From NCBI GenBank assembly GCA_937625935.1, contig OW569393.1, positions 248,001-312,000 on the forward strand: a DNA stretch of 64,000 nucleotides, given 5' to 3'. Under the pieces are notes generated by a model, which worked only from the letters and a program-made list of their open reading frames with translations, did not search any database and was not told where the DNA came from. The translations under genes were made by a program, and so were the position numbers. Position 1 is the first letter of the stretch. Every line of letters starts with the position of its first letter. Positions 1 through 64,000 of this stretch are shown piece by piece. Source of the DNA: Tetramitus jugosus. Lineage: Eukaryota; Protista; Heterolobosea.

Positions 1-444
1 TGGAAGATATTGAAGAAGCCAATGGAATCCAAGAGATTGTTGAAGCAATCAATGTGCTTGGTTTTGACTGGAAAGCAAGAAAATGAAAAGGGAATGAACA
101 AAGATTTATTGAAGAACTTCCTTTTGCCACCTATTGAATCCCATTTGAAGAAAATCATTGAAAAGGGGGCATTCAAAGATTTGTCAAATGAATTCACAAG
201 CAAATTGATCAAAAAATCTGCTGAGAATGCACTGTTTCTTGCTGCACAACTCGTTGTTTCGAAACCAACAATGGGAATTATTGCACCAAAGAAAGGCAGT
301 GACTTCAACCCAGACAAGCACGAAGATGCAACGTGTGAAACAAAAATGGTTGTGACATCAATCAAGAGACCTGGGTTGATTTGTGTGCGAGACAACAGAG
401 TATTTGCCAAAGCATCTGTTGAAACAGAAACCAAAAACGCTTAA
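1..444 (+). CDS. 3' part of coiled-coil protein with C-terminal GrpE-like domain (subfamily A); runs off the window start
   Basis: Frame is open from base 1. Near-identical to 26276-26719. C-terminus KGSDFNPDKHED...VTSIKRPGL...DNRVFAKASVET resembles the GrpE motif FDPxxHEA...V..V...GY...RvlRpAxV. Confidence 0.75.
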   Translation, partial: WKILKKPMESKRLLKQSMCLVLTGKQENEKGMNKDLLKNFLLPPIESHLKKIIEKGAFKDLSNEFTSKLIKKSAENALFLAAQLVVSKPTMGIIAPKKGSDFNPDKHEDATCETKMVVTSIKRPGLICVRDNRVFAKASVETETKNA

Positions 445-550
445 GGAGTGCCAATACACAAAGATTGGCGCTATTACCATCACTCACACATCAGTATCTA
501 CAGAAAAGAATGAATTAAGATGATTATGTCTAATATTTTTATTTGAAATT

Positions 551-2485
551 CTAATGATTCTTTTTGCTTGTTGTCTCAACAAGACATTTCTTTTGTACTC
601 TGTTGTCAACGACACAAATAAGACCTGGTCTCTTGACGAAAGTGACGACAAGCTCCGCTTCACATGTGGCATCTTCATGCTTTTCAGGATTAAATTGTTC
701 CTTGTTCACTCTTGGAGCAATGACATCCAGTCTTGGTTCACAAACAAGGAGTTCAGCAGCCAAATCAATTGATACACGAGCACATTCATCAATATTGTTC
801 TTGGTCTCATCATCATTCAAATCAACCAACTCTTTGAATTGAGACTTGATAATCTCACAAATGTTGTCATGAACAATACGATACAACTCCTTCTGTAATG
901 TATCTCTTTCATCCTTTGTTCCCTCCTTTCCAGTCAAAATCTTGGCTGTTTTCAATTCATTACACTTTGGTTTCTTCTTCTTGTGGATTGATCTCCAAAA
1001 TCCTTCTCCAAACAGAGATTCAACCAACTTTTGTTGACATTTTCTTTTGGCCTTCTTGAATTCTCCTTCATCTGATCCATTATTTTCAGACTTTTTTGAC
1101 ATACAGCTCAACAATTCACTCAATGTGTCCATAGCATCGTCAAATGTCTTTGAAGCTCCTGCAATTTTGATCGCACCTGTGTCTGCATTATTGGCCAAGG
1201 AACGATCATTTATGGCCTTTTCATTGATCAAGAGTTGCTTTCCATCAGCAATTTCTTGTTCTTTTTTCTTCATTAATTCGTTCAATACTTCGATTTGTTG
1301 CAAGTAATTTGTCTTTGACTCCTTCAATTCGTTTTCAATTTTGGTAATCTTTGATTTGAGTTCGGAAATAACATCCTTTTGATTGCTGATCTCATATTCC
1401 TTATGTTTCACTTCTTCTTTACCTGTCTTGACATCATTCTTGAGATGAAAGATATCATTCTTTTGCTTTGTAATCTCTTGATTCAATTTCACGATCAATT
1501 CGTTCAATACTTCGATTTGTTGCAGGTAGTTTGTCTTTGACTCCTTCAATTCGTTATCAATTTTGGTAATCTTTGAGTTGAGTTGGGAAATTATATCCTT
1601 TTGATTGCTGATCTCATATTCCTTACGTTTCACTTCTTCTTTACCTGTCTTGACTTCATTCTTGAGATGAAAGATATCATTCTTTTGCTTTGTAATCTCT
1701 TGATTCAATTTCTTCACTTCATCTTCCTTTGTCTTCAACTTTCTTTCAATTTCGTCCAGTGTTTTTTTGCATTCATCATCTTTCTTCTTCATATCAGATT
1801 GCTTTTTGATGGTATCTGTATGGTTACGAATCTCTGTATTCTTCTTTTCAATGGATTCTCTGAGCTCTTTCACTTGATTTTGCAATTGTTTGATTTTGAC
1901 ATCGACGCTCTTGAGTATGTTAACGAAATCAGGGTTAATTTGGCAGACCAACAATTTTTCTTCCAGAGATTCAGCTGTTTCAATCAACTCCTTGATTAGA
2001 AGATCTTTCTTGTTTATCTGGGTTTCAAGTGTTTCGACACTCTCTGAGAGTTTCTTGTTTTGGCCTTCTAGCTTGGCCTGCTTTGATGTTTGGATTGATA
2101 ATACAGTACGCAAACGGATACTTTCTTGTTGGGCTTGGCTTTTTTCCTTCTCCAGAATCATATTTTGGTCCCCTTGCTGGATCTTTTCTTTCTCAAGGTT
2201 TGACTTTTGGTTTGAAATTTTAAGCAGTTCCCTCTTTAGTTGAACGTTCTTTTCCTGGAGTTCCTTGTTTTCTTTTTCAATTTTTTTGTTTTCCTTCTCA
2301 AGTTGAGATTTTGATTCTTCTATTTGCTTGGCTAATTTATTTTTCTCTTCTGCAAGCTTCAAGTGAGCTTGTTGTAATAGATAGATTATATCTTCCGAAT
2401 TGTTGTCCATGGCTTGTGAATTGCGTTTTGTGCAGGATGTGTTTTGTGCAGGAAATTTTTTTACCAAATTATTGTTGGTTGGCAT
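551..2485 (-). CDS. 644-aa long coiled-coil protein with C-terminal GrpE-like domain (subfamily B)
   Basis: Intact ORF with a heptad-rich N-terminal two-thirds. C-terminus FNPEKHEDAT...VTFVKRPGLICVVDNRVQKKCLVET. Near-identical C-terminal halves at 18315-20408 and 27265-28230. Confidence 0.8.
   Translation of the reverse strand: MPTNNNLVKKFPAQNTSCTKRNSQAMDNNSEDIIYLLQQAHLKLAEEKNKLAKQIEESKSQLEKENKKIEKENKELQEKNVQLKRELLKISNQKSNLEKEKIQQGDQNMILEKEKSQAQQESIRLRTVLSIQTSKQAKLEGQNKKLSESVETLETQINKKDLLIKELIETAESLEEKLLVCQINPDFVNILKSVDVKIKQLQNQVKELRESIEKKNTEIRNHTDTIKKQSDMKKKDDECKKTLDEIERKLKTKEDEVKKLNQEITKQKNDIFHLKNEVKTGKEEVKRKEYEISNQKDIISQLNSKITKIDNELKESKTNYLQQIEVLNELIVKLNQEITKQKNDIFHLKNDVKTGKEEVKHKEYEISNQKDVISELKSKITKIENELKESKTNYLQQIEVLNELMKKKEQEIADGKQLLINEKAINDRSLANNADTGAIKIAGASKTFDDAMDTLSELLSCMSKKSENNGSDEGEFKKAKRKCQQKLVESLFGEGFWRSIHKKKKPKCNELKTAKILTGKEGTKDERDTLQKELYRIVHDNICEIIKSQFKELVDLNDDETKNNIDECARVSIDLAAELLVCEPRLDVIAPRVNKEQFNPEKHEDATCEAELVVTFVKRPGLICVVDNRVQKKCLVETTSKKNH
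1269..1712. repeat. In-frame tandem duplication, 2 x 222 bp (74 aa), inside the coiled coil
   Basis: aattcgttcaatac occurs at 1275 and 1497. Peptide KLNQEITKQKNDIFHLKN...LQQIEVLNEL occurs twice. Confidence 0.9.
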
Positions 2486-2599
2486 TTTGAAGTTTCAATG
2501 AACATTTTATTTTACAATAATTGTAATTTCATGAAATGCTGTTCCACAAATTCATTGAATTTCAATTTGGAACGATAACTCATAATCAACATAATACTC

Positions 2600-3110
2600 C
2601 GAAGTATATGTTTACGGCTCACGAGGGAAGATATTACTTGAGTACCAACAAGCACGCACCGTTAACCACAGCTTCTCCACTGAACTTTAGCATGATAAGT
2701 CTAAGACTTTAAGTGGGTGTTTCACATTCTTCTTTCAATCTCTTCCGAAGAACTTCACTTTGACCGAAGCCACCGACCAAGAAGATGAAATCAACTGATT
2801 TTCTTGTCCTTTAGTTTCAATTGTTCTTTCACTTGTGATACAATGGTATCTACTGGCTTTTGGAAGATTCCCTCGACATCTTTACCGGACAATTTCAATT
2901 TGAATGTATCTTGATCTTTAATTTTTGATTCAGTTACCTGTTTCGAAAGTAAAGGAGGAACGTTCAACTTGATACACACATCTTTGACATCTCTCTTTTG
3001 CTTCTCCCATGTTTGCCAACAACTCCAAGTAGAGGATCGGATTTTCCTTCTTAAATTTTTCAAACTTTGCTTGAGTGAAATCTTCAAAGAGAATGTCATC
3101 GTCCAATGCA
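2600..3110 (-). pseudogene. Decayed HSPA12-like Hsp70 (lobe II/C-terminal ATPase region)
   Basis: Manual translation across frameshifts gives LYLELL..WEKQKR, IFQKPVDTIVSQVKEQL, FIFLVGGFGQSEVLRKRL and SGEAVVNGACLL. These are collinear with FELLSNWESAK, IYMDIIEQICTLVADQI, YIFIVGGFGGSIVLQ and PGEAIVDGALYL of the intact gene. Confidence 0.8.
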
Positions 3111-3347
3111 GTTCATCAAACATCAGTTCGACAATAACTGCAAACTGAAGACTGTAACAATTCAAACCGTCAAATTTATGGAGAAATTGTTGGTTGATCG
3201 AGATTTTAGGATACTTCAATGAATATCTCGTCAAATGATAAACTCCGATGGATTTGAAGGATGACTTGTCAACCTTGACATCAACGAAGGAAAAAAAACT
3301 TTCACCTTCACAAAAAAATCAATAAAACACTCCTCAAATCAAAACAA

Positions 3348-5746
3348 ATGTCAATTCGTGACAAGACTGTTATAAACAAATCAATTGCAATTGCAGTGGA
3401 TTTCGGAACTTCAAGAACAGGTAGGCCTGACAATTATTTTTTTAATGACAGCAGGAACATTGACGTGACTCTTTTTTTTCAAACCTTTCAATCATTTCAG
3501 GTTATGCCTATGGATTTCCTGGAAGAGAAGAAAGCAACAAGGAAATGAACTGGGATGATGCTCCTGAAAGTTATTGCAAAACTTTAACAAAAATTGCGTA
3601 CAATGAAGATGATGAACCAGAATTTTGGGGCTTCACAGCTTGGAAAGAAATGTTAGATGACTGTGACGAAGATAGAGTTCTTCGTTTGTTTGAATTCTTC
3701 AAAATGGGCCTTTTCACTGATGATCATGTTGTGAGAGACACAACTGGTACAGTAGAAAAGGATGCTCTTGATGTAGTTGTTGACTATCTCAAGTTTCTTT
3801 TTGAAAAAATCAAAGAAGATTTGTCAAAGAGAGTTGGTAAAGACATCTCACCGGCTGAGATTGTTTGGTGTCTCACGATTCCTGCCATTTGGAAAGATGC
3901 TGAAAAATCGTTGATGCGTCAAGCTGCTTATAGAGCAGGCATGATTGAAGTTGAACATCCACCAGAGGATGTATTCATGTTGGTGTTGGAACCAGAAGCT
4001 GCTGCTGTTTTTTGTATGATGCAACTCAAGCGTCAAGGAAATCCACTCAGAGATGGAGACAAGTTCTTGGTGTTGGATGCAGGTGGTGGAACTGTCGATT
4101 TGACAGCTCATACATACAGCAAGGGTAAACTCAAGGAAATTACCACTGGTTCTGGAGGTCCTTGCGGTTCATCTGAGCTCGATAAGAAGTTTGAGAAGCT
4201 GATGTCGGAAATCTTTGGTGAAAAGGTGATGGATGACATGAGAAAGAAACATGCCGTTCAACACTTTGAATTACTCAGTAACTGGGAAAGTGCAAAGTGT
4301 AGAACGAAGGATCTAAATGATAGAACATTAGTTAAAGCACCTGGTGTGTTGAATGCCATTCTTCGTAGAGCAGAGTTCAGTAGTTCATGCTTTGATTCTG
4401 ATTCTAATACTATCATTTTGGATCCGAATCTATTGAACAAGATTTACATGGACATCATTGAACAAATTTGTACATTGGTTGCTGATCAGATTGATGCATG
4501 CAAATCAACAACTGGTTCTTCGTTTGATTACATTTTCATCGTGGGTGGATTTGGAGGCTCAATAGTATTGCAAGATATTGTCAAGAGTAGATTCGGTACT
4601 ATGATTAATAAGGGAATTGTTGTTCCTCCTGTACCTGGAGAGGCAATTGTTGATGGTGCTTTGTATCTTGGTCTTGATCCAAGTATTATTTCATCCAGAA
4701 GAATGAGAATGACTTATGGTTGTGCAGCAATGAAGGTCTTTGATCCAAATATTCATGATCCAAAGAAGAGAAAAGTCATTGGATCAACCACCTATTGTGT
4801 TGATATCTTTGATAAGTTTGTGACCAATGGAGAGGAAGTCGAGATTGATAAGGGTGTCACAAGTACGTATAAAGCGTCACTTGCTGATCAAAAGTCAATG
4901 GTCATTGCCGTTTATGGAACAAAGGTAACTAACATGAATTATATCGATGATCCTGCAAGTAACAAAATTGGAGAAATTATTATTGATATGAGCGATACAT
5001 CTGGTGGAATCAATAGATGTGTTGAAGTGACCATGTACTTTGGAAAATCTGAAATCCAATTACATGCTATTGAGAAGAACTCTGGAAAGGAATACAAAGC
5101 TGCCATCAAATTCCAAGGAGAGCTGTTTGAAACAGAACACACAACTACTCATCACCCTGAACATAAGTATCATATTATTTTTTCTAATGATAGATCTGGT
5201 TCAATGGGCTCCACTGATGTAGTCCCTTCTCTCAGTTTCCTTAAGAGTTCTCATAACAACCGCTTGGGAGCTCTGTATGAGGCATGTTCTTCCTTTTTGG
5301 ATCAAAGATCAGGTTCTCAAGATATAGTTTCTTGCATCATGTATGATGATAGCTCTAGTATTTGTTTCGAGAGACGGCCGTTATGTACAAGTTTAGTTAA
5401 AGACTACATGTTGAGGTACACAGCATCTGGTGGAACGTGTTTCTATTCTGCAATGAGTGCTGTTCAAGGTGTTGTTTCTCGAAATCCAAACGGATACACT
5501 CCCATTGTTATTTTTATGACTGATGGTGAGTGTTCAGATGAAGGTGCATCATCGACTCTTCGCAATATCGTGAGTTTATACTCTCACACTGGTTTTAAGC
5601 TTCACTCAGTTTTGGTTGGTCGTGGCAGTTACCATTCATTACTCCAGGAATTTGCTCGTATTGGAGGAGGTACTTTTTCTACTTCGGGCTTGAACTTGGC
5701 TGATATGAAGCAAACATACACCCAGTTGGCTGGGAGACTTGAATAA
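3348..5746 (+). CDS. HSPA12-like atypical Hsp70 fused to C-terminal VWA domain; exons 3348-3420 and 3501-5746 (772 aa)
   Basis: An 80-nt GT-AG intron joins AVDFGTSRT to GYAYG. Motifs WCLTIPAIW, LEPEAAA, DAGGGTVD, IVGGFG and SRRMRMTYG are typical of the HSPA12 type. VWA MIDAS DRSGS, GGT and IFMTDG are present. Confidence 0.9.
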
Positions 5747-6199
5747 AAATCATAGTGTCAACAGCGAGATACTATTATCCAAGTATTGGATGGTATAATT
5801 ATTATTTGTGCTATCAAATACCCGAATAAAAATTCTTGCCGCTTTTGATTTTTTGCCTCAGTCTCCGTCAGTTAACTTTACAGAAGAACTACAGTCGATT
5901 CTTACAGATTCATCCGTAGCAATGTGACACGAAATTGTCAATTTTGGAGCGATCTTTGGAAATTGAAAACTGCAAGGTCGAACAAGCAAAAAGTACCACC
6001 TGACAAAGAAGGAGGTCAACAAGTTGAGGAAAAAGGCAGGTCAGAGTTGTGAGAGTGGATTGTGTTCGATTGTGTGAAGGAAAATGTTTTATTTTTGAAC
6101 GAATTGTTAGTCATCGCAGCAGGACGGAGTGCCAGCTGAGCACATCAACACAGTCAAGTACCTTATTGTCGCATTGAACACACTCCAAACCTACAAAGA

Positions 6200-7500
6200 A
6201 CCCATCCTTTAGCACTTGGACGTGCACCATAACGCTGTTGTCAGACTTGACGATCTTCACTATTCGAACCACTCTATTATCCGTACTGTTGTTAGTAGAG
6301 TCACAAAGAATCAAACCAATAAAATCTTACCTGTTGTCCGAGAGTCTGACGGTCGAAAGAGGGTAATAGCCTCAAAGATTCCCGTTTCAATCTTGAAAAT
6401 CAACCACATATTGCGTTAGTTTTTCATGGATGTTTTCCAATTGCTGCATTGTATGTGATGGCTGGAGAAGATCATAAAGAGCATCAACTAGCATCAAGTG
6501 GTGCTCGTAATAGGGACTGTCCTTTGGAAACAATTATTTGGTTAAACGGGAAGTGTACAGCAAGAAAACCATACATTCAGAGGCCTTGAAGTAGTGTGGT
6601 GCTTCATGATTGACCTGCTGTTTCGGTGGAACACCGACGGTACTTTCTGCTGTACAATAATCTGATCAAATTGTTCCCATGCTTGTGTAGACATGCGAGC
6701 ACCATTATTTTCGTTATACTTCGTTGAATGTTAGCGTTCCGGTGCTTGACAAGTACCAAAAACAGACCATACCTTTGACTCTGTCCACAGTTTCATCAAG
6801 GTGGAAAACAGTCCCTCGAACAAATGCATGAAGTCAATTGAGCCGAACAGTGTCCATCTCCAATAAGAGAGCTCATGGAACACTGATTGCCCAACAAGGC
6901 CATTCACAACTGGTAGCTTCATCCACGGAGCACCTGATATAGTTGATTGGCCTGCATCACCTGGGCCTCTTGTCTCAATGAGTGATCAAACACTAGATCA
7001 CCATGGCTCCTGAGAAGAGGATAACAAAACCTCTTGTCAATCGTCACACCAGAGTGGTTACAAAAACCGCAAGCTCCCTTTCCACCATGTTGCTGTTGCA
7101 TGAATAGTGCTGCTTTCGCAGGCAGATCACACGCAGAATTGATACAACGAACTTTAACCTTTTCTTGAAATCCATAAGGATTTATAATGACCACGCCTTG
7201 CTCTCCTTGCTTTAACTCATCCACAAGAGCTGAGAAAAAAATATTGCTGAACCATAAAATCAACCAACTAAAAAACCATCACCGTTATACAAGATAATTT
7301 CATTTTTAGTTCTATGCCAATATCTATCGAAACTGTTCAAAAATATGGGAAGTGGATCCAATGAGAGGCATTGAAGCTTTAAACAAAGATGGAAAGGTGT
7401 ATATTGTTGGTATGGAAAGAGTGTTTCTAGCCGAAGGGATGCGGACGATGTCACAATTCCTAAATTTTCTCCTACATTTTCTTGTACTGGTATCATTCAA
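6200..7500 (-). mobile_element. Degenerate CACTA/Mirage/Chapaev (CMC, Tnp2-like) transposase
   Basis: LVDELKQ..GV, ACDLPAKA....QHGGKGACGFC and IDFMHLFEG motifs, broken by frameshifts. Termini not identified. Confidence 0.7.
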
Positions 7501-8849
7501 TTCTTTATTTCTTTCCTTGATGGTACTAATACCATGCCTATCTGTTTCTATGCCAGGAACAAAGCTGGAGATTTTCGAAGAATCATAGAGGAGAAACTGA
7601 CAATGATGATAGGTACAGGAATGTAGAAAACTAAAGGTTTGGGCAACTTGCTCTGATGGCGATCCTGAAAACGAAAAGGTTGTCGACTTTCTGCATCAAA
7701 ACTATCGGCACATCAACCATTTATACGACTGTGACCACTTCGTGAAAAACTGTAGGAATAATCTGCTGTGGAACACTCTAATTGTCGACAATCAGATGAT
7801 CAGTGTTAATAGCTTAATCAAAGCCTACAAGTCTTTTTATAGTGGTATATTGCGTTTAAAATGGACAAGCATTCGTCTGAAATGTGTAATCAAATGGAAA
7901 CCAGTCAAAAACTTAATGGTAGTTAATGTGAGTCTGTTAAAAGCCAACACTGATTTAGAATTACAGGCACTGGGCCTCTATATCGGAAACATGAAGAAGA
8001 TATACAATGCCTTTCACAATAATTCGATTAACTGGGAGAACATAAGGCAAAAACTGGAGAGATGCATGAAATTTTTCCTGACGTTCAAAATCTATCCAAA
8101 GAAACGAAGGGACACATCCTCACATCGATTCAGAATTTATTCTTAATAGAACGAACAACCAAAAGAAGCCATTGAGAGTATTCGATTCTCTTGCCTTGGA
8201 ACGATAATGATCGAAAATGTTTTTAGTTCGACATAAGAAACGATATTTCACCGTTGCTAACTACTGTGAGTTATTTGCCAAAGTATGGTTTGTTATGCAG
8301 ATAGTGTTTTGTTCCCAGTCTGAAAGAGGTTTCGAATTGCCACCAAATTCCCTCGGTAAGAATTATGGAGATGTTACGAACTTGGTGTTGAAATTTCCAA
8401 AGCCTCATACTTCGATCTCCTATTAATAGTCAGTCAACAAATGCTCTGGTGAATGAGGCCGTGAAATCTCTCTTGTCTCTATTCCAGAACGAGGTCAAAT
8501 CACAATTGCTGTCCTGTCAAAGGTTGTAAGAATAAACATCTTTATCCAACCATTGGATATTTGGCCAGTCATATGGTGGCATAAGACTACCTATCACTCT
8601 AAAAAAGAAGCCAGATCAGCTGCTATGTCACTCGTCAAAACTTTTTTAGCTGAATTGGCTGTGGAAGAAAACCAAGATTTGTTAATGAAATCACTGCTGA
8701 CTGTGACTGGGAAGGTAGACGTATATCTCTTACTCAGGATCAAATTTCATCCATTCAAGAGTTCATCAAACCACGTCTGCACCACAACAACCATCTAATA
8801 AGACAAAGAGATGCACCAACAACAGAGGAAGATATTTCAAATTTAAGAA

Positions 8850-10000
8850 ATATGAGGACGCAACCACCATTATTACTGACTACTCCCTTATAAGTTATCC
8901 ACAGAATGGTGTTTTGTATCAGTTAAATGTTTCTCAGGGACAAGAAGATGACCTATGGGATGCAGTTCAATTCTGCTACAAGAATTACAGCACTGACAAC
9001 AAATTCAAGTTCAGAGAACAAGTTTGGACCAAAAGGAGTGCTTCGTGTAATGGATGCAAGGCTTGTACACAAGAGGGTTGCGTATCTACAAAGCGTGTTG
9101 ACAGGAGAACGTGTGTTAATCATCCAAATATCACACTAGAACGTCAAGGAACGATTGTGGTCCAATTGTCCTGTGAAATTCTACTGGTTGTTTAACAAGA
9201 GCACCACACAGTACTTCATATCTGTGGGAGATCACAACCACCGTTGACGAAATTGCGAGCAACTGGTAGAACTTAACCTTTTTGAAAAAAACGAGAAGGA
9301 TTTTGAGAATGATGAATTTTCTGGTGTTCCCATCATTCAATTACTCTTCCCTTATCTACGAGTAGTTCATGTTGATGATTCAGGGGCGTTAGTGCATTCA
9401 CAGAACTTATTTCAATCTGTAATAGCATCCAAAGCCGAGTATTTGGTAGTTGATCTGAAGCATGGCAACAATGAAGAAGGTTTGCATCATTTTGGGATAG
9501 CCATAAAATCGATACCAAAAAGTCGACAATGGTGAGCAGAACTCGTATGGATAAGATGGATTCAACTTCATACATAATGGCATTTTTGTTCTTCTTCCAA
9601 ACTCTTGAAAGAGATTGTGAGCTGAGTCTCAGTACTTATCTCCAAGAGACAGGGTACTTGTTGATTACTAGATCAGTATTCTTGGAGCTATGTAGAGCAA
9701 TTCGAGAAGAGAGAGATCAGGAGGAAGTCATCAAAATGTTCTCCCACAGACAGTGCCTTGGGTGAATTGGTGGACCAGAGAACAAAATTTAAAATTGTTC
9801 CGCAGAGCATTCAAGGAAGGGGATGAATGGCATAAAATTCCAAACGATATAAATATTGTTGAAAGCTTGAACAACACTCTGCGAATTGTCTCCAGCAAAA
9901 ATATTGTAGTTCAGTTCAGTGCGGAGTATGCATTAGACTGTAGAGCCTGTGAAGAATGGCGATTAGGCTCTAGTGATATCTCACATTCCGCAACCAATCA
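8850..10000 (+). mobile_element. Degenerate MULE-like transposase with Cys/His-rich GCM-like N-terminus (copy 1)
   Basis: WDAVQF..QVWTKR..CNGCKACTQEGC, then WVNWWTRE and IPNDINIVESLNN. Homologous to 11943-15441. Many stops. Confidence 0.6.
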
Positions 10001-11503
10001 CTACCTGCTCGAATCAACAGAAATCAGAGAAGAAAGAGCAAGAGATATGGAAATAATACCACAGATGATTATAGAGCACCATATTGTACGAGACTCGGTA
10101 TTGGTAGGGGGAGAGAGAATTTCTCAGCTTTGCAATGGTTTCAAGCAGATATAGTAGATTTGACATGTAGCTCTCAACCACAATGTACGGTTGGATTGGA
10201 AATTTATAAAGAATCAGATGATAACGAATCACAACATAGTGATTCTGATGATGAATCATACCAGCCATCCTCCCATGTGGAGCAAGAAACTCGACTGTCC
10301 CTGTCCAAGATGAATCAATGACTCGTCACAGTTGTCTGAACAATCATCAGTTTCCAAGACACCTATTGTTTCTCGTAAGAATCGCAAGCATAGGAGACGT
10401 ATCAATTCAATCAAATCTGATGCACAAACAGTAGTCAGTAGTGAAGTGTCATGATCTGCTGCAGTATCTGGTTCAAGTCGAAGACGTCCACGCAAGCGAC
10501 AGCGAGAAGTTCAAGGAACACTTGGTGGTGGAGCGGATTTTCGAAATGTGGGACTGGGATCCCTGGTTTTGTCTGCGACTCAAAGTTCTGGGAGCTCTGA
10601 TAGGTCCCATTCGGTCCCAGTTTTTGTTGTTGACAATGTCAGTAAAGTATCGAAGATGTAAGAAATATTAGAACATATTTATTTTAATTCTGCCATGGCT
10701 CTTCTTTTGGAATCATTTTCAATCATGCGCATTTGGCGTGATAAGCTCATCTTCACTGGTAGTTGAGGAAGAGAAGTCTTCTGTCTCTTTGGTCTCCGCT
10801 GTACACCATCAGATTCGTAACCATCAGATTCAGATTCATCCTCAACAATTCTCTTCCTCTTCTTGGAGCCTTTCACTGAAGTAGAAGTTGAAGTGGCTGG
10901 TGGACATTGACTGCTGTCACTAGATGATGATAGTCTATTTCCATTCTTAATTCATTATTCTTATCTTCACAAAGCTCATTATTGCTCTCAGATTGAACCT
11001 AGATCCATAATTGCTGATCAAAAGAATTTGACAAGGAGATTTCTTATGAAAAGCCGTTCATATAGAGCCATCCTTTTGTATATTGCCAGGTTATTTCAGT
11101 TGAATATTCATTATCCTTATACTTCATTTCATCGAACAATGTACTCAAAAACTTTTGCATTACATAGAACTGCATGTCAGGTAACTTTGATCTAGAAGAG
11201 CGATAGTTATTGGCCTTAATTAATTAATTATCTATCTGTGTTTGATGAAAGAGTCAACAACAAAATTCGAGTGTTCTCATCTCCCGGTTGAGACTCTCAT
11301 TTTTCTAACGCTTGTTGTCGGGTAATTGTCATAAAATCACGATTGTCCGAAAAAATGCAATCATTTTCAAGATCTGGTTTGAGTTTAATGTCATCTGAGC
11401 TTCAATCATTGAGGGTTCATATGTCACAGTTAACTACGTCTTACTAACCAACCCTTGATAAATATCCTCTTATCATAAAATTGATTGCGTTGTTCATACT
11501 AAC

Positions 11504-11800
11504 ATGACCATGAAGGAATTCGCGGAAGCAATCAGATGGCTAAGGAACAGAAAATGTCCAGGTGCTGACGGTTTTCATAACGAGATGGTCAAACTACCCC
11601 GCACCAAGAAAAGAGACTTCAGATGGGACTTGTCGGAGACTCTCTGCAATTTTCAACAATATCACTGCTACAGGCAAGTTCCCCAGAGCCTGTATTGAGA
11701 ACCCATCTGCTCTGATCAAGCAGTATAAAATGGGAAAGGGTTGTCGCCTTCGGGCTAATGCTCCGCTCGCTGCTTGGGGAACTTGTACTTCATGGTGAAT
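11504..11800 (+). mobile_element. Non-LTR retrotransposon (LINE) ORF2 fragment
   Basis: KCPGADGFHNEMVK followed after a frameshift by LSAIFNNITATGKFP, matching the KaPGpDG...L..lFN....G.fP pre-RT motif. Confidence 0.65.
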
Positions 11801-11942
11801 ATGATGCGGAACCAAGCAGAGCCTGGGTTCTATCATTTTTTGACCTTTGAAAGAGGTGAGGTACTCGAAGGACTTACCGGCTCAGTTCTTGAAGGTCTGG
11901 GGCGTCTTTTTCGGTTCTTTCGTGATATCAATGGTGTGACAT

Positions 11943-12917
11943 TCATATCAACACTTGCATGACGTGTGGTACTATTGCACCGATATCTTGATCTCTAGTA
12001 ACAACGAGCTGATCATCTTCGATATCACTTTTTTTGCTAATCTTTGTGACAGACTCAATGAATCTCTGAAGTCCCGATATATTCTCCTTGCAACGATTTA
12101 TGCCCAATTCAACAGTGTCTGGCGCCCTCCTGAAGGAGAGGTCGACGTTTGATAGAGCGCTTTTGAACTCCAGAAAGGCTCTTTCATCAATATCAAACAG
12201 TGTTGCACTGTTTACAACAACATTCTTGTTGTGTACCAGCTGCATAATGTTATGGAGTGATTCCACATTGTTTGCTGTATGCGGTATATCGCTCCAATGT
12301 TCCACTAAGCTGTACGCCTTGGTGAGTAAACGTAAGTTACAATCTCTTGTCCACCGGTCGACCCATGACCTTGCTCCTGGATATGTAATGTCTATAGCCT
12401 TGAAGATAGTAACGATTGACTCACAATCCTTGTCAAATGGAATGGTCTTACAGAAATTCACAAATCCCTCCTCCTTATCAGCAGAACAAATCAATTTTGC
12501 CAATTGCAAGACCGTACCCAATGTACGTGACAACCTTTGATCAACGATTCCGACAAGTTGTTGTCATCGAAAATCACAGCCAAAGCCAACTTGAGACCCT
12601 AGTACTGTGCTGTGGAGAAGTCAACCAAAATTCCAGCAACTTCATCAAACAATACATTTACATCGATCCCATCTTCCATCAAGGTGTTCAAAAATTGAAC
12701 AAATGCCATCCTATAACTATCCGCAGTTAAACTGTTCATCTGTACTCTGCACAGCATTACAGTTTTGTTCATTATCGGAACAAATCCACATATACCAAAA
12801 TGATGCCGAGCATTATCATGCTTCACATCAATAACAAGACAATCTACAAGGGGGACCAGAGAACTCTGAAAGAACGATTTTGTTTGGATCCAAGTATTTA
12901 AGTCCGTTACCAAGAAG
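11943..12917 (-). mobile_element. MULE-like transposase catalytic region (copy 2, 3' part), frameshifted
   Basis: Putative DDE: VIDVKH / ILVDFS / TANNVESLH. Interrupted upstream by the Ginger element. Confidence 0.65.
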
Positions 12918-12922
12918 TTTCT

Positions 12923-15105
12923 TGTCACGCCTTGAAATTTCAAGGCAAAGTAATGCCGCCAAAATTTTCAAGGCAAGCAAATCATCTTCAACGGTCAAAA
13001 AGTAAAACCGTTACAGAACATTTAAATCCACAACAAACAAAAGGATCAAACCCATGTCTAACACTATATCAACCAAGAAACAAGTAGTTGTAAGATACTT
13101 GGCAGACAAATCTGTCAACAAGTATTATCAGGCACTTGATAATTCTAATTTTACTGATTTGAGTAGGGACGAGCAAATACGCATCGAGAAAAGCATTCCT
13201 AGCAGCAATCACAAGAAGAAGGTGCGATTTGATGATGGTAAGCTTTACTACTCTGTGGCAATTCCCAAGATTATTCCCAAATTCAAGGCGGGAGTACCAG
13301 AGCATCAAAAGAATTCAGCAAGAGAAACTGCTACTTATGATGACTCTATTATCGAGTTACACAAGGAGGTTACTCACGAATGGCACTGGATTCCAAGAAT
13401 GAGTGAGAGGAATGATGTCTTGCGCGAGTTCCATGGATCTCATCATGTTGGAACCAAAAAAATGCAATCAGTGATGCACAGAGGCTTAACTGGATGGGCT
13501 AGAATGCAATCTGACGTAGAAAGGTTTTGTCGTACTTGTCCTCAGTGTCAGACGGTGAAATCTGATAAGAGTGTTGTTCTTTTGCAACCAGTTATTGCTG
13601 ATTACCCACTGCATCACTTATATATTGATATTACTTTCATGCAGAGAGAGAACGGCAAGATTGGTATGGTTTGTCTGATTGACCATCACACAAAACTATT
13701 GAAGAGCAGGTGTATCAGCAGCAAAAGAGCCGAAGTGGTTGTTGGCTTTTTAACAGAGGTGTTCGACTCATTTGGTATGTCTGAGCTCAAGGGGGATGAA
13801 AAACCAAAGTTCCAGATTTATTTGCGCTCAGACAATGGGAAAGAATTCGTTGCCAAATTGGTTGAGGATGTCTGCCAAAAGTACGGAGTCCTAAAAAAAG
13901 AAGGCCCAGCCTACAGTCCATGGGTGCAAGGTGTGGTTGAGAGAGTACAGAAAACCGTGAAAGATCGGATGAAAAATGCCGTTATTAACAATGACTCTGA
14001 CTGGGTGAAGGAGCATGACAACGCCATTGAATTATACAACAATACTGTTCATTCCACCACTGGTATGACTCCAAATGAAGCTTGGGCTCGTACATTCGTC
14101 CTGAATGAGATTACATTGAGTGAAGAGGCTGCCGCCATGAGATTGTACACAATCGGGGTAATCAAAAGTAAAACACTTGCCAGAGGTGAAGCAGATGCAG
14201 CCAGACGTGCCGGGAGAAAGAGGGTAAAGTTTCTTTCTAAAGATACCGTTGTTCTTGTGAGGGTGCCAATGAAGTACAGAGCCAACAAGCGTCTTGTGTG
14301 GGGCAAAAAGGCTAAACTAGTTGAGCAGAGAACGGCTGGTAACAAGAGAGTCTCATCATGGAAAGTAGAATGGCTTGAAACAGGTGGAATCAAGTCATGC
14401 GAGAGAACTGGTGACGTGACGCCGTACTGGCTTCAAGCTCAACACCTGAAAGTTTTCCAGTTCGGTTTTGACAAATATCTGGACAGTAGAAATACTGAAC
14501 CTGTCACTACTGACAATCTACAGTTGCAAGCAGCGAGAATGTCTTGGCAGCCAAAGTACACTGAAGCTGACAAGGAGGGTGAGAATGATGACCCAATTGC
14601 AGACCAACATAAAGAGGTTGAACAGACTCCATCTTCCCCAACTATAGGCCCAAGTCCACCTGCTACTCCAGAACAATTTTCGCACAATATACAAGATGAT
14701 GACCCAAGTGAACCTTTTTCTGCTCTAGAACCAGCACCGACCACAGATGACCCAAGGCCAGAACAGACGCCAGAACCGTCTCCAACTGTCGATCCACCAG
14801 ACACCACTCAAGCTATCCAGGAACCACTGACGACAGTCATCATCAGTAGAAAAAACAGACTGTCAAGGAGACGAAGGAGGGCAGAGTCTGATGCAGAAGA
14901 ACCTCGCAACAAAAAGAAGCGTGACAATTGAATTCCATTTTTCCGGTTTACATCTGTTTTTTTTTGAGTTTTAGAAGTGTTTATTGAGTTGACCTCATAT
15001 TCTTGTTGAATGTTCACAGAATTTACAATAATCAAATTCCAAGGCATTTTGTAATCCTTCAATGTTTCGATGAAATTTCGCTGCCTTGAATTTCAAGGCG
15101 TGACA
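12923..15105 (+). mobile_element. Apparently intact Ginger2/TDD-type DNA transposon, 2183 bp
   Basis: TIRs TGTCACGCCTTGAAATTTCAAGGCA (12923-12947) and TGCCTTGAATTTCAAGGCGTGACA (15082-15105). 5-bp TSD TTTCT at 12918-12922 and 15106-15110. Single integrase ORF, no RT, gag or LTR. Confidence 0.92.
13054..14931 (+). CDS. Gypsy-like (rve) integrase/transposase of the Ginger element, 625 aa
   Basis: HHCC finger (FHGSHHVG...CRTCPQC), DDE triad (YIDITF, RSDNGKEF, GVVER), Pro/acidic tail and basic NLS-like end. Confidence 0.92.
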   Translation: MSNTISTKKQVVVRYLADKSVNKYYQALDNSNFTDLSRDEQIRIEKSIPSSNHKKKVRFDDGKLYYSVAIPKIIPKFKAGVPEHQKNSARETATYDDSIIELHKEVTHEWHWIPRMSERNDVLREFHGSHHVGTKKMQSVMHRGLTGWARMQSDVERFCRTCPQCQTVKSDKSVVLLQPVIADYPLHHLYIDITFMQRENGKIGMVCLIDHHTKLLKSRCISSKRAEVVVGFLTEVFDSFGMSELKGDEKPKFQIYLRSDNGKEFVAKLVEDVCQKYGVLKKEGPAYSPWVQGVVERVQKTVKDRMKNAVINNDSDWVKEHDNAIELYNNTVHSTTGMTPNEAWARTFVLNEITLSEEAAAMRLYTIGVIKSKTLARGEADAARRAGRKRVKFLSKDTVVLVRVPMKYRANKRLVWGKKAKLVEQRTAGNKRVSSWKVEWLETGGIKSCERTGDVTPYWLQAQHLKVFQFGFDKYLDSRNTEPVTTDNLQLQAARMSWQPKYTEADKEGENDDPIADQHKEVEQTPSSPTIGPSPPATPEQFSHNIQDDDPSEPFSALEPAPTTDDPRPEQTPEPSPTVDPPDTTQAIQEPLTTVIISRKNRLSRRRRRAESDAEEPRNKKKRDN

Positions 15106-15110
15106 TTTCT

Positions 15111-15441
15111 TAAGTATGGGAAGAGCCAATTCGAAAAAGAAAAATGTTGCTACATTCCTTACAATACTACAACCCTCAGTTGGACACTCTTTGGTCCCAA
15201 TGGATCTTTCCTGTCTCTTTGTCCAAACTTTTCCCAACCAAACAAATTTGGAATCAGTATACTTGCCTAAGCTAAACTGAATTGCATCATACAATGGTCT
15301 TGATAGTTGAATCTCTTCTGGCAATCTGACTCTCTTGTAGACCTTAAAACTGATATAGATGTTGCTTTCGACAATTACATGACTGTTGATGTTGTTGAGT
15401 AGAGGTCTAATGTTGTTGACCTTTCCCCTCGTTCGTTTCAT
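15111..15441 (-). mobile_element. MULE-like transposase 5' part (copy 2), separated from 11943-12917 by the Ginger insertion
   Basis: LYDAIQF..GKVWTKRQERSIGTKECPTEGC matches copy 1 at 8950-9090. Same strand as the 3' part across the TSD. Confidence 0.65.
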
Positions 15442-15599
15442 GTCTTTTTGTTTTTCTTTTTTTTGGGTTGACTGAAGCTTTTGGTTGACTGCCTTCGCAA
15501 AAAATTTCTGTCCAAGGAACGACAGGAAAATTCTATGTTCAAGTTTTTACAACAACCAGTTTGTTCTTTTATGTCAAACACCACGCACCCATTTGCACC

Positions 15600-17153
15600 T
15601 TGTGAGACAATGTATTAATTCAACGAGCGTTCAATACAAGTTCCCAGACGTATGTCGTTTTTCCACATTGTTTTCGTCAAACCAGGATTCTGACTAGAGA
15701 AACATGTGTTCATTGCACCACCAGCTTCCATAACTCTGGAGACCTTCATCAATCAACGTCAGAGCCTGGAGCACCTTCTTGATATCGTCAGTACTATCAG
15801 CATCTTCAAATTTCTAAATAAATCGTATAGTGGTGATGCTATCCATTTATGATGGAAATGTCTGATTCATCGGCGTCCACACCATCTAAGTATGCTTTCA
15901 TTCGTTCAAACCCAAGATCTTGGTTGAATGTCTCAAACAAAGTGTTAAAAGCTTTGACATAATCTTCAGATCCATCCCCGCCCTGTAAGTCTGGGAGATC
16001 TGTAATGCATGATTATATTTTTCGAGATATGTAGAGGCACCTAGAATGTGGTACTTAGGCCCTTCTTAGATTTGGCCTTCAAATCTAGTACCAGTTTATC
16101 CGATGTCAAAGCAAGTTTGCTTTGCATTGTGTGTGTAGAAACATATGATCTGGAGTAGCATGCAATTGTCTCACGAATGGTGCAACTACATCATGGATAG
16201 ATTCTGAATTCAGGTGACAAAGAGTTGAAATCTTGCTTGTTGAGATGTTTAATATATCTGTCTTCTATGTCATATGCTAAGAATAGTGCATTATCTCCAG
16301 TGATAGATCAAATGATTGCTCTCGCGTTACCTTCTTCTTCAGACTAGCTAGCGTATTGATATTGATGAATAGAGGGTTAGTGGTGAATGGAAGGATTCCA
16401 GATTTACCACCTTTGAGTACATCCTTTGGAGTCTGTTGAACATCTGAACGAAACTCATTGAGGATTGGTTCCTTGTCCTGTTCAGATGCTTTCCAGGGTT
16501 TTGGATCAGAGTGGTTGTGGGCAGTATGGGAGCGTCCAGATATTATATTCACCTCTGACCCCCTCCCTGCCTGTTTTGAATAAATTTGAATAACACATTT
16601 TCCTGTAAATTCGAACGTTACATTAATTCTCCTACTAGGATTGGGATCAAGAGACCCCCTTTGAATAAAATATTGAATAAATTTCTCAGACCCCCTCCCT
16701 AGGGGGTGCGTAAGAAAAAATATCTGGACGCTCCCTATGCACATAATAGAATACTTGATTCGTGTCACTGCATCGTCTATAGTATGTTCTTGCTGGACAA
16801 TCTATGACTTCCAAATTTGTGTTGTGATGAGGGCACTTGGTTGTCTTCTTTTTACGAACAGCGATAACGGTGGAAAGACTTGTAACTATGCTCTTGTTCG
16901 TATTGACACTGATCTGATCAACGTGCTTGCTTTTGATCACACCACCACATTTAAAACTTTCAATAATCCATTCTTTGCCCCAGATAATTCTACAATTTTT
17001 GTGCTGACTTTCTTTATCTTCATATCTATAACAAACACCACTCTGCGGAAACATGACAGCACTTTCCGCATTCTTAGGTGTCATTAATTGCAAGTACTTC
17101 AATGACAACATTTGGTTGATTTTGGTTCCTCTTCCTGTCCATAGTGTGTGCAA
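15600..17153 (-). mobile_element. Degenerate MULE-like transposase (copy 3) carrying a MITE
   Basis: GKEW....KCGGV...CPHH..L..IDCPA...YYVH/TAHNH zinc-binding GCM/WRKY-like domain. Downstream relics DKLVLDLK, EDYVKAFNTLF and YGSWWCNE. Confidence 0.6.
16528..16735. mobile_element. 208-bp MITE, 17-bp TIR, 3-bp TSD (PIF/Harbinger-like ends)
   Basis: GGGAGCGTCCAGATATT...AATATCTGGACGCTCCC, flanked by TAT on both sides. Removing it rejoins YYVH-TAHNH in frame. Confidence 0.88.
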
Positions 17154-17399
17154 TGTTTGGATTGTTTTGTTGTTTTGTTTCAGACACCGTGGTTGACTCT
17201 CTGTTTCAACAAATAATTCAATCTACTGGTTGATGGTTACTATGTCTTGGTGAAAAGCATGTCCATGTCAAATGTCTCGACAAAAACATATGTCTTTATA
17301 TGTCTATGTTTTCCGCTTATGTCTCAAACTCCCAAAATGTCCATGTGGTTGTATGTTACTCTTCACCAAGACACAAGCTACAGTCCAAATTTTATTTTG

Positions 17400-17800
17400 G
17401 TATTGTCGCCCATGGATGTTGTTCCATCGAAGAAGAGAGTCCTTGTGCAGTTTTCCATAATTTGATCGTGTTTTCTATTTAGCTCCTAGCTCGTTCGTTC
17501 TGGATAAAATTCTTAATGCGTTTGTTGATGTCAATTCCGTCGCATTAGAGTGTTCAAAAACTGAATGAACGCGTATAAATTGTTATCATGCTTTATATCG
17601 ATTACCAAGCAATCCACCAGTGATATTAAGTAGCTATGGAAGAAATACTGAGTTTGGACCCATGTGTTGGTATAATCTGTAACCACAAATATCTGAAGGA
17701 ATGAAAATAACTAGTAGGAAACAGTCATGCTCTTGATTTGTTGTTTATCATCATCATAATTCTTTTTGCCCAAGTTTTCCTTCAGCCATCCGCTGGGGAA
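17400..17800 (-). mobile_element. Internally deleted MULE-like relic (copy 4)
   Basis: Minus strand reads LVDCLVIDIKHDN and AFIQFLNTLM, nearly identical to copy 2 peptides but with the intervening segment deleted. Confidence 0.6.
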
Positions 17801-17823
17801 TAACCAGAGGTCCACCATATACT

Positions 17824-17888
17824 ATTTAAATTTATTCAAAACAGGCAGGGAGGGGGTCAGAGGTGAATATAATATCTGGACGCTCCCC
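17824..17888 (-). repeat. Solo inverted copy of the MITE left end (about 62 bp)
   Basis: Reverse complement matches 16528-16592 almost exactly. Confidence 0.85.
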
Positions 17889-18314
17889 TATTAGGAACTA
17901 AGAAGAAGACAGGAAGCAAGCGGAAGCAGTTAGATCCGACTGATGAGTCAGAAGAAGAAAAACCACAGAGGAGACTCTCTAGATCAGGTAGACAGCAGAA
18001 GAAGGAAGATGAACAACAAGAACTGTTCGTATTAAATCTGATGATGATTTAGATGATGGTATTAGATCCGATAAAGCTTTTCAGGATAAGATACGTAAGA
18101 CAAAGCAGATAAGATCACTAGATTTTATCAATTCCAGCAGGTGCAGGTAACTACGTTATATGGTATCAGATATTCTGATGATGATGATATATCTATCTCG
18201 AAACCAGGATCAGAAGAAGAAAACTACACACAGCGAGCAGTTCAGAAGGACACTTATCAGAAAAGCATCTGAGTGATGATGAATCAATACAGGAAACATC
18301 TATAAATTACGAGT

Positions 18315-20408
18315 TTATTTTCTGAGTGCGGAGGAGCAAAAAGTCTGTTCATTATCTTCGGTCTTTTTGATTGTTGTCTCAACAAGACATTTCTTTTGAA
18401 CTCTGTTGTCAACGACACAAATAAGACCTGGTCTTTTGACAAAAGTGACAATAAATTCTGCATCACATGTGGCATCTTCATGCTTTTCAGGATTAAATTG
18501 TTCCTTGTTCACTCTTGGAGCAATGACATCCAGTCTTGGTTCACAAACAAGGAGTTCAGCAGCCAAATCAATTGATACACGAGCACATTCATCAATATTT
18601 TTCTTGGTCTCATCATCATTCAAATCAACCAACTCTTTGAATTGAGACTTGATAATCTCACAAATATTGTCATGAACAATACGATACAACTCCTTCTGTA
18701 ATGTATCTCTTTCATCCTTTGTTCCCTCCTTTCCAGTCAAAATCTTGGCTGTTTTCAATTCATTACACTTTGGTTTCTTCTTCTTGTGGATTGATCTCCA
18801 AAATCCTTCTCCAAACAGAGATTCAACCAACTTTTGTTGACATTTTCTTTTGGCCTTCTTGAATTCTCCTTCATCTGATCCACTCTTATCAGACTTATAT
18901 GACATACAACTCAACAATTCACTCAATGTGTCCGTAGCATCGTCAAATGTCTTTGAAGCTCCTGCAATTTTGATCGCACCTGTGTCTGCATTATTGGCCA
19001 AGGAACTATCATTTCTGGCCTTTTCATTGATCAAGAGTTGTTTTCCATCAGCAATTTCTTGTTCTTTTTTCACGATCAATTCGTTCAATACTTCGATTTG
19101 TTGCAGGTAGTTTGTCTTTGACTCCTTCAATTCGTTATCAATTTTGGTAATCTTTGAGTTGAGTTGGGAAATTATATCCTTTTGATTGCTGATCTCATAT
19201 TCCTTACGTTTCACTTCTTCTTTACCTGTCTTGACTTCATTCTTGAGATGAAAGATATCATTCTTTTGCTTTGTAATCTCTTGATTCAATTTCTTCACTT
19301 CATCTTCCTTGGTCTTCAACTTTCTTTCAATTTCGTCCAGTTTTTTTTTGCATTCATCATCTTTCTTCTTCATATCCGATTGATGCTTTTTGATGGTATC
19401 TGTATGGTTACGGATCTCTGTATTCTTCTTTTCAATGGATTCTCTGAGCTCTTTCACTTGATTTTGCAATTGTTTGATTTTGTCATCGAGACCGCTCTTG
19501 AGTATGTTAACGAAATCAGGATTAATTTGGCAGACCAACAATTTTTCTTCCAAAGATTCAGCTGTTTCAGTCAATTCCTTGATTAGAAGATCTTTCTTGT
19601 CTATCTGCTTCTCAAGTGTTTGGACACTCTCTGAGAGTTTCTTGTTGTGCTCTTCTAGCTTGGCCTGCTTTGATGTTTGCATTGATAATTCTCTACGCAA
19701 ACGGGTACATTCTTGTTGCGCTTGGCTTTTTTCCTTCTCCAGAATCATGTTTTGGTCCCCTTGCTGGATCTTTTCTTTCTCAAGGTTTGACTTTTGGTTT
19801 GAAATTTTAAGCAGTTGGGTTTCAAGTGTTTCGACACTCTCTGAGAGTTTCTTGTTTTGGTCTTCTAGCTTGGCCTGCATTGATGTTTGCATTGATAATT
19901 CACTACGCAAACGGGCACATTCTTGTTGGGCTTGGCTTTTTTCGCTCTCCAGAATTATGTTGTTTTCTTGCAGAAGCTTCTGATTTTCAGTCATAGTTTG
20001 TAAAGATTCTTGGAATGGTTGGTTTCCTTCGAATCCTTGAACGTTCCACTGGGGTTGGAAAGAGGGATTGGGTGATCCATAATTATTTGCTCCAGTTTGA
20101 GTTTGATGATGATTTGGATAAGTCTGAGGGTTTGTATTTTGTGAAAAATGACCTTGTTGATAACTCACATTCATGTTCTGAACAGGTGATGAGACATGTT
20201 GGAGTTGTTGCTGGCTCGTCATCGGAAACGCGGATACAAAAGGATTGGGTGTTCCATAATTATTGGCTCCACTTTGAGGTTGATGATGATCCAGATAAGG
20301 CTGAGGGTTTTGTGAACAATTGCTTTGTTGATAATTCACATTCTGAAGAGGTGGTGAGACCTGTTGGTTACTTCTGAAGTTACTTGCGACTGGATTTTGA
20401 CTGTGCAT
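18315..20408 (-). CDS. 697-aa coiled-coil/GrpE-like protein (subfamily B) with Q/N/P-rich repeated N-terminus
   Basis: Intact ORF, near-identical to 551-2485 over the C-terminal part. Has its own 210-bp offset duplication (19624 vs 19834) and a duplicated QQ..P.QN..YQQ...GANNYG.PNP unit. Confidence 0.8.
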   Translation of the reverse strand: MHSQNPVASNFRSNQQVSPPLQNVNYQQSNCSQNPQPYLDHHQPQSGANNYGTPNPFVSAFPMTSQQQLQHVSSPVQNMNVSYQQGHFSQNTNPQTYPNHHQTQTGANNYGSPNPSFQPQWNVQGFEGNQPFQESLQTMTENQKLLQENNIILESEKSQAQQECARLRSELSMQTSMQAKLEDQNKKLSESVETLETQLLKISNQKSNLEKEKIQQGDQNMILEKEKSQAQQECTRLRRELSMQTSKQAKLEEHNKKLSESVQTLEKQIDKKDLLIKELTETAESLEEKLLVCQINPDFVNILKSGLDDKIKQLQNQVKELRESIEKKNTEIRNHTDTIKKHQSDMKKKDDECKKKLDEIERKLKTKEDEVKKLNQEITKQKNDIFHLKNEVKTGKEEVKRKEYEISNQKDIISQLNSKITKIDNELKESKTNYLQQIEVLNELIVKKEQEIADGKQLLINEKARNDSSLANNADTGAIKIAGASKTFDDATDTLSELLSCMSYKSDKSGSDEGEFKKAKRKCQQKLVESLFGEGFWRSIHKKKKPKCNELKTAKILTGKEGTKDERDTLQKELYRIVHDNICEIIKSQFKELVDLNDDETKKNIDECARVSIDLAAELLVCEPRLDVIAPRVNKEQFNPEKHEDATCDAEFIVTFVKRPGLICVVDNRVQKKCLVETTIKKTEDNEQTFCSSALRK

Positions 20409-20499
20409 TACTTGTTGGTTAGTTTTTGATAAACGTCAGTTGTTCTTGTCTTTTTTTTGGAGGCGGTTGGCATGTTGAAGTTCAACGGAAATGATCTTT

Positions 20500-21880
20500 T
20501 TACAACAATTGTAAAGTTGGAGAACTTGCTGTCAATCGGCCATCGATGCTCCGCAGGAATTTTTCAAGAAGTTCTTGTAGAAAAAAAATGGTCCAACGTG
20601 CTGACGCAAAAACCTGCCTTTGAGGCAATTCGATATCCTTATCCAACTCCTTCATATCATCCACAACTGTGTCATGTTGAAACTGTCAGACGACTTCAAT
20701 GGAGACAAATCAAGAAGGAGAATGACCAATACTTATGGCAATTAGTTTCTTGCTCAACAGACACATCCGTGCGTCTATCAATTAACCTCTCTAATAAATT
20801 GTTTGCGTCGTTGTTGATCAATTTCAAGTAGCTCGAATAATCATCATTAGCCTCTATTTCCCGCTTATCCTGATCATATGCTCTGCCTCTGTTGCGATAC
20901 GATAGTGAGTCCACAAAATATTAATTGCCTCTTGTTGTCGTCCTTTCTATCAGTACACAAAAATCAGCAATCGATTCAGAGTACTTGTCCGACATCAATA
21001 GATAAAGATTTGCACGATGTTCCACATAAAACAACATGTCTCTCAAATTTATCATCTCTGCTTGTTTGTAATAAGAGTAGGGAGATCATTCAATGCCAAA
21101 TCATAATTCTTGAGTTGTTGATTGGGCTTGTGACCGGTAAAAGATTGCACTTTGAAACATGGGATCCAATTTGATTGCTCGACTCAAATAATCCACAGAT
21201 TCCTCGTATTGATACTCTGAATAGTACGCTTGGCCCCGCAAGCAATTATACATCCACACAATTAGTCCCAACCATTGCTGCTTTTCTTGTTTCTGCTGCT
21301 GCTGCTGCTGTTCTCGTTGTTGTTCATACATCATCGTCATCATCAATTCTTTCAAAGTGTCAAACCATTTCTCAATCCTTACTCGATCAACTGTCGTATC
21401 ACTCACCATAGTCGTATCATCATTTGCATTCATTGTTGTTCCTGCTGTTGTTGTTGCAAGTTTCTCCAAATGGGCTCTCATGTCCGCGATGATTTCATCT
21501 TGACACTCTGAATCAATGGATGGATACCACCATGATTATTGCTATTGTTGAACAAAATTTGTTCATCTTGTTCTTCATTTTGTTGAATGAGCACCACAAT
21601 CTCAAAATGCTCATGAATTTGTCATGATTTGTTTCATCATTGGTGTCAGAGGCAGCAGCAGTCACAACTATATCCACCAATTTTTTCCAATAGTGTTCAG
21701 TGTTTGCATTCATTGTTTTGTTGTTGTGTGGAGCCAAGCTGCTGTTTTGTGTGAAATTTATCTCCTTGAAAACAAAAATTCCGGCTGCGAGTAACACAGT
21801 GTTGTATGGTGGGATGCATGGATGGTTATCATGCATCGGTTCTTGTAGTGAGATCATCAAAGGTCGATCCTGCTTCATAC
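20500..21880 (-). pseudogene. Fragmented TPR-protein gene
   Basis: YNCLRGQAYY..QYEESVDYLSRAIKLDP and YRNRGRAYDQ..EA.DDYS TPR fragments in different frames. Confidence 0.5.
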
Positions 21881-22109
21881 TCGTACTCGAATCGTTTCAC
21901 CAATGGAGGGCCTACCTCTGGTGATTCATGATGGTGGTAGTCATACTGATTGGACTGCTGCATTACGATATCGTTCGTAGCTCCTGATGTTTTCAGGTTC
22001 TCATGTCTGTTGATTCTTCGATTTCACTATGGATTATCAAGTTACTTGCTGATAAAGTGGACTTGTCTGTAGGAACGTTTGTTGAGAGAGAGTTGGGTTT
22101 CTCTGTCGT

Positions 22110-22379
22110 TTGCTAATCAACTCGGATCTCGTCATCATCGTTGATGCGGACGACATGGATGAAATGTATGATCTCAAGGGCAGTATACTAGGCAGACAGG
22201 CACGAGACGGAGAAACAACTCTCATGGACCAGGATCTCATCAATCAGAATCGATTCTTTCATATGGGACTTCAAAAGAAGCAACTGGTGATGCTTCAGTT
22301 GAAGAATGATTGTTCTTTTCTAGAGTCGCACAAACTCAGGGATTACTCGCTGTTGGTTGGTGTGTTGAAGGCATCGTAA
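22110..22379 (+). pseudogene. Phosphatidylinositol-phosphate kinase (PIP5K) C-lobe fragment
   Basis: YDLKGS..GR, D.D, QLKNDCSFLESHKLRDYSLLVGV. No N-lobe or final IID motif in frame. Confidence 0.7.
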
Positions 22380-22999
22380 ATTGGCATTGCATGTCCCTCA
22401 ACTCTCTTCGCAACAAACACCACAACAACAACAGCACTCTTCGTGGTTTTCCTTTTGGTTATTCCACTTCGACCTTTGGAACTTATCAAGACTCTCTTTG
22501 AAAGTATTGACTTCTAAATCCTCAAAATCATCAAAGTTTTCTGACCGGTTCAGTCCTTTCAAAAGTATTGACTCTCAGAGAGTAAAACAAAAGATTGCAG
22601 TAGTAGTAATGTAGGCACTATTGATGGTTCTACTATCGGTTCGATTGTAGGTGCTAGTGTTGGTGCTAGTGTAGAATTGTCGGCTCTGCACTTTATCTTG
22701 ACCAGTTCTCAGTGCGTCCTCTTGAAAAATTCTTTCAACTGTGAGCAGACGAGATGGATAGAGCGTTATGTGACAGATACGATCGCTTTTCCTAACAAGT
22801 AACGTATCTTCGTCATCTGCTTTCGTATTTTATGTAGCTGTTGCAGCGTCGATTCGAAGAGAGAGACTTCTTTGGCAAACTCTGAAGTATTCATATCAAT
22901 TTGACACTCAATTCTAGTTTGAGTAAACAATTTGTCTCATATCTCTTGTCGATGTCTTCAAATTTGAGTGCAATGATGGTGGGTTGAATACACTGTCTC

Positions 23000-23500
23000 A
23001 TAATCAACGTATGAGTGCTACCTGCGTCGCTCATAACACTCATCCTGAACTCTCACTTTCCTTGTCCGGGAAATCAGACATACCATATCTCGTTGACTGC
23101 AACTTCTTCTTCATCTTTTCCTGACTGACCTGCAATTCTGGATCAATCCTATTTGTAGTAACTTGGGTTTTTGGTTTGGGCTAGTTCCAAAATTTTCCAA
23201 CATGGTCTTCCTTCGAAATACTTCTGGGCAATAACGATCCAACTGTTGCGATCTACTTAGTAGTTGTTCCAATATTCGATTGACTTTGAATTGAGATCCT
23301 CTGTAGCGAGAAATGAGGTGACACAAGGAAACTGTGTGCATGATACATTTCCGTGTGGCATTGGAAATAGTCCAGAAGTTCAATTTGTGTGAGAATCAAA
23401 GACTCTCATATTCTCAACGAGACAAGACGATTTGCAAGTTGGAAACATTGGAATTTATCGATATGGCGATCGCGGACATAGTACATCTTTCCTAACAATT
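23000..23500 (-). mobile_element. Highly decayed LINE reverse transcriptase relic
   Basis: PYR*IPMFPTCK resembles the YRPIsllp..xK motif, followed by RKCIMHTVSLCHLI and MLENFG. Weak. Confidence 0.35.
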
Positions 23501-25010
23501 GATTCATAGAGTGCGGGAGAGCTGGATAGGATTTGAAGAAGTGTCTGTGCAGACATATTCGCTAGTTGATTCATCAGTTGGTACAATCTCTTCATCATTC
23601 TCAGGTTCGATTGTGTAGCGGTATGTTCGGTCAATATTCGTATCGACGCAAACGATATGTTTTACTTAGGCACCCATGCATGAGTTGTCGCGTGAGAGAA
23701 TGAAGGCGAGAGACTCGAGTACTCAATTCCAGTACGAGCATTCATTCAAGATGGGTGGCATTGGATTCCTAGAATTGAAGAGAGAGTATCAATCATGAAG
23801 TAAATCCAGTAGATGTATCATCATCCAGAAGTCAACAATATGATGATATTTTTATGGCTAAATCAACAACAATCGATCAAAACATTTATCAAAGAATTCT
23901 TGCATTGTGTACAAAACAAAGGGTGTACCTAATTTTCCGTATCGTGTCCCTATATGTATTTCAACACGTTTATGTGGAACATTCAATGATCACGATGAAA
24001 TTGGGTTGTTAAGGAACTTTACGATAAATACGGGGTAGTAAAGAAAGGGGGAAGAAAGACCATAGATCCAAGGTGTTCACGAGAATTATCGAACAACAAG
24101 CGGTTATGTGTTGGGTAGAAGAGCCGTAAGCGATGTGGAGCAACTGATTGATGAACAACGAACCGCTCAATTCCCAGTGTTTTACTCATCATGGTGTTGA
24201 CCATCATTTTGTTGTGCATTTTGCGGCTCATTCTTGTCATTTTCTTGTTTATCATTCTGCTGCTAACTCTGTTTTTCTGCTGTCAATGAAATATGATTGT
24301 CCCAGGCAGCTCTCCTCGTTCTATCAACCTTCTTACTTTAATTGGAAAGAAGAAAAATAGGAAGTCATGTCACACCTTTTTAGACTCAAGTTCAGGACTC
24401 TGAGTTGTTGGATTACCCACATATCATCCAGGAGTAGTACAAAGAGGACATAACGATTAAGAGATATTGTACTGAAATTTCGAATCTGACGTGATCTAAG
24501 AACAAGAGAAAAGCTTTCAAAGAAGAGAATTTTCAGTTGTGTCGATCGAAGGGGATGAAGAATAAGCAACTGAATTGTAACATTTAAGACAAAACCTTTT
24601 CAACAAGGTAATTCAAAAAAGTAACACTATACCTCACTTCTCTGAACATTCTGTTGTTCATTTCGACGAATTCTTCTTCTTTTTCGGCATCTTCTCACCA
24701 TTTCTTAACATGATTGCATCTCATTCTGCATCTCATTTAATTTGTTGCAGGTGCTCTGTCTCTTCATCTTGTTGTTGCTCAATCTGCTATCCTTTTTGTG
24801 CCTCAATCCGCTGAGATTGTTGTTGTTCATTATGCAGTTCCTTCTGCAGATCATTTCGTTGCCCAGCTCAATTCTTTCTGATCGTTAGCATCTTCTACGT
24901 CGTTTGTCACACAGGGACAATCGCCAGAGCAACGAACAAAAACATCAGCGAATTGTTGGATTCAAAAGCACCAGATTTTTGTAGAATAGGATGAACCTGT
25001 AGTTCTTGCG

Positions 25011-25125
25011 CAAATTTCTTCAATAATATCCACCTTCTTCAAGTAATTTGACTTCTAAATAATAGTAATAGTATTTGAATCAGAATCAAAGCATGAACTG
25101 CTGAAACTGCTCGACGAAGAATGGC
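25011..25125 (-). pseudogene. Short DNA-level relic of the Hsp70-VWA gene
   Basis: Reverse complement gccattcttcgtcgagcag-tttcagcagttcatgctttgattctgattcaaatact...ggatattattgaagaaatttg aligns to 4355-4470. Confidence 0.8.
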
Positions 25126-25378
25126 TTACTCAGGGAGTGTTTCACCTGCTCATCTTGAAACGAATGATCCTCATTGCTGGCATGGAATTATTCTCGGATT
25201 TGGTTGAGTATCTTCGCTCATGCAGCCAATCCAATCAAGCTTCAGATTGAATTTTCCTTTGGGTGGGCCCTATTCAATGAAGCTTCAATGATTCTTACAA
25301 AAAAATCTCAAGAGTCGATATGACGGTTGAAGGACACAAAACTGTTGAAAAAAAAGTAAACAAGTCAATCAACAAATA

Positions 25379-26719
25379 ATGGGTAACTTTTTTTCTCAAA
25401 GTGAAGATGCAGTGACCAATTTCAATGATTTTGAAACTCTTCTCGACCAGCTTGGTGAAAAAAATTCCACTTCTTGCAGAGTTGATAGGACTCTCCTTCA
25501 AAATCTAATCAACAGATATTTGAATGAAAAGGTAGCCATCCAACAAAACTGCTTTCAAAAAATCAGAGAATTTGAATCAAAGATTAAACAACAGGAGGGT
25601 ACAAATTTACAAATTCAACAATTAATGAATGAAAAGTCACAAGCTAATCAACTCTTGGCGAACGCCAAGACCCAATTCCAAGAGATGATGAATGACAAAA
25701 ACACTTTGTTGAAGGAGATTACGAAAGTAAGTAATGAGAAAGACTTTTATAGGAGAGAGAGTGATGAAAGACAACAAAAATTGAACCAAGCAGAGAAAAA
25801 ATTGGAATCCATCAAACTCCAACATGAAGTAGATAAACAGAAAATTCAAGATTTTTTGAAACAGAAACAAGAATTTTGTGATAACTTGACAAGAGAAAAG
25901 AACCAACTGCATGAACAGAATGAATATCTCATTCAATCATTGCAAAATTCCAACCGTGCAAAAGAAACACTCTCCAATGAATGTGAAAAATTGAGTGAGA
26001 CTGTTGGGGAGCTGAAGAAAACAATTGCTGACAAGAGTCAAGAGTTGATTGGTGTCATGGCTGACATGGACAGTTCCATCTTTTCAAGCAGTGACAGTGA
26101 TGATGGCAAGATTAGACCTCAAATTGTTCACAAGCAATTCGACACATTGATGGACATTATTCATGAACTTCAATTGGATATCAAGTCGAATTGTGATTCT
26201 AGTACTGAAGACTATAGTAAACGAATGAGCAATGTTTACAAGAAAATTCTTGAATCATTGTTTGATCCTGGATTGTGGAAGATATTGAAGAAGCCAATGG
26301 AATCCAAGAGATTGTTGAAGCAATCAATGTGCTTGGTTTTGACTGGAAAACAAGAAAATGAGAAGGGAATGAACAAAGAATTATTGAAGAACTTCCTTTT
26401 GCCACCTATTGAATCCCATCTGAAGAAAGTCATTGAAAAGGAAGTAGGCCAAGATTTGTCAAACGAATCCACAAGCAAGTTGATCAAAAAATCTGCTGAG
26501 AATGCACTGTTTCTTGCTGCACAACTCGTTGTTTCGAAACCAACAATGGGAATTATTGCACCAAAGAAAGGCAGTGACTTCAACCCAGACAAGCACGAAG
26601 ATGCAACGTGTGAAACAAAGATGGTTGTGACATCAATCAAGAGACCTGGGTTGATTTGTGTGAGAGACAACAGAGTATTTGCCAAAGCATCTGTTGAAAC
26701 AGAAACCAAAGATGCTTGA
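25379..26719 (+). CDS. 446-aa coiled-coil/GrpE-like protein (subfamily A), candidate N-myristoylation
   Basis: Intact ORF beginning MGNFFS (MGxxxS). Coiled coil, then the same C-terminal domain as 1-444. Confidence 0.8.
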   Translation: MGNFFSQSEDAVTNFNDFETLLDQLGEKNSTSCRVDRTLLQNLINRYLNEKVAIQQNCFQKIREFESKIKQQEGTNLQIQQLMNEKSQANQLLANAKTQFQEMMNDKNTLLKEITKVSNEKDFYRRESDERQQKLNQAEKKLESIKLQHEVDKQKIQDFLKQKQEFCDNLTREKNQLHEQNEYLIQSLQNSNRAKETLSNECEKLSETVGELKKTIADKSQELIGVMADMDSSIFSSSDSDDGKIRPQIVHKQFDTLMDIIHELQLDIKSNCDSSTEDYSKRMSNVYKKILESLFDPGLWKILKKPMESKRLLKQSMCLVLTGKQENEKGMNKELLKNFLLPPIESHLKKVIEKEVGQDLSNESTSKLIKKSAENALFLAAQLVVSKPTMGIIAPKKGSDFNPDKHEDATCETKMVVTSIKRPGLICVRDNRVFAKASVETETKDA

Positions 26720-27264
26720 AGAGCGCCGCTGCACTATTAACCCGAAATCGAAGTATCGAATATTGTTGTATCTAATATAGTATGGAGTGTTTGAAACGCA
26801 TCACTGAACATCGCTGAAGGTTTACTTAAACCTATCGTTTCATAACTTGCTAGCCAAAAAATAAAAAATTTGATGTTTCGTGATTGTTGTGGTGTTTCTT
26901 TTCGTTGGGACTGCCGTGTTGAAGGTTGTGCTCCAATCTGCACAGAACTCGATTCCTTGAGTGTTTTGGAGAGGATCACTTTGGAATATTCCAAATCTCA
27001 CTTTTACAGATCAATAGAGACACAGACAAGTTGACCCTGGAAATGAGACAATAAATGTCTGGGAGTCATAACTCAAAATTGGGATGGTGAAATTGGACGA
27101 TACGTAAATGCACCAACGTTCCTTTGGCCAAAAAATATCAGGAGATTTTTCGGACAATTTATTTCAAGAAAACTGTCTTTCTCAGAGAAAGGAACGAACC
27201 TTGAAGTGCACAATTTTTTTAGAAACAAAAAAGAAACCGATTTGAAGGAATAAAAATTTGTACA

Positions 27265-28230
27265 ATGATTTTGGGATTGTTTTCAAATAGAGAATATGAC
27301 AAACTGAAAGAACGTTATCACCAACTGGAGACTACCATCAACATTGTTCAAGAAAAGAATACTAAATTGAACAGTGAATACCAAGAAGAAAAAAAACGAA
27401 GAAAAGAAGATATTTCCCAACTCGAGTCAAAGATTACCAAAATTGATAACGAATTGAAGGAGTCAAAGACAAATTACTTGCAACAAATCCAAGTATTGAA
27501 CGAATTGATCAAGAAAAAAGAACAAGAAATTGCTGATGGAAAACAACTCTTGATCAATGAAAAGACCAGAAATGATAGTTCCTTGGCCAATAATGCAGAC
27601 ACAGGTGCGATCAAAATTGCAGGAGCTTCAAAGACATTTGACGATGCTATGGACACATTGAGTGAATTGTTGAGCTGTATGTCATTTAAGTCTGATAATA
27701 GTGGATCAGATGAAGGAGAATTCAAGAAGGCCAAAAGAAAATGTCAACAAAAGTTGGTTGAATCTCTGTTTGGAGAAGGATTTTGGAAATCAATCCACAA
27801 GAAGAAGAAACCAAAGTGTAATGAACTGAAAACAGCCAAGATTTTGACTGGAAAGGAGGGAACAAAGGATGAAAGAGATACATTACAGAAGGAGTTGTAT
27901 CGTATTGTTCATGACAATATTTGTGAGATTATCAAGTCTCAATTCAAAGAGTTGGTAGATTTGAATGATGATGAGATCAAGAAGAATATTGATGAATGTG
28001 CTCGTGTATCTGTTCATTTGGCTGCTGAACTCCTTGTTTGTGAACCAAGACTGGATGTCATTGCTCCAAGAGTGAACAAGGAACAATTTAATCCTGAAAA
28101 GCATGAAGATGCCACATGTGATACAGAATTTGTTGTCACTTTTGTCAAGAGACCAGGTCTTATTTGTGTCGTTGACAACAGAGTTCAAAAGAAATGTCTT
28201 GTTGAGACAACAATCAAAAAGAATGATTAG
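27265..28230 (+). CDS. 321-aa short coiled-coil/GrpE-like protein (subfamily B)
   Basis: Intact ORF with a unique N-terminal ~48 aa, then near identity to 551-2485 from DISQLESKITK onward. Confidence 0.8.
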   Translation: MILGLFSNREYDKLKERYHQLETTINIVQEKNTKLNSEYQEEKKRRKEDISQLESKITKIDNELKESKTNYLQQIQVLNELIKKKEQEIADGKQLLINEKTRNDSSLANNADTGAIKIAGASKTFDDAMDTLSELLSCMSFKSDNSGSDEGEFKKAKRKCQQKLVESLFGEGFWKSIHKKKKPKCNELKTAKILTGKEGTKDERDTLQKELYRIVHDNICEIIKSQFKELVDLNDDEIKKNIDECARVSVHLAAELLVCEPRLDVIAPRVNKEQFNPEKHEDATCDTEFVVTFVKRPGLICVVDNRVQKKCLVETTIKKND

Positions 28231-28329
28231 AAGAATAAAAACGACCTCTCTAAAATTCGGTGACAATACTCAAACATGGAATTGATTCCACTAAACTCCC
28301 ATGTTTTCCAACTCCACTACACTGGAAGA

Positions 28330-29240
28330 CCATCTTGAAGCCCCACAGGCTCTCGTCACCACAAACTGGCCCGCTCAAAGAATACCGTTTAAAAAAAATT
28401 AGCACCACGAAATGAAAAAGTAACTTCAGAATTCAATGAAGTCACAATATCAATTTACTTACATAGTTGCCCCAATCAATTTTCATCTCGAGTTGAGATA
28501 CAACACGAGTGGCAACATCTTGAAGCGTGACAAATGAAACTTGACCTTCTGTTCCTTTATGGATTACAGTCTTTGTTCCAATTGTTCGTTTGTTTTCAAC
28601 AAAGATGCCAGGACTCCTTGACAGTATGGGAAGATCTCGGTCAACCCAGAACCTTGCGTTTGTTCTTCGAGTAGATCTGAAAAAACAAATAATTTTATAG
28701 TGTTCAAATCTACTTCGCACTTCAATTATACTTGCTAATCTCGTCGTTAAATGCCGTTATGAAATTGTTACCTCTTCAAATCGCGTCATCAAATTCTTGG
28801 TGAAGTTCGAATCATTCCCTGAGTAGATGGTGGAAACAACAGGTGGTAGTCGTTGCACTTCAGATATCCAAGCCAAACTAATGGCATCTCTTATTGGATA
28901 GTTGATCAACCTATTCTGAAGTCACCTATTTCGAAAAGATATTCACTCAAGAGCGAAATCCAATTAAGGCACACAGTTTTTCGACGAAATATTTAGATTC
29001 TATCGCTGTTTCGAGCTCACTGATAATATGTTACTCCTCCTCTGGTTCAGAAACAATTACAGACAATGTAGGTATACATGCTGATATTCCTAACTTCCCT
29101 GTAATTAGGCCATCTCCAATGCTCCAAACTATGGAATGGTGAAGCATACTAGTACAATTTAATCCTCCTTGTAACTTCGTTTTAAGTAGAAAAAACCTTT
29201 ACTGAAAACGTCAGTAAAGTACTGTAACGATATCCAGTTT
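28330..29240 (-). pseudogene. Heavily decayed HSPA12-like Hsp70
   Basis: LQYFTDVFSKGFFYLKRSYKED*IVLVCFTIP/VWS...IVSEPE parallels DYLKFLFEKIKEDL...IVWCLTIPAIW...LVLEPE. Downstream GIFVENKRTI and EVTFSF weakly match the C-terminal beta region. Confidence 0.5.
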
Positions 29241-29403
29241 TTTCGTGAATCAAAAATCCGGAAGCGAACTCCTGTAGCTGAAGCCGATCTCCCTTCAAAA
29301 AACCCCCCGATTCGCCGACATCCTTCAAACGTCGTCCTCTTCTCTCCCAAAGAAGCAGAAAAAAAAACCAACCACCCACAAGTCCCAAAACACAACGTAA
29401 AAC

Positions 29404-30942
29404 ATGGCTACCTCCCTCAAATCACAACTGCTACAACAAGTAGAGTGCTCCATTTGTTATGACACACTGAACACACCCAAAGTTCTCAGTTGTCTCCACA
29501 CATTTTGTCTCAAGTGTCTCACTCAAGTTGTCAATTGTTCCAACCAAAAGAATGAATTGAAGTGTCCCACATGTAGGAACGTCACATCTCTATCCAGTAA
29601 GGGAGTACAAGAATTATCAAACAACTTCATTTTACAAGGAGTGTTGGACACACTTACTCAAGCCAAAACACCAACAAAAGAACCAGCATTTTGTGATCAT
29701 TGCGATGAAAAACAAATAGCCACTCATTATTGTGAAGAGTGTCAAGAACATTTGTGTGAGATTCACACAAAAGGTCACAAGATGGGAAAGCAGACCAAGA
29801 TGCATCAACTGAACCAGTTGATTCAAGATGCAAAATATGAGGTGAGAGAGTGTGAAAAACACAAGGGAGAGAAACTGTTAATCATTTGCTCAACTTGTGA
29901 TGACATGCTCATTTGCAGGGACTGTGCAATGGTAACTCATAAAGCTCATGAGTACATGTTTATTAGTGAGATAATTGATGAGAAGAGGCAAAAATTGAAG
30001 GTTATTGTTGACAAAACTGCCTCATTCACAACAAAATTGGAGGAAGACATTGCAAGAGTGGATCAAAGGATTAAGGATATTCAAAAGAAACATGAAGAAG
30101 AGGTTAACAAGAACAAACAGTCGTGTGATGTTCTGATAACTGCAATCAAGGAGAAGATGAATGGCTTGGAGAAAGAATTGGATGCATTGTGTGCTGACAG
30201 AATACGCTCTTTGCAAACAGAGAAGCAGAAATTACTTGTTCTACTAGATACTGGGCGCTGCTCCAAGAGTAGCATGATTGACTCATACTCAGACGTCCGA
30301 TTAATTGAAATGGAACGCGAGATTAGTCAACAACATTGTGAGATGCAGAAAGAGATGAGTAAGGACATTAACATATGTGATAGCTTCTTTGTATCAAAAG
30401 TTAATGTACAAGTGATGTTGCAACATTTAAAGTCGTGGTCAGTTGCTCGTTTAGATAATTTTAACCAAGTTATGCTCGCTGAAATGAAGGAGAGTGGATA
30501 TTCATTGCAATATGCACCAAACGAACTGAAGAATGACAAAGAATTTGTTCTTGCTGCGGTGAAACAGTATGGATTTGCATTGGACTATGCATCAAATGAA
30601 CTGAAGAATGACAAAGAAGTTGTTCTTGCAGCGGTGAAACAGCATGGATATGCATTGCGATATGCATCAAATGAACTGAAGAATGACAAAGAATTTGTTC
30701 TTGCTGCGGTGAAACAGTATGGATATGCATTGGAATATGCATCAAATGAACTGAAGAATGACAAAGAAGTTGTTCTTGCAGCAGTGAAACAGAATGGATT
30801 TGCATTGAAATATGCATCACATGAACTGAAGAATGACAGAGAAGTTGTTCTTGCAGCGGTGAAACAGGATGGTCGTGCATTGCAATATGCATCAAATGAA
30901 TTGAAGAATGACAAAGAATTTGTTCTTGCGCTGAAGCAGTAG
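29404..30942 (+). CDS. TRIM-like E3 ligase: RING, two B-boxes, coiled coil, DUF4116 repeats
   Basis: CSIC..CLHTFCLKC..CPTC RING; CDHC..CEEC..H and CEKH..CSTC..CRDC..H..H B-boxes; C-terminal ALxYASNELKNDKEFVLAAVKQ repeats. Confidence 0.9.
   Translation: MATSLKSQLLQQVECSICYDTLNTPKVLSCLHTFCLKCLTQVVNCSNQKNELKCPTCRNVTSLSSKGVQELSNNFILQGVLDTLTQAKTPTKEPAFCDHCDEKQIATHYCEECQEHLCEIHTKGHKMGKQTKMHQLNQLIQDAKYEVRECEKHKGEKLLIICSTCDDMLICRDCAMVTHKAHEYMFISEIIDEKRQKLKVIVDKTASFTTKLEEDIARVDQRIKDIQKKHEEEVNKNKQSCDVLITAIKEKMNGLEKELDALCADRIRSLQTEKQKLLVLLDTGRCSKSSMIDSYSDVRLIEMEREISQQHCEMQKEMSKDINICDSFFVSKVNVQVMLQHLKSWSVARLDNFNQVMLAEMKESGYSLQYAPNELKNDKEFVLAAVKQYGFALDYASNELKNDKEVVLAAVKQHGYALRYASNELKNDKEFVLAAVKQYGYALEYASNELKNDKEVVLAAVKQNGFALKYASHELKNDREVVLAAVKQDGRALQYASNELKNDKEFVLALKQ
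30496..30939 (+). repeat. About 6 x 75-bp coding tandem repeat (DUF4116)
   Basis: Unit tatgcatcaaatgaactgaagaatgacaaagaa(t/g)ttgttcttgc recurs every 75 bp. Confidence 0.95.
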
Positions 30943-31258
30943 ACTTGGACGAAAATAGACAAAATTTTTGTGATTTTCCGAGTGAACGTGAAAAACTGTT
31001 GATGAGATAGAGCAGTTTCTTAGCCTTTATAACTATGGGTATGGTGCGACCATTGTTTTCTTCGACAACTTCCACCGACCGAACCGTTGCAGCTCTTTGA
31101 AGTGAAGGTTTCCAATGACGAGGTTATTATAACAGTTTCGAATACAAACATGATGTTATACTTAGTTTTCTCCTTTGTAACAATGCATGACTACTATTTG
31201 TAAAATAGACCTGATCCCTTATACACCACCTGTTGCTTATTACGATGCTCTTTTTTCT

Positions 31259-32557
31259 TCATCTTCTGAACGCCACGAATACTTTTCCCTTGTTAAAACC
31301 TGAATGAAGACGTGTCACAGCTTCAACCACACTGTGAACACCGCGATTCATGTGCGAGTAACAGTATTCATCCACTGGTACCTTCATTGTCTTATCATAG
31401 TAATACCACTGAATGAGCTTCTGAATTGCTTCGACAAACTTTTTCTTGTCTTGAGACGATCCACCAGTATAATTAAGGAGGAAGAAACCAGAAATTGTCT
31501 TGCTGCCAAACAGTAGTCTATTGCACAAAACAGAGGCAGAATCTTCTCGTGAAACTTTATGTTCCTCTTCTGAACCACTGCTCTTGTACTCTGAAACGGA
31601 ACCAATGCTAATCAATTGACCAAACGTTGCCAAATGATTGAATGCAGTCTTGAACATGTCACCTCCCACTCCTTCATAAATAAGATCAATACCACTTGGG
31701 TACTCACGCTTTAGAATCTGAGAAACATTCTCCTGCTTGTAATTAATCACTCGGTCGCAGTGCAAGCTCAACAACAATTGTTTCTTTTGTTCATCACCAC
31801 ATGTACCAATCACATGATAACCCATTCTCTTTGCCAATTGTACAGCAAATGTACCTGTTGCACCTGCTGCTCCAGTCACCAGACAAGTCCTTGGTTTGTT
31901 CTTGGTGTTGAGCGACGGTTGATTCGGAACGGCGTCGGTTGACTCGGACAAATTCGTCATTCCGCCCTTTTCCTTCAATGCTAAATAAGCAGTGGTTCCA
32001 CTAACAATAATGGAAACAAACTCTGGTCTTGACTCTGGAATAGGAAAGGTCTTCTGGTAGTGTATCACATGATATTCGACATAACCATGAGAAAACTCTG
32101 CAAACAACACATGATTGCCCACACGATAAGGAAACTTGGAGTCCTTTTCACACCATTGACTCAAATCATCTGATATGGCCAAAATTTGACCACAAGCTTC
32201 CCCACCAGCCACAATCGACTGCTGCTCAACATTATCATTCTTTGACAGGGACTTTAGTGGTCCATACACACCATTAGAGATCATAATCTCAGAAGCTTGT
32301 ATCCCGGCATACAAGTTCTTGACTAACAGCAGCCCAGAAGACTCCGACACTTTTTGTCGTAGTTGACTCAATGTAATCGGAGATTTTTGAAGGCGGGTCG
32401 CTTCTTGGTACACGTTGCTCTTTTTGACATAGATCAATTCATCGAATGAAGGACCGTGTTCTTGAATGTGCTTTTGGAGCACGTACAGACGATTGTAACC
32501 CTTGTTGTGGAGATCACGGCTTGTGGTGGCAACAGATTGATCTTGTTGTTGGCTCAT
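31259..32557 (-). CDS. MDR-family NADPH oxidoreductase, prostaglandin reductase 3 (ZADH2)-like
   Basis: YAGIQASEI, GGEACG, SGTTAYLAL, LVTGAAGATG, GIDLIYEGVGG, GKV. Probable start is the ATG at 32557, since the upstream extension overlaps the tRNA. Confidence 0.85.
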   Translation of the reverse strand: MSQQQDQSVATTSRDLHNKGYNRLYVLQKHIQEHGPSFDELIYVKKSNVYQEATRLQKSPITLSQLRQKVSESSGLLLVKNLYAGIQASEIMISNGVYGPLKSLSKNDNVEQQSIVAGGEACGQILAISDDLSQWCEKDSKFPYRVGNHVLFAEFSHGYVEYHVIHYQKTFPIPESRPEFVSIIVSGTTAYLALKEKGGMTNLSESTDAVPNQPSLNTKNKPRTCLVTGAAGATGTFAVQLAKRMGYHVIGTCGDEQKKQLLLSLHCDRVINYKQENVSQILKREYPSGIDLIYEGVGGDMFKTAFNHLATFGQLISIGSVSEYKSSGSEEEHKVSREDSASVLCNRLLFGSKTISGFFLLNYTGGSSQDKKKFVEAIQKLIQWYYYDKTMKVPVDEYCYSHMNRGVHSVVEAVTRLHSGFNKGKVFVAFRR

Positions 32558-32599
32558 TTGTTTCTTTGCTCCAAAGGAACGAAAATAACAAAAATGTGA

Positions 32600-32673
32600 T
32601 ACGATTGACCGGGATCGAACCGGCGACCTTGAGCGTGTTAAGCTCACGATCTAACCAACTGATCTACAACCGC
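32600..32673 (-). tRNA. tRNA-Val(AAC): tRNA-Val (anticodon AAC)
   Basis: Cloverleaf GCGGTTG/CAATCGT, D arm GATC/GATC, anticodon arm TGAGC-TTAACAC-GCTCA, T arm GCCGG-TTCGATC-CCGGT. T5 terminator just downstream. Confidence 0.93.
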
Positions 32674-32929
32674 TTATGTTTTTGAAGAATTAGTGGGATT
32701 TTGCCGCGATGCAGGCCGCTTTATTGAACTTGCCTCCCTTCATGTAAGTTTGGAATGTTTCATGTTAAAATTGTTCACTTTTTGATGTTTTTTATCGAAG
32801 ATTGGATTAATTGAATGAAAATTTTTTCGAAATATTTTTAGACATTGGCAACATGACATCAAGTCTCGAGATCTATTTTGTCTGGATAGCTATCCCCAGA
32901 AGAGACAGAAACACAACAACACACTGAAT

Positions 32930-34618
32930 ATGACAGAAAAGATTTCACTGGAAGAGGAACTATCTGAATATAATATCCCTCTCAGTCCAAAGTCGATTGG
33001 ATTGGAAGAAAAGGAGTTTTTCATCAAGAAAGGCTCAGAATCCACGAATGAACCAGAGAATGTTCCACCTATACCTTGGAAACCACTTTCTCTTGTTTTC
33101 TTCATGTTTGTCGTCGATGTTCTCTCCTTTTCTTCTCTGATGCCTTACATTGCTGCTCTCGTAAAAGACTTGAACCTCGTGTCACCTGGCGACACCAAGA
33201 GTGTGGGATACTATGCAAGCGTCATTGGTTCCTCATACTACATTGCTCAATTCTCTAGTGCGTTCTTCTGGGGTTACGTAAGTGATACACACGGTCGGAG
33301 AATAGTTTTGCTGACGGGAATTTTTGGAGGATTTGTAAGCTCATTGTTGTTTGGTTTTTCAAAGTCGTTGTGGTGGGCCATGACTACGAGATTGTTCTTC
33401 GGATTGGTGAATGGCAATTTGGGTGCTTACAAAGTGTACATATCGGAGATTACTCACAAGAAACATCACCCTCAAGTGTTCAGTTACATTAGTCTCTCGG
33501 TCTCTCTGGGAACAGTGTTTGGTCCTGCGATTGGAGGTTTTCTCTCGAATCCCATCGACCTGTATCCAACTCTGTTTTCTCATTCACCCCAACAAGTTGT
33601 TCAACTGCTCAAGTATTTTCCATTCTTGTTGCCCAACCTTGTGATTTCAGGCATTCAACTTTGTTCATTTGTGTTGGCTTACTTTTACTTGGAAGAGTCA
33701 AACCAAAGTGTGTTGAAGACCAAATCTGACGGCTATATTCCATTGTCTACCTCTGAAGCTGCTTCTACAAATGACACTCCTTCGTCCAACAAAGTGAGTA
33801 AGAGAATTGTGTTGATAGAAGATGAGGAACACGAGAATCGAGTAGACTCTGGTGATGGTTCCTCTACTATGTTGAAAGAAAGTCAACCAATCAAGCAATT
33901 GATCACTCCTGCCAAAACAACTCCTGCAAGTAAGACACAAAGCAAAGAATCATTTATTCTCTCGCTAAAGGATAATCCTCTGGTAGCTTGTTTACTGTAT
34001 GCGATCATTGGCTTCACAAACATTGCCTTCGCAGAGTGCATGCCCCTGTTAATGGTTTTGAACTCTAGTTCAGGAGGATTGGATTTCAATCAGAAGCAAA
34101 TTGGTATTCTGAGTTCGATTACTGGATTTATGATGATCCTATTTCAGTTGTTCTTCTGTGCTCGTATCATGAGATACTACGGACTACGAAACACGATGAA
34201 GTATTGCTCAATCATCTTGACGTTCATTGTTCAGTTGTATCCATTTGTTAATCGATTGATATCTCATCCCATGATACTCTGGAGTGCATTGATCGTATTG
34301 AACGTGGTGAGGTTTGCAGCCATTCAAACTAGTTTTTCAACATCGAATGTCATGCTAAACAACTCGGTTCTACCTCAAAACCGAGGAAAGTTGAATGGAG
34401 CTGCACAGAGTATGGTTGCTCTTGCAAGGTCCATCGCTCCACTCTTAGGAATTGTGTTTGCTCTGACTGCAACCATCAATTCCTTTCCTTTCAACATTCA
34501 TTTCATCTTCTTTGTACTCACAGGTACTCATTTGTTTTGCTATTTGTTAGCAAGATCTCTGACCAAGGAGATTAATGAACCAAGGGTGATAGGAGCAAAA
34601 CAATCAACCCATGTGTAA
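32930..34618 (+). CDS. MFS transporter, ZIFL/tetracycline-efflux-like
   Basis: About 12 TM segments, WGYVSDTHGRR motif A, GPAIGGFL, RGKLNG. Confidence 0.9.
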   Translation: MTEKISLEEELSEYNIPLSPKSIGLEEKEFFIKKGSESTNEPENVPPIPWKPLSLVFFMFVVDVLSFSSLMPYIAALVKDLNLVSPGDTKSVGYYASVIGSSYYIAQFSSAFFWGYVSDTHGRRIVLLTGIFGGFVSSLLFGFSKSLWWAMTTRLFFGLVNGNLGAYKVYISEITHKKHHPQVFSYISLSVSLGTVFGPAIGGFLSNPIDLYPTLFSHSPQQVVQLLKYFPFLLPNLVISGIQLCSFVLAYFYLEESNQSVLKTKSDGYIPLSTSEAASTNDTPSSNKVSKRIVLIEDEEHENRVDSGDGSSTMLKESQPIKQLITPAKTTPASKTQSKESFILSLKDNPLVACLLYAIIGFTNIAFAECMPLLMVLNSSSGGLDFNQKQIGILSSITGFMMILFQLFFCARIMRYYGLRNTMKYCSIILTFIVQLYPFVNRLISHPMILWSALIVLNVVRFAAIQTSFSTSNVMLNNSVLPQNRGKLNGAAQSMVALARSIAPLLGIVFALTATINSFPFNIHFIFFVLTGTHLFCYLLARSLTKEINEPRVIGAKQSTHV

Positions 34619-34699
34619 ATAAAATCTTTGGATTTGTAAAACGTTTTGGAACGATTTTAATACTAGTGATAAATAAATTTACATCTTGTTGGAATGGAT

Positions 34700-35563
34700 T
34701 CAAATAATTGACAACTCCTTGACGTTGTTGTAGAAGTCTGAAAGAGTGATCAATCTATCAGTGTACTTGAATGAAGGAATGGCTCTCTGCAGCTTGGTGT
34801 TGTCAAAATGGGCAATCTTCTGCCTTCCTTCTTCTTCATCACCATTCACCTTTACCTCTACTCCTTCAAAGTCTTGTGGGAAAATTTCGATCAACAGTTT
34901 TGCAAGGTCTGGTTGAGAAAGAGATGTCTCGGAGACAATGAAACGATGGTTGGAAACATCAACACTCTCTGATTCACCAACCAATAAGTGTGCTTTGGAA
35001 ACATCCCTAACATCAACTATGGCATATCCACTTGACTCAATAGCTTGACCATTTTTCAAAGCTTTGATCCAACTTGACATGATAAAGACGCTCCCATTCA
35101 GTGAATTCTTCTGAGATTCATCAATAAGAGGCCCGTAGTTCAGAGAAGGAGCAATAACAACAAGATCGAAACTGATCTTATCCTTGTTCTCTTCAACAAA
35201 ATTCCAAGCAGCCTTCTCAGCAGCTACTTTGCTGTAGGAGTATGAACCAAAATGTCCTTCAAGAGCAGTCGAGTTATTCCAGGAGTCTTCAGTGAATGGA
35301 TTTTCTCTACTCTCAGCAACTCTGAGGACATCAGAGATTGCTGTAACTGAAGAAGTGATGACCACTCTCTTCACACTTGAAACCTTGGCAGCGCTTTTCA
35401 ACACAGTCAATGTTCCTTGTAATGCTGGATCAATGATATCACGTTGAGGATCAGTGGAAGAGAACAAGTTCAAACCTGCTGGACTTGCAGTATGATACAC
35501 AATCGAGGTCCCTTCTACAGCCTTGTCAAAAGATCCATCCTTCATTAAATCAGCCTCAAATAG
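34700..35563 (-). pseudogene. NAD-dependent epimerase/dehydratase (DFR/CCR-like), lacking the N-terminal nucleotide-binding motif
   Basis: LFEADL, VYHTASP, VVITSS and YSYSK catalytic motifs are present. In-frame stop upstream, and no TGxxGxxG exon seen before 35808. Confidence 0.6.
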
Positions 35564-35807
35564 TATGTATTTGATATGTTACGACTCTTTTGTTGTTGGA
35601 GTATGAGATAATACTATCCTCCGACTTTTTAAAGCTGGGGTGCTGCGCATGAATTGCGCTCCTCTAGGGTATATAGGTAATTGCGTACAAATAATTGACC
35701 TGGCCAAAAAGGAATTCCTTTGCAAAGTCCAGATGTGAATTCACTGCTGTAATCTACAAATGTTTTGCACAAACCTAGAACTAGTTTTCAGAAACTTTCA
35801 AAATCAA

Positions 35808-38039
35808 TCAATAGTTTAAAATGACTTTTCCTTTGTGATCTTTGTAAAACTGACTCCGAAAGGAAAGACCTTGCTTATAATCCAAATCACTACTCCCTGA
35901 ACTGTGTTGGAGTGCATTTCGTATCTCTGGATCATTGAAGAGTTCAGGCTTATTTTGAAGAAACTTGACCACGAGTTGCTTTACATCTCCTTCTGTTTGA
36001 TGATCCTTGTTAAGAACTGTGCTTGCCATTTGTGTGATCAACTTTTTCAGTTGCTTCACTTCTTGTTCCGTAGACTTTAATTTAGCAGATGTAACAGATC
36101 TGTACGAATGATTCGACCTGTTTGAATGTCCAGACACTATCGATGAATTGTTGCTTCTCACAGAATTAGCAGAAGAGAGTTCTCTCAACAAATTCAATCT
36201 CCTGTCAGTCAGTCCTCGGTCCTTAATCGTTTCTTTATGGACTGGTGTCATCTCCCCTAGAAATTTCTCCCTCTCCGAAGGATCCAATCGTGCCATGAGT
36301 TCCTCCTGTCTTCTTCTAACGTCATTCAGAGCCTTTTGTACATCTCTAGTCGCCTCTTGCTCATTTCTCAAATTTTCCTCTAGTTGAACGATTCGGTCAC
36401 TATCTGCATCACTCCCTATTGAAAAATAAGAAGGAGCAGACGCTCGACTTTTCTGAGATCGAATTGACCTCGTCGAAACAACATCATGACTAGGTCTTGC
36501 ACTATCCATGTTCTCTCGTGGTCGGTTTGTATTGTTGGCTTTGCTCATTCTGCTTGTTGTTGAAGGTGGATTAGTCCTCGATGATGTTACCTGTTTCGAG
36601 GATACTTCTGATACTCTATTCGAAGCAACGCTCTTTGATGGAGATGTTGGCCTAGTGGAAGAACAACTGTCTTTCTGCCCTTCTTCTTGTACCCCCTTAC
36701 TGGCTATCGAACTGACAGATTGTGTTTCGCTCTTCGCAGCAATAGGAGGTAAACTCCGTGATGTGCTCTTGTTAGACACAGAAGAGTGTCTGGATGATCG
36801 ACTTGTGCTACTGTACACGCTAACAGAATCGTTTGACTCTTCGCTCTTCTCTGGTGCTGATTCCTTTGAGGCAACTACTGTAGCTGTTTCCTCCCTAAAG
36901 CCAGTAAATAATGCAGGATCAAAATTACTTGTATCCTTGAATAAATTAAGTGCAAGCTTATGTACATTGGGATTCAAATTTTGTCGTATCGGAAACCGTT
37001 GTTTGGATCTCATTTGTTGAGGTATCGTTACAACATTGTTTCTCATTTGACTACTGCTATAGTGATCATCTCTCGAGTGGTGATTGGCTACTTCAATACC
37101 ACCTCTTCTCAATTCATTCAACAGAGTTTTTGAAATGATTGGATTATGGTTCACTACACCATGGTTCATCGATTGTTGAGAAGCTACCAAATTCAAGCTC
37201 TGAACTGGAGGCAAATCCCGTTTGGAAACCTTGTGAAAAGTAGAACTTGCTCTCTTGGTAGTATTCATATACCTGGGTACACTGACATTTGGATCAGAGG
37301 AATGATCCAGCACCATGGATGACATATCCATTACCCTTACTGATGCACCATTATTGGCTTGATTATAAGCTTGAGCAAACTCTTGTTTAGCTTTCTCTGT
37401 GAGCGCTGCATTGGCTTGTAGCTGCTGCTGCTGCTCATGAATATTTACCTCTGTCAAGAAAAAATTTGCCGTAGACGCGCCAGTGACTGGTGTCGGAGTT
37501 GTGTTTGTCGCGATAGAAACCATGTGGGGACCACCACCTACAGCGCCATTTTGTGCGCTCATTATCGCCGCAGTAGAAGCATTAGAGCTGCTGCTGCTGC
37601 TGTTGCCATGATGTAGCTTTTGAGAGCTAACATTGACCTTGAGACCAGAAATCACCACTGGTGAAGAAGAATTCTGTTGAAAGGATGAATCATAGGAGCT
37701 TTGATTCTGCTGTTGCTGTTGTGTTTGTTGAGGTGGTGATTGAAAAAAAGAGTGATGATAGTGATGAGAGGGACTGTTGGGATTGGAAATGAATGAAAAG
37801 GATGAGGAGTGGTTGCTGAGAATGGCTGAAGAGGGACTTGCTTGTTGAAAAGAATGATTTTGTTGTTGTTGTTGTTGTTGAATCATCATGCTATTGTAGT
37901 TGCTATTGTTACTGCTTGGTCCTCCTTGTATGGCTAACATGCTTAATTGAGGCACATTGGATTTATGATGATGATGATGATGGTTGTTACTATTATTATT
38001 GTTATGGTTGTTGTTGCTGTGGGTTGTTCGAAGTGCCAT
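35808..38039 (-). CDS. 743-aa low-complexity (N/H/Q/S-rich) protein with C-terminal coiled coils, unknown function
   Basis: Long intact ORF with homopolymer runs. No recognised domain. Confidence 0.75.
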   Translation of the reverse strand: MALRTTHSNNNHNNNNSNNHHHHHHKSNVPQLSMLAIQGGPSSNNSNYNSMMIQQQQQQQNHSFQQASPSSAILSNHSSSFSFISNPNSPSHHYHHSFFQSPPQQTQQQQQNQSSYDSSFQQNSSSPVVISGLKVNVSSQKLHHGNSSSSSSNASTAAIMSAQNGAVGGGPHMVSIATNTTPTPVTGASTANFFLTEVNIHEQQQQLQANAALTEKAKQEFAQAYNQANNGASVRVMDMSSMVLDHSSDPNVSVPRYMNTTKRASSTFHKVSKRDLPPVQSLNLVASQQSMNHGVVNHNPIISKTLLNELRRGGIEVANHHSRDDHYSSSQMRNNVVTIPQQMRSKQRFPIRQNLNPNVHKLALNLFKDTSNFDPALFTGFREETATVVASKESAPEKSEESNDSVSVYSSTSRSSRHSSVSNKSTSRSLPPIAAKSETQSVSSIASKGVQEEGQKDSCSSTRPTSPSKSVASNRVSEVSSKQVTSSRTNPPSTTSRMSKANNTNRPRENMDSARPSHDVVSTRSIRSQKSRASAPSYFSIGSDADSDRIVQLEENLRNEQEATRDVQKALNDVRRRQEELMARLDPSEREKFLGEMTPVHKETIKDRGLTDRRLNLLRELSSANSVRSNNSSIVSGHSNRSNHSYRSVTSAKLKSTEQEVKQLKKLITQMASTVLNKDHQTEGDVKQLVVKFLQNKPELFNDPEIRNALQHSSGSSDLDYKQGLSFRSQFYKDHKGKVILNY

Positions 38040-38323
38040 TGTATTTGTACAGTGTTACATGAAAGAATAGTACAATGAATGATAAATTAAGGAATGGTGA
38101 ATGGTTGTTGTTACTCGGTGTTCGTTCTCTCGTTTTTTTTAAATTTGTTAGCATCGAAACAACGATTTTCTGTAATCAGCAGTTACACACATGATCAACG
38201 CTCAGCGGAACCACAATGATTTACACCGCCCAAGAAGAAAACAGTACCTGCATCCAGAGCAAGCTCCATCATCGAAAAGAACAAGAACCACCAAATCATA
38301 GTGTAATTCAAAAGATGATTTAT

Positions 38324-39072
38324 TTAGTTGGCCTTTGCAGCTTGACGAGCTTGGAAAGCCTTGGTTGCCTTTGCCTTCTTTGCAATCTTCTTACCCAAAA
38401 GCTTGAAGCTAGCCTTGGTAGCCATCTTCTTAGCGAAAGCCTTCTTGTGCAATTCAAGAGCAGCCTTCTTGTCAGCTTCAGCCTTAACATTGTCGGAAGC
38501 AGCCTTGATTGGTGCGTATTCCTTCAAGATCAATTGCTTCTTTTGCTTCTTCAAAGACTTGACGACAAATCTTTCAAAGTCAGTCAAGTTTTGTCTCTTT
38601 TGGCTTCTGTTGTCTCTCTTGAACAAACCAGTTTGTTCGTATTGTTCAACCAACTTTTGTTCAGCGATAGCCTTTTGGACATCAGCAGAAGCAGCACCAC
38701 GGGCAACGTTGACAACAATGTTGACGAGTTCAATGTCTCTGGTTGTGATCAAAGTTCTTGGAACGTTTGGTCCTTCAACCATGTATCTGTGAGCATCAAG
38801 GATGTCGACAATGACGACGATTTCACCCTTGTGAACAGCGTTCTTGATTCTAGCAGCACGGCCGATTTGGACAAAGAGTTTGAACTAAAAGAATTGAAAC
38901 GAGCAAAAAAATAATTGGAATTAGTACATGTGTGTCATCACTTTGTCATCATGAATGGGAGAGAGCGAAATAAAGTAATTTTTGAGAAGTGTGAAGAAGA
39001 CTGGTGATATTGTGAATGCTCTCTCTCCAATTGGGTGATGAATATCATCTCATTACATACGTTTGAGACCAT
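38324..39072 (-). CDS. RPL14: 60S ribosomal protein eL14; exons 39072-39061 and 38884-38324
   Basis: Splicing the 176-nt GTATGT...TACTAAT...TAG intron gives MVSNFKLFVQIGR...VVIVDILD..RYMVEGP. LTDFERF motif and K/A-rich tail. Confidence 0.92.
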
Positions 39073-39369
39073 CTTTATATATATTCTTTTTTGGCTGGGT
39101 TATGTGGTAATGATGAGTGTGTGTTTTTTTGTTTTTTTCGAGTTTTTGCAATTTTGTTTGGTTGACTGGCGACTGGCACAACCCGTTCGTTGAACCTTCA
39201 ATAAAAATTTTCAGCACAACAAGAATGCACATGAATCACATGATGTGAAAATGCAGATAAACAATGATGACAGTCTTATTGCTTGTGCAAACACCACATA
39301 CGCTCTCGTATTGATTTTTCTTGTTTATTCATTCAAGAAACAACGTTGCAGTCATCGTTTTCTTTTCAT

Positions 39370-40867
39370 TCAGGCATACTTTGCCCTGACTTGCTTCAAT
39401 TCTCCTATTTTATCACTGGGCAGCTTTTGTTGCAACGAGTCAAACAAGCGTTCAATTCTTTGCTTTTCTTCATCGTTCAAAAACATGACCAACATGTCAA
39501 ATCGTCCCACTCTTGTCAAATTGGACATGACTTGCAGTGCTCTTTCTGCCAACTCTTCCGTCCTTGTAAACACACTCTCCAGTGCCTCCACAATCGAATT
39601 CAAAATCTTTTCAGTCAATGATTCCTTGAAAAGCTTTCCAAAGCTATTCGGTGGTATCATCTGCAAATCCAAAAAAAAACAATACATTAAAATCATCCAA
39701 ACACCAATCAATACACACTCAACCACTCAAAAATTACAAAAAAAAATTACAAAAAAAACACACCTTCAAATACTCGTAAAAATCTTCTCTGTCCAGTTCG
39801 TTAAACGCCTTTTCAAACTCGTATGAATTATTGGGTGCATGCGATGGTATTTTGACCTTGATTTTTGGAATCGCACTTGTCGTCATCGATTTCTGTTGCT
39901 CCACTTTTGTCATTGATGATGATGGAGACGAAATCCTTGTCTGTGTTGCACCACTGTCCCGTTCACTCTTTACACTACTCGGTTCAGTTTTTACCTCTTT
40001 TTCTTCTCGTAACTTTGATTTCGATGATTCCAGTTTTGAAGCAAACGGAGTCACCAATTCTTCAATTACTTGATTTTCATCATCATCATTTTCATCGACT
40101 TCTTCATCATCGACTTCTTCAATCATCATTCTTCGTTTTGGTAAATTTTCTCCTTGTTGTTCATTCCATCGTTTCTTCACGAGTGCCAATTCACGAACAG
40201 CTTCTTGATTTTTTGGATCGAGCTTGATTGCCATTTCAAAATCTTGAATCGATCCCTCCCAATTCTTCAATTCTTTTCGTGCAAATGCTCTTCTGGCATA
40301 CGCTTTTGCATAAGAGTGATCCAATGCAATGGCTTTGGAAGAATCAAGCTCAGAAGATGAAAATTGATCGAGTTGAAAATGAGCAGCAGAACGATTACAG
40401 TACACGATGGCATCTTGTTTGAATGAGAGACTTTTTGTATAGTATTCTAGTGCTTTTTCAAATTGTTTGTTTCGAAAAAAATGATTGCCTTGATTTTTGA
40501 GTGATAGTGCTTGGACTTCATTTGGTTCCTCCTCATTTTCTTTATTTTTGCTTGTTGTTGTTGTTGTTGTTGTTGTTGATGATGATTTATTGTTGTTGTT
40601 GTTGACTTGTTGTTCAATCAATGGTTTTTTAGTAAGAGTAGGTGATGAAGAAGTGGTGTTTCTAATGGGTGGAAGAGTACGATTACTAGTAGTAGTAGTT
40701 GTTGTTGATGATGATGATTGATCTTGTTGTTGTTGTGATGATGGTGGTGATGATTTTTGTTTGACCCAATTTTTGAGATCAGAAAGGTATTCGTTCATTT
40801 CTTCTGCATTTTGTTTGATTTGTTGTTGTATTTGGAATACATTGTTTTGTTGTTGTTGTTGGGACAT
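39370..40867 (-). CDS. RPAP3: RPAP3/Spag1-like R2TP co-chaperone; exons 40867-39764 and 39660-39370
   Basis: N-terminal QIKQNAEEM..YLSDLKNW, clamp TPR (KNQGN, YCNRSAA, KAYARR), RPAP3_C (P.NSYEFE, RFDMLVMFL). 103-nt GT-AG intron. Confidence 0.85.
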
Positions 40868-41192
40868 TTTTTGTTGTGTTGTGTGTTGATGTTCTTGTCC
40901 AAATTTTGTTGTTGGTTCTGGGCGTTCGCGCTAGAGTCGGAATTTCGAGAGATCTCTGTAAAGAAAAATTAGGCGCCAAAGACTTTTCATGTGACAGATG
41001 ACACTCCCGTTACTGGACAAAAGTGGATAGCTTTTCTTCCACCACCGGCTAAAAGCACTTTCGCCCATCCGAACAACAAACACAACACCGCACTGTTCAC
41101 AAAATATCCAACAATTACAACAATAACCACGCACTGGGTCGATATCCGCCTCCAAACAAAACAAACAACAAATTGCAGTTGCCTATACAACC

Positions 41193-42572
41193 ATGTCTAA
41201 CCCTACTAGTGACAAGAAATTGGCCAATGCGCCCACACAGGTCACAAAGGAACTCTTGGACGAAATGATCCTTTACAATTATGAAACATCGGAGAAAATA
41301 AGTGTCGGGCAATTGAGTCAACAACACAAAGTTCTATTGGTATTTTTGCGCCATTTCCAGTGCATCTACTGTCAAGCGACCATTTTGAAGATTGCGGCGC
41401 ATCACCAAGTGCTTTTACAGCTCAACACGATCCCTGTGCTCATTCACCAGGAGTCCAAGGAGAATGCGGAAAAGTTTTTTGAGACCCACAAGGGTTTTGC
41501 GACTCATCAACCCATTGTATCACAAATGCTTCGCGTTCAAGATCCCAAGGGCAATGAAACCTATGGAAAGTTTGACTTGGGTTTAGCTTCGTTTCGAACG
41601 GGAGAGCTACCTCTACCTACACTCATCACAAGAGCTAGCATGCTACAAAGAACTCCCTACGGCATCTCCAATCAAGTCAATCCAAAGGACAGAAGAGCTG
41701 ACAAGAATCAAATGCCTGGCTTGTTTCTCATTGAGAATGGACAAGTGAGCAACATGTACAAGTATAAGACGATAGCTGATAATCCACAGTTTCTCCAGTT
41801 GATTATCGATCCTGATGAAATTGGCTGCACCAATGACTCCTTCTGCGACATGTCCAGTCGCATCAACCGATTTGCTAGGCGAAGAGCTAAAGTAGAAGAT
41901 TCAACTTCATCTGAAACTACTGTAGCTTCGACGGCCGTTGAAAACGGAAAAGCTCAGACGACAACGTCGCAGGAAATTGAGTTGGACACGACTCAACAGA
42001 GCTCTGATGACAACCAACCAGTGATCAAAGAAAAGAAGATACTGGGTGATCCATGGAAGGGCATACCAGAAGGCAATGGATCCAACAACAACACAAACAA
42101 CCGTTCATTGTTTGGTTGTTTCTGTGGTGGTTCATCATCGTCAGCTGACAATGATTTTGTCATGACAGATGAATTACGTAAGCAGATTCAAATGCAAGAC
42201 GTGTTGAATCATTTGAAAGCTTACAAGTACTTTAAATTATATTGCGCTTCGGAGTTTTCAGTTGAAAATTTGTTGTTGCTTGAAGCGGTCAACCAATACA
42301 AGGCACAGTCAAATGAAGAACAACGAATGATACAATCGAAACAAATATTTGACACGTTTTTTACGAGTGGATGTCCAAATGAGATTAACACCACACGAAG
42401 GCTCATTAATGAAACTCTGGAGAAGCGCGACAAATCTGGTCCAGTGCTTGACTTGTTTGACAAGATTATGAGCACTGTGGAATCGGAACAAATGTCAGAC
42501 ACCTTTCTCAGGTTCAAGAAAACGAGCGACTTTGAATTGGCTGCCAAATCAATCATCAAGAATAAAAAATGA
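41193..42572 (+). CDS. Peroxiredoxin-like (AhpC/TSA-2) domain fused to RGS domain
   Basis: LVFLRHFQCIYC and QMPGLFLI; C-terminal FKLYCASEFSVENLLL...EIN...DTFLRFKKT. Confidence 0.85.
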   Translation: MSNPTSDKKLANAPTQVTKELLDEMILYNYETSEKISVGQLSQQHKVLLVFLRHFQCIYCQATILKIAAHHQVLLQLNTIPVLIHQESKENAEKFFETHKGFATHQPIVSQMLRVQDPKGNETYGKFDLGLASFRTGELPLPTLITRASMLQRTPYGISNQVNPKDRRADKNQMPGLFLIENGQVSNMYKYKTIADNPQFLQLIIDPDEIGCTNDSFCDMSSRINRFARRRAKVEDSTSSETTVASTAVENGKAQTTTSQEIELDTTQQSSDDNQPVIKEKKILGDPWKGIPEGNGSNNNTNNRSLFGCFCGGSSSSADNDFVMTDELRKQIQMQDVLNHLKAYKYFKLYCASEFSVENLLLLEAVNQYKAQSNEEQRMIQSKQIFDTFFTSGCPNEINTTRRLINETLEKRDKSGPVLDLFDKIMSTVESEQMSDTFLRFKKTSDFELAAKSIIKNKK

Positions 42573-43260
42573 ATGCGAGAGTGAGGCCTTTTTTGGAGAT
42601 TCTGTGTTCGCTTGAGGGTGAACAATCAGCTGTAAAGTGGAAACCGATTCGCACTTTGACTGAAGAATTTCTGGCCAACTGCTGTCATGAAGCTCCTATT
42701 GATGGTTAATGACTATCAGAACATCTGAAGTGGACTCTTTAGAGGTGTTAGAAGCGATGTCAACCCCTAGAAAGAAATTTTACGCCTGACTTATGTAGGC
42801 TCGCAAGCCGATCTCGTTCTTATTTGACCTATCCAAATTGGTACTAGAATACTATTTAAGAGAATTTTGCTTTTTTCAATATTGACGCAACTATTTCGGT
42901 TTATTTCACGTCAGCTCTCTTCTTCTCTTTAAGGTTTCGTTCTTCCGTTCTCTATATCTGAGCCTGGAATAGCGCGGAAAAAGTAACATTTGACGGGCGT
43001 CAAAAAAGCGCGGGTCTCCTCTTTCATTCTTTCAGCCCAAAACGAGTTCATTGGTCCTTTTTATGGAATAATCGATAGAGTCAATTGACAGCGACCTCTT
43101 GCAACGTTGCTTGATAAGCGAGACCTTAGGACCTAAGGTGAAGGTCACACCTCCTTTTTCTGTGAAATCACAACAATAACCAACAACAACAAAACAACAA
43201 CAAACAGAATAACAACAAAATCAAAAGCTTTCACTTTCACCTATAAAAAAAACTCTCAAG

Positions 43261-46200
43261 ATGGTATCCACAGCTGCTGCTTATCGTACTGAAACTGCAG
43301 CTTCAAGTTCCACCAACAATAACAACAATGTGACTGCTGCCATTGTCAGAAAGCCATTTATTCAAGTAGTTCAAGAATGGGCCACTACCATTGAACAAAA
43401 GCTAAAGTCAAAGATTTTTCAGAACACGACTCCAGAGCTACCAAAATTAGCTCTGTTGGAAGACGATCGAAAGTTTGAAGATTTGCTCGTTTTTATGAAC
43501 GAACAAGAAAACAAGAATGCGCAATTTTTGTTTGCCGCCAAAAATGGTAGCGACGCCGTGTCTCTACAGCTTTTTCAACACTTGATTGAAAGGCACTGTG
43601 GGGAGCGCGAAAGTGGCGCCACGAATAGCAACAACACAGAGGACCACAATGGTGTCTTGGTGGAGAAACATGGTGGTGCTAGCAATAACCATCACGGAAA
43701 GCTAAAATTCCAATGGAACAAGATTGTTGACAAGGACAATGCCAACTGTACTTTGATGCACATTTGTGCACAGAGAAATAAGCCTCAGTGCATGGATTTT
43801 TTGCTTTCTCACAAGGTTGCTATTGACTCGTTGGACTCCCTGTCTTCTACTCCTCTGCACTATGCCGTAGCTCAAAATTGTCAAGAATCAGTGGTCTTCT
43901 TGTTGTCAAAGGGTGCCAACATCAATGCAAAGGACTCTTATGCAAAGTTCCCTCTGTTGTTAGCTCTGAGACACAAGCATTATGCCATGGCTGAATTGTT
44001 GGTTTCCTTTAGACCAGATGTTCATCTCAGAGGAGCCAAAGGTAACACTGTTCTTCACTTTATGGCTGAAGAAGGTGATATCACCGCTGTAAAGTTGCTC
44101 GTCGAGAAATTAAACGCATCTCCGCTTCGGAAAAATAACGAAGAGGAGAATGTGCTTTACAATGCGCTGCCTCACGTTGAGGTTGTTCAATACTTGGCGA
44201 CTCATTTTGCTACTAGGGGATTGAGTCGTTTGATTTGCAACACGAACACCTCTGGAAAGAGCTTGATGCACAAGTGTGGTCTAGATGGTCATATCGACAA
44301 CTTGTTGCTACTGTTAAAGTATATGAACATTGGTGATTTGAGTCAGAATCAAATTGAAGCCTTACTCAACACACTGGACAAGAAGGGTGATACTCCACTA
44401 CTGTTAGCTGTCAAGAACTCTAGAAGAGAGTTGGTTAGGTTCCTCGTTGAGTGCACTGAAGTGGAGTTGAACGAAGGTGATGCCACCGGTTTCACTGCGC
44501 TTCAAAACGCGGTCAACATGTCAGACAAGGAAATGATCAACAGTATTTCAAAGGCAGGAGGCTCCCTCAAGCCAATCAATAGACATGAAGAAGCTTTCGA
44601 TAACAATTATTGTATGAATTGTACGAGAAGCATGGGTACAATGCTCGTGTTTATGCTCTCATTCATATCCATTATTTGTATTATTAGTATGGCTGCTATT
44701 TCTCTCGGATTCTACGGCTCAAACATTAGGAGACAAACAAAGACGGCAAGAGATCAATCCTTCAAGCAAGTTCATGATTTTATCGATAGTAGCATATCGC
44801 AACACACAGTGTCGTCATTGTCTGCCATTTCTGCCTTCCAAAGCAATCTCATTAACACGAATAATGACCTAAGTGGTGCACTTGAGTTTACATTGCTCAT
44901 GACGAGATCCATTTACAATGATTCGGACTTTACGATCGATGCCTACTATGGAAACAATAAGGGAGATCAAGTCGGTGTTATTGCCTTTAATCCTACTTCT
45001 CCAGTCGACGTCTTCCAATTGTTTGCCAATGAGTCAAGATTCCAACACAACTATCTTCCTAACATCTTTACAGGATCACTACAAGATGCACTGGCCACCA
45101 CACCAGAGTTCAACAATGCTTCAGAGTGGGATAAGTTTGGAATATTTTATCAAGCTGCCAATACTTCAAGAACTCCTTCTTGGACACTATCCTATGCTCA
45201 GTACTCTTTCCCTGGTGCTTTGTTCATGTCATTCATCACTCCAGTGTATGATCCAGTGACTAACGTCATGCAATCCTATTTGGGTAGTGATATCTCGACC
45301 GAAGCTTTGGCCTTTTACCTCGGAGCAAGCGCAAAAGAGTGGTCAAGTACAGTTGTTATCGTTGAGAGATCTACTGGTTTCCTCCTCAGTACAAGTGATC
45401 CTGACTTCCAGGTTTACACAAACGACGGTTCTGTGATTGAAAGAATGGACGGAACAACAGGAAGCAATGATTTGATTACAACAATGATGACTTACTCGCA
45501 TAAGACATTTGGATCAAAGATGGAAAAAGTTAACAGCGGGGCCTATGGAACATTCAGATATCAGGGTAGAGTCATGCTTTTGAACATTGGTGAATTTAAG
45601 GATAACTATGGCTTGGATTGGTTAATTTTGCAAGCTGTACCAAGAGATCTCTTCTTCAAGGATTTTAAGATTGCAATCGGAACGATGGTTGGTTTGACAT
45701 TTGTCCTTTTGATTGCAGGTGTCGTTATTTCCATTGTAGCATCCATAATGTTCATGGCACCGCTAAAGCGATTGTCAGCTCTCGCTGAAACCATCAAGCT
45801 GCTAAGATTGGAAGAAGTCGAAAGAAAGTTGGTTAGCGATGTGTCATACTTCTCTGAAATTAGAAGTTTGCAGAGATCGTTCGGATCCATGTCTCTTCGA
45901 TTGAAACAATTCAGACAATTCATTCCAGATCACATTCTTGCTGTCATTGAAACTGAAGTAGCTCACAAGGAAATTCTCAGAGTTGAAACGTTGTCTGCAT
46001 CTATCAAGAAGGGTTCATCCAAGGAGTCCTCTTTGAAGAGGGGTGAAGTCGAGTTGAATACCATCTCTGACAGTGTCTCCGATACTCGTTTCTCGTCTCA
46101 TTCTGCCAATTATCACTCCAAGGGTTTAATCGCTAATGCTTTGACTTCTGGTTTGGTGAGTGGAACTGTATCCGTGTTGACTCTAGAGTTTGATGACTTG

Positions 46201-46938
46201 TCTGAGCTTTTGGAATCTTATTCAAGCACCGATGTCAATGATGCAATGAAGGACTTGCTGAATGCCGTCAAGGATCGCATCAAGGAATCCAACGCTCAGC
46301 TCGTGTCTCACACTCACTCTCAAGCAGTGATTGCTTGGAACACTTTAATCTCTCAACCAGATCACAGAACGAGAGCCACTAAAACCGCTGCCGGTTGCCA
46401 GAAGGCTGTCTTGGCTCTGCAAGAAGTTTGGAGAATGAAGGGACTTCCTTTGCTCGATGTTCAAATTGGATTGAGTTCTGGTCCATCATTCTACGGAAAT
46501 ATTGGATCTGATGCAACCAAGATCTTCACTGTCATTGGAAGATCAGCCTCATTGTCCAGTGCTACTTGCAAGTTGAACAAGTCATGGGGAACAAGAATCA
46601 TTTGTTCTCATGATATTTATCAAGCTGTCAAGGATTCATTCTTCCTTCGTCCTCTTGATACCATTGGTGATGATACCTTGATTTATGAATTGGGAGAAGC
46701 AAGAAACACTGATGAGTGGACCCAGGAGTTGTCACAAGAAGTTTCAAGAGAAACTGATCTCTGGTTCGATTACTCGAGGGCATACAAGTTCTATGAAAAG
46801 AGAGAATACGATCAGGCATATGAAATCTTTAGTGACTACTTGAGCAAACATCCATATGATGTTGTGGCTCAGAAGATGGTTGACCGATCAAGACGAATGA
46901 CAGAGAATCAATTTGATGATGAGAGCAGCAAGCAATAA
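43261..46938 (+). CDS. Ankyrin-TM-Cache-TM-HAMP-class III cyclase-like receptor (degenerate catalytic site)
   Basis: Ankyrin repeats (TPLHYAV, GNTVLH, GDTPLLLAV), two TM helices, PSWT..Y Cache motif, PLKRLS HAMP, IGLSSG..GNIGS..FTVIG. Confidence 0.85.
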   Translation: MVSTAAAYRTETAASSSTNNNNNVTAAIVRKPFIQVVQEWATTIEQKLKSKIFQNTTPELPKLALLEDDRKFEDLLVFMNEQENKNAQFLFAAKNGSDAVSLQLFQHLIERHCGERESGATNSNNTEDHNGVLVEKHGGASNNHHGKLKFQWNKIVDKDNANCTLMHICAQRNKPQCMDFLLSHKVAIDSLDSLSSTPLHYAVAQNCQESVVFLLSKGANINAKDSYAKFPLLLALRHKHYAMAELLVSFRPDVHLRGAKGNTVLHFMAEEGDITAVKLLVEKLNASPLRKNNEEENVLYNALPHVEVVQYLATHFATRGLSRLICNTNTSGKSLMHKCGLDGHIDNLLLLLKYMNIGDLSQNQIEALLNTLDKKGDTPLLLAVKNSRRELVRFLVECTEVELNEGDATGFTALQNAVNMSDKEMINSISKAGGSLKPINRHEEAFDNNYCMNCTRSMGTMLVFMLSFISIICIISMAAISLGFYGSNIRRQTKTARDQSFKQVHDFIDSSISQHTVSSLSAISAFQSNLINTNNDLSGALEFTLLMTRSIYNDSDFTIDAYYGNNKGDQVGVIAFNPTSPVDVFQLFANESRFQHNYLPNIFTGSLQDALATTPEFNNASEWDKFGIFYQAANTSRTPSWTLSYAQYSFPGALFMSFITPVYDPVTNVMQSYLGSDISTEALAFYLGASAKEWSSTVVIVERSTGFLLSTSDPDFQVYTNDGSVIERMDGTTGSNDLITTMMTYSHKTFGSKMEKVNSGAYGTFRYQGRVMLLNIGEFKDNYGLDWLILQAVPRDLFFKDFKIAIGTMVGLTFVLLIAGVVISIVASIMFMAPLKRLSALAETIKLLRLEEVERKLVSDVSYFSEIRSLQRSFGSMSLRLKQFRQFIPDHILAVIETEVAHKEILRVETLSASIKKGSSKESSLKRGEVELNTISDSVSDTRFSSHSANYHSKGLIANALTSGLVSGTVSVLTLEFDDLSELLESYSSTDVNDAMKDLLNAVKDRIKESNAQLVSHTHSQAVIAWNTLISQPDHRTRATKTAAGCQKAVLALQEVWRMKGLPLLDVQIGLSSGPSFYGNIGSDATKIFTVIGRSASLSSATCKLNKSWGTRIICSHDIYQAVKDSFFLRPLDTIGDDTLIYELGEARNTDEWTQELSQEVSRETDLWFDYSRAYKFYEKREYDQAYEIFSDYLSKHPYDVVAQKMVDRSRRMTENQFDDESSKQ

Positions 46939-47010
46939 TCAGAAATAAATGAGTAATCGATGCATTCATTGTTATTTAGTTCTTCAATTTAGTGATTCCT
47001 TTTTGATGGG

Positions 47011-48907
47011 TCAATCGATTTGATACTTTGGCATCGGGAGTAGGTAAATCTCTTTTGCATTCAATCGGATGTTTACTTTAAGGTCCTGAAGCTCTTCTTG
47101 CACAAGGGAGGATTCTATCCAGAACAACGGTTTCTTCACCCTTGAACTGATCCTCAAATCATCACGATTCAACATCTGTTCCTTAACCTCTATATTCTCG
47201 ATTATGGCCATTCTCATTTGTTCCACTGTGGTGGATGGCTTGATAGGATGGTGGTATCGACGAGGTTGGCTCAGTTTTCCATCTCTCGCACAAACGTAAA
47301 AAAGTAAGTCAACTTCACCACTGTCTTCGTCGTCAGATATCAGAATGGGAGCATTATCGACCTGATCGGTTGACTCCAGAACATCGGTTTGGTTGTCTTG
47401 GAACGAAAACTCATTGTGTGATAGATTCTCTATCTCTTGGTCAACAGATTGTTGCATGTTCTCGTTGATTTGATCCTTTAACTCATTCAATTGGTTCTTT
47501 GTCTGGGCACATGTAGGGTCTATCTCCAATAATTCCTCACACGCTTCGACTGCTTCATCGAGTTTCTTCAAAGTTGTGAATATGGTAATGAGAGAACGAT
47601 AAATGCTGACTTGTTCTTCGTTGTGTTCACCAGGAGAGCATAAATCAAGTGCCTTGTTCAAGAATTCAATAGCTTTCTCATTCTTGTTCATTGAGGATTT
47701 AATCTTGGCCGCAAGCATGAAATCCTTGATAGAGTAATTCGTTTCATCTTCATCTACTGAAGAACTAATTGACTTATCCAAGTAAGTGTCGGCCTTTTCT
47801 AACTCTTCCTTACTGAAGAAAGTGGCCGCAAGGTTCCAATAGAGAGTTTCATTAAGGTCCTCATCATCAACAATATTCTCTGACCTTTTATCATAGGTTG
47901 TAAGAGCTTTAGAGCTGTTTCCACTCAGAAGGTAACAAAGAGTCAAAACCTTATTGGCTCTATAGTAGTACACTGTTCTCGGATGATCATCCTTGTGTCT
48001 TCCCTTGCCAATACCTTTCAAGTACAGTTGGGCTTCCTCGTAACGCTCCAATCTAAAGAGTGCATGACCCCTAGAAAATGAATCACGCGATTCACTTAAA
48101 TAGGCCCACGCATTCTGATCCCCCTGAGTTTTACGGAGACATTCAGCCATGTTTTTTTCTACCTCACGATGTATTCTTTTGCTATCTTTAATGACCTTTC
48201 CATAGCAATGGATTGCTTTTCCATACTCTGAGAGCTCATAATAAACATCTCCTAACATCTTTTGAGCTTCAGAAAGGAAATCAACTCCGTATGAGAGAGT
48301 GTTTTGGAAGTACAGTGTCCCAAGCGAACCCAGAGTTAATTCGTCTGCAATGTACACACCCTCTGATTCATTGCTAAGAATTTCTTCCAGAATCTGTTTG
48401 GATTGTTCATACTTTGTCTCCCCAAGGTTCTTTCCCTCCACAAACATGTAGCAACAGGCGAGATGGTAAAGTGAACACCAATTCCTGCCTTTCTTTGGCT
48501 TCTGGATGCCTAAACGAGAAGCATTATGCTTCAATGACTGTTTAAAATTAGTTTTGGCTGTTTTATAATGATTGACATACTGTTCTTCATTATTTTCACA
48601 AGTTATCTTCATCAACTCTTCGTAACAAATGCCCATGTTATTGTAGATATCTTCTGTGTTCCAAGAGTTGGGCTTCTTGGATTTCTGCTCCTTTTCCAAA
48701 CAGAGAGAAAAAGTTTTCGCAGCTTCCTGGTACTCCCGTCTTTTGAATAGGGAAAGACCCTTGTTGTACAATTGGAGAGCGCTTCTTTCTCTTGGACTGG
48801 GAGAGGAAATTTGGCTACGAGGTCTCTACAAAAAGGCCGTCTTCGTGAGTACGTACTGAGTGACATCCTTAAAAAACATGGGTTACCTTCTGGGATTTTG
48901 TGATCAT
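47011..48907 (-). CDS. TPR protein with possible ubiquitin-like C-terminal domain; exons 48907-48887 and 48825-47011
   Basis: Multiple TPRs. A phase-0 61-nt intron supplies the ATG, in the same position as in paralog 53850-55682. Confidence 0.75.
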
Positions 48908-49199
48908 TACTTAGGTTCGTTAAATAGTCTATCTCAAATTTATGTTGTTGTTTGTTGCGAAAATGTGGATTGGGTTTTTGTAGATCGGAGTAAATGTTCG
49001 TTACCAGAATTCAATAAACCAACATTCTGTGAGAGGGAATTATGACCCCTCAGTTCTTGCCAAGCTGTGAGATAAAATTCATGGAAGTAGAATGGCAGGC
49101 AACAAATTTAGAAAAAACTTGCGCTGTTCGATGTGCTGTGATACAATTTTGAGTTCAACTGAGTCTTCTATCTAGTGAGAGCTAGGACCACTCACGCTT

Positions 49200-49998
49200 A
49201 GATGGATCATTCAGTAAAACTCTGTCCAACAACAAACAAGCTACAAACAACATAAGATGGGAATAAGAAAGAGTACTGTTTACAATTGTTCATCCAACAA
49301 GAATAGGAAAGTTAGGGACATACATGCCCCAGAAAAAGAAGCATCGCAACGATGGGTGCGGTCGGTGTGCTCACAATGGACACTAGTGTGCTACTGTACC
49401 TTTCAATGATACGAGTGCTCCAGTAATACACTAACATATAACTCATGACATACATGACAGTATACACCCCAAATCACTTGTTTTTACAATGTTGACCAAT
49501 ACCGAACCAACATTGTGACCCAAATGTAAAGTGAGTTTGTAAATCACCCCATTTCTCAAGTGTCATCCCCGTGCCTGGGACAAAGTTCCAAGGGAGGAAT
49601 AAAATGTTTGCCAGTAGTTGGTAAGTACTCTGCCAGAACAGTAAATGAAAACGATCAACTTGCATGTTCTGAGTGAACTTTTCTTGTCCAACATTGAGGA
49701 AGGCACCAGGTACCTTACCCAGGAAAAAAATCAGAGGGCAACCTGATTGGGCAATGTTCTTGGGATTCTTAGCCATGCAGGCAAAGCGTGAATAGATGGA
49801 GGAGACGACATAGCATCCACCATAAACAAGCACGAATGCACACGAGCAGCTCACCAGAATAAAGTAGGGAACAACTGGACAGGCATCGGTCATCAACTTG
49901 AAGAAGATAACCTGGATAACCTCAAGTGCAATAGTTGCAAGTATCAACAACGCAAATGGAAGTGCTTGGAGGATTGAATCTCTTCGTAGATAGTGCAT
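49200..49998 (-). pseudogene. CRT-like (chloroquine-resistance-transporter family) membrane transporter, disrupted
   Basis: IFFKL, VPGAFLNVGQEK, LLFWQSTYQ and GSQCWFG, continuing past a stop as IIERYSSTLVSIV. Appears internally deleted. Confidence 0.55.
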
Positions 49999-51435
49999 TA
50001 GGTAGTTAGTACTTTGGTTTTCGTTCTCTTATACTATCCTAAAATTTCGTTCATAAACGATGTGAGGACAATGCATACTGGGGGGTTTTGTTCCATGTTA
50101 GAATTAGAGGAGATGTCACACACATATCATCTTGACAGATTAGGTGACCTCAGGTTTTGCCCATGCATGAACACTTTCGGGCCTTGGTTCGCGGAAAACA
50201 AGTGTACCATTAGTTACTCGGTATCAACGTGATTTGTGACTCTCAAGGTCATCTTCGAACAAGCAAGGTTCCTAGCAATGAACTGTGTATTTGCAATCGA
50301 AAGTCTGGATATTTCAAAGGCATTAAGTCTTTCCAAAGAACAAGTCATGGATACTGTTCCAGCTGTTAACATACATAATTAATCGTAGATGGCCCTCTAC
50401 AACAAAGGAATTACTTTTTGGTTATGTACTCCGAATGATCTGTTAGAAATTTTACTTGATGCCTTTACGGCAAGAAGTGATTTGGCTGAATTGAATCAAA
50501 GTAATGTAACCCAGTTGAAAAGGTGAAAAACAACATGGAAAAACACATTTCAGAATGACTGCTTGATGGACTTGAGCTGACACGTAAATTCAATGTTGCT
50601 CTTGCATGTTTTGATAGTGCTTCAAAATGTCACTTCTCTGTTCAATAACTGGAGCAGCACTGGAACTTCAAAGTCAATGACACGTGCAACTACAGATCGA
50701 TTCTGGTTGCCACGACTCAAGACTGCGCCTTCATGCGCGGTACACTAGTGTTGGCACTGCCCAAGCTTCGCGTTAAAAGCTCGAATGAGGAGGAAACCCT
50801 GCATGATTAGTTGGGCTGACAAGAAGGCCACCTACTCTGCTCCGTTTCACTTGTATGTGACGGATGTAGTGATCAGAGGGGACATACTCTTGCAGAATAC
50901 TCTGAAGAGTGACCATGCAAGAATCTTTGCCCAGCATTGATCTCCTTTCCGAGTCTGCTACTTTCGTTGTCATCTCTTGTCAGGAACGACGGTGGGTCCA
51001 TCAACATGACATACCCTTCAACAGTTACGTAACCCAACACACCAGTAGCCTCAGAGAGCACGACAAGCTATTGAACAATGGACAAACGGTGATCATCACA
51101 GACGACCAACAAGCTCGAACTGAAATTGATCTTACCAACTCCACCTTCCCAGGCCATTTGGTTGACCACCCAGTCCTTCAGTTATTTGTTGCCGTTCACT
51201 CTGAATACATCCAGCAGCTCATTCAGTTCGCTTTTCTTGGTTGGGTTGGTGTGTTCATGCAAGACATTCAGCTGGTCCCTTTTCGTCGGAGTTGAGCAAT
51301 TGGAAAGTTCATGTCACATTTATTAATAAAAAAGGTAAAGTTGTCTCAATGTGGAAGAGGTCCGTTATACCCTTAGTTAATGTGAATCCGATTTTAAACT
51401 TGTGAAACAGAAAACTCTGGACAACAGAACAACTG

Positions 51436-53616
51436 ATGGAAGATCAGGGACGAAAGACCTTTCAGGTCAATTCTTCATCAAAGCAACCAAACAACAGATG
51501 CTGTTTGGCATTTAAGCATTTGTGGTCCTTTCAAATGCTCGTCACATTACTCATTTTTCTGGTTGTTGCAATGACTGCTGTGAGTATCTGGCCCTCGAAC
51601 TACGCATTTTCAGCGAAGGGTGTTCGTCAAATCGCTCTCATCGCCCAGAAAAATTTGATTGATCGGACAATTTCCGAAGTTTCGGAACAACTGAACAGTG
51701 TGGCTCAATGTTTGAACGTTACGCGGACGTCGTATGAAATACAAGAAAGAATGGGCCACTCAGTTCCTTCCTTGTCTGAAAATGCCAGTTTAGCGACCAT
51801 GTCCGTCTTCAAGCACACCTCCCTTGCTTCGACAGTGGAGCTTGGTCTATCAGATGGCACTTTGCTCGGCATATCTCGTCAGAGCACTGTTGACATGTTT
51901 ACAACTGACGGAAAAGGAACTCTGGTGTACAACCAATTTAACCTGGACACTCTGACAATAGGACCACACCTGTTCAACATTACTGACTTTTTTATTGAGA
52001 AGCGACCGTGGTATCGCTTAGCCGTGGATAACAATCGAACCATATGGTCTCCAACGTTTCAATCTGCGGATTCCCCTCCCAACTTCATTATGACCCTCAG
52101 CTTACCCTATTATTCACTCGTGAGCGGACAATTCGTCGGTGTCATTGCTATCGAAGTTGACTTGAATGTTTTTTCAAGCTATGTGAGGTCTCTACCGTCT
52201 CTCAATAAGACGCGAGTGTTGTTGTTAGGGAGAGATGGTTCTCTGATTGCTGCTTCTGCAGGCAACTTTTACACGATTGTGAACCAAACAAACGTCATTA
52301 GAAATCCTGGTAGCCAAAGCTCCGATTCTGTGATTCGAGAAACAATAGGTCAAGTTTTCTGTAGAAACTTGACAAATCAGGCACATCCGAACCTAGTCGC
52401 GTTCACCTACAAGGGAACAACTGGAAAACGAGTAGTCTCTCTGCAAGATATTGTAGATCCGTATGGTATCGAATGGATGGTGGTAGTAAACGTTGCGAAC
52501 AGTGATATTGTGGGGTCTGTTATTGAAGCCAACAAGATCAATGCCATCATTTGTAGTGTATGTCTCATTATATCCGCTGTTTTTGCCACTGCTATTAGCA
52601 GTCTGCTGTTTCGGCCATTGCGGAGAGTGTGTCGAGAGATGGACTTGGTGGCCGATATGGATTTTAGGAGTAAATCGGCCATTCATACTTACAAATTGTT
52701 CGAGTTGAGTGAACTCCGGAGTGCGCTCAGTCGAATGAAACATGGACTCAGGAACTTTGAAAAATATGTTCCCTCCGATGTTGTTAAGACAATTGTAAGA
52801 TCGAGAGAGGAGAACAATCTAGGAGTGGTCTCCAGATCTCTAACGGTCATGTTTACAGATATCAAGGATTTTACTTCTGTTGCCGAGAGAATGGATCCCA
52901 ATGATCTGATACACCTCATGAGCGATTTTTTCTCCAACATGTCCAAAATCGTTATGGATCATCAAGGGGTCGTGGACAAATATATCGGAGATGCCATAAT
53001 GGCTCTATGGAATGCACCGACTAGTGTTCTCAATCATGAAATCTGTGCGGTGACTGCTGCAGTCGAAATGAAATTTAAATTGAAAATACTCAATGAAACA
53101 TGGGTCCAGAGAAATCTTCCAGCAATATCAATGCGCGTAGGAATAAACTCTGGTGAATGTTTAGTTGGAAACGTAGGTAGCGAACAACGAATGAATTACA
53201 CGGTTCTAGGTGACAATGTCAATATCGCCTCTCGTTGCGAAACACTCAACAAGAGATATGGAACAGACATTATGATTACTGAGAATACCTACAATGCGCT
53301 GAATGGACAATTTCTTTGTCGATGGCTGGCCTATGTCAGCCTCAAAGGCAAGTCACTTCCCATACATGTGTATGAAGTGATATGTGCAGAGACGAACGCA
53401 ACGGATGAACAACGTGAGTTGTGCAAGTTACATAACGATCTTAAGAGTGCAATTAGTGATGGAGACAAAACTACGACGAGGAACTTGTGTCGTCAACTCT
53501 TTGAAATTGATGAAACCAATGTTTCAGCCAAAGAAGTGTTGGATGTGGTGATAGCGAGTAATGGAGACATGAATTTGAATATAGAGACAGTTATCGTTCA
53601 CTTGCAGGAAAAGTAA
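51436..53616 (+). CDS. TM-Cache-TM-HAMP class III adenylate cyclase
   Basis: FTDIKDFT, DKYIGDA and NYTVLGDNVNIASR: both metal Asp, the ATP-specifying Lys/Thr and the Asn/Arg pair are intact. Confidence 0.92.
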   Translation: MEDQGRKTFQVNSSSKQPNNRCCLAFKHLWSFQMLVTLLIFLVVAMTAVSIWPSNYAFSAKGVRQIALIAQKNLIDRTISEVSEQLNSVAQCLNVTRTSYEIQERMGHSVPSLSENASLATMSVFKHTSLASTVELGLSDGTLLGISRQSTVDMFTTDGKGTLVYNQFNLDTLTIGPHLFNITDFFIEKRPWYRLAVDNNRTIWSPTFQSADSPPNFIMTLSLPYYSLVSGQFVGVIAIEVDLNVFSSYVRSLPSLNKTRVLLLGRDGSLIAASAGNFYTIVNQTNVIRNPGSQSSDSVIRETIGQVFCRNLTNQAHPNLVAFTYKGTTGKRVVSLQDIVDPYGIEWMVVVNVANSDIVGSVIEANKINAIICSVCLIISAVFATAISSLLFRPLRRVCREMDLVADMDFRSKSAIHTYKLFELSELRSALSRMKHGLRNFEKYVPSDVVKTIVRSREENNLGVVSRSLTVMFTDIKDFTSVAERMDPNDLIHLMSDFFSNMSKIVMDHQGVVDKYIGDAIMALWNAPTSVLNHEICAVTAAVEMKFKLKILNETWVQRNLPAISMRVGINSGECLVGNVGSEQRMNYTVLGDNVNIASRCETLNKRYGTDIMITENTYNALNGQFLCRWLAYVSLKGKSLPIHVYEVICAETNATDEQRELCKLHNDLKSAISDGDKTTTRNLCRQLFEIDETNVSAKEVLDVVIASNGDMNLNIETVIVHLQEK

Positions 53617-53849
53617 AACGAGAGCCCCGAAAGGCTCTCTGTTGTTTTCATATTCCTGAACCTTACTGCCTACGACCACCCGTAATCGTAGGCAATTTTA
53701 GGCACCAAAGTATCGACACCTATCGGGTTAATTTTGTTGGTGAAGAACCAACAGCGTGAGTTGATGTCAAGTGTGTTTTTATCTAGTAACGGCAGATTCA
53801 AAGGATCTCGATAAAGCTTTATAAACTCAAGGACAAGCGAGAGCGAAAT

Positions 53850-55682
53850 TCAATTGATTTGATACTTCAGTTTTGGGAATAAGTATATCTCTCTTGCTTT
53901 CAACTTGTCATTTACCTTGAGTCTCACAATTTCGTCATGAACAAGCGTTTCATCGCTCCAGAACACTGGTTTGAGTACTCTAGGACTTATCCTGAACTGT
54001 TCAAGATTTAGTTGCTTTGCGTCCAAATCGTCCAAAATGTTCCTTCTCATGTCTTCAAATGTGGTTGAGGACTTGATGACATGTTGGTATCTGAATGGAT
54101 TGCTCAGCTTACCGTTCGACTTACAAACATAAAAAACAACATCCATGTCATCATCACTCTCTCTTTCTAACTCCAAAACAAAAGTTGGAGATTGAGGAGG
54201 CTCCTCTTGATAGGTGGGCTTCTTCTTCATTGGTGTTTCTTTTCTGGATAGGCTTGACTTGCTCTTCTTAAGTTGATTCTCAAGAAGCTTCTTTTCCTTC
54301 TTTGTTTCTGAGCAGGAAGGTTTTAACTTCAGCAATTCCTTGCAAGTATTGACAGCCTCGTTGAGTTTCTGAGTATTTGTAAATATTGTGATGAGGGAAC
54401 GATAAATATTCTCTTGGTCCTTTTTGTGCTTCTTCTGGGTGCATAGAGCGAGTGCCTTGTTTAAGAATTCAATGGCTTCTTCGTTCTTTTCGACTGAAGA
54501 CTTGATATCAGCTGAAACTATGTAATCTTGAATGGTAAAATCAGACCTGTCATTCCCATAACAACTGAGAGACATATCCAAGTACTTGTTTGCTTCTTCG
54601 TGCTGTTCGTCGTTGGCGTTGGAAACCGCAATATTCCAATAGAGGATACCATTGAGATGTCCATCATATTCAACCTTCTCAGATCTTGCATCATAAACCT
54701 TCAAGGCTCTCGAGTTGTCCTGAGTCATGAAGTAGCAAAGAGTCAACAACTTGTTTGCTTTATAGTAGTATACCGTTTTTGGATGATCTTCTTTATGTCT
54801 ACCCTTGTCGATATGTCTCAAGTCTTTCTTTGCTTCTTCGTAGTTCTCCAGCTGAAAATGGGCGAATCCTCGAGTGTAACAATCGCTTGACTTTGTTAAA
54901 TAAGTCCAAGAGTCTTGTTCTCCTTGGGAGTTCTTCAAACAGTTTGCTATCTTTTGTTCTACCTCTTGTTTGAATTCTCCACCCACGATCTTCAAGATTT
55001 TGCCATAACTATGAATTGCTTTCCCAAAATCTGAGGTCTCTGCATAAATATCACCCAACATCTTGCGTGTCTCGATCATAACATCGATTGACCTTGAAAC
55101 TGTTTTCTCCAAGTTCTGTTTTCCCACCGAATCCATAGTGAGTTCATCGGTGACATACAAACCTTCCGATTCATTTCTTTCAATTTCTTCGAGATATTTC
55201 AAAGATTGTTGATATTTAGGTTCAGCATCTTTTCCTTCGACAAATTTGTAACAACTTGCTAGATGGTACAGTGAGCAGCAATTTCTTCCCTTTTTGACCT
55301 TCAAACGAGAAGCATTGAGTTTCAATGCTCTTTCAAAGTAACTCTTTGCAGTTTTGAAGTGTTGGAGATAATTCCTCTCATCATTTTCGAAAGCTACCTC
55401 CATCAACTCCTGGTAGCATATACCAATGTTATTTACAATGTCTTCTGGATTCCAAGAGTTGGTGACCTTGGCTTTCTTCTCTTTTTCCAAACAGCGAGTG
55501 AAAGTGTCAGCAGCTTCTTGATATTCTCTCTTGTTGAAAAGAGTGAATCCCTTGTTGAACAATTGGAGAGCACTTGGTTCTCTCTTAGGACTTGGTTTTG
55601 GTTCACGATCTCGCTGGCAGATTGACAAGTCAGATCAAACTTCCTCTCAAAACATATTGTGCACACTTACCTTCAATGGCAT
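53850..55682 (-). CDS. TPR protein, paralog of 47011-48907; exons 55682-55671 and 55613-53850
   Basis: Collinear similarity (NSWN.EDI.NN.GICY, KGRHK.DHP.TVYYY, EIYL.P..KYQI). 57-nt GTAAGT...CAG intron. Confidence 0.78.
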
Positions 55683-55914
55683 CGCTTCTCGATTTTTTGA
55701 TGTGGTTTGTTTTAATCTTGAGGGAAGAAATTTTGTAATCCACATTCCTTTTTTAAATTATCCATTGACATGTGACACTGGGCTTTACTTTTTCCGACAA
55801 TTTTCTCGACCGAAATGGAAGAGAGGGAAGTTGTAACGCTGTTCTCCGTAATTTTTTGATGTTAGAAAGTTGATCCTTCCCAAAAACCAACAAAAAACAA
55901 CACAACAAGACAGA

Positions 55915-58900
55915 ATGGCGAGAACAAGGAATGCGACTGCTGCAAGCGACCCTCCTGCAGCTAAAAAAAGGAGAACCTCCTCAAGTACTGAAAGAAGAGA
56001 AGAATCAGAACAAGTCATCAACAAGGTGAAAGATTTGAGTGGAGATGTTGAGAAACTGTTGGATAAAGTAGGTTCTTTCATGAAGTCTTATGAAAATTGC
56101 CACAGTGAAAACTCGAGTCAGTTCCAACTGTTGCGTACCATTCAAAAACATGCAGCTTCCACAGCTTTGTTTCGTGACGTGAAGAACAAGTCGACCACAA
56201 TTAATATGGCTATGGTCGGTGCTACTGGAAGGGGCAAAAGTTTCATAGGTATGAACGTGATGGGATTTGGATTTTTTTAAGTTTCGTTCTCTGTGCTAAC
56301 ACTTGATTTTCATGAACGGGACAACTGTAAATAGCAAATAATTTGGCTCTGTACGGCACACCGGTCTTTAAAAAAGAACATTTGAGTAAGTTGTTGCCGT
56401 CTACTGTGGATGCAGATGAGGAGTATGATTGTGTAACAGTCATTTCATTCAAGTTGACTTACGAGGAGGAATATTTCCGCTTGAAGTTACACAGAAGGTT
56501 TGATATGGACTCTGGAGATGATGAGGAGCAAAACGATATCGTGATTCCTGAGGATAAGAGCGAAGAAGATAGCACTCAAAGTAGTGTTGGTGAAGAAAGA
56601 GAGGAGGTGAAGATGTTGTATGAGTATCGTCACAATGGCTCATTGGATGAGAAATCATGGTTGGACCAGCTAAACAACATCCGAAGACTGGTCGATGACA
56701 CTACAGATAAGATCAATAGTGGAGAAATTAGATTGGCTGAATGTAAATTCTTTGAAATTGAGGGACCTTTTCCTCTGCTGAAGAGTTATAATTTATCCAT
56801 CTATGATGTATGTAGTTTGTTATCGTGTTGCCCGTAATGCCTCTCTCTAAGCCGTTTATTGTATATAGATTCCAGGATTGACTTCGGACAACGATGATAT
56901 CATAAATTCTGCTACTGCAACATGCAAAGAAGCAAACGTTGTGTGCTTAGTCAACAGCATGGAGACGAGAGGAAAACTCGAGAATCAAGATTTCAATCTC
57001 TTGGAGCCATTTGTTGATAAGGATTTTACCCAGATACCAATCGTTGTTTTTGTTGACAATGTATCTCGAAGATTGAAAGAGGTAGGAGATATTAACTCAG
57101 CAGATGCAAGAAAGAGAATAGTCGGTGATCAACAGGTATTGGATGTATTGATCAATTTCATTCGAGAAAATAGACATAAGCCCAAGTTTCTCCCCAATAT
57201 CAGTGGCTACAGAAGAAATGCGATCGTTGACAAACTGCTCAAGACAAGTTTCGGATTTGCTTTTTATGGCGCTTACTCTGCTGGTTCCAATGTTAAACCA
57301 TTTTCTGATCTGATTGGAAATTCAAATTCCACTTCTCTAGATCCATTCTGTACTCTCCAAGTCTGTAGAAGATATCTTGAGGAGAGAAGCCTTCTACAAA
57401 GCAAGTTTCTTGCTGTGAACTGCATATTTGCCATTGAACGTGATCTAGCCAAGAAAAGATTTCAGAACATTGCAACTCATGCAACACAGATGGAGAGCAT
57501 TGTTGACAAGGAGATGGTTGCTCGAAAACAGATGACGAATAAGTGGAAAGCAGTGTGTGGTCGTGTAATTGATGCTATGGACAATGAATTTACACCGGTG
57601 AAAATCCATGTTCAAAGACTGTGGAGGAAGAGGCTCTTATCTATTATTCCCACTGACTTGTACTTTGACATCATCGAAAGTTGTTTAGAAGAGAATTTAC
57701 AGACCTGTTATGATTTACTAGAAGAGAATTTGAGAAAGATGTTTAAACTAAATGATAGTTATGAATTCCCAGAAGACATTGAGGAGGAGCAACAATACGA
57801 CGAATCGAACAACCCTATCATAATGTCCAATGATAGAAACCCAGTCTCAGACAAACCTCAAGATGAAATTTATCTGAAAGTGAGAGAATCACTTCGAGAA
57901 TTTGTGCGAGAGAAAGCAGAAGAGTTGAGATCTCGAGATGTTCTAACAGATGTGCAAGAAAAGATGTCCAACATTCTGAAGAACAACATTGCTCGCCATG
58001 AGAATCTGGATTTTTCCAATACCATCAATCTTTCCAAACAACGAGTCATGGATATCGTTCAGCGAATGTTAACTCACATGATCAACCGTCGGTGGTCATT
58101 AAGAACAAAGGAATTACTCTTTGGTTCTTTATTTACTCCGAACGACTCGCTAACAAGATTATTTGAGTCTTTTAAAGCCTATGTAGATGGCGCTGAGTTA
58201 GATCAAGCTTCAGTAAAGAAGTTGAAGACTTCAATAACTAAATGGAAGAATCTCAACTTGAAGAAATCTCAAAATAGAGATCTCATTACAATGAAGACCT
58301 TTCAGCAAAGAGATTGGGTGGAATTTAATCATGAACAAGTGGACATTTCAGAGAAGGACCTTTCAAGAACTAAACGCGCACAACGGCAGTCTGAGAAACA
58401 AATTACTCAAAATAGTGTAACGAGCGAGGTGGCAACAAAGAACTTCACTAACTTCGTAGTGAATGATAATTCACCTGTCCAAATTATTATCGATCCAGAA
58501 GCACAGGATTCCTTGATTAGTATCACTTACAGGTCAGAGGGAATCTCGGAAGAAAATTCTGAGATTATTATTCATCTTTACCCAGAGTGGCAAAAGGATC
58601 TTCTCAAATTGATGAAAATCCCTGAAGCGAGCCGAATACATCCAATCTTTATGCCATCATATCGTAGAGCTAAGGACATAAAGAAGAATATCTTCTTTAA
58701 CGGAACAGATTACTTAGAGAACAATGCATACTTGGTGTACCTTGTTGTTGAAGAAGAGGAGGCCTCCGAGTATTACAATATCTTGAAAAAGGAGTTGAGT
58801 CTACTGAAGTTAGTGTTTGTGACGATTCCTAGTGGCAGTCGCGGTATTGGGTTCTCTCGTGCCATGATAAATCTCTTGCAATGCCAGATGAACAAACTCA

Positions 58901-59880
58901 TGAAAAAGGATGGAAATCCTGCATTTGAGTGGTTCTGGACCATTGATGATGATATACGAGGTGTTAGGATGTTTAATATTGATTCACGAACTCTAACAAT
59001 GACTACCCCTTGCACTCTATCGCTAGCATTGCTACAATCCCAAAGAATGCTAAAGGATAGAATAGTTCAAGAACTCAAACAGATAAAGGGTTCAGAGAAT
59101 CTGTCCTTAGTAGAGATGTTCCGTGATGAAATTGATGAATTGTTGAACACTGATGAGAGAAGACATCTGACTCGTGTAATTGAAACGACAATAACGATCA
59201 ATAAGTTGTTAGAATTCAGCACTAACTCAGATGAGGTCGCCTGCTATCAATACCTTCGTAACTTATGTGTAACAAACAAGAGCTTGAAACAAAAGTTCGC
59301 AGAAAACCTGGGACAATGGTTGGATCGAAATATGTCTGAGCAACACTTCCGTAACTGGTTCCGAGAAGTGTTTATCCCATCGCATAAGAGCCAAGGAAAA
59401 ATAGTTCAACTCGCTATAGTTACTAGTCGAATGAACGATAGCCGCACAAATTATAATTTTCTCTCGCGATTGCAATCACATTATCGAGTTTCTTCACACA
59501 GATATGCTTGCGTCCTCAACTATGCCCCTGGAATAAGTGGCTACAACTATCTATCCTTTGATCAATTGTTGATGAATGATGAAGAAGTGTACCAGGAGAG
59601 AGTACGTTATGATAAAGAAAGTCCTTCGGATCGGAAGGAACGAATTCAGAGTATTGCAGCTGCATTGTCCACTGCCAAGAATCGTTTCATGGATGGAGAG
59701 ACTCCAACAGTACCAAACTATGAGTTGCGAGATACATTCTTGGGAGAGGATAAAAAATTTATTGAGAGACTTGAGTTGGACAACAAGACTGGTTTTCAAG
59801 TGTTCTTCTTTGATATTGAATGGGGTAAGCAGAAAACTGGTGGTTGTTTCATTTTCAGGAAAAAACATCAGACATATTGA
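55915..59880 (+). CDS. Dynamin-like GTPase fused to GREB1/TAGT-type GT-A glycosyltransferase; exons 55915-56248, 56335-56807, 56869-59880 (1272 aa)
   Basis: Two GT-AG introns join three ORFs in frame, giving G1 GATGRGKS-FIANNL and G3 YDIPGL. C-terminal PIFMPSYRR, LVVEEEE..EY, P..SRGIGFSR, WTIDDDI and GED. Confidence 0.75.
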
Positions 59881-59969
59881 ACCTAATCCAGTCACAATTG
59901 GCGGTTTTCTTGTCAGAAGGACAACAAGATCATTGGAATAAAGAATTGGATTAAACATGTTTTTTGTGG

Positions 59970-61271
59970 TCAGGACTGACAGGTTACTGTCACATCGCAT
60001 AGAAACTGCCTCAGACGCAACCCGTTAACATCAAGCAAAAATTTCTTCTGCACCGCCTGGTGTACAATGGTTGTGAAGTAAGAACCTGTCATTTGAACAC
60101 ACATAGCTTCATCTAGAGTCATCTCAGTTTCGAATGGTACTTCTTTAGGTGCTTCATTGTCATCAGAGTAACTTCGTAGCCTGTATATTGTGTTTTTAAC
60201 ACGAGCATACATCTCGGCACAACTGGAACCAATTTGAGTCATTGGCCCAAGAGAGAGCAAAGTGATAACATTCTCTTTGGTTTCTGTGTTACCTATGTGT
60301 ACATGCCCACTCGCATCCAGAGCAATGTATCGAGTCCAAGAGCAACATACATCAAGCACATGTACCTTTCGATTAAACAGAGACTCTTCTCGAGTATATT
60401 CTCGTTCTATTCCTGTTGTAAACAAGTTTCCTTGATAATCCAACAGAACTGAAAACATTTCACCAGCATCAATTTTCTTACATTCAAAATTGATGGGACC
60501 TCTCTCGAGTGACAAAGGGTGAATGTAATGCATAAGAGAGACATTTGGATCTATCTGATCTTTTGATAATAGGTGAGAGTTTGGTTGACCCAAACGATAC
60601 ATATTCATCGTGTGTTGTTCTTGCATGAGCAGAAATCGTTTTCCAGATCCCATCTTGCTGATACGGTTCATATGACTATCCATGATGACTGCTCTTGGAA
60701 CACACTGTGTAGTTGCACGATTATTTTCGTCGCTAGAATATGCGCTCTGGGTAACATCGTCCCAGTACTTTCTAGCAATATTTCCACAAGTAAACACTTT
60801 ACCAGTAGTGCTCAAGAAAGCAGAGAACCATCCGTTAGCTCGTACGCACTCAATCTTCAGATTCTTAATTTGTCCATTTATCAACGTTGGATATTTTGTT
60901 CTTTGAGAGTGACCTAGACCTAATTGGCCACTCTCGTTACCTCCCAGTGCCCAACACTTGCCATTAAACTCCAAAAGAATCATGTGCAACGATCCACATG
61001 CAATCTGCTTAATGTGCCTCTGCCCTTGACTCATCAACCACTGTTCATCTCCATGTTCCACAGAGTAACCACCATCTCTGACCTTGATCAACTTGGTTAC
61101 TTGCTTAAATTCACGTCCCAATGGTTTCATCGTGGTGGTGGTAGTGGTATTCTCTTCATCTCTCCATAACTCACCAAATGTGCTTCGTCCCATACCGAAC
61201 AGACTCGATGTCCCAGGTACCATTCTCTTGATGATCCATGTTTCTTGGTGGTCTGCTGGACCAGGTTGCAT
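59970..61271 (-). CDS. RCC1/BLIP-II repeat protein
   Basis: IACGSLH, GGNESGQLGLG, GKVFTCG, IDAGEMFS. Start placed at the first ATG. Confidence 0.8.
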   Translation of the reverse strand: MQPGPADHQETWIIKRMVPGTSSLFGMGRSTFGELWRDEENTTTTTTMKPLGREFKQVTKLIKVRDGGYSVEHGDEQWLMSQGQRHIKQIACGSLHMILLEFNGKCWALGGNESGQLGLGHSQRTKYPTLINGQIKNLKIECVRANGWFSAFLSTTGKVFTCGNIARKYWDDVTQSAYSSDENNRATTQCVPRAVIMDSHMNRISKMGSGKRFLLMQEQHTMNMYRLGQPNSHLLSKDQIDPNVSLMHYIHPLSLERGPINFECKKIDAGEMFSVLLDYQGNLFTTGIEREYTREESLFNRKVHVLDVCCSWTRYIALDASGHVHIGNTETKENVITLLSLGPMTQIGSSCAEMYARVKNTIYRLRSYSDDNEAPKEVPFETEMTLDEAMCVQMTGSYFTTIVHQAVQKKFLLDVNGLRLRQFLCDVTVTCQS

Positions 61272-61390
61272 TTTGGATGTTCCTTTGTTGCAACTTCCAG
61301 AAAAGTTTCGCCGGATGGTCGTGGAAATCATCGCGGTGTTTTTGGAATTTTTAGGAGAATTAAGAGAGGAACTGAAATCTGCTGACTTGA

Positions 61391-62244
61391 ATGGATCTGG
61401 TCAGATGGCTGATGAAGCCATTTCGCCGAGGTGCTGACAGACACATTGAAAAATGTGCTGCTACAGAACTTGAAATTGGTTCTTCACTTTGTAATGATGT
61501 ATGGCCGACTATTATTGAGTTTTGTGACACTTTAGAGTGGTTACAATTGAGTTACACTTGCAAGAGGATCAATCAATTCAAGTTCAATCGATTACTCATG
61601 TGCACCAAGAAGAGAAAACTGAAACAAAGTTTGACTGAGCAAGAAATTGAACACTGGTTTCGATTGGGCAAAGAAACACTGTTTAATGTTCATTTGAACA
61701 AGAATCCAAATGTGGTGAATGATCATTTCCAATTCTTGAAGGGCATCCACACACTCAATATGAGTGGTTGCAAGAGAATCACTGATCAGGCCTTCGAGTA
61801 CTTGAAAGGAATTCACACACTCGATATGAGTCGTTGCGAGCTAACAGACAATGCCATTTCTCATTTAACTGGAATTCATACGCTTGATATAACTCTCTGC
61901 TGGAACATCACTGATGATGCATTTCCTTCTTTGACTGGTATTCATACACTCAACATGTGTGTTTCCTATCGTATATCAGACAATGCATTCTCGTATTTGA
62001 AGGGCATTCACACACTCGATATGAGTGAATGCAACCGAGTCACAGACGCTGCGTTCCGTCATCTGGTTGGTATCCACACACTCGAAATGAATTATTGCAT
62101 TATTGCAAGAATATAACTGGATAGGGGTTTTGTCATTTGACTGGTATTCACACACTCTCCATGTATGGTTGCAAGGTCACGGATCAAGCCCTTAGTCACT
62201 TGGTAGGTATTCACAAACTCTATAAGCAATCAGACCTTGTTTGA
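61391..62244 (+). pseudogene. F-box + LRR gene with disrupted 3' end
   Basis: F-box LCNDVWPTIIEF..LSYTCK and L.GIHTLDMS.C..ITD repeats. An 8-bp duplication (attattgc, about 62091-62107) frameshifts the ORF; two further LRRs and a TAG follow, ending at 62244. Confidence 0.7.
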
Positions 62245-62403
62245 ACATCCAAACAGCGTCCAGTTATCATAATCAAAACTTAGTTAAGAGAGAAAGTGCC
62301 TTGAGAAAACCTCTCTCAATACGATCGGAGCAAACCAGCTGAAGAAGTCAGACATAATCCAATATGATTTATTATCACGATGTGGTCGTTGGAACAACGT
62401 TGA

Positions 62404-64000
62404 CTAGTTAAGCTCACGCAAGATCTCTTGAAGATCTTCATGGATGTCAATGAACTCTGGCCGATCCATTGGATGTCCTTGCCAGCACTCAATCATGAGT
62501 TCGACGTATTTCTGAACAGCAGAAAAATTGTGATAACCAAACTTTTTGCACCATTTGTGAAGCTTCTGTTGATTGATCATACTTCGCAACAAGCGTCTCT
62601 TGGACATATCAGATACATTAACTAATTCTGTGTCACGATTGTCACTATTAAGGAATTCTAAGCTTGGTCTTTCGCCTTCGATGATTCTCAATTGTGGAAT
62701 ACCATCCCAGAACGTATAGGTGCAGTAAGGAACACTTTCTGTCAAGACTTGGTACATCAGTATTCCAAAAGAGTATATGTCACAACTGGTAGTATAACCA
62801 TTGTGACCAGCCAATATTTCAGGGGCACAGTATTGAGGTGTGCCAACCAATCCAGATGCACTCTCTCCACACTTTGACAATCCAAAATCTGCAATCTTAG
62901 GTCTCATGTATTGATCGAGGAGAATGTTCTGAGGTTTCAAGTCGCGATGAATGATTGGAGGCTTTTTGCTGTGCAGATAGATCATTCCTTCACTGATATC
63001 TCTCAAAATTTCGAGCTTGGATGAGAAATCAACTTCAAACTTCAAATTTAGGATGGAGTCAAGGGATCCTCCCTCCATAAGCTCTGTTATCAAGTATCTC
63101 TTATCTTCATGGATACAAACACCCAAGAATAACAATACATTCATATGTCTCAGTTGTATCAGAGTGTGTGCTTCTTCAATAAACTGAGAATCGGAAGCAA
63201 CATCACGCATCAATTTAACGGCCACTCTGCTCTTGCCCCATCTCCCTTCGAATACTTTTCCTGAAGCACCACTTCCTAATAACTTGTCTAACTTAAGATC
63301 ATGATATTCGATTAACCATTTCTTTGTTGAATGTTCCACTGAACCTTGATCTATCCAATGTTCTTCCATTCTCTTGTATTCTTTACTCATTTTGACAAAC
63401 TTGTAACGAGTAAATGCAATTGAACTAACCAAAATAAGTACAATGAGTGCTACGAGAGGAATTGTGATGCCAATGATACATCCAGAGGATCTCTTGGGTG
63501 ACTTATGTAAAGTATGGATGGATGAAGATGAATTGTCAGCACTCCGAGCGAACAAAAATATCATATCGTTCTTCTTTGAAAAGACAACATTCGTCCAGAC
63601 ACTTGCTCTATCACCACAAAAGATAGCATCCTTTAGGATGGGATTCCCTTTTTTTATATCAATAGGGAAGATGAGATTCTTTCCTCCTCTATATTCGGCA
63701 GAAACAAAAATTGTTGAGTGTTGTGAGTCTCCAAAAGCACCGGTAATGAAAAAATTAACTCTCTTCTTGCTCTCTAGCATAAAATAATTACATGAGCTGA
63801 AAGAGAATGGTATCACGAGAACTTTGATATGAGTGTCCCATAGAGTCTTACGATAAAATGTCGGAGTGCCAGTTCGGTATGCAACAACATACAATTTGTT
63901 ATTACGTGGAATAGCGGTTAGTTGACGGTGGATAGATAGGGTAGAATCAATAATACCCTTGATAAAGCCTGTAACGACATTGATTTGAACAAGAAAAGTC
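62404..64000 (-). CDS. Single-pass receptor-like TKL protein kinase; 5' end beyond window
   Basis: TM helix then GSGASG, VAVK, HRDLKPQN, DFG, GTPQYCAPE. Frame stays open to the window edge. Confidence 0.9.
   Translation of the reverse strand, partial: TFLVQINVVTGFIKGIIDSTLSIHRQLTAIPRNNKLYVVAYRTGTPTFYRKTLWDTHIKVLVIPFSFSSCNYFMLESKKRVNFFITGAFGDSQHSTIFVSAEYRGGKNLIFPIDIKKGNPILKDAIFCGDRASVWTNVVFSKKNDMIFLFARSADNSSSSIHTLHKSPKRSSGCIIGITIPLVALIVLILVSSIAFTRYKFVKMSKEYKRMEEHWIDQGSVEHSTKKWLIEYHDLKLDKLLGSGASGKVFEGRWGKSRVAVKLMRDVASDSQFIEEAHTLIQLRHMNVLLFLGVCIHEDKRYLITELMEGGSLDSILNLKFEVDFSSKLEILRDISEGMIYLHSKKPPIIHRDLKPQNILLDQYMRPKIADFGLSKCGESASGLVGTPQYCAPEILAGHNGYTTSCDIYSFGILMYQVLTESVPYCTYTFWDGIPQLRIIEGERPSLEFLNSDNRDTELVNVSDMSKRRLLRSMINQQKLHKWCKKFGYHNFSAVQKYVELMIECWQGHPMDRPEFIDIHEDLQEILRELN

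Follow-up and report, generated by a model that had tools for sequence, protein, structure and literature searches.

Why do genes for GrpE-like coiled-coil proteins lie repeatedly beside genes for HSPA12-like Hsp70s in the genome of a heterolobosean amoeba? [quoted passage not shown] The reading that we favor, with a probability of roughly 0.55, is a dedicated non-organellar HSPA12/GrpE-like recognition switch, most likely acting in defense or self/non-self discrimination.

Organization of the Locus

All five coiled-coil genes of the first-pass annotation were located, and the C-terminal motif FNPxKHED...VxxxKRPGL...DNRVxxKxxVET that it described was found in each. They fall into two subfamilies: the A members (551–2485, 18315–20408, and 27265–28230) exhibit 92–94% identity across their C-terminal 270 aa and the B members (the ORF ending at 444 and 25379–26719) 95%, with ~36–38% identity between A and B. 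The start of B1 lies at contig position 247275, 725 bases before the window. The features are as follows:

1..444, plus strand: GrpE-like partner B1, 3' part; 389 aa, beginning Met-Gly
551..2485, minus strand: GrpE-like partner A1; 644 aa, with coiled coil, helical domain, and β-head
2645..3116, minus strand: type II HSPA12-like Hsp70 relic, a frameshifted middle piece
3164..3347, no strand: intergenic region, 97% homologous to the type II/type I intergenic region of the upstream copy
3348..5746, plus strand: intact type I HSPA12-like Hsp70 with a MIDAS-bearing VWA; intron 3421–3500
13054..14931, plus strand: integrase transposon ORF (H2C2 zinc finger and rve) in the transposon-rich spacer, outside the module
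16528..17887, no strand: element with 65-bp inverted ends, which occur at at least 40 genomic places; context
18315..20408, minus strand: GrpE-like partner A2; 697 aa
24986..25125, minus strand: short type I Hsp70 relic, head-to-head with B2
25379..26719, plus strand: GrpE-like partner B2; 446 aa, N-terminus fitting MGxxxS
27265..28230, plus strand: GrpE-like partner A3; 321 aa, with the shortest stalk

The coiled coil of A1 contains an internal 222-bp duplication, and A2 carries a Gln/Asn/Pro-rich N-terminal extension of ~135 aa. The region at 3164–3347 is probably a bidirectional promoter, its counterpart in the upstream copy lying between a type II and a type I gene that point away from each other. 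The transposon-rich surroundings noted earlier were borne out in the window; mobilization of the module by the 16528–17887 element is not supported, because the ends of this element are common genome-wide.

The intact Hsp70-VWA gene is real, with its start at 3348 and not at 3545 as previously placed; its 80-nt GT..AG intron (3421–3500) is spliced in two RNA runs, and the spliced model was searched exon by exon. Two of the three or more Hsp70 relics that had been claimed (2645–3116 and 24986–25125) are confirmed, by frameshift-tolerant alignment among other searches (z = 134 and 16), the former being 90% identical to an intact type II gene at contig positions 232323–234089, 14 kb upstream of the window. 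The claimed relic at 28330–29240 is unsupported, with no nhmmer or hmmsearch match and z = 1.1, within the genomic background. Another candidate, near 22250, was rejected by profile searches and frameshift-tolerant alignment. What the window carries is a copy of the module that has been rearranged and has partly decayed, a point that the first-pass annotation had missed.

The Partner Head Is a Distant Homolog of GrpE

The proposed kinship with the GrpE β-domain was confirmed by profile–profile comparison (hhalign), in which the amoeba heads matched GrpE heads with a probability of 94% (E 1e-7 to 2e-7; shuffled and reversed controls were negative, the shuffled ones scoring 16 at most where the true comparison scored 41) and a combined profile did so with 97%. 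On this profile evidence, the C-terminal head of the five genes is a distant GrpE homolog. Single sequences did not reach the Pfam cut-offs for GrpE (PF01025; best E 0.008, in the helical part) or MIEAP (PF16026; best E 0.004–0.07), and a Pfam search returned no match to GIL1_IRKI_C (PF24994). Neither single sequences nor HMMs produced a significant GrpE match in Pfam or PDB, and a genome-wide GrpE family search recovered the mitochondrial GrpE alone.

A structure model of the C-terminal 247 aa of B2 (pLDDT 91) exhibits the order coiled coil, helical bundle, and β-domain, with helices that are extra relative to GrpE. GrpE chains were the sole PDB rows covering the whole model, at middling VIA Z values of 5.4–6.3; in comparisons with predicted models (Atlas), TM reached 0.59 for GIL1_IRKI_C and 0.53/0.61 for MIEAP, over 176–192 residues, and 0.40–0.45 for GrpE. 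The earlier suggestion of a relation to MIEAP/SPATA18 and GIL1/IRKI was therefore sound, these being the nearest structural families, to which an actinobacterial partner is likewise structurally closest. As modeled, a helical domain followed by a β-head is a fold common to the partners, MIEAP, and GIL1_IRKI_C. Homology to GrpE was recovered for the head; the fold as modeled is an elaborated variant of the MIEAP/GIL1 type and differs from canonical GrpE. Foldseek, which had been proposed as a check, gave no significant match for the 247-aa model, and the isolated 88-aa head yielded a poor model with no structural match, Foldseek included. The R-x-A-x-V motif of the last strands is present in 8/8 canonical GrpEs versus 2/33 family heads, 30 of the 33 carrying a shifted K/R-A-x-V in its place.

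At the N-terminus, 8 of 29 family members, which are not independent, start with Met-Gly, versus 4 of 61 background ORFs. The first 30 aa of the mitochondrial GrpE comprise 6 K/R and 0 D/E; the window partners have a net charge of −5 to +3, the B types beginning Met-Gly, and a check of composition found no basic, acid-free mitochondrial presequence on them. Many partners begin Met-Gly, as myristoylated proteins do.

Two Types of HSPA12-Like Hsp70

The HSPA12 type assigned earlier to the Hsp70 was upheld by full-length homology to annotated HSPA12 proteins, without the α-helical lid (E down to 1e-125, vs. 1e-15 for DnaK); the best PDB matches of the Hsp70 profile were DnaK and mortalin. The nucleotide-binding motifs are kept (DnaK D8, E171, D194, T199, E267, and K270), in register with 1dkg, and an invariant lysine probably corresponds to DnaK K70. 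The latch positions of DnaK, K55 and E264, are not retained; given this and the shifted motif of the partner heads, classical exchange may be less needed. The VWA of the Hsp70-VWA protein presents the MIDAS DxSxS...T...D. In the tree, type I (often VWA-fused) and type II come out as sister clades with a support of 99, N. fowleri, Acrasis, and T. jugosus being represented in both, and the split between the types is ancient; the amoeba Hsp70s together occupy their own clade inside a broad clade shared with HSPA12A/B. The first-pass annotation had overlooked that the module holds two distinct Hsp70 types.

These features bear on what the partners might do. Partners and Hsp70s probably associate physically, and we lean slightly toward the partners being true exchange factors. 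They might instead be scaffolds or membrane adaptors, similar to MIEAP/IRKI, that position the Hsp70s without catalyzing exchange, as would suit a fold closer to MIEAP and GIL1_IRKI_C than to GrpE with its additional helices, the shifted arginine motif of GrpE, the partial loss of the DnaK latch residues, and the frequency of Met-Gly starts (8/29 vs. 4/61). Conservation is strongest in the β-head, exactly the part with which GrpE touches the nucleotide-binding domain of its Hsp70, and we regard this alternative as quite unlikely. It overlaps the recognition switch that we favor, the biochemical step being the sole difference.

Linkage of the Two Families in Amoebae and Bacteria

In the 26-Mb genome, the two families share three loci totaling nine intact partners and one relic alongside five intact Hsp70s and relics, and a genome search found neither family outside these loci. 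Different genes flank the two intact clusters, and two of the three loci show birth-and-death turnover. The module, consisting of two Hsp70 types and two to four partners, recurs in Naegleria fowleri (a cluster of 3+2 genes), in Acrasis kona (2+2), and on metagenomic contigs. No synteny with the N. fowleri flanks was found, and the linkage is kept from Acrasis to Naegleria despite differing orientations and flanks.

In bacteria, a head-bearing gene lies directly downstream at 21 of 29 HSPA12-like loci, which are mutually related and mostly included in the final profile. The pair is adjacent and on the same strand in Actinomycetota, Cyanobacteria, and Planctomycetota, many of the bacterial carriers form filaments, and VWA, JAB-ThiF, CHAT protease, and AAA genes are neighbors at some loci. 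A profile built solely from amoeba sequences recovered two planctomycete genes (3e-9 and 8e-8). In a profile search, a gene of cyanobacterial type that had been held out scored 8e-10. The family linkage claimed at the outset thus holds at every locus found here, and also in other amoebae and bacteria. A universal eukaryotic linkage is rejected, since an exon-wise search, which split heads could escape, found no partner adjacent to chytrid and Kipferlia HSPA12 genes. Heads without an Hsp70 occur on two contigs, and IMG/VR scans gave no match to either family.

Such linkage could in principle be neutral, if two unrelated genes had become adjacent once and been copied jointly by transposon-driven segmental duplication, and a transposon-rich window with copies 92–98% identical, together with certain eukaryotic HSPA12 genes that have no such neighbor, would be expected in that case. 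The persistence of linkage from Acrasis to Naegleria through varied orientations and flanks, and the same-strand adjacent pair in the three bacterial groups, argue otherwise; this gene order across domains largely refutes neutral co-duplication, which we hold to be very improbable.

Diversification of the VWA Face and the Stalks

The two Hsp70-VWA copies are 98% identical, and 13 of their 15 VWA substitutions fall on loops of the MIDAS (ligand-binding) face, as delimited after the alignment had been seen. The dN/dS ratio is 0.05 in the ATPase versus 0.95 in the linker and VWA part (Fisher p 2e-5); synonymous change is almost nil on this VWA face, and the ATPase is nearly frozen between the copies. 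One of the partner genes at the sister locus exists as two deep alleles with a stalk dS of 1.3–1.5, and the dS of its head and of the neighboring genes is 0.023–0.029, so that the stalk alleles are ~50 times deeper than their neighbors and the head is homogenized. Three assemblies, derived from two sources, show these alleles, and no paralog in the genome was found as donor of the alternative stalk allele. Purifying selection acts on the head and the ATPase; diversification falls on the stalks and on the ligand face of the VWA. The diversification of the VWA ligand face beside a near-frozen ATPase and the two deep stalk alleles at the sister locus are new. They lend real support to the defense or self/non-self idea of the first-pass annotation, deep alleles and diversifying selection being characteristic of allorecognition or defense loci and present here in the few haplotypes at hand.

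The linkage and homology evidence would fit equally well with a specialized proteostasis or stress chaperone that serves particular clients or membranes and has no role in conflict, the variability reflecting relaxed constraint on the coiled coils and the duplicated VWA. Transcription of the module in soil and laboratory RNA libraries, the absence of an effector domain, and the responses that heat and metals induce in subsets of bivalve HSPA12 (PMC11268181) would agree with it. Relaxed constraint, however, would not place 13 of 15 changes on a single face of the VWA where synonymous change is almost absent, nor hold alleles ~50 times deeper than their neighbors with the head homogenized, and the turnover at two of three loci also speaks against this account, which we consider unlikely.

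Relationship to Known Systems

Like DnaK–GrpE and mitochondrial Hsp70–GrpEL/Mge1, the module joins an Hsp70 ATPase to a coiled-coil/helical/β-head partner with a homologous head, and like bacterial DnaK–GrpE its Hsp70 and partner are gene-linked. Unlike DnaK, the module Hsp70s have no α-helical lid, a different C-terminal domain, and an optional VWA; unlike DnaK–GrpE, there are two Hsp70 types, two to four partners, and an enlarged helical region. No J protein was seen linked to the module, and a separate canonical GrpE is retained in the T. jugosus genome and in the five bacteria checked.

The HSPA12A/B proteins of animals, expanded in bivalves, share full-length homology and the same broad clade, whereas the amoeba Hsp70s form their own clade and occur paired. 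According to a 2026 review, HSPA12 has no known function, and eukaryotes have not retained a dedicated cytosolic GrpE (PMC13580251). In bivalves, an Hsp70 orthogroup and Mieap are both expanded (PMC8382680), the Hsp70 expansion being chiefly HSPA12 (PMC11268181). MIEAP/SPATA18 (PF16026) and plant GIL1/IRKI (PF24994, DUF641), although structurally nearest, are not known as Hsp70-linked, and the partners stay below their Pfam cut-offs. In a search with most of the subscription literature outside its reach, we found no published description of the HSPA12/GrpE-like pairing, no paper on a GrpE-like cofactor or linkage for HSPA12, and none tying MIEAP or GIL1/IRKI to GrpE or HSPA12.

HSP70, GrpE, and VWA genes, in some cases together with an additional Hsp70, occur in the predicted GAP1-N2 DO-GTPase conflict loci of multicellular bacteria (Kaur et al. 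2020, PMC7159879; Naegleria is not mentioned there). At the core of those systems are a double GTPase, GAP1, and FNIII-DnaJ proteins; the ORFs of the three T. jugosus loci and of the N. fowleri and Acrasis loci include none of these. In fungal het/vic and Dictyostelium tgrB1/tgrC1, two linked genes form a pair whose specificity part is deeply polymorphic between alleles. The likeness of the module to such allorecognition loci lies in linkage and in deep alleles of a putative specificity part, with no sequence relationship.

A Candidate Recognition Switch

In the recognition switch that we propose, the partners would dimerize via the coiled coil, probably A with B, and the conserved head would dock on the Hsp70 nucleotide-binding domain to govern ADP release or localization. 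The Met-Gly-bearing B partners may anchor the complex at a membrane. The recognition target would be set by the MIDAS face together with the variable stalk, and recognition would switch the Hsp70s to a client-binding or assembling state. A role of the module in conflict or recognition seems to us somewhat the better bet; no toxic effector domain was found in the amoeba module, and the PADLOC 2023 anti-phage profiles returned coiled-coil noise only.

Beyond the amoebae, we suggest tentatively, at somewhat less than even odds, that HSPA12-type Hsp70s and MIEAP/GIL1/GrpE-like proteins may constitute one ancient chaperone–cofactor system of filamentous bacteria and eukaryotes, which would serve as a polymorphic self/non-self or anti-pathogen switch in heteroloboseans; by extension, human HSPA12A/B would be the cognate partners of SPATA18/MIEAP, and the families expanded in bivalves would likewise be partners of one another. 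The gene pairing points to a candidate cofactor family for HSPA12 proteins, human MIEAP included, and places MIEAP and plant GIL1/IRKI among the relatives of GrpE. The small two-gene versions of bacteria and the nearly intron-free amoeba genes are suited to biochemistry. No locus for recognition or immunity is known to us from heterolobosean amoebae, and the allele pattern makes this module a candidate for one.

Module layout and gene content

The first-pass annotation had described a module of GrpE-like coiled-coil genes and an HSPA12-like Hsp70, and this Hsp70/partner cluster is real, but the full unit is larger than was seen there. The genome holding the window (C50:248001-312000; 26.35 Mb, eukaryotic) has the gene content and the relatives expected of a heterolobosean, Naegleria-like soil amoeba other than N. 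fowleri. In it, an intact 9-kb version lies on contig C30 (442017-451124) between ordinary housekeeping genes; here a divergently transcribed type I Hsp70-VWA/type II Hsp70 pair has two partners on either side. C50 carries an intact type II/type I pair 14 kb ahead of the window, and the window itself contains a type I copy (97.7% identical to the type I of that pair), a wrecked type II and five partners amid transposon remains. A third contig, C52, retains one relic per family, side by side. Profile searches of the genome, whose counts are lower bounds, found neither family outside these loci. The canonical mitochondrial GrpE is encoded separately, on contig C6.

Features of the window
1-444 (+), partner B1
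551-2485 (-), partner A1
2645-3116 (-), type II Hsp70 relic
3348-5746 (+), type I Hsp70-VWA
8900-10400 and 11900-15300, two decayed transposase-like copies in opposite orientation
13054-14931, intact ORF of an integrase transposon (H2C2 + rve) from another family, with a decayed relative near 23100-23800
16528-17887, element with 65-bp inverted ends; a 208-bp end recurs at at least 40 places, many near contig ends
18315-20408 (-), partner A2
24986-25125 (-), type I Hsp70 relic
25379-26719 (+), partner B2
27265-28230 (+), partner A3
28330-29240, third proposed relic
29404-30942, TRIM-like protein (RING, B-box, coiled coil) carrying six DUF4116 repeats; it immediately follows the cluster and may be an immune-type neighbour
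32600-32673, tRNA-Val(AAC)
43261-46938 and 51436-53616, cyclase-like receptor genes, each adjoined by one of two paralogous TPR proteins (47011-48771, 53850-55628)
55870-56837, GTPase-like fragment
56878-59880, 1000-aa ORF, weak TET-associated glycosyltransferase match (E 3e-5); possibly one spliced gene with the preceding fragment

All five coiled-coil genes of the two subfamilies are present as described earlier. The Hsp70-VWA gene is likewise a single intact gene, but it starts at 3348 and contains an intron (3421-3500), the splicing of which is seen in two RNA runs. Two of the three Hsp70 relics claimed are real, the third being indistinguishable from background. An oligo-dT library provided transcript contigs for type I, type II and one A partner, which may originate from paralogues or another strain. 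The transposase-like family, which has no Pfam match and which we take to be Mutator-like by motif, also occurs near the C52 relic. The tRNA overlaps the upstream extension of an oxidoreductase ORF, which therefore starts later.

Linkage in other organisms

Naegleria fowleri carries three partners and two Hsp70s in a single block, Acrasis kona has two of each, and close-family metagenomic contigs show an adjacent Hsp70 wherever the contig is long enough to tell. A quick tree grouped the amoeba Hsp70s in one clade divided into types I and II (support 99), each including N. fowleri, Acrasis and Tetramitus jugosus; the Hsp70 pair is therefore older than their split. The Acrasis type I Hsp70 (L040:6543-9083) ends in a different domain of ~270 aa without Pfam match, indicating that the appended domain is swappable.

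HSPA12-like genes were recovered at 29 GTDB loci. In 21 of these (17 Actinomycetota, 2 Cyanobacteria and 2 Planctomycetota), a gene bearing the partner's C-terminal GrpE-like beta-domain (the head) lies directly downstream on the same strand. The planctomycete partner genes were recovered by an amoeba-only profile, a held-out bacterial locus scored 8e-10, actinobacterial heads alone match GrpE (E 7e-6), and canonical grpE lies elsewhere in the genome in 5/5 bacteria checked. The linkage is not universal: no partner adjoins the HSPA12 genes of a chytrid and of Kipferlia, and heads occur without Hsp70 on two contigs. These contigs (L041, L042) are rich in F-box-LRR or FNIP genes and include one 970-aa protein with three heads in tandem; a giant-virus origin is possible.

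Regarding bacterial neighborhoods, an E2-like gene (judged by eye) lies downstream of the pair in three actinobacterial loci (L054, L058, L071), joined in L054 by a JAB-ThiF fusion; these genes constitute a bacterial ubiquitin-like system. A 400-500-aa helical protein recurs upstream of the Hsp70 (L048, L054, L057, L058, L060, L061, L066, L069, L071, L072); the L048 copy matched no Pfam family, and the protein is likely a third component of bacterial loci. A stand-alone VWA gene (L053:5305-5910) precedes a cyanobacterial Hsp70, and the pair in L093 is surrounded by ThiF, TPR-CHAT, DUF1822, radical SAM and AAA genes.

Identity of the partner and of the Hsp70

Single partner sequences reached none of the GrpE, MIEAP or GIL1 cut-offs. 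Profile-profile comparison of amoeba and GrpE heads bore out the homology suggested for the C-terminal domain (probability 94%, E 1e-7, score 41, against at most 16 in 60 column shuffles), and the result was unchanged with canonical GrpEs only. AlphaFold predicted the order coil-helices-beta for the C-terminal 247 residues (pLDDT 91), and the only PDB entries spanning this model end to end were GrpE chains, with middling Z. Its nearest predicted structures were GIL1_IRKI_C, MIEAP and then GrpE, the same set as for an actinobacterial partner, in agreement with the kinship to MIEAP and GIL1/IRKI noted earlier. The head modelled alone folded poorly and gave no structural match, and the GrpE arginine motif is shifted in partner heads. 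We class the partner as a divergent GrpE-superfamily, MIEAP/GIL1-like family, and not as a canonical GrpE. A Met-Gly start was found in 8/29 family members versus 4/61 background ORFs, and a fit to MGxxxS in 5/29 versus 1/61; the Met-Gly partners are putatively myristoylated.

The full-length relatives of the amoeba Hsp70s are annotated HSPA12A/B, which supports their assignment as HSPA12-like. The amoeba proteins retain the nucleotide-binding motifs and lack the lid, and a MIDAS-intact VWA is often appended to type I. The positions of DnaK K55 and E264, which latch the nucleotide cleft, are not conserved, and hence exchange control may differ from that of DnaK.

Variable parts and selection

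Two young type I copies differ by 2 amino acid and 16 silent changes in the ATPase and beta domain versus about 22 and 7 in the linker and VWA (Fisher p 2e-5). Of the VWA residues changed between these two copies, 13/15 fall in MIDAS-site loops comprising 20% of the domain (p 6e-8, for loops delimited after the alignment had been seen). When the C30 locus of the T. jugosus genome was compared with that of two JGI assemblies and one Logan assembly, neighboring genes were mostly 98-99% identical, the promoter and coiled coil (stalk) of one partner 52-82%, and its head again 98%. dS in the divergent stalk was 1.3-1.5 versus 0.023-0.029, and the alternative allele is not present elsewhere in the T. 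jugosus genome. The window paralogues also share heads and have unrelated N-termini. The combination of a constant core and variable specificity parts, together with deep alleles and the turnover of genes, fits the defence or self/non-self role suggested by the first-pass annotation, but introgression or relaxed selection could also underlie the stalk and VWA variability among the few haplotypes compared.

Proposed mechanism and significance

Beside the linkage, homology and selection patterns observed, the most likely scheme is that partner dimers would dock by the conserved head on HSPA12-type nucleotide-binding domains, control the Hsp70 nucleotide state, possibly through exchange, and bring the complex to a membrane to which they may be anchored, with stalks and the VWA face determining what is recognised and a presumed biological trigger. 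HSPA12 is described as of unknown function, and a cytosolic GrpE as lacking, in PMC13580251. Among the gene families expanded in bivalves are an Hsp70 orthogroup, with 68 genes per species against 4, and Mieap, with 53 against 0.6, which were not linked biochemically (PMC8382680); the oyster Hsp70 expansion is chiefly HSPA12 (PMC11268181). We found no paper joining HSPA12 with GrpE, MIEAP or GIL1. The nearest precedent is a set of conflict loci that also hold HSP70 and GrpE, although their core is a GTPase (PMC7159879). The module is real and conserved, and it appears to be an undescribed variation on the Hsp70-GrpE theme, for which the sequence evidence suggests a role in recognition.

Follow-up and report, generated by a model that had tools for sequence, protein, structure and literature searches.

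Predicted Fusion of a Dynamin-like NTPase and a TAGT-type Glycosyltransferase Domain in an Expressed Gene of Tetramitus jugosus

Introduction

Can a dynamin-like switch and a glycosyltransferase (GT) be parts of one eukaryotic protein, and what would such a protein do? This question is raised by a gene on the + strand of the heterolobosean Tetramitus jugosus, located at 55915-59880 of the window, by which we mean the whole stretch of 64,000 nucleotides that was analysed (contig OW569393.1, positions 248,001 to 312,000). An earlier note had read the gene as three open reading frames spliced into one protein, with a dynamin-type G domain near the N-terminus and a GT domain similar to those of TAGT, GREB1 and JGT at the C-terminus.

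TAGT stands for TET/JBP-associated glycosyltransferase, a name given because of the association with TET/JBP genes. The kinetoplastid enzyme of this kind, JGT, works downstream of the JBP1/2 hydroxylases and, as far as we know, is without a dynamin-like domain. According to the literature cited in PMC7968844, JGT is the base-J glucosyltransferase, a TAGT-superfamily enzyme whose host belongs to Discoba. Phage TAGT enzymes and JGT have been described to act on hydroxymethylated DNA bases. GREB1 has been described as an inducible protein O-GlcNAc transferase of animals, whose TAGT-related GT domain is accompanied by a Zn-binding domain and by an SF2 helicase that is circularly permuted and inactive, and GREB1-like proteins are present in "Naegleria-like Heterolobosea" (PMC7968844). 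No account of a TAGT-dynamin fusion was found in a full-text literature search; it may be depicted in the paper that founded the TAGT family (Iyer et al. 2013), which lay outside that search.

Gene Structure and Expression

The sequence, read directly, gives a gene of three exons that codes for a protein of 1272 amino acids (111 codons in exon 1, one split codon, 157 in exon 2 and 1003 in exon 3). Exon 1 (55915-56248) begins with the ATG start codon at 55915, carries a basic N-terminal tail, a helical lead-in and the P-loop, and ends in phase 1. It is followed by intron 1 (56249-56334; 86 nt, GTAT..TAG) and by exon 2 (56335-56807), which contains the G2 region, an acidic insertion and the strand leading into G3, its last codon being the Asp of the DIPG motif. 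Intron 2 (56808-56868; 61 nt, GTATGT..TAG, phase 0) interrupts G3 between this Asp and IPG, and exon 3 (56869-59880) runs from IPG to the stop codon inside it.

Both introns are spliced out in RNA contigs obtained from four runs of four studies, where they appear as skips of 86 and 61 nt with GT..AG ends. These contigs join exon 1 to exon 2 and exon 2 to exon 3 and reach into the GT domain, and contig starts were found at 55903-55905, running through to exon 2. The G-domain and GT-domain parts are therefore one spliced and expressed transcript, as the earlier note had held when it assumed co-transcribed exons and a 1272-residue product. Homologues give the same picture: a locus about 45% identical (L006) matches both introns in codon position and in phase, and the intronless contig L005 has a single reading frame spanning both junctions. 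The fusion is likewise encoded as a single uninterrupted reading frame in P0035, P0023, P0015 and P0070. The best-supported 40 of 82 strain differences comprise 26 synonymous ones and no gain of a stop codon.

N-terminal Tail and Middle Region

The KKRR that had been noticed near the N-terminus lies at 55963-55974, within exon 1, and the basic tail around it is kept in three close homologues. Neither a signal segment nor a transmembrane segment was found in the protein, the highest Kyte-Doolittle mean over 19 residues being 1.1, short of the transmembrane level. Taken as a whole, these features are best explained by a protein that is probably soluble and nucleocytoplasmic; the one feature that points to the nucleus in particular is the conserved tail, which is NLS-like.

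The two domains are separated by roughly 394 residues (57364-58545, + strand), a middle region that is conserved among close homologues (alignment A1) and matched no Pfam family. The Atlas feature search returned a Sey1 three-helix bundle and GBP_C at 0.77-0.81, weak matches that are at chance level, and we presume that the region is a helical stalk or bundle.

The Dynamin-like NTPase Domain

The motifs of a dynamin-type G domain are distributed over all three exons. The P-loop (G1), GATGRGKS, is at 56218-56241 in exon 1; G2 is represented in exon 2 by LLPS..T, whose conserved Thr belongs to CVTVI at 56430-56444; and G3 is the DIPG divided by intron 2, with D at 56805-56807 and IPG at 56869-56877. 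In alignment A5, the G1-G3 positions are invariant or nearly so in 14 family members. An acidic insertion with a net charge of -18 is located in exon 2 between G2 and G3. The remainder of the domain, delimited by alignment A5 and the model described below, occupies approximately the first 165 residues of exon 3 (56869-57363, + strand) and includes a degenerate G4, VVFVDNVSR at 57043-57069, in which the Asn alone is conserved (VDNVS in the present protein). The Asp of (N/T)KxD is missing from most family members in alignment A5, and GTP specificity is therefore uncertain.

The Pfam family Dynamin_N (PF00350), which has a cut-off of 27 bits, was not matched by the exons in the window when each was searched separately, the G domain being spread over three of them. 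Matches were obtained with homologues, of which P0035 scored above the cut-off (34.5 bits), followed by P0023 (25.7), P0015 (20.8) and P0002 (14.8).

For structural comparison, residues 60-470 of homologue P0002 were modelled as a stand-in for the G domain of the present protein, giving a model of moderate confidence (pLDDT 71). Alignment A1 puts P0002 at 66% identity to exon 3 and tblastn at 60-65%, within an overall range of 60-70%. All of the top 50 Foldseek matches of this model belong to the dynamin superfamily, and the nearest solved folds are SynDLP, Fzo1, IniA, mitofusin and BDLP. The VIA Z scores were 15.6 for SynDLP, 15.1 for Fzo1, 14.8 for IniA and 14.4 for MFN2; dynamin-like proteins (DLPs) as a group ranged from 12.4 to 15.6, and MnmE, Era, Rab and other generic GTPases reached about 10-11. 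Motifs, family matches and model thus support the dynamin-type G domain proposed earlier, and the N-terminal domain is predicted to be a dynamin-superfamily NTPase of the fusion-DLP type, to which BDLP, mitofusin, SynDLP and IniA belong.

The TAGT-type Glycosyltransferase Domain

The C-terminal domain and the stop codon occupy 58546-59880 on the + strand, corresponding to exon-3 residues 560-1003, that is, 444 residues or approximately 829-1272 of the full-length protein. PIFMPSYRR, GIGFSR and WTIDDDI are found at exon-3 residues 592, 659 and 690, and the late ED that had been noticed with them belongs to GEDKK at residue 959 (around 59743-59757). Of about 36 family members, 30-33 share the DDD motif (58945-58953; exon-3 residues 693-695), and the protein retains it together with 30 other family-conserved positions, the retained set including PIFxP, VVE, RG..R, DDD, C, Q, Y, HY..S..R and GG.

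TAGT (PF20691) is the sole GT family in Pfam matched by this protein. Its gathering cut-off is 27.5 bits, and the match at 58642-59025 (+ strand) lies just below it in hmmscan (24.7-26.4 bits) and at 26.8 bits in the genome scan, or 27.7 bits with in-frame neighbours. Homologues P0001 (38.5 bits) and P0003 (37.0 bits) pass the cut-off, and TAGT matches were obtained for 24 of 39 family members. The profile alignment covers the first 112 of 205 positions alone, because the GT-A core is interrupted by an inserted helical segment of about 124 residues, recognised in the secondary structure of the model (m4252a25ab2e5) at 59017-59388 on the + strand.

An AF2 model of the C-terminal 444 residues (pLDDT 88, pTM 0.87) has a GT-A fold. 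In BFVD, most of its best matches are named TAGT-domain proteins of phages (E 8e-7, TM by target 0.5-0.6), the top match being annotated as beta-glucosyl-HMC-alpha-glucosyltransferase; in the ESM Atlas, the TM was 0.62 for a TAGT cluster and 0.69 for a phage "GREB1-related" cluster. The top PDB matches in Foldseek and in VIA are all GT-A enzymes, the VIA Z scores (10-14.5) being flat in distribution. The structural alignments span residues 22-444 of the model, of which just 180-210 are aligned. Sequence searches of PDB chains with exon 3 and with the family profile gave nothing meaningful, so there is no solved close relative, and the GT domain found no counterpart by tblastn in 50,697 phage records. 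The GT domains of the family are near-neutral in charge and therefore give no hint of DNA binding.

These results support the prediction of a TAGT-superfamily GT-A domain with a family-specific helical insertion and an intact DDD; the alternatives that it would match an ordinary GT2 enzyme or have no GT fold are at variance with the GT-A model and with the absence of any GT2 family among the Pfam matches. The likeness to TAGT proposed earlier has thus held, while that to GREB1 has not: GREB1_C (PF20267) gave no match at E <= 1 in the present protein and 39 family members, and none in a genome scan run without a positive control. Membership in the GREB1 family is ruled out by the lack of this match and by the dynamin-like N-terminal half.

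Family Distribution

The fusion family is rare, with 53 matches among 1.84 billion representatives, and its range is patchy, covering Heterolobosea (Willaertia included), a sea anemone and other eukaryotes. The four closest homologues are 37-66% identical in alignment A1. The closest named homologue, found by blastp, is a protein of Willaertia magna with 31% identity over 503 residues, and it has the GT domain without a G domain, so the GT domain can evidently exist without the switch. In the exhaustive profile search, no kinetoplastid protein was found among the matches whose names were looked up.

Comparison with Known Systems

The fusion shows a third architecture for TAGT-type glycosyltransferases, beside that of phage TAGT and JGT and that of GREB1. 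With phage TAGT (PF20691) it shares the GT-A core with DxD, and the phage proteins are its nearest predicted structures, with alignments covering the whole domain. However, the phage proteins are single domains of 240-310 residues, whereas here the domain is the end of a eukaryotic protein of 1272 residues, contains the helical insertion, and has no detected TET/JBP partner. The likeness to GREB1 and GREB1L is one of layout, each being a large, soluble nucleocytoplasmic protein (probably so in the present case) with a P-loop-type module before a C-terminal TAGT-related GT domain; in contrast to GREB1, the module here is a dynamin-like NTPase with intact G1-G3, and neither a Zn-binding nor a permuted-helicase module is present.

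On the dynamin side, BDLP, SynDLP, IniA, mitofusin and Fzo1 are the nearest solved folds of the modelled G domain (Z 12-16), the protein has G1-G3, and its G domain leads into a long stretch of conserved residues as in fusion-type DLPs. The protein differs from these in having no transmembrane or paddle-like hydrophobic segment, in a G4 reduced to a single Asn, in the acidic insertion between G2 and G3, and in the glycosyltransferase at the C-terminus, which to our knowledge is absent from all known DLPs.

Proposed Function and Alternatives

The reading that we favour, and hold to be rather probable, is a protein of four parts, namely a basic tail, a dynamin-type NTPase, a presumably helical middle region and a C-terminal TAGT GT-A domain, which carries out nucleotide-gated glycosyl transfer. 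In this scheme, the GT domain would use a nucleotide sugar, together with a divalent metal held by DDD, to attach the sugar to a hydroxyl group of some cytoplasmic or nuclear macromolecule, and the transfer would be gated or localised as the dynamin-like module dimerises or assembles in a nucleotide-dependent way. For this protein the architecture, the expression and the assigned folds have been shown, whereas its catalytic activity, donor, acceptor and preferred nucleotide are inferred. On the published GREB1 precedent, the acceptor may well be Ser/Thr of protein; there is a smaller chance that it is something else, and a somewhat smaller one again that it is a hydroxymethyl-pyrimidine in DNA, as reported for JGT and phage TAGT.

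The last possibility is part of a wider reading, in which a nuclear DNA-base glycosyltransferase glucosylates 5-hydroxymethyl-uracil or -cytosine supplied by TET/JBP dioxygenases and thereby creates a hypermodified base in the organism's own DNA. The TAGT-superfamily assignment, the annotation of the top BFVD match with phage TAGT proteins making up most of the other top matches, and the NLS-like tail kept in close homologues are all consistent with it, but neither the window nor any of seven homologue contexts examined was found to carry a TET/JBP gene, the GT domain is not basic, and the TAGT-related eukaryotic enzyme GREB1 modifies protein (PMC7968844). Tet_JBP (PF12851) also gave no match in the 26.35 Mb assembly, in a scan without a positive control whose outcome is thus weak evidence of absence. 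We consider this reading unlikely. Still more doubtful is a cell-autonomous defence effector, in which an immune GTPase of dynamin-like type, akin in concept to Mx, GBP or bacterial LeoA/LeoBC, would bring the glycosyltransferase onto viruses, bacteria or their nucleic acids. It would agree with the rarity and patchiness of the family, with the fast divergence among the four closest homologues, with decayed gene copies in the same genome, and with the MACPF, VWA and HEPN_DZIP3 genes close to some homologues. The distant family member P0035 in addition gave a weak match to the PADLOC model of LeoBC (E 1e-7), that to LeoA being weak also. These points are, however, all circumstantial; the present protein and its close homologues matched no PADLOC model, and the synonymous bias of the strain variation gives no sign of diversifying selection.

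A further reading, in which the dynamin-like module assembles on chromatin, or else on the DNA of invading viruses or bacteria, and the TAGT domain glycosylates hydroxymethylated or otherwise hydroxylated bases in a nucleotide-gated manner, appears to us a long shot of about the same doubtful standing as the defence effector. If true, it would mean a hypermodified base unreported outside kinetoplastids and phages, or a new eukaryotic immune effector directed at nucleic acids. Very improbable is an ordinary glycan-making enzyme of GT2 type, or a non-catalytic scaffold with relic GT and G domains: while the flat distribution of generic GT-A enzymes in PDB and the degenerate G4 would suit it, TAGT was matched without any GT2 or other glycan-GT family of Pfam, signal peptide and transmembrane segment are absent, every family-conserved catalytic-type residue is kept, and the gene is expressed with synonymous-biased variation.

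The fusion allows a direct test of whether a dynamin-like switch can gate glycosyl transfer, and the gene offers a tractable microbial system for the roles of GREB1-like enzymes outside animals. It also allows a test of whether amoeboflagellates carry glycosylated DNA bases.

Genomic Neighborhood

As context, a TPR-repeat gene on the - strand (53850-55628) lies divergently, 286 bp from the start codon of the fusion gene. It is 50% identical to another TPR gene at 47011-48771, and beside this paralogue the fusion gene has left the remnant of a second, decayed copy with internal stops, at 50245-50571 on the + strand. A tblastn search with both TPR proteins gave no match at eight homologue loci, where the contigs are short or begin with the gene itself. 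Among the homologues, that of Willaertia adjoins a MACPF gene, and the homologues L008 and L012 are near VWA genes, that of L012 being also near a HEPN_DZIP3 gene.

Gene structure and transcription

The gene at 55915-59880 (forward strand) is expressed and encodes a soluble protein in which a dynamin-class NTPase is fused to an apparently catalytically complete GT-A domain of the TET/JBP-associated glycosyltransferase (TAGT) class. Three open frames are joined by two canonical introns into one reading frame of 1272 codons: exon 1 (55915-56248), whose last base opens a codon, intron 1 (56249-56334; GT..AG, 86 nt), exon 2 (56335-56807), intron 2 (56808-56868; GTATGT..TAG, 61 nt, phase 0) and exon 3 (56869-59880), all on the forward strand. 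The motifs quoted in the earlier note (KKRR, GATGRGKS, LLPS..T, DIPG, PIFMPSYRR, GIGFSR, WTIDDDI and a late GEDKK) are each found at the expected place, and DIPG is interrupted by intron 2.

Logan contigs from four RNA libraries of four studies (one oligo-dT selected and three soil metatranscriptomes) were aligned to 55700-60000. Exactly two joints were found in these libraries, skipping 86 and 61 nt and both GT..AG. Single contigs span exons 1 and 2, and exons 2 and 3 up to 58960, within the glycosyltransferase (GT) domain; another extends beyond the stop. The exons are one transcript, and both the splicing of three ORFs into one 1272-aa protein and the co-transcription on which the earlier note had made this proposal depend are confirmed by the bridging contigs. 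Since RNA contigs start at 55903-55905, 55915 is the first ATG. One contig reaches from the GT domain across the intergenic gap to 60000 or beyond, toward a convergent RCC1-repeat gene (59970-61331, reverse strand) ending 90 bp past the stop, and the two genes may have overlapping 3' ends.

In the locus encoding the close homologue P0001, the product including unannotated upstream exons is about 45% identical to the studied protein, and its introns have the same two codon positions and phases. Another close homologue, P0002, is 66% identical to the exon-3 product in an alignment with the four closest homologues (60-65% by tblastn), and its locus is a single unbroken ORF across both exon junctions. 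On the P0002 contig the GT-domain frame is shifted (around 3373-3377), and P0002 lacks about 60 residues before PIFMPSY and the first GT strand, which are present in all other close homologues; an error in assembly, an isoform or decay of this copy could be the cause. The 40 strain differences with the best support include 26 synonymous changes and no new stop codon, a pattern that fits a gene kept intact.

Glycosyltransferase domain

In Pfam, TAGT (PF20691) was the sole glycosyltransferase family matched by the studied protein. It scored 24.7-26.4 bits, where the gathering score is 27.5, and so belongs to the TAGT superfamily with a borderline score. Among its closest homologues, P0001 scored 38.5 and P0003 37.0, and 24 of the 39 family members matched TAGT. 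The Pfam profile aligns over the first half only, because an inserted helical segment of about 124 residues (59017-59388) breaks the GT-A core. The studied protein keeps every position that is conserved in 70% or more of the family (PIFxP, VVE, P..RGI...R, DDD, C, Q, Y, HY..S..R, Y, G and GG), and the GT domains of the family are near-neutral in charge.

An AF2 model of exon-3 residues 560-1003, built with a 39-sequence alignment, had a pLDDT of 88 and a pTM of 0.87. Its leading PDB matches were all GT-A enzymes (SpsA, K4CP, TarP/TarS, ColGalT1, B4GALNT1 and GnT-I), with VIA Z scores from 14.5 down to 10, among which none stands out. PDB sequence searches with exon 3 and the family profile were empty; structure and sequence searches thus agree that no solved structure is close. 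Among predicted viral structures, phage TAGT-domain proteins came top (E down to 8e-7, TM by target 0.5-0.6), with alignments covering the whole domain, and one top match is annotated as beta-glucosyl-HMC-alpha-glucosyltransferase. The ESM Atlas shape search gave a TAGT cluster (TM 0.62) and a phage "GREB1-related" cluster (0.69). The sole Pfam family, though under its gathering score, the modelled fold and the phage neighbours uphold the proposed GT-A domain of TAGT type, as opposed to an ordinary GT2 enzyme or a protein with no GT fold.

Kinship with the animal O-GlcNAc transferase GREB1, also proposed earlier, did not hold as family membership: GREB1_C, like GT2-type families, had no Pfam match in the studied protein or the 39 family members, and the Zn and permuted-helicase modules of GREB1 are missing too. 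The searchable literature gave no description of a dynamin-TAGT fusion, which may nonetheless be depicted in the founding TAGT paper.

Dynamin-like domain and middle region

Exons were searched one by one (55915-56247, 56337-56807 and 56869-59877); the G domain is split over all three, and single exons matched no Pfam family for it. Family members gave Dynamin_N scores of 34.5 (P0035; cut-off 27), 25.7 (P0023), 20.8 (P0015) and 17 bits (P0010). Across 14 aligned family members there is little or no variation in G1 (GxxGxGKS), the G2 Thr and G3 (DxPG), and G4 is a single Asn without the guanine-reading Asp.

An AF2 model of P0002 residues 60-470 (pLDDT 71, low solely in an acidic insertion and the termini) had only dynamin-superfamily proteins among its best 50 Foldseek matches in PDB: SynDLP (2e-7), mitofusin 1/2, IniA, BDLP, Campylobacter DLP1/2, Fzo1, dynamin, Drp1, MxA and Vps1. 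In an independent VIA search of 48,161 representatives, Z was 15.6 for SynDLP, 15.1 for Fzo1, 14.8 for IniA, 14.4 for MFN2, 13.7 for Cj-DLP and 12.4 for BDLP, above generic TRAFAC GTPases (about 10-11). These homologue data support the dynamin-type G domain claimed from the sequence, as a divergent member of the superfamily without G4 or a membrane anchor. The acidic insertion lies between G2 and G3 in exon 2 (56500-56640; net exon charge -18) and varies in length and sequence among homologues; exon 2 holds 6 of the 14 non-synonymous changes among the 40 best-supported strain differences. For the 394-residue middle region, the presumed stalk, ESM Atlas leads (Sey1 three-helix-bundle and GBP_C clusters) were at chance level.

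Family and related genes in the genome

When 1.84 billion representatives were searched exhaustively with a GT-domain profile, only 53 proteins matched at E <= 1e-3, many of them 1100-1600 residues in length. The Willaertia magna homologue (JBEGDK010000169.1, 10001-11956) has the GT domain without the G domain, and no G domain-like sequence was found in the preceding 10 kb; it is flanked by a mitochondrial-carrier gene, whose end is 500 bp upstream, and by a MACPF gene directly downstream. In P0010 (KAK3732580.1, 1592 aa), from the sea anemone Actinostola sp., the dynamin-like domain lies between two TAGT domains (about 128-422 and 1245-1532). The contigs of the other members are eukaryote-like, up to 3 Mb long, gene-sparse and with retroelements, and no TET/JBP gene was found at the loci examined there. 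On two large eukaryote-like contigs, a VWA-domain gene (L008, 201-857; L012, 6140-6790) lies a few kb upstream of a distant intronless member, and at L012 a HEPN_DZIP3 gene (22532-23344) lies downstream; such surroundings recall the gene neighbourhoods of conflict or immunity in invertebrates.

In the 26.35 Mb assembly, the studied gene was the only TAGT match by profile search and GREB1_C was not found; Tet_JBP gave no candidate in a scan without a positive control, which is not proof of absence. Three decayed copies are present. One (50245-50571, forward strand) has in-frame stops, shares 61% identity with P0002 residues 672-773 and 43% with the intact gene, and adjoins a TPR gene (47011-48771, reverse strand) 50% identical to the TPR gene divergent from the studied gene. 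This indicates a duplicated divergent two-gene cassette with one copy decayed, a segmental duplication and not a functional link. The others (G000:C36:1016-1531, 40% identity, about 1 kb from a contig end; G000:C40:406869-407018, 66%) match the GT domain at its C-terminal end only and are likely pseudogene remnants.

Proposed activity and acceptor

Since no signal peptide or transmembrane segment was found anywhere in the protein, it is a soluble cytoplasmic or nuclear enzyme and not one of the secretory pathway. It would work like a TAGT/GREB1-type nucleocytoplasmic glycosyltransferase: in the cytoplasm or nucleus, the GT domain would add a sugar to a hydroxyl acceptor, dependent on nucleotide sugar and metal, and the dynamin-like module, driven by nucleotide to dimerise or assemble, may gate or localise this reaction.

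A protein acceptor is somewhat favoured, because GREB1, a eukaryotic relative, O-GlcNAcylates a protein, GREB1-like proteins have been noted in "Naegleria-like Heterolobosea" (both PMC7968844), and no hydroxylase able to supply hm-bases was detected in this genome. DNA is a possible acceptor, in view of the NLS-like tail and of the phage TAGT proteins that neighbour the GT domain in structure; a basic N-terminal tail is common to the three closest homologues and some distant members. Only circumstantial hints point to a defence role, namely patchy family distribution, fast divergence, decayed paralogues and the immune-type neighbours of some homologues.
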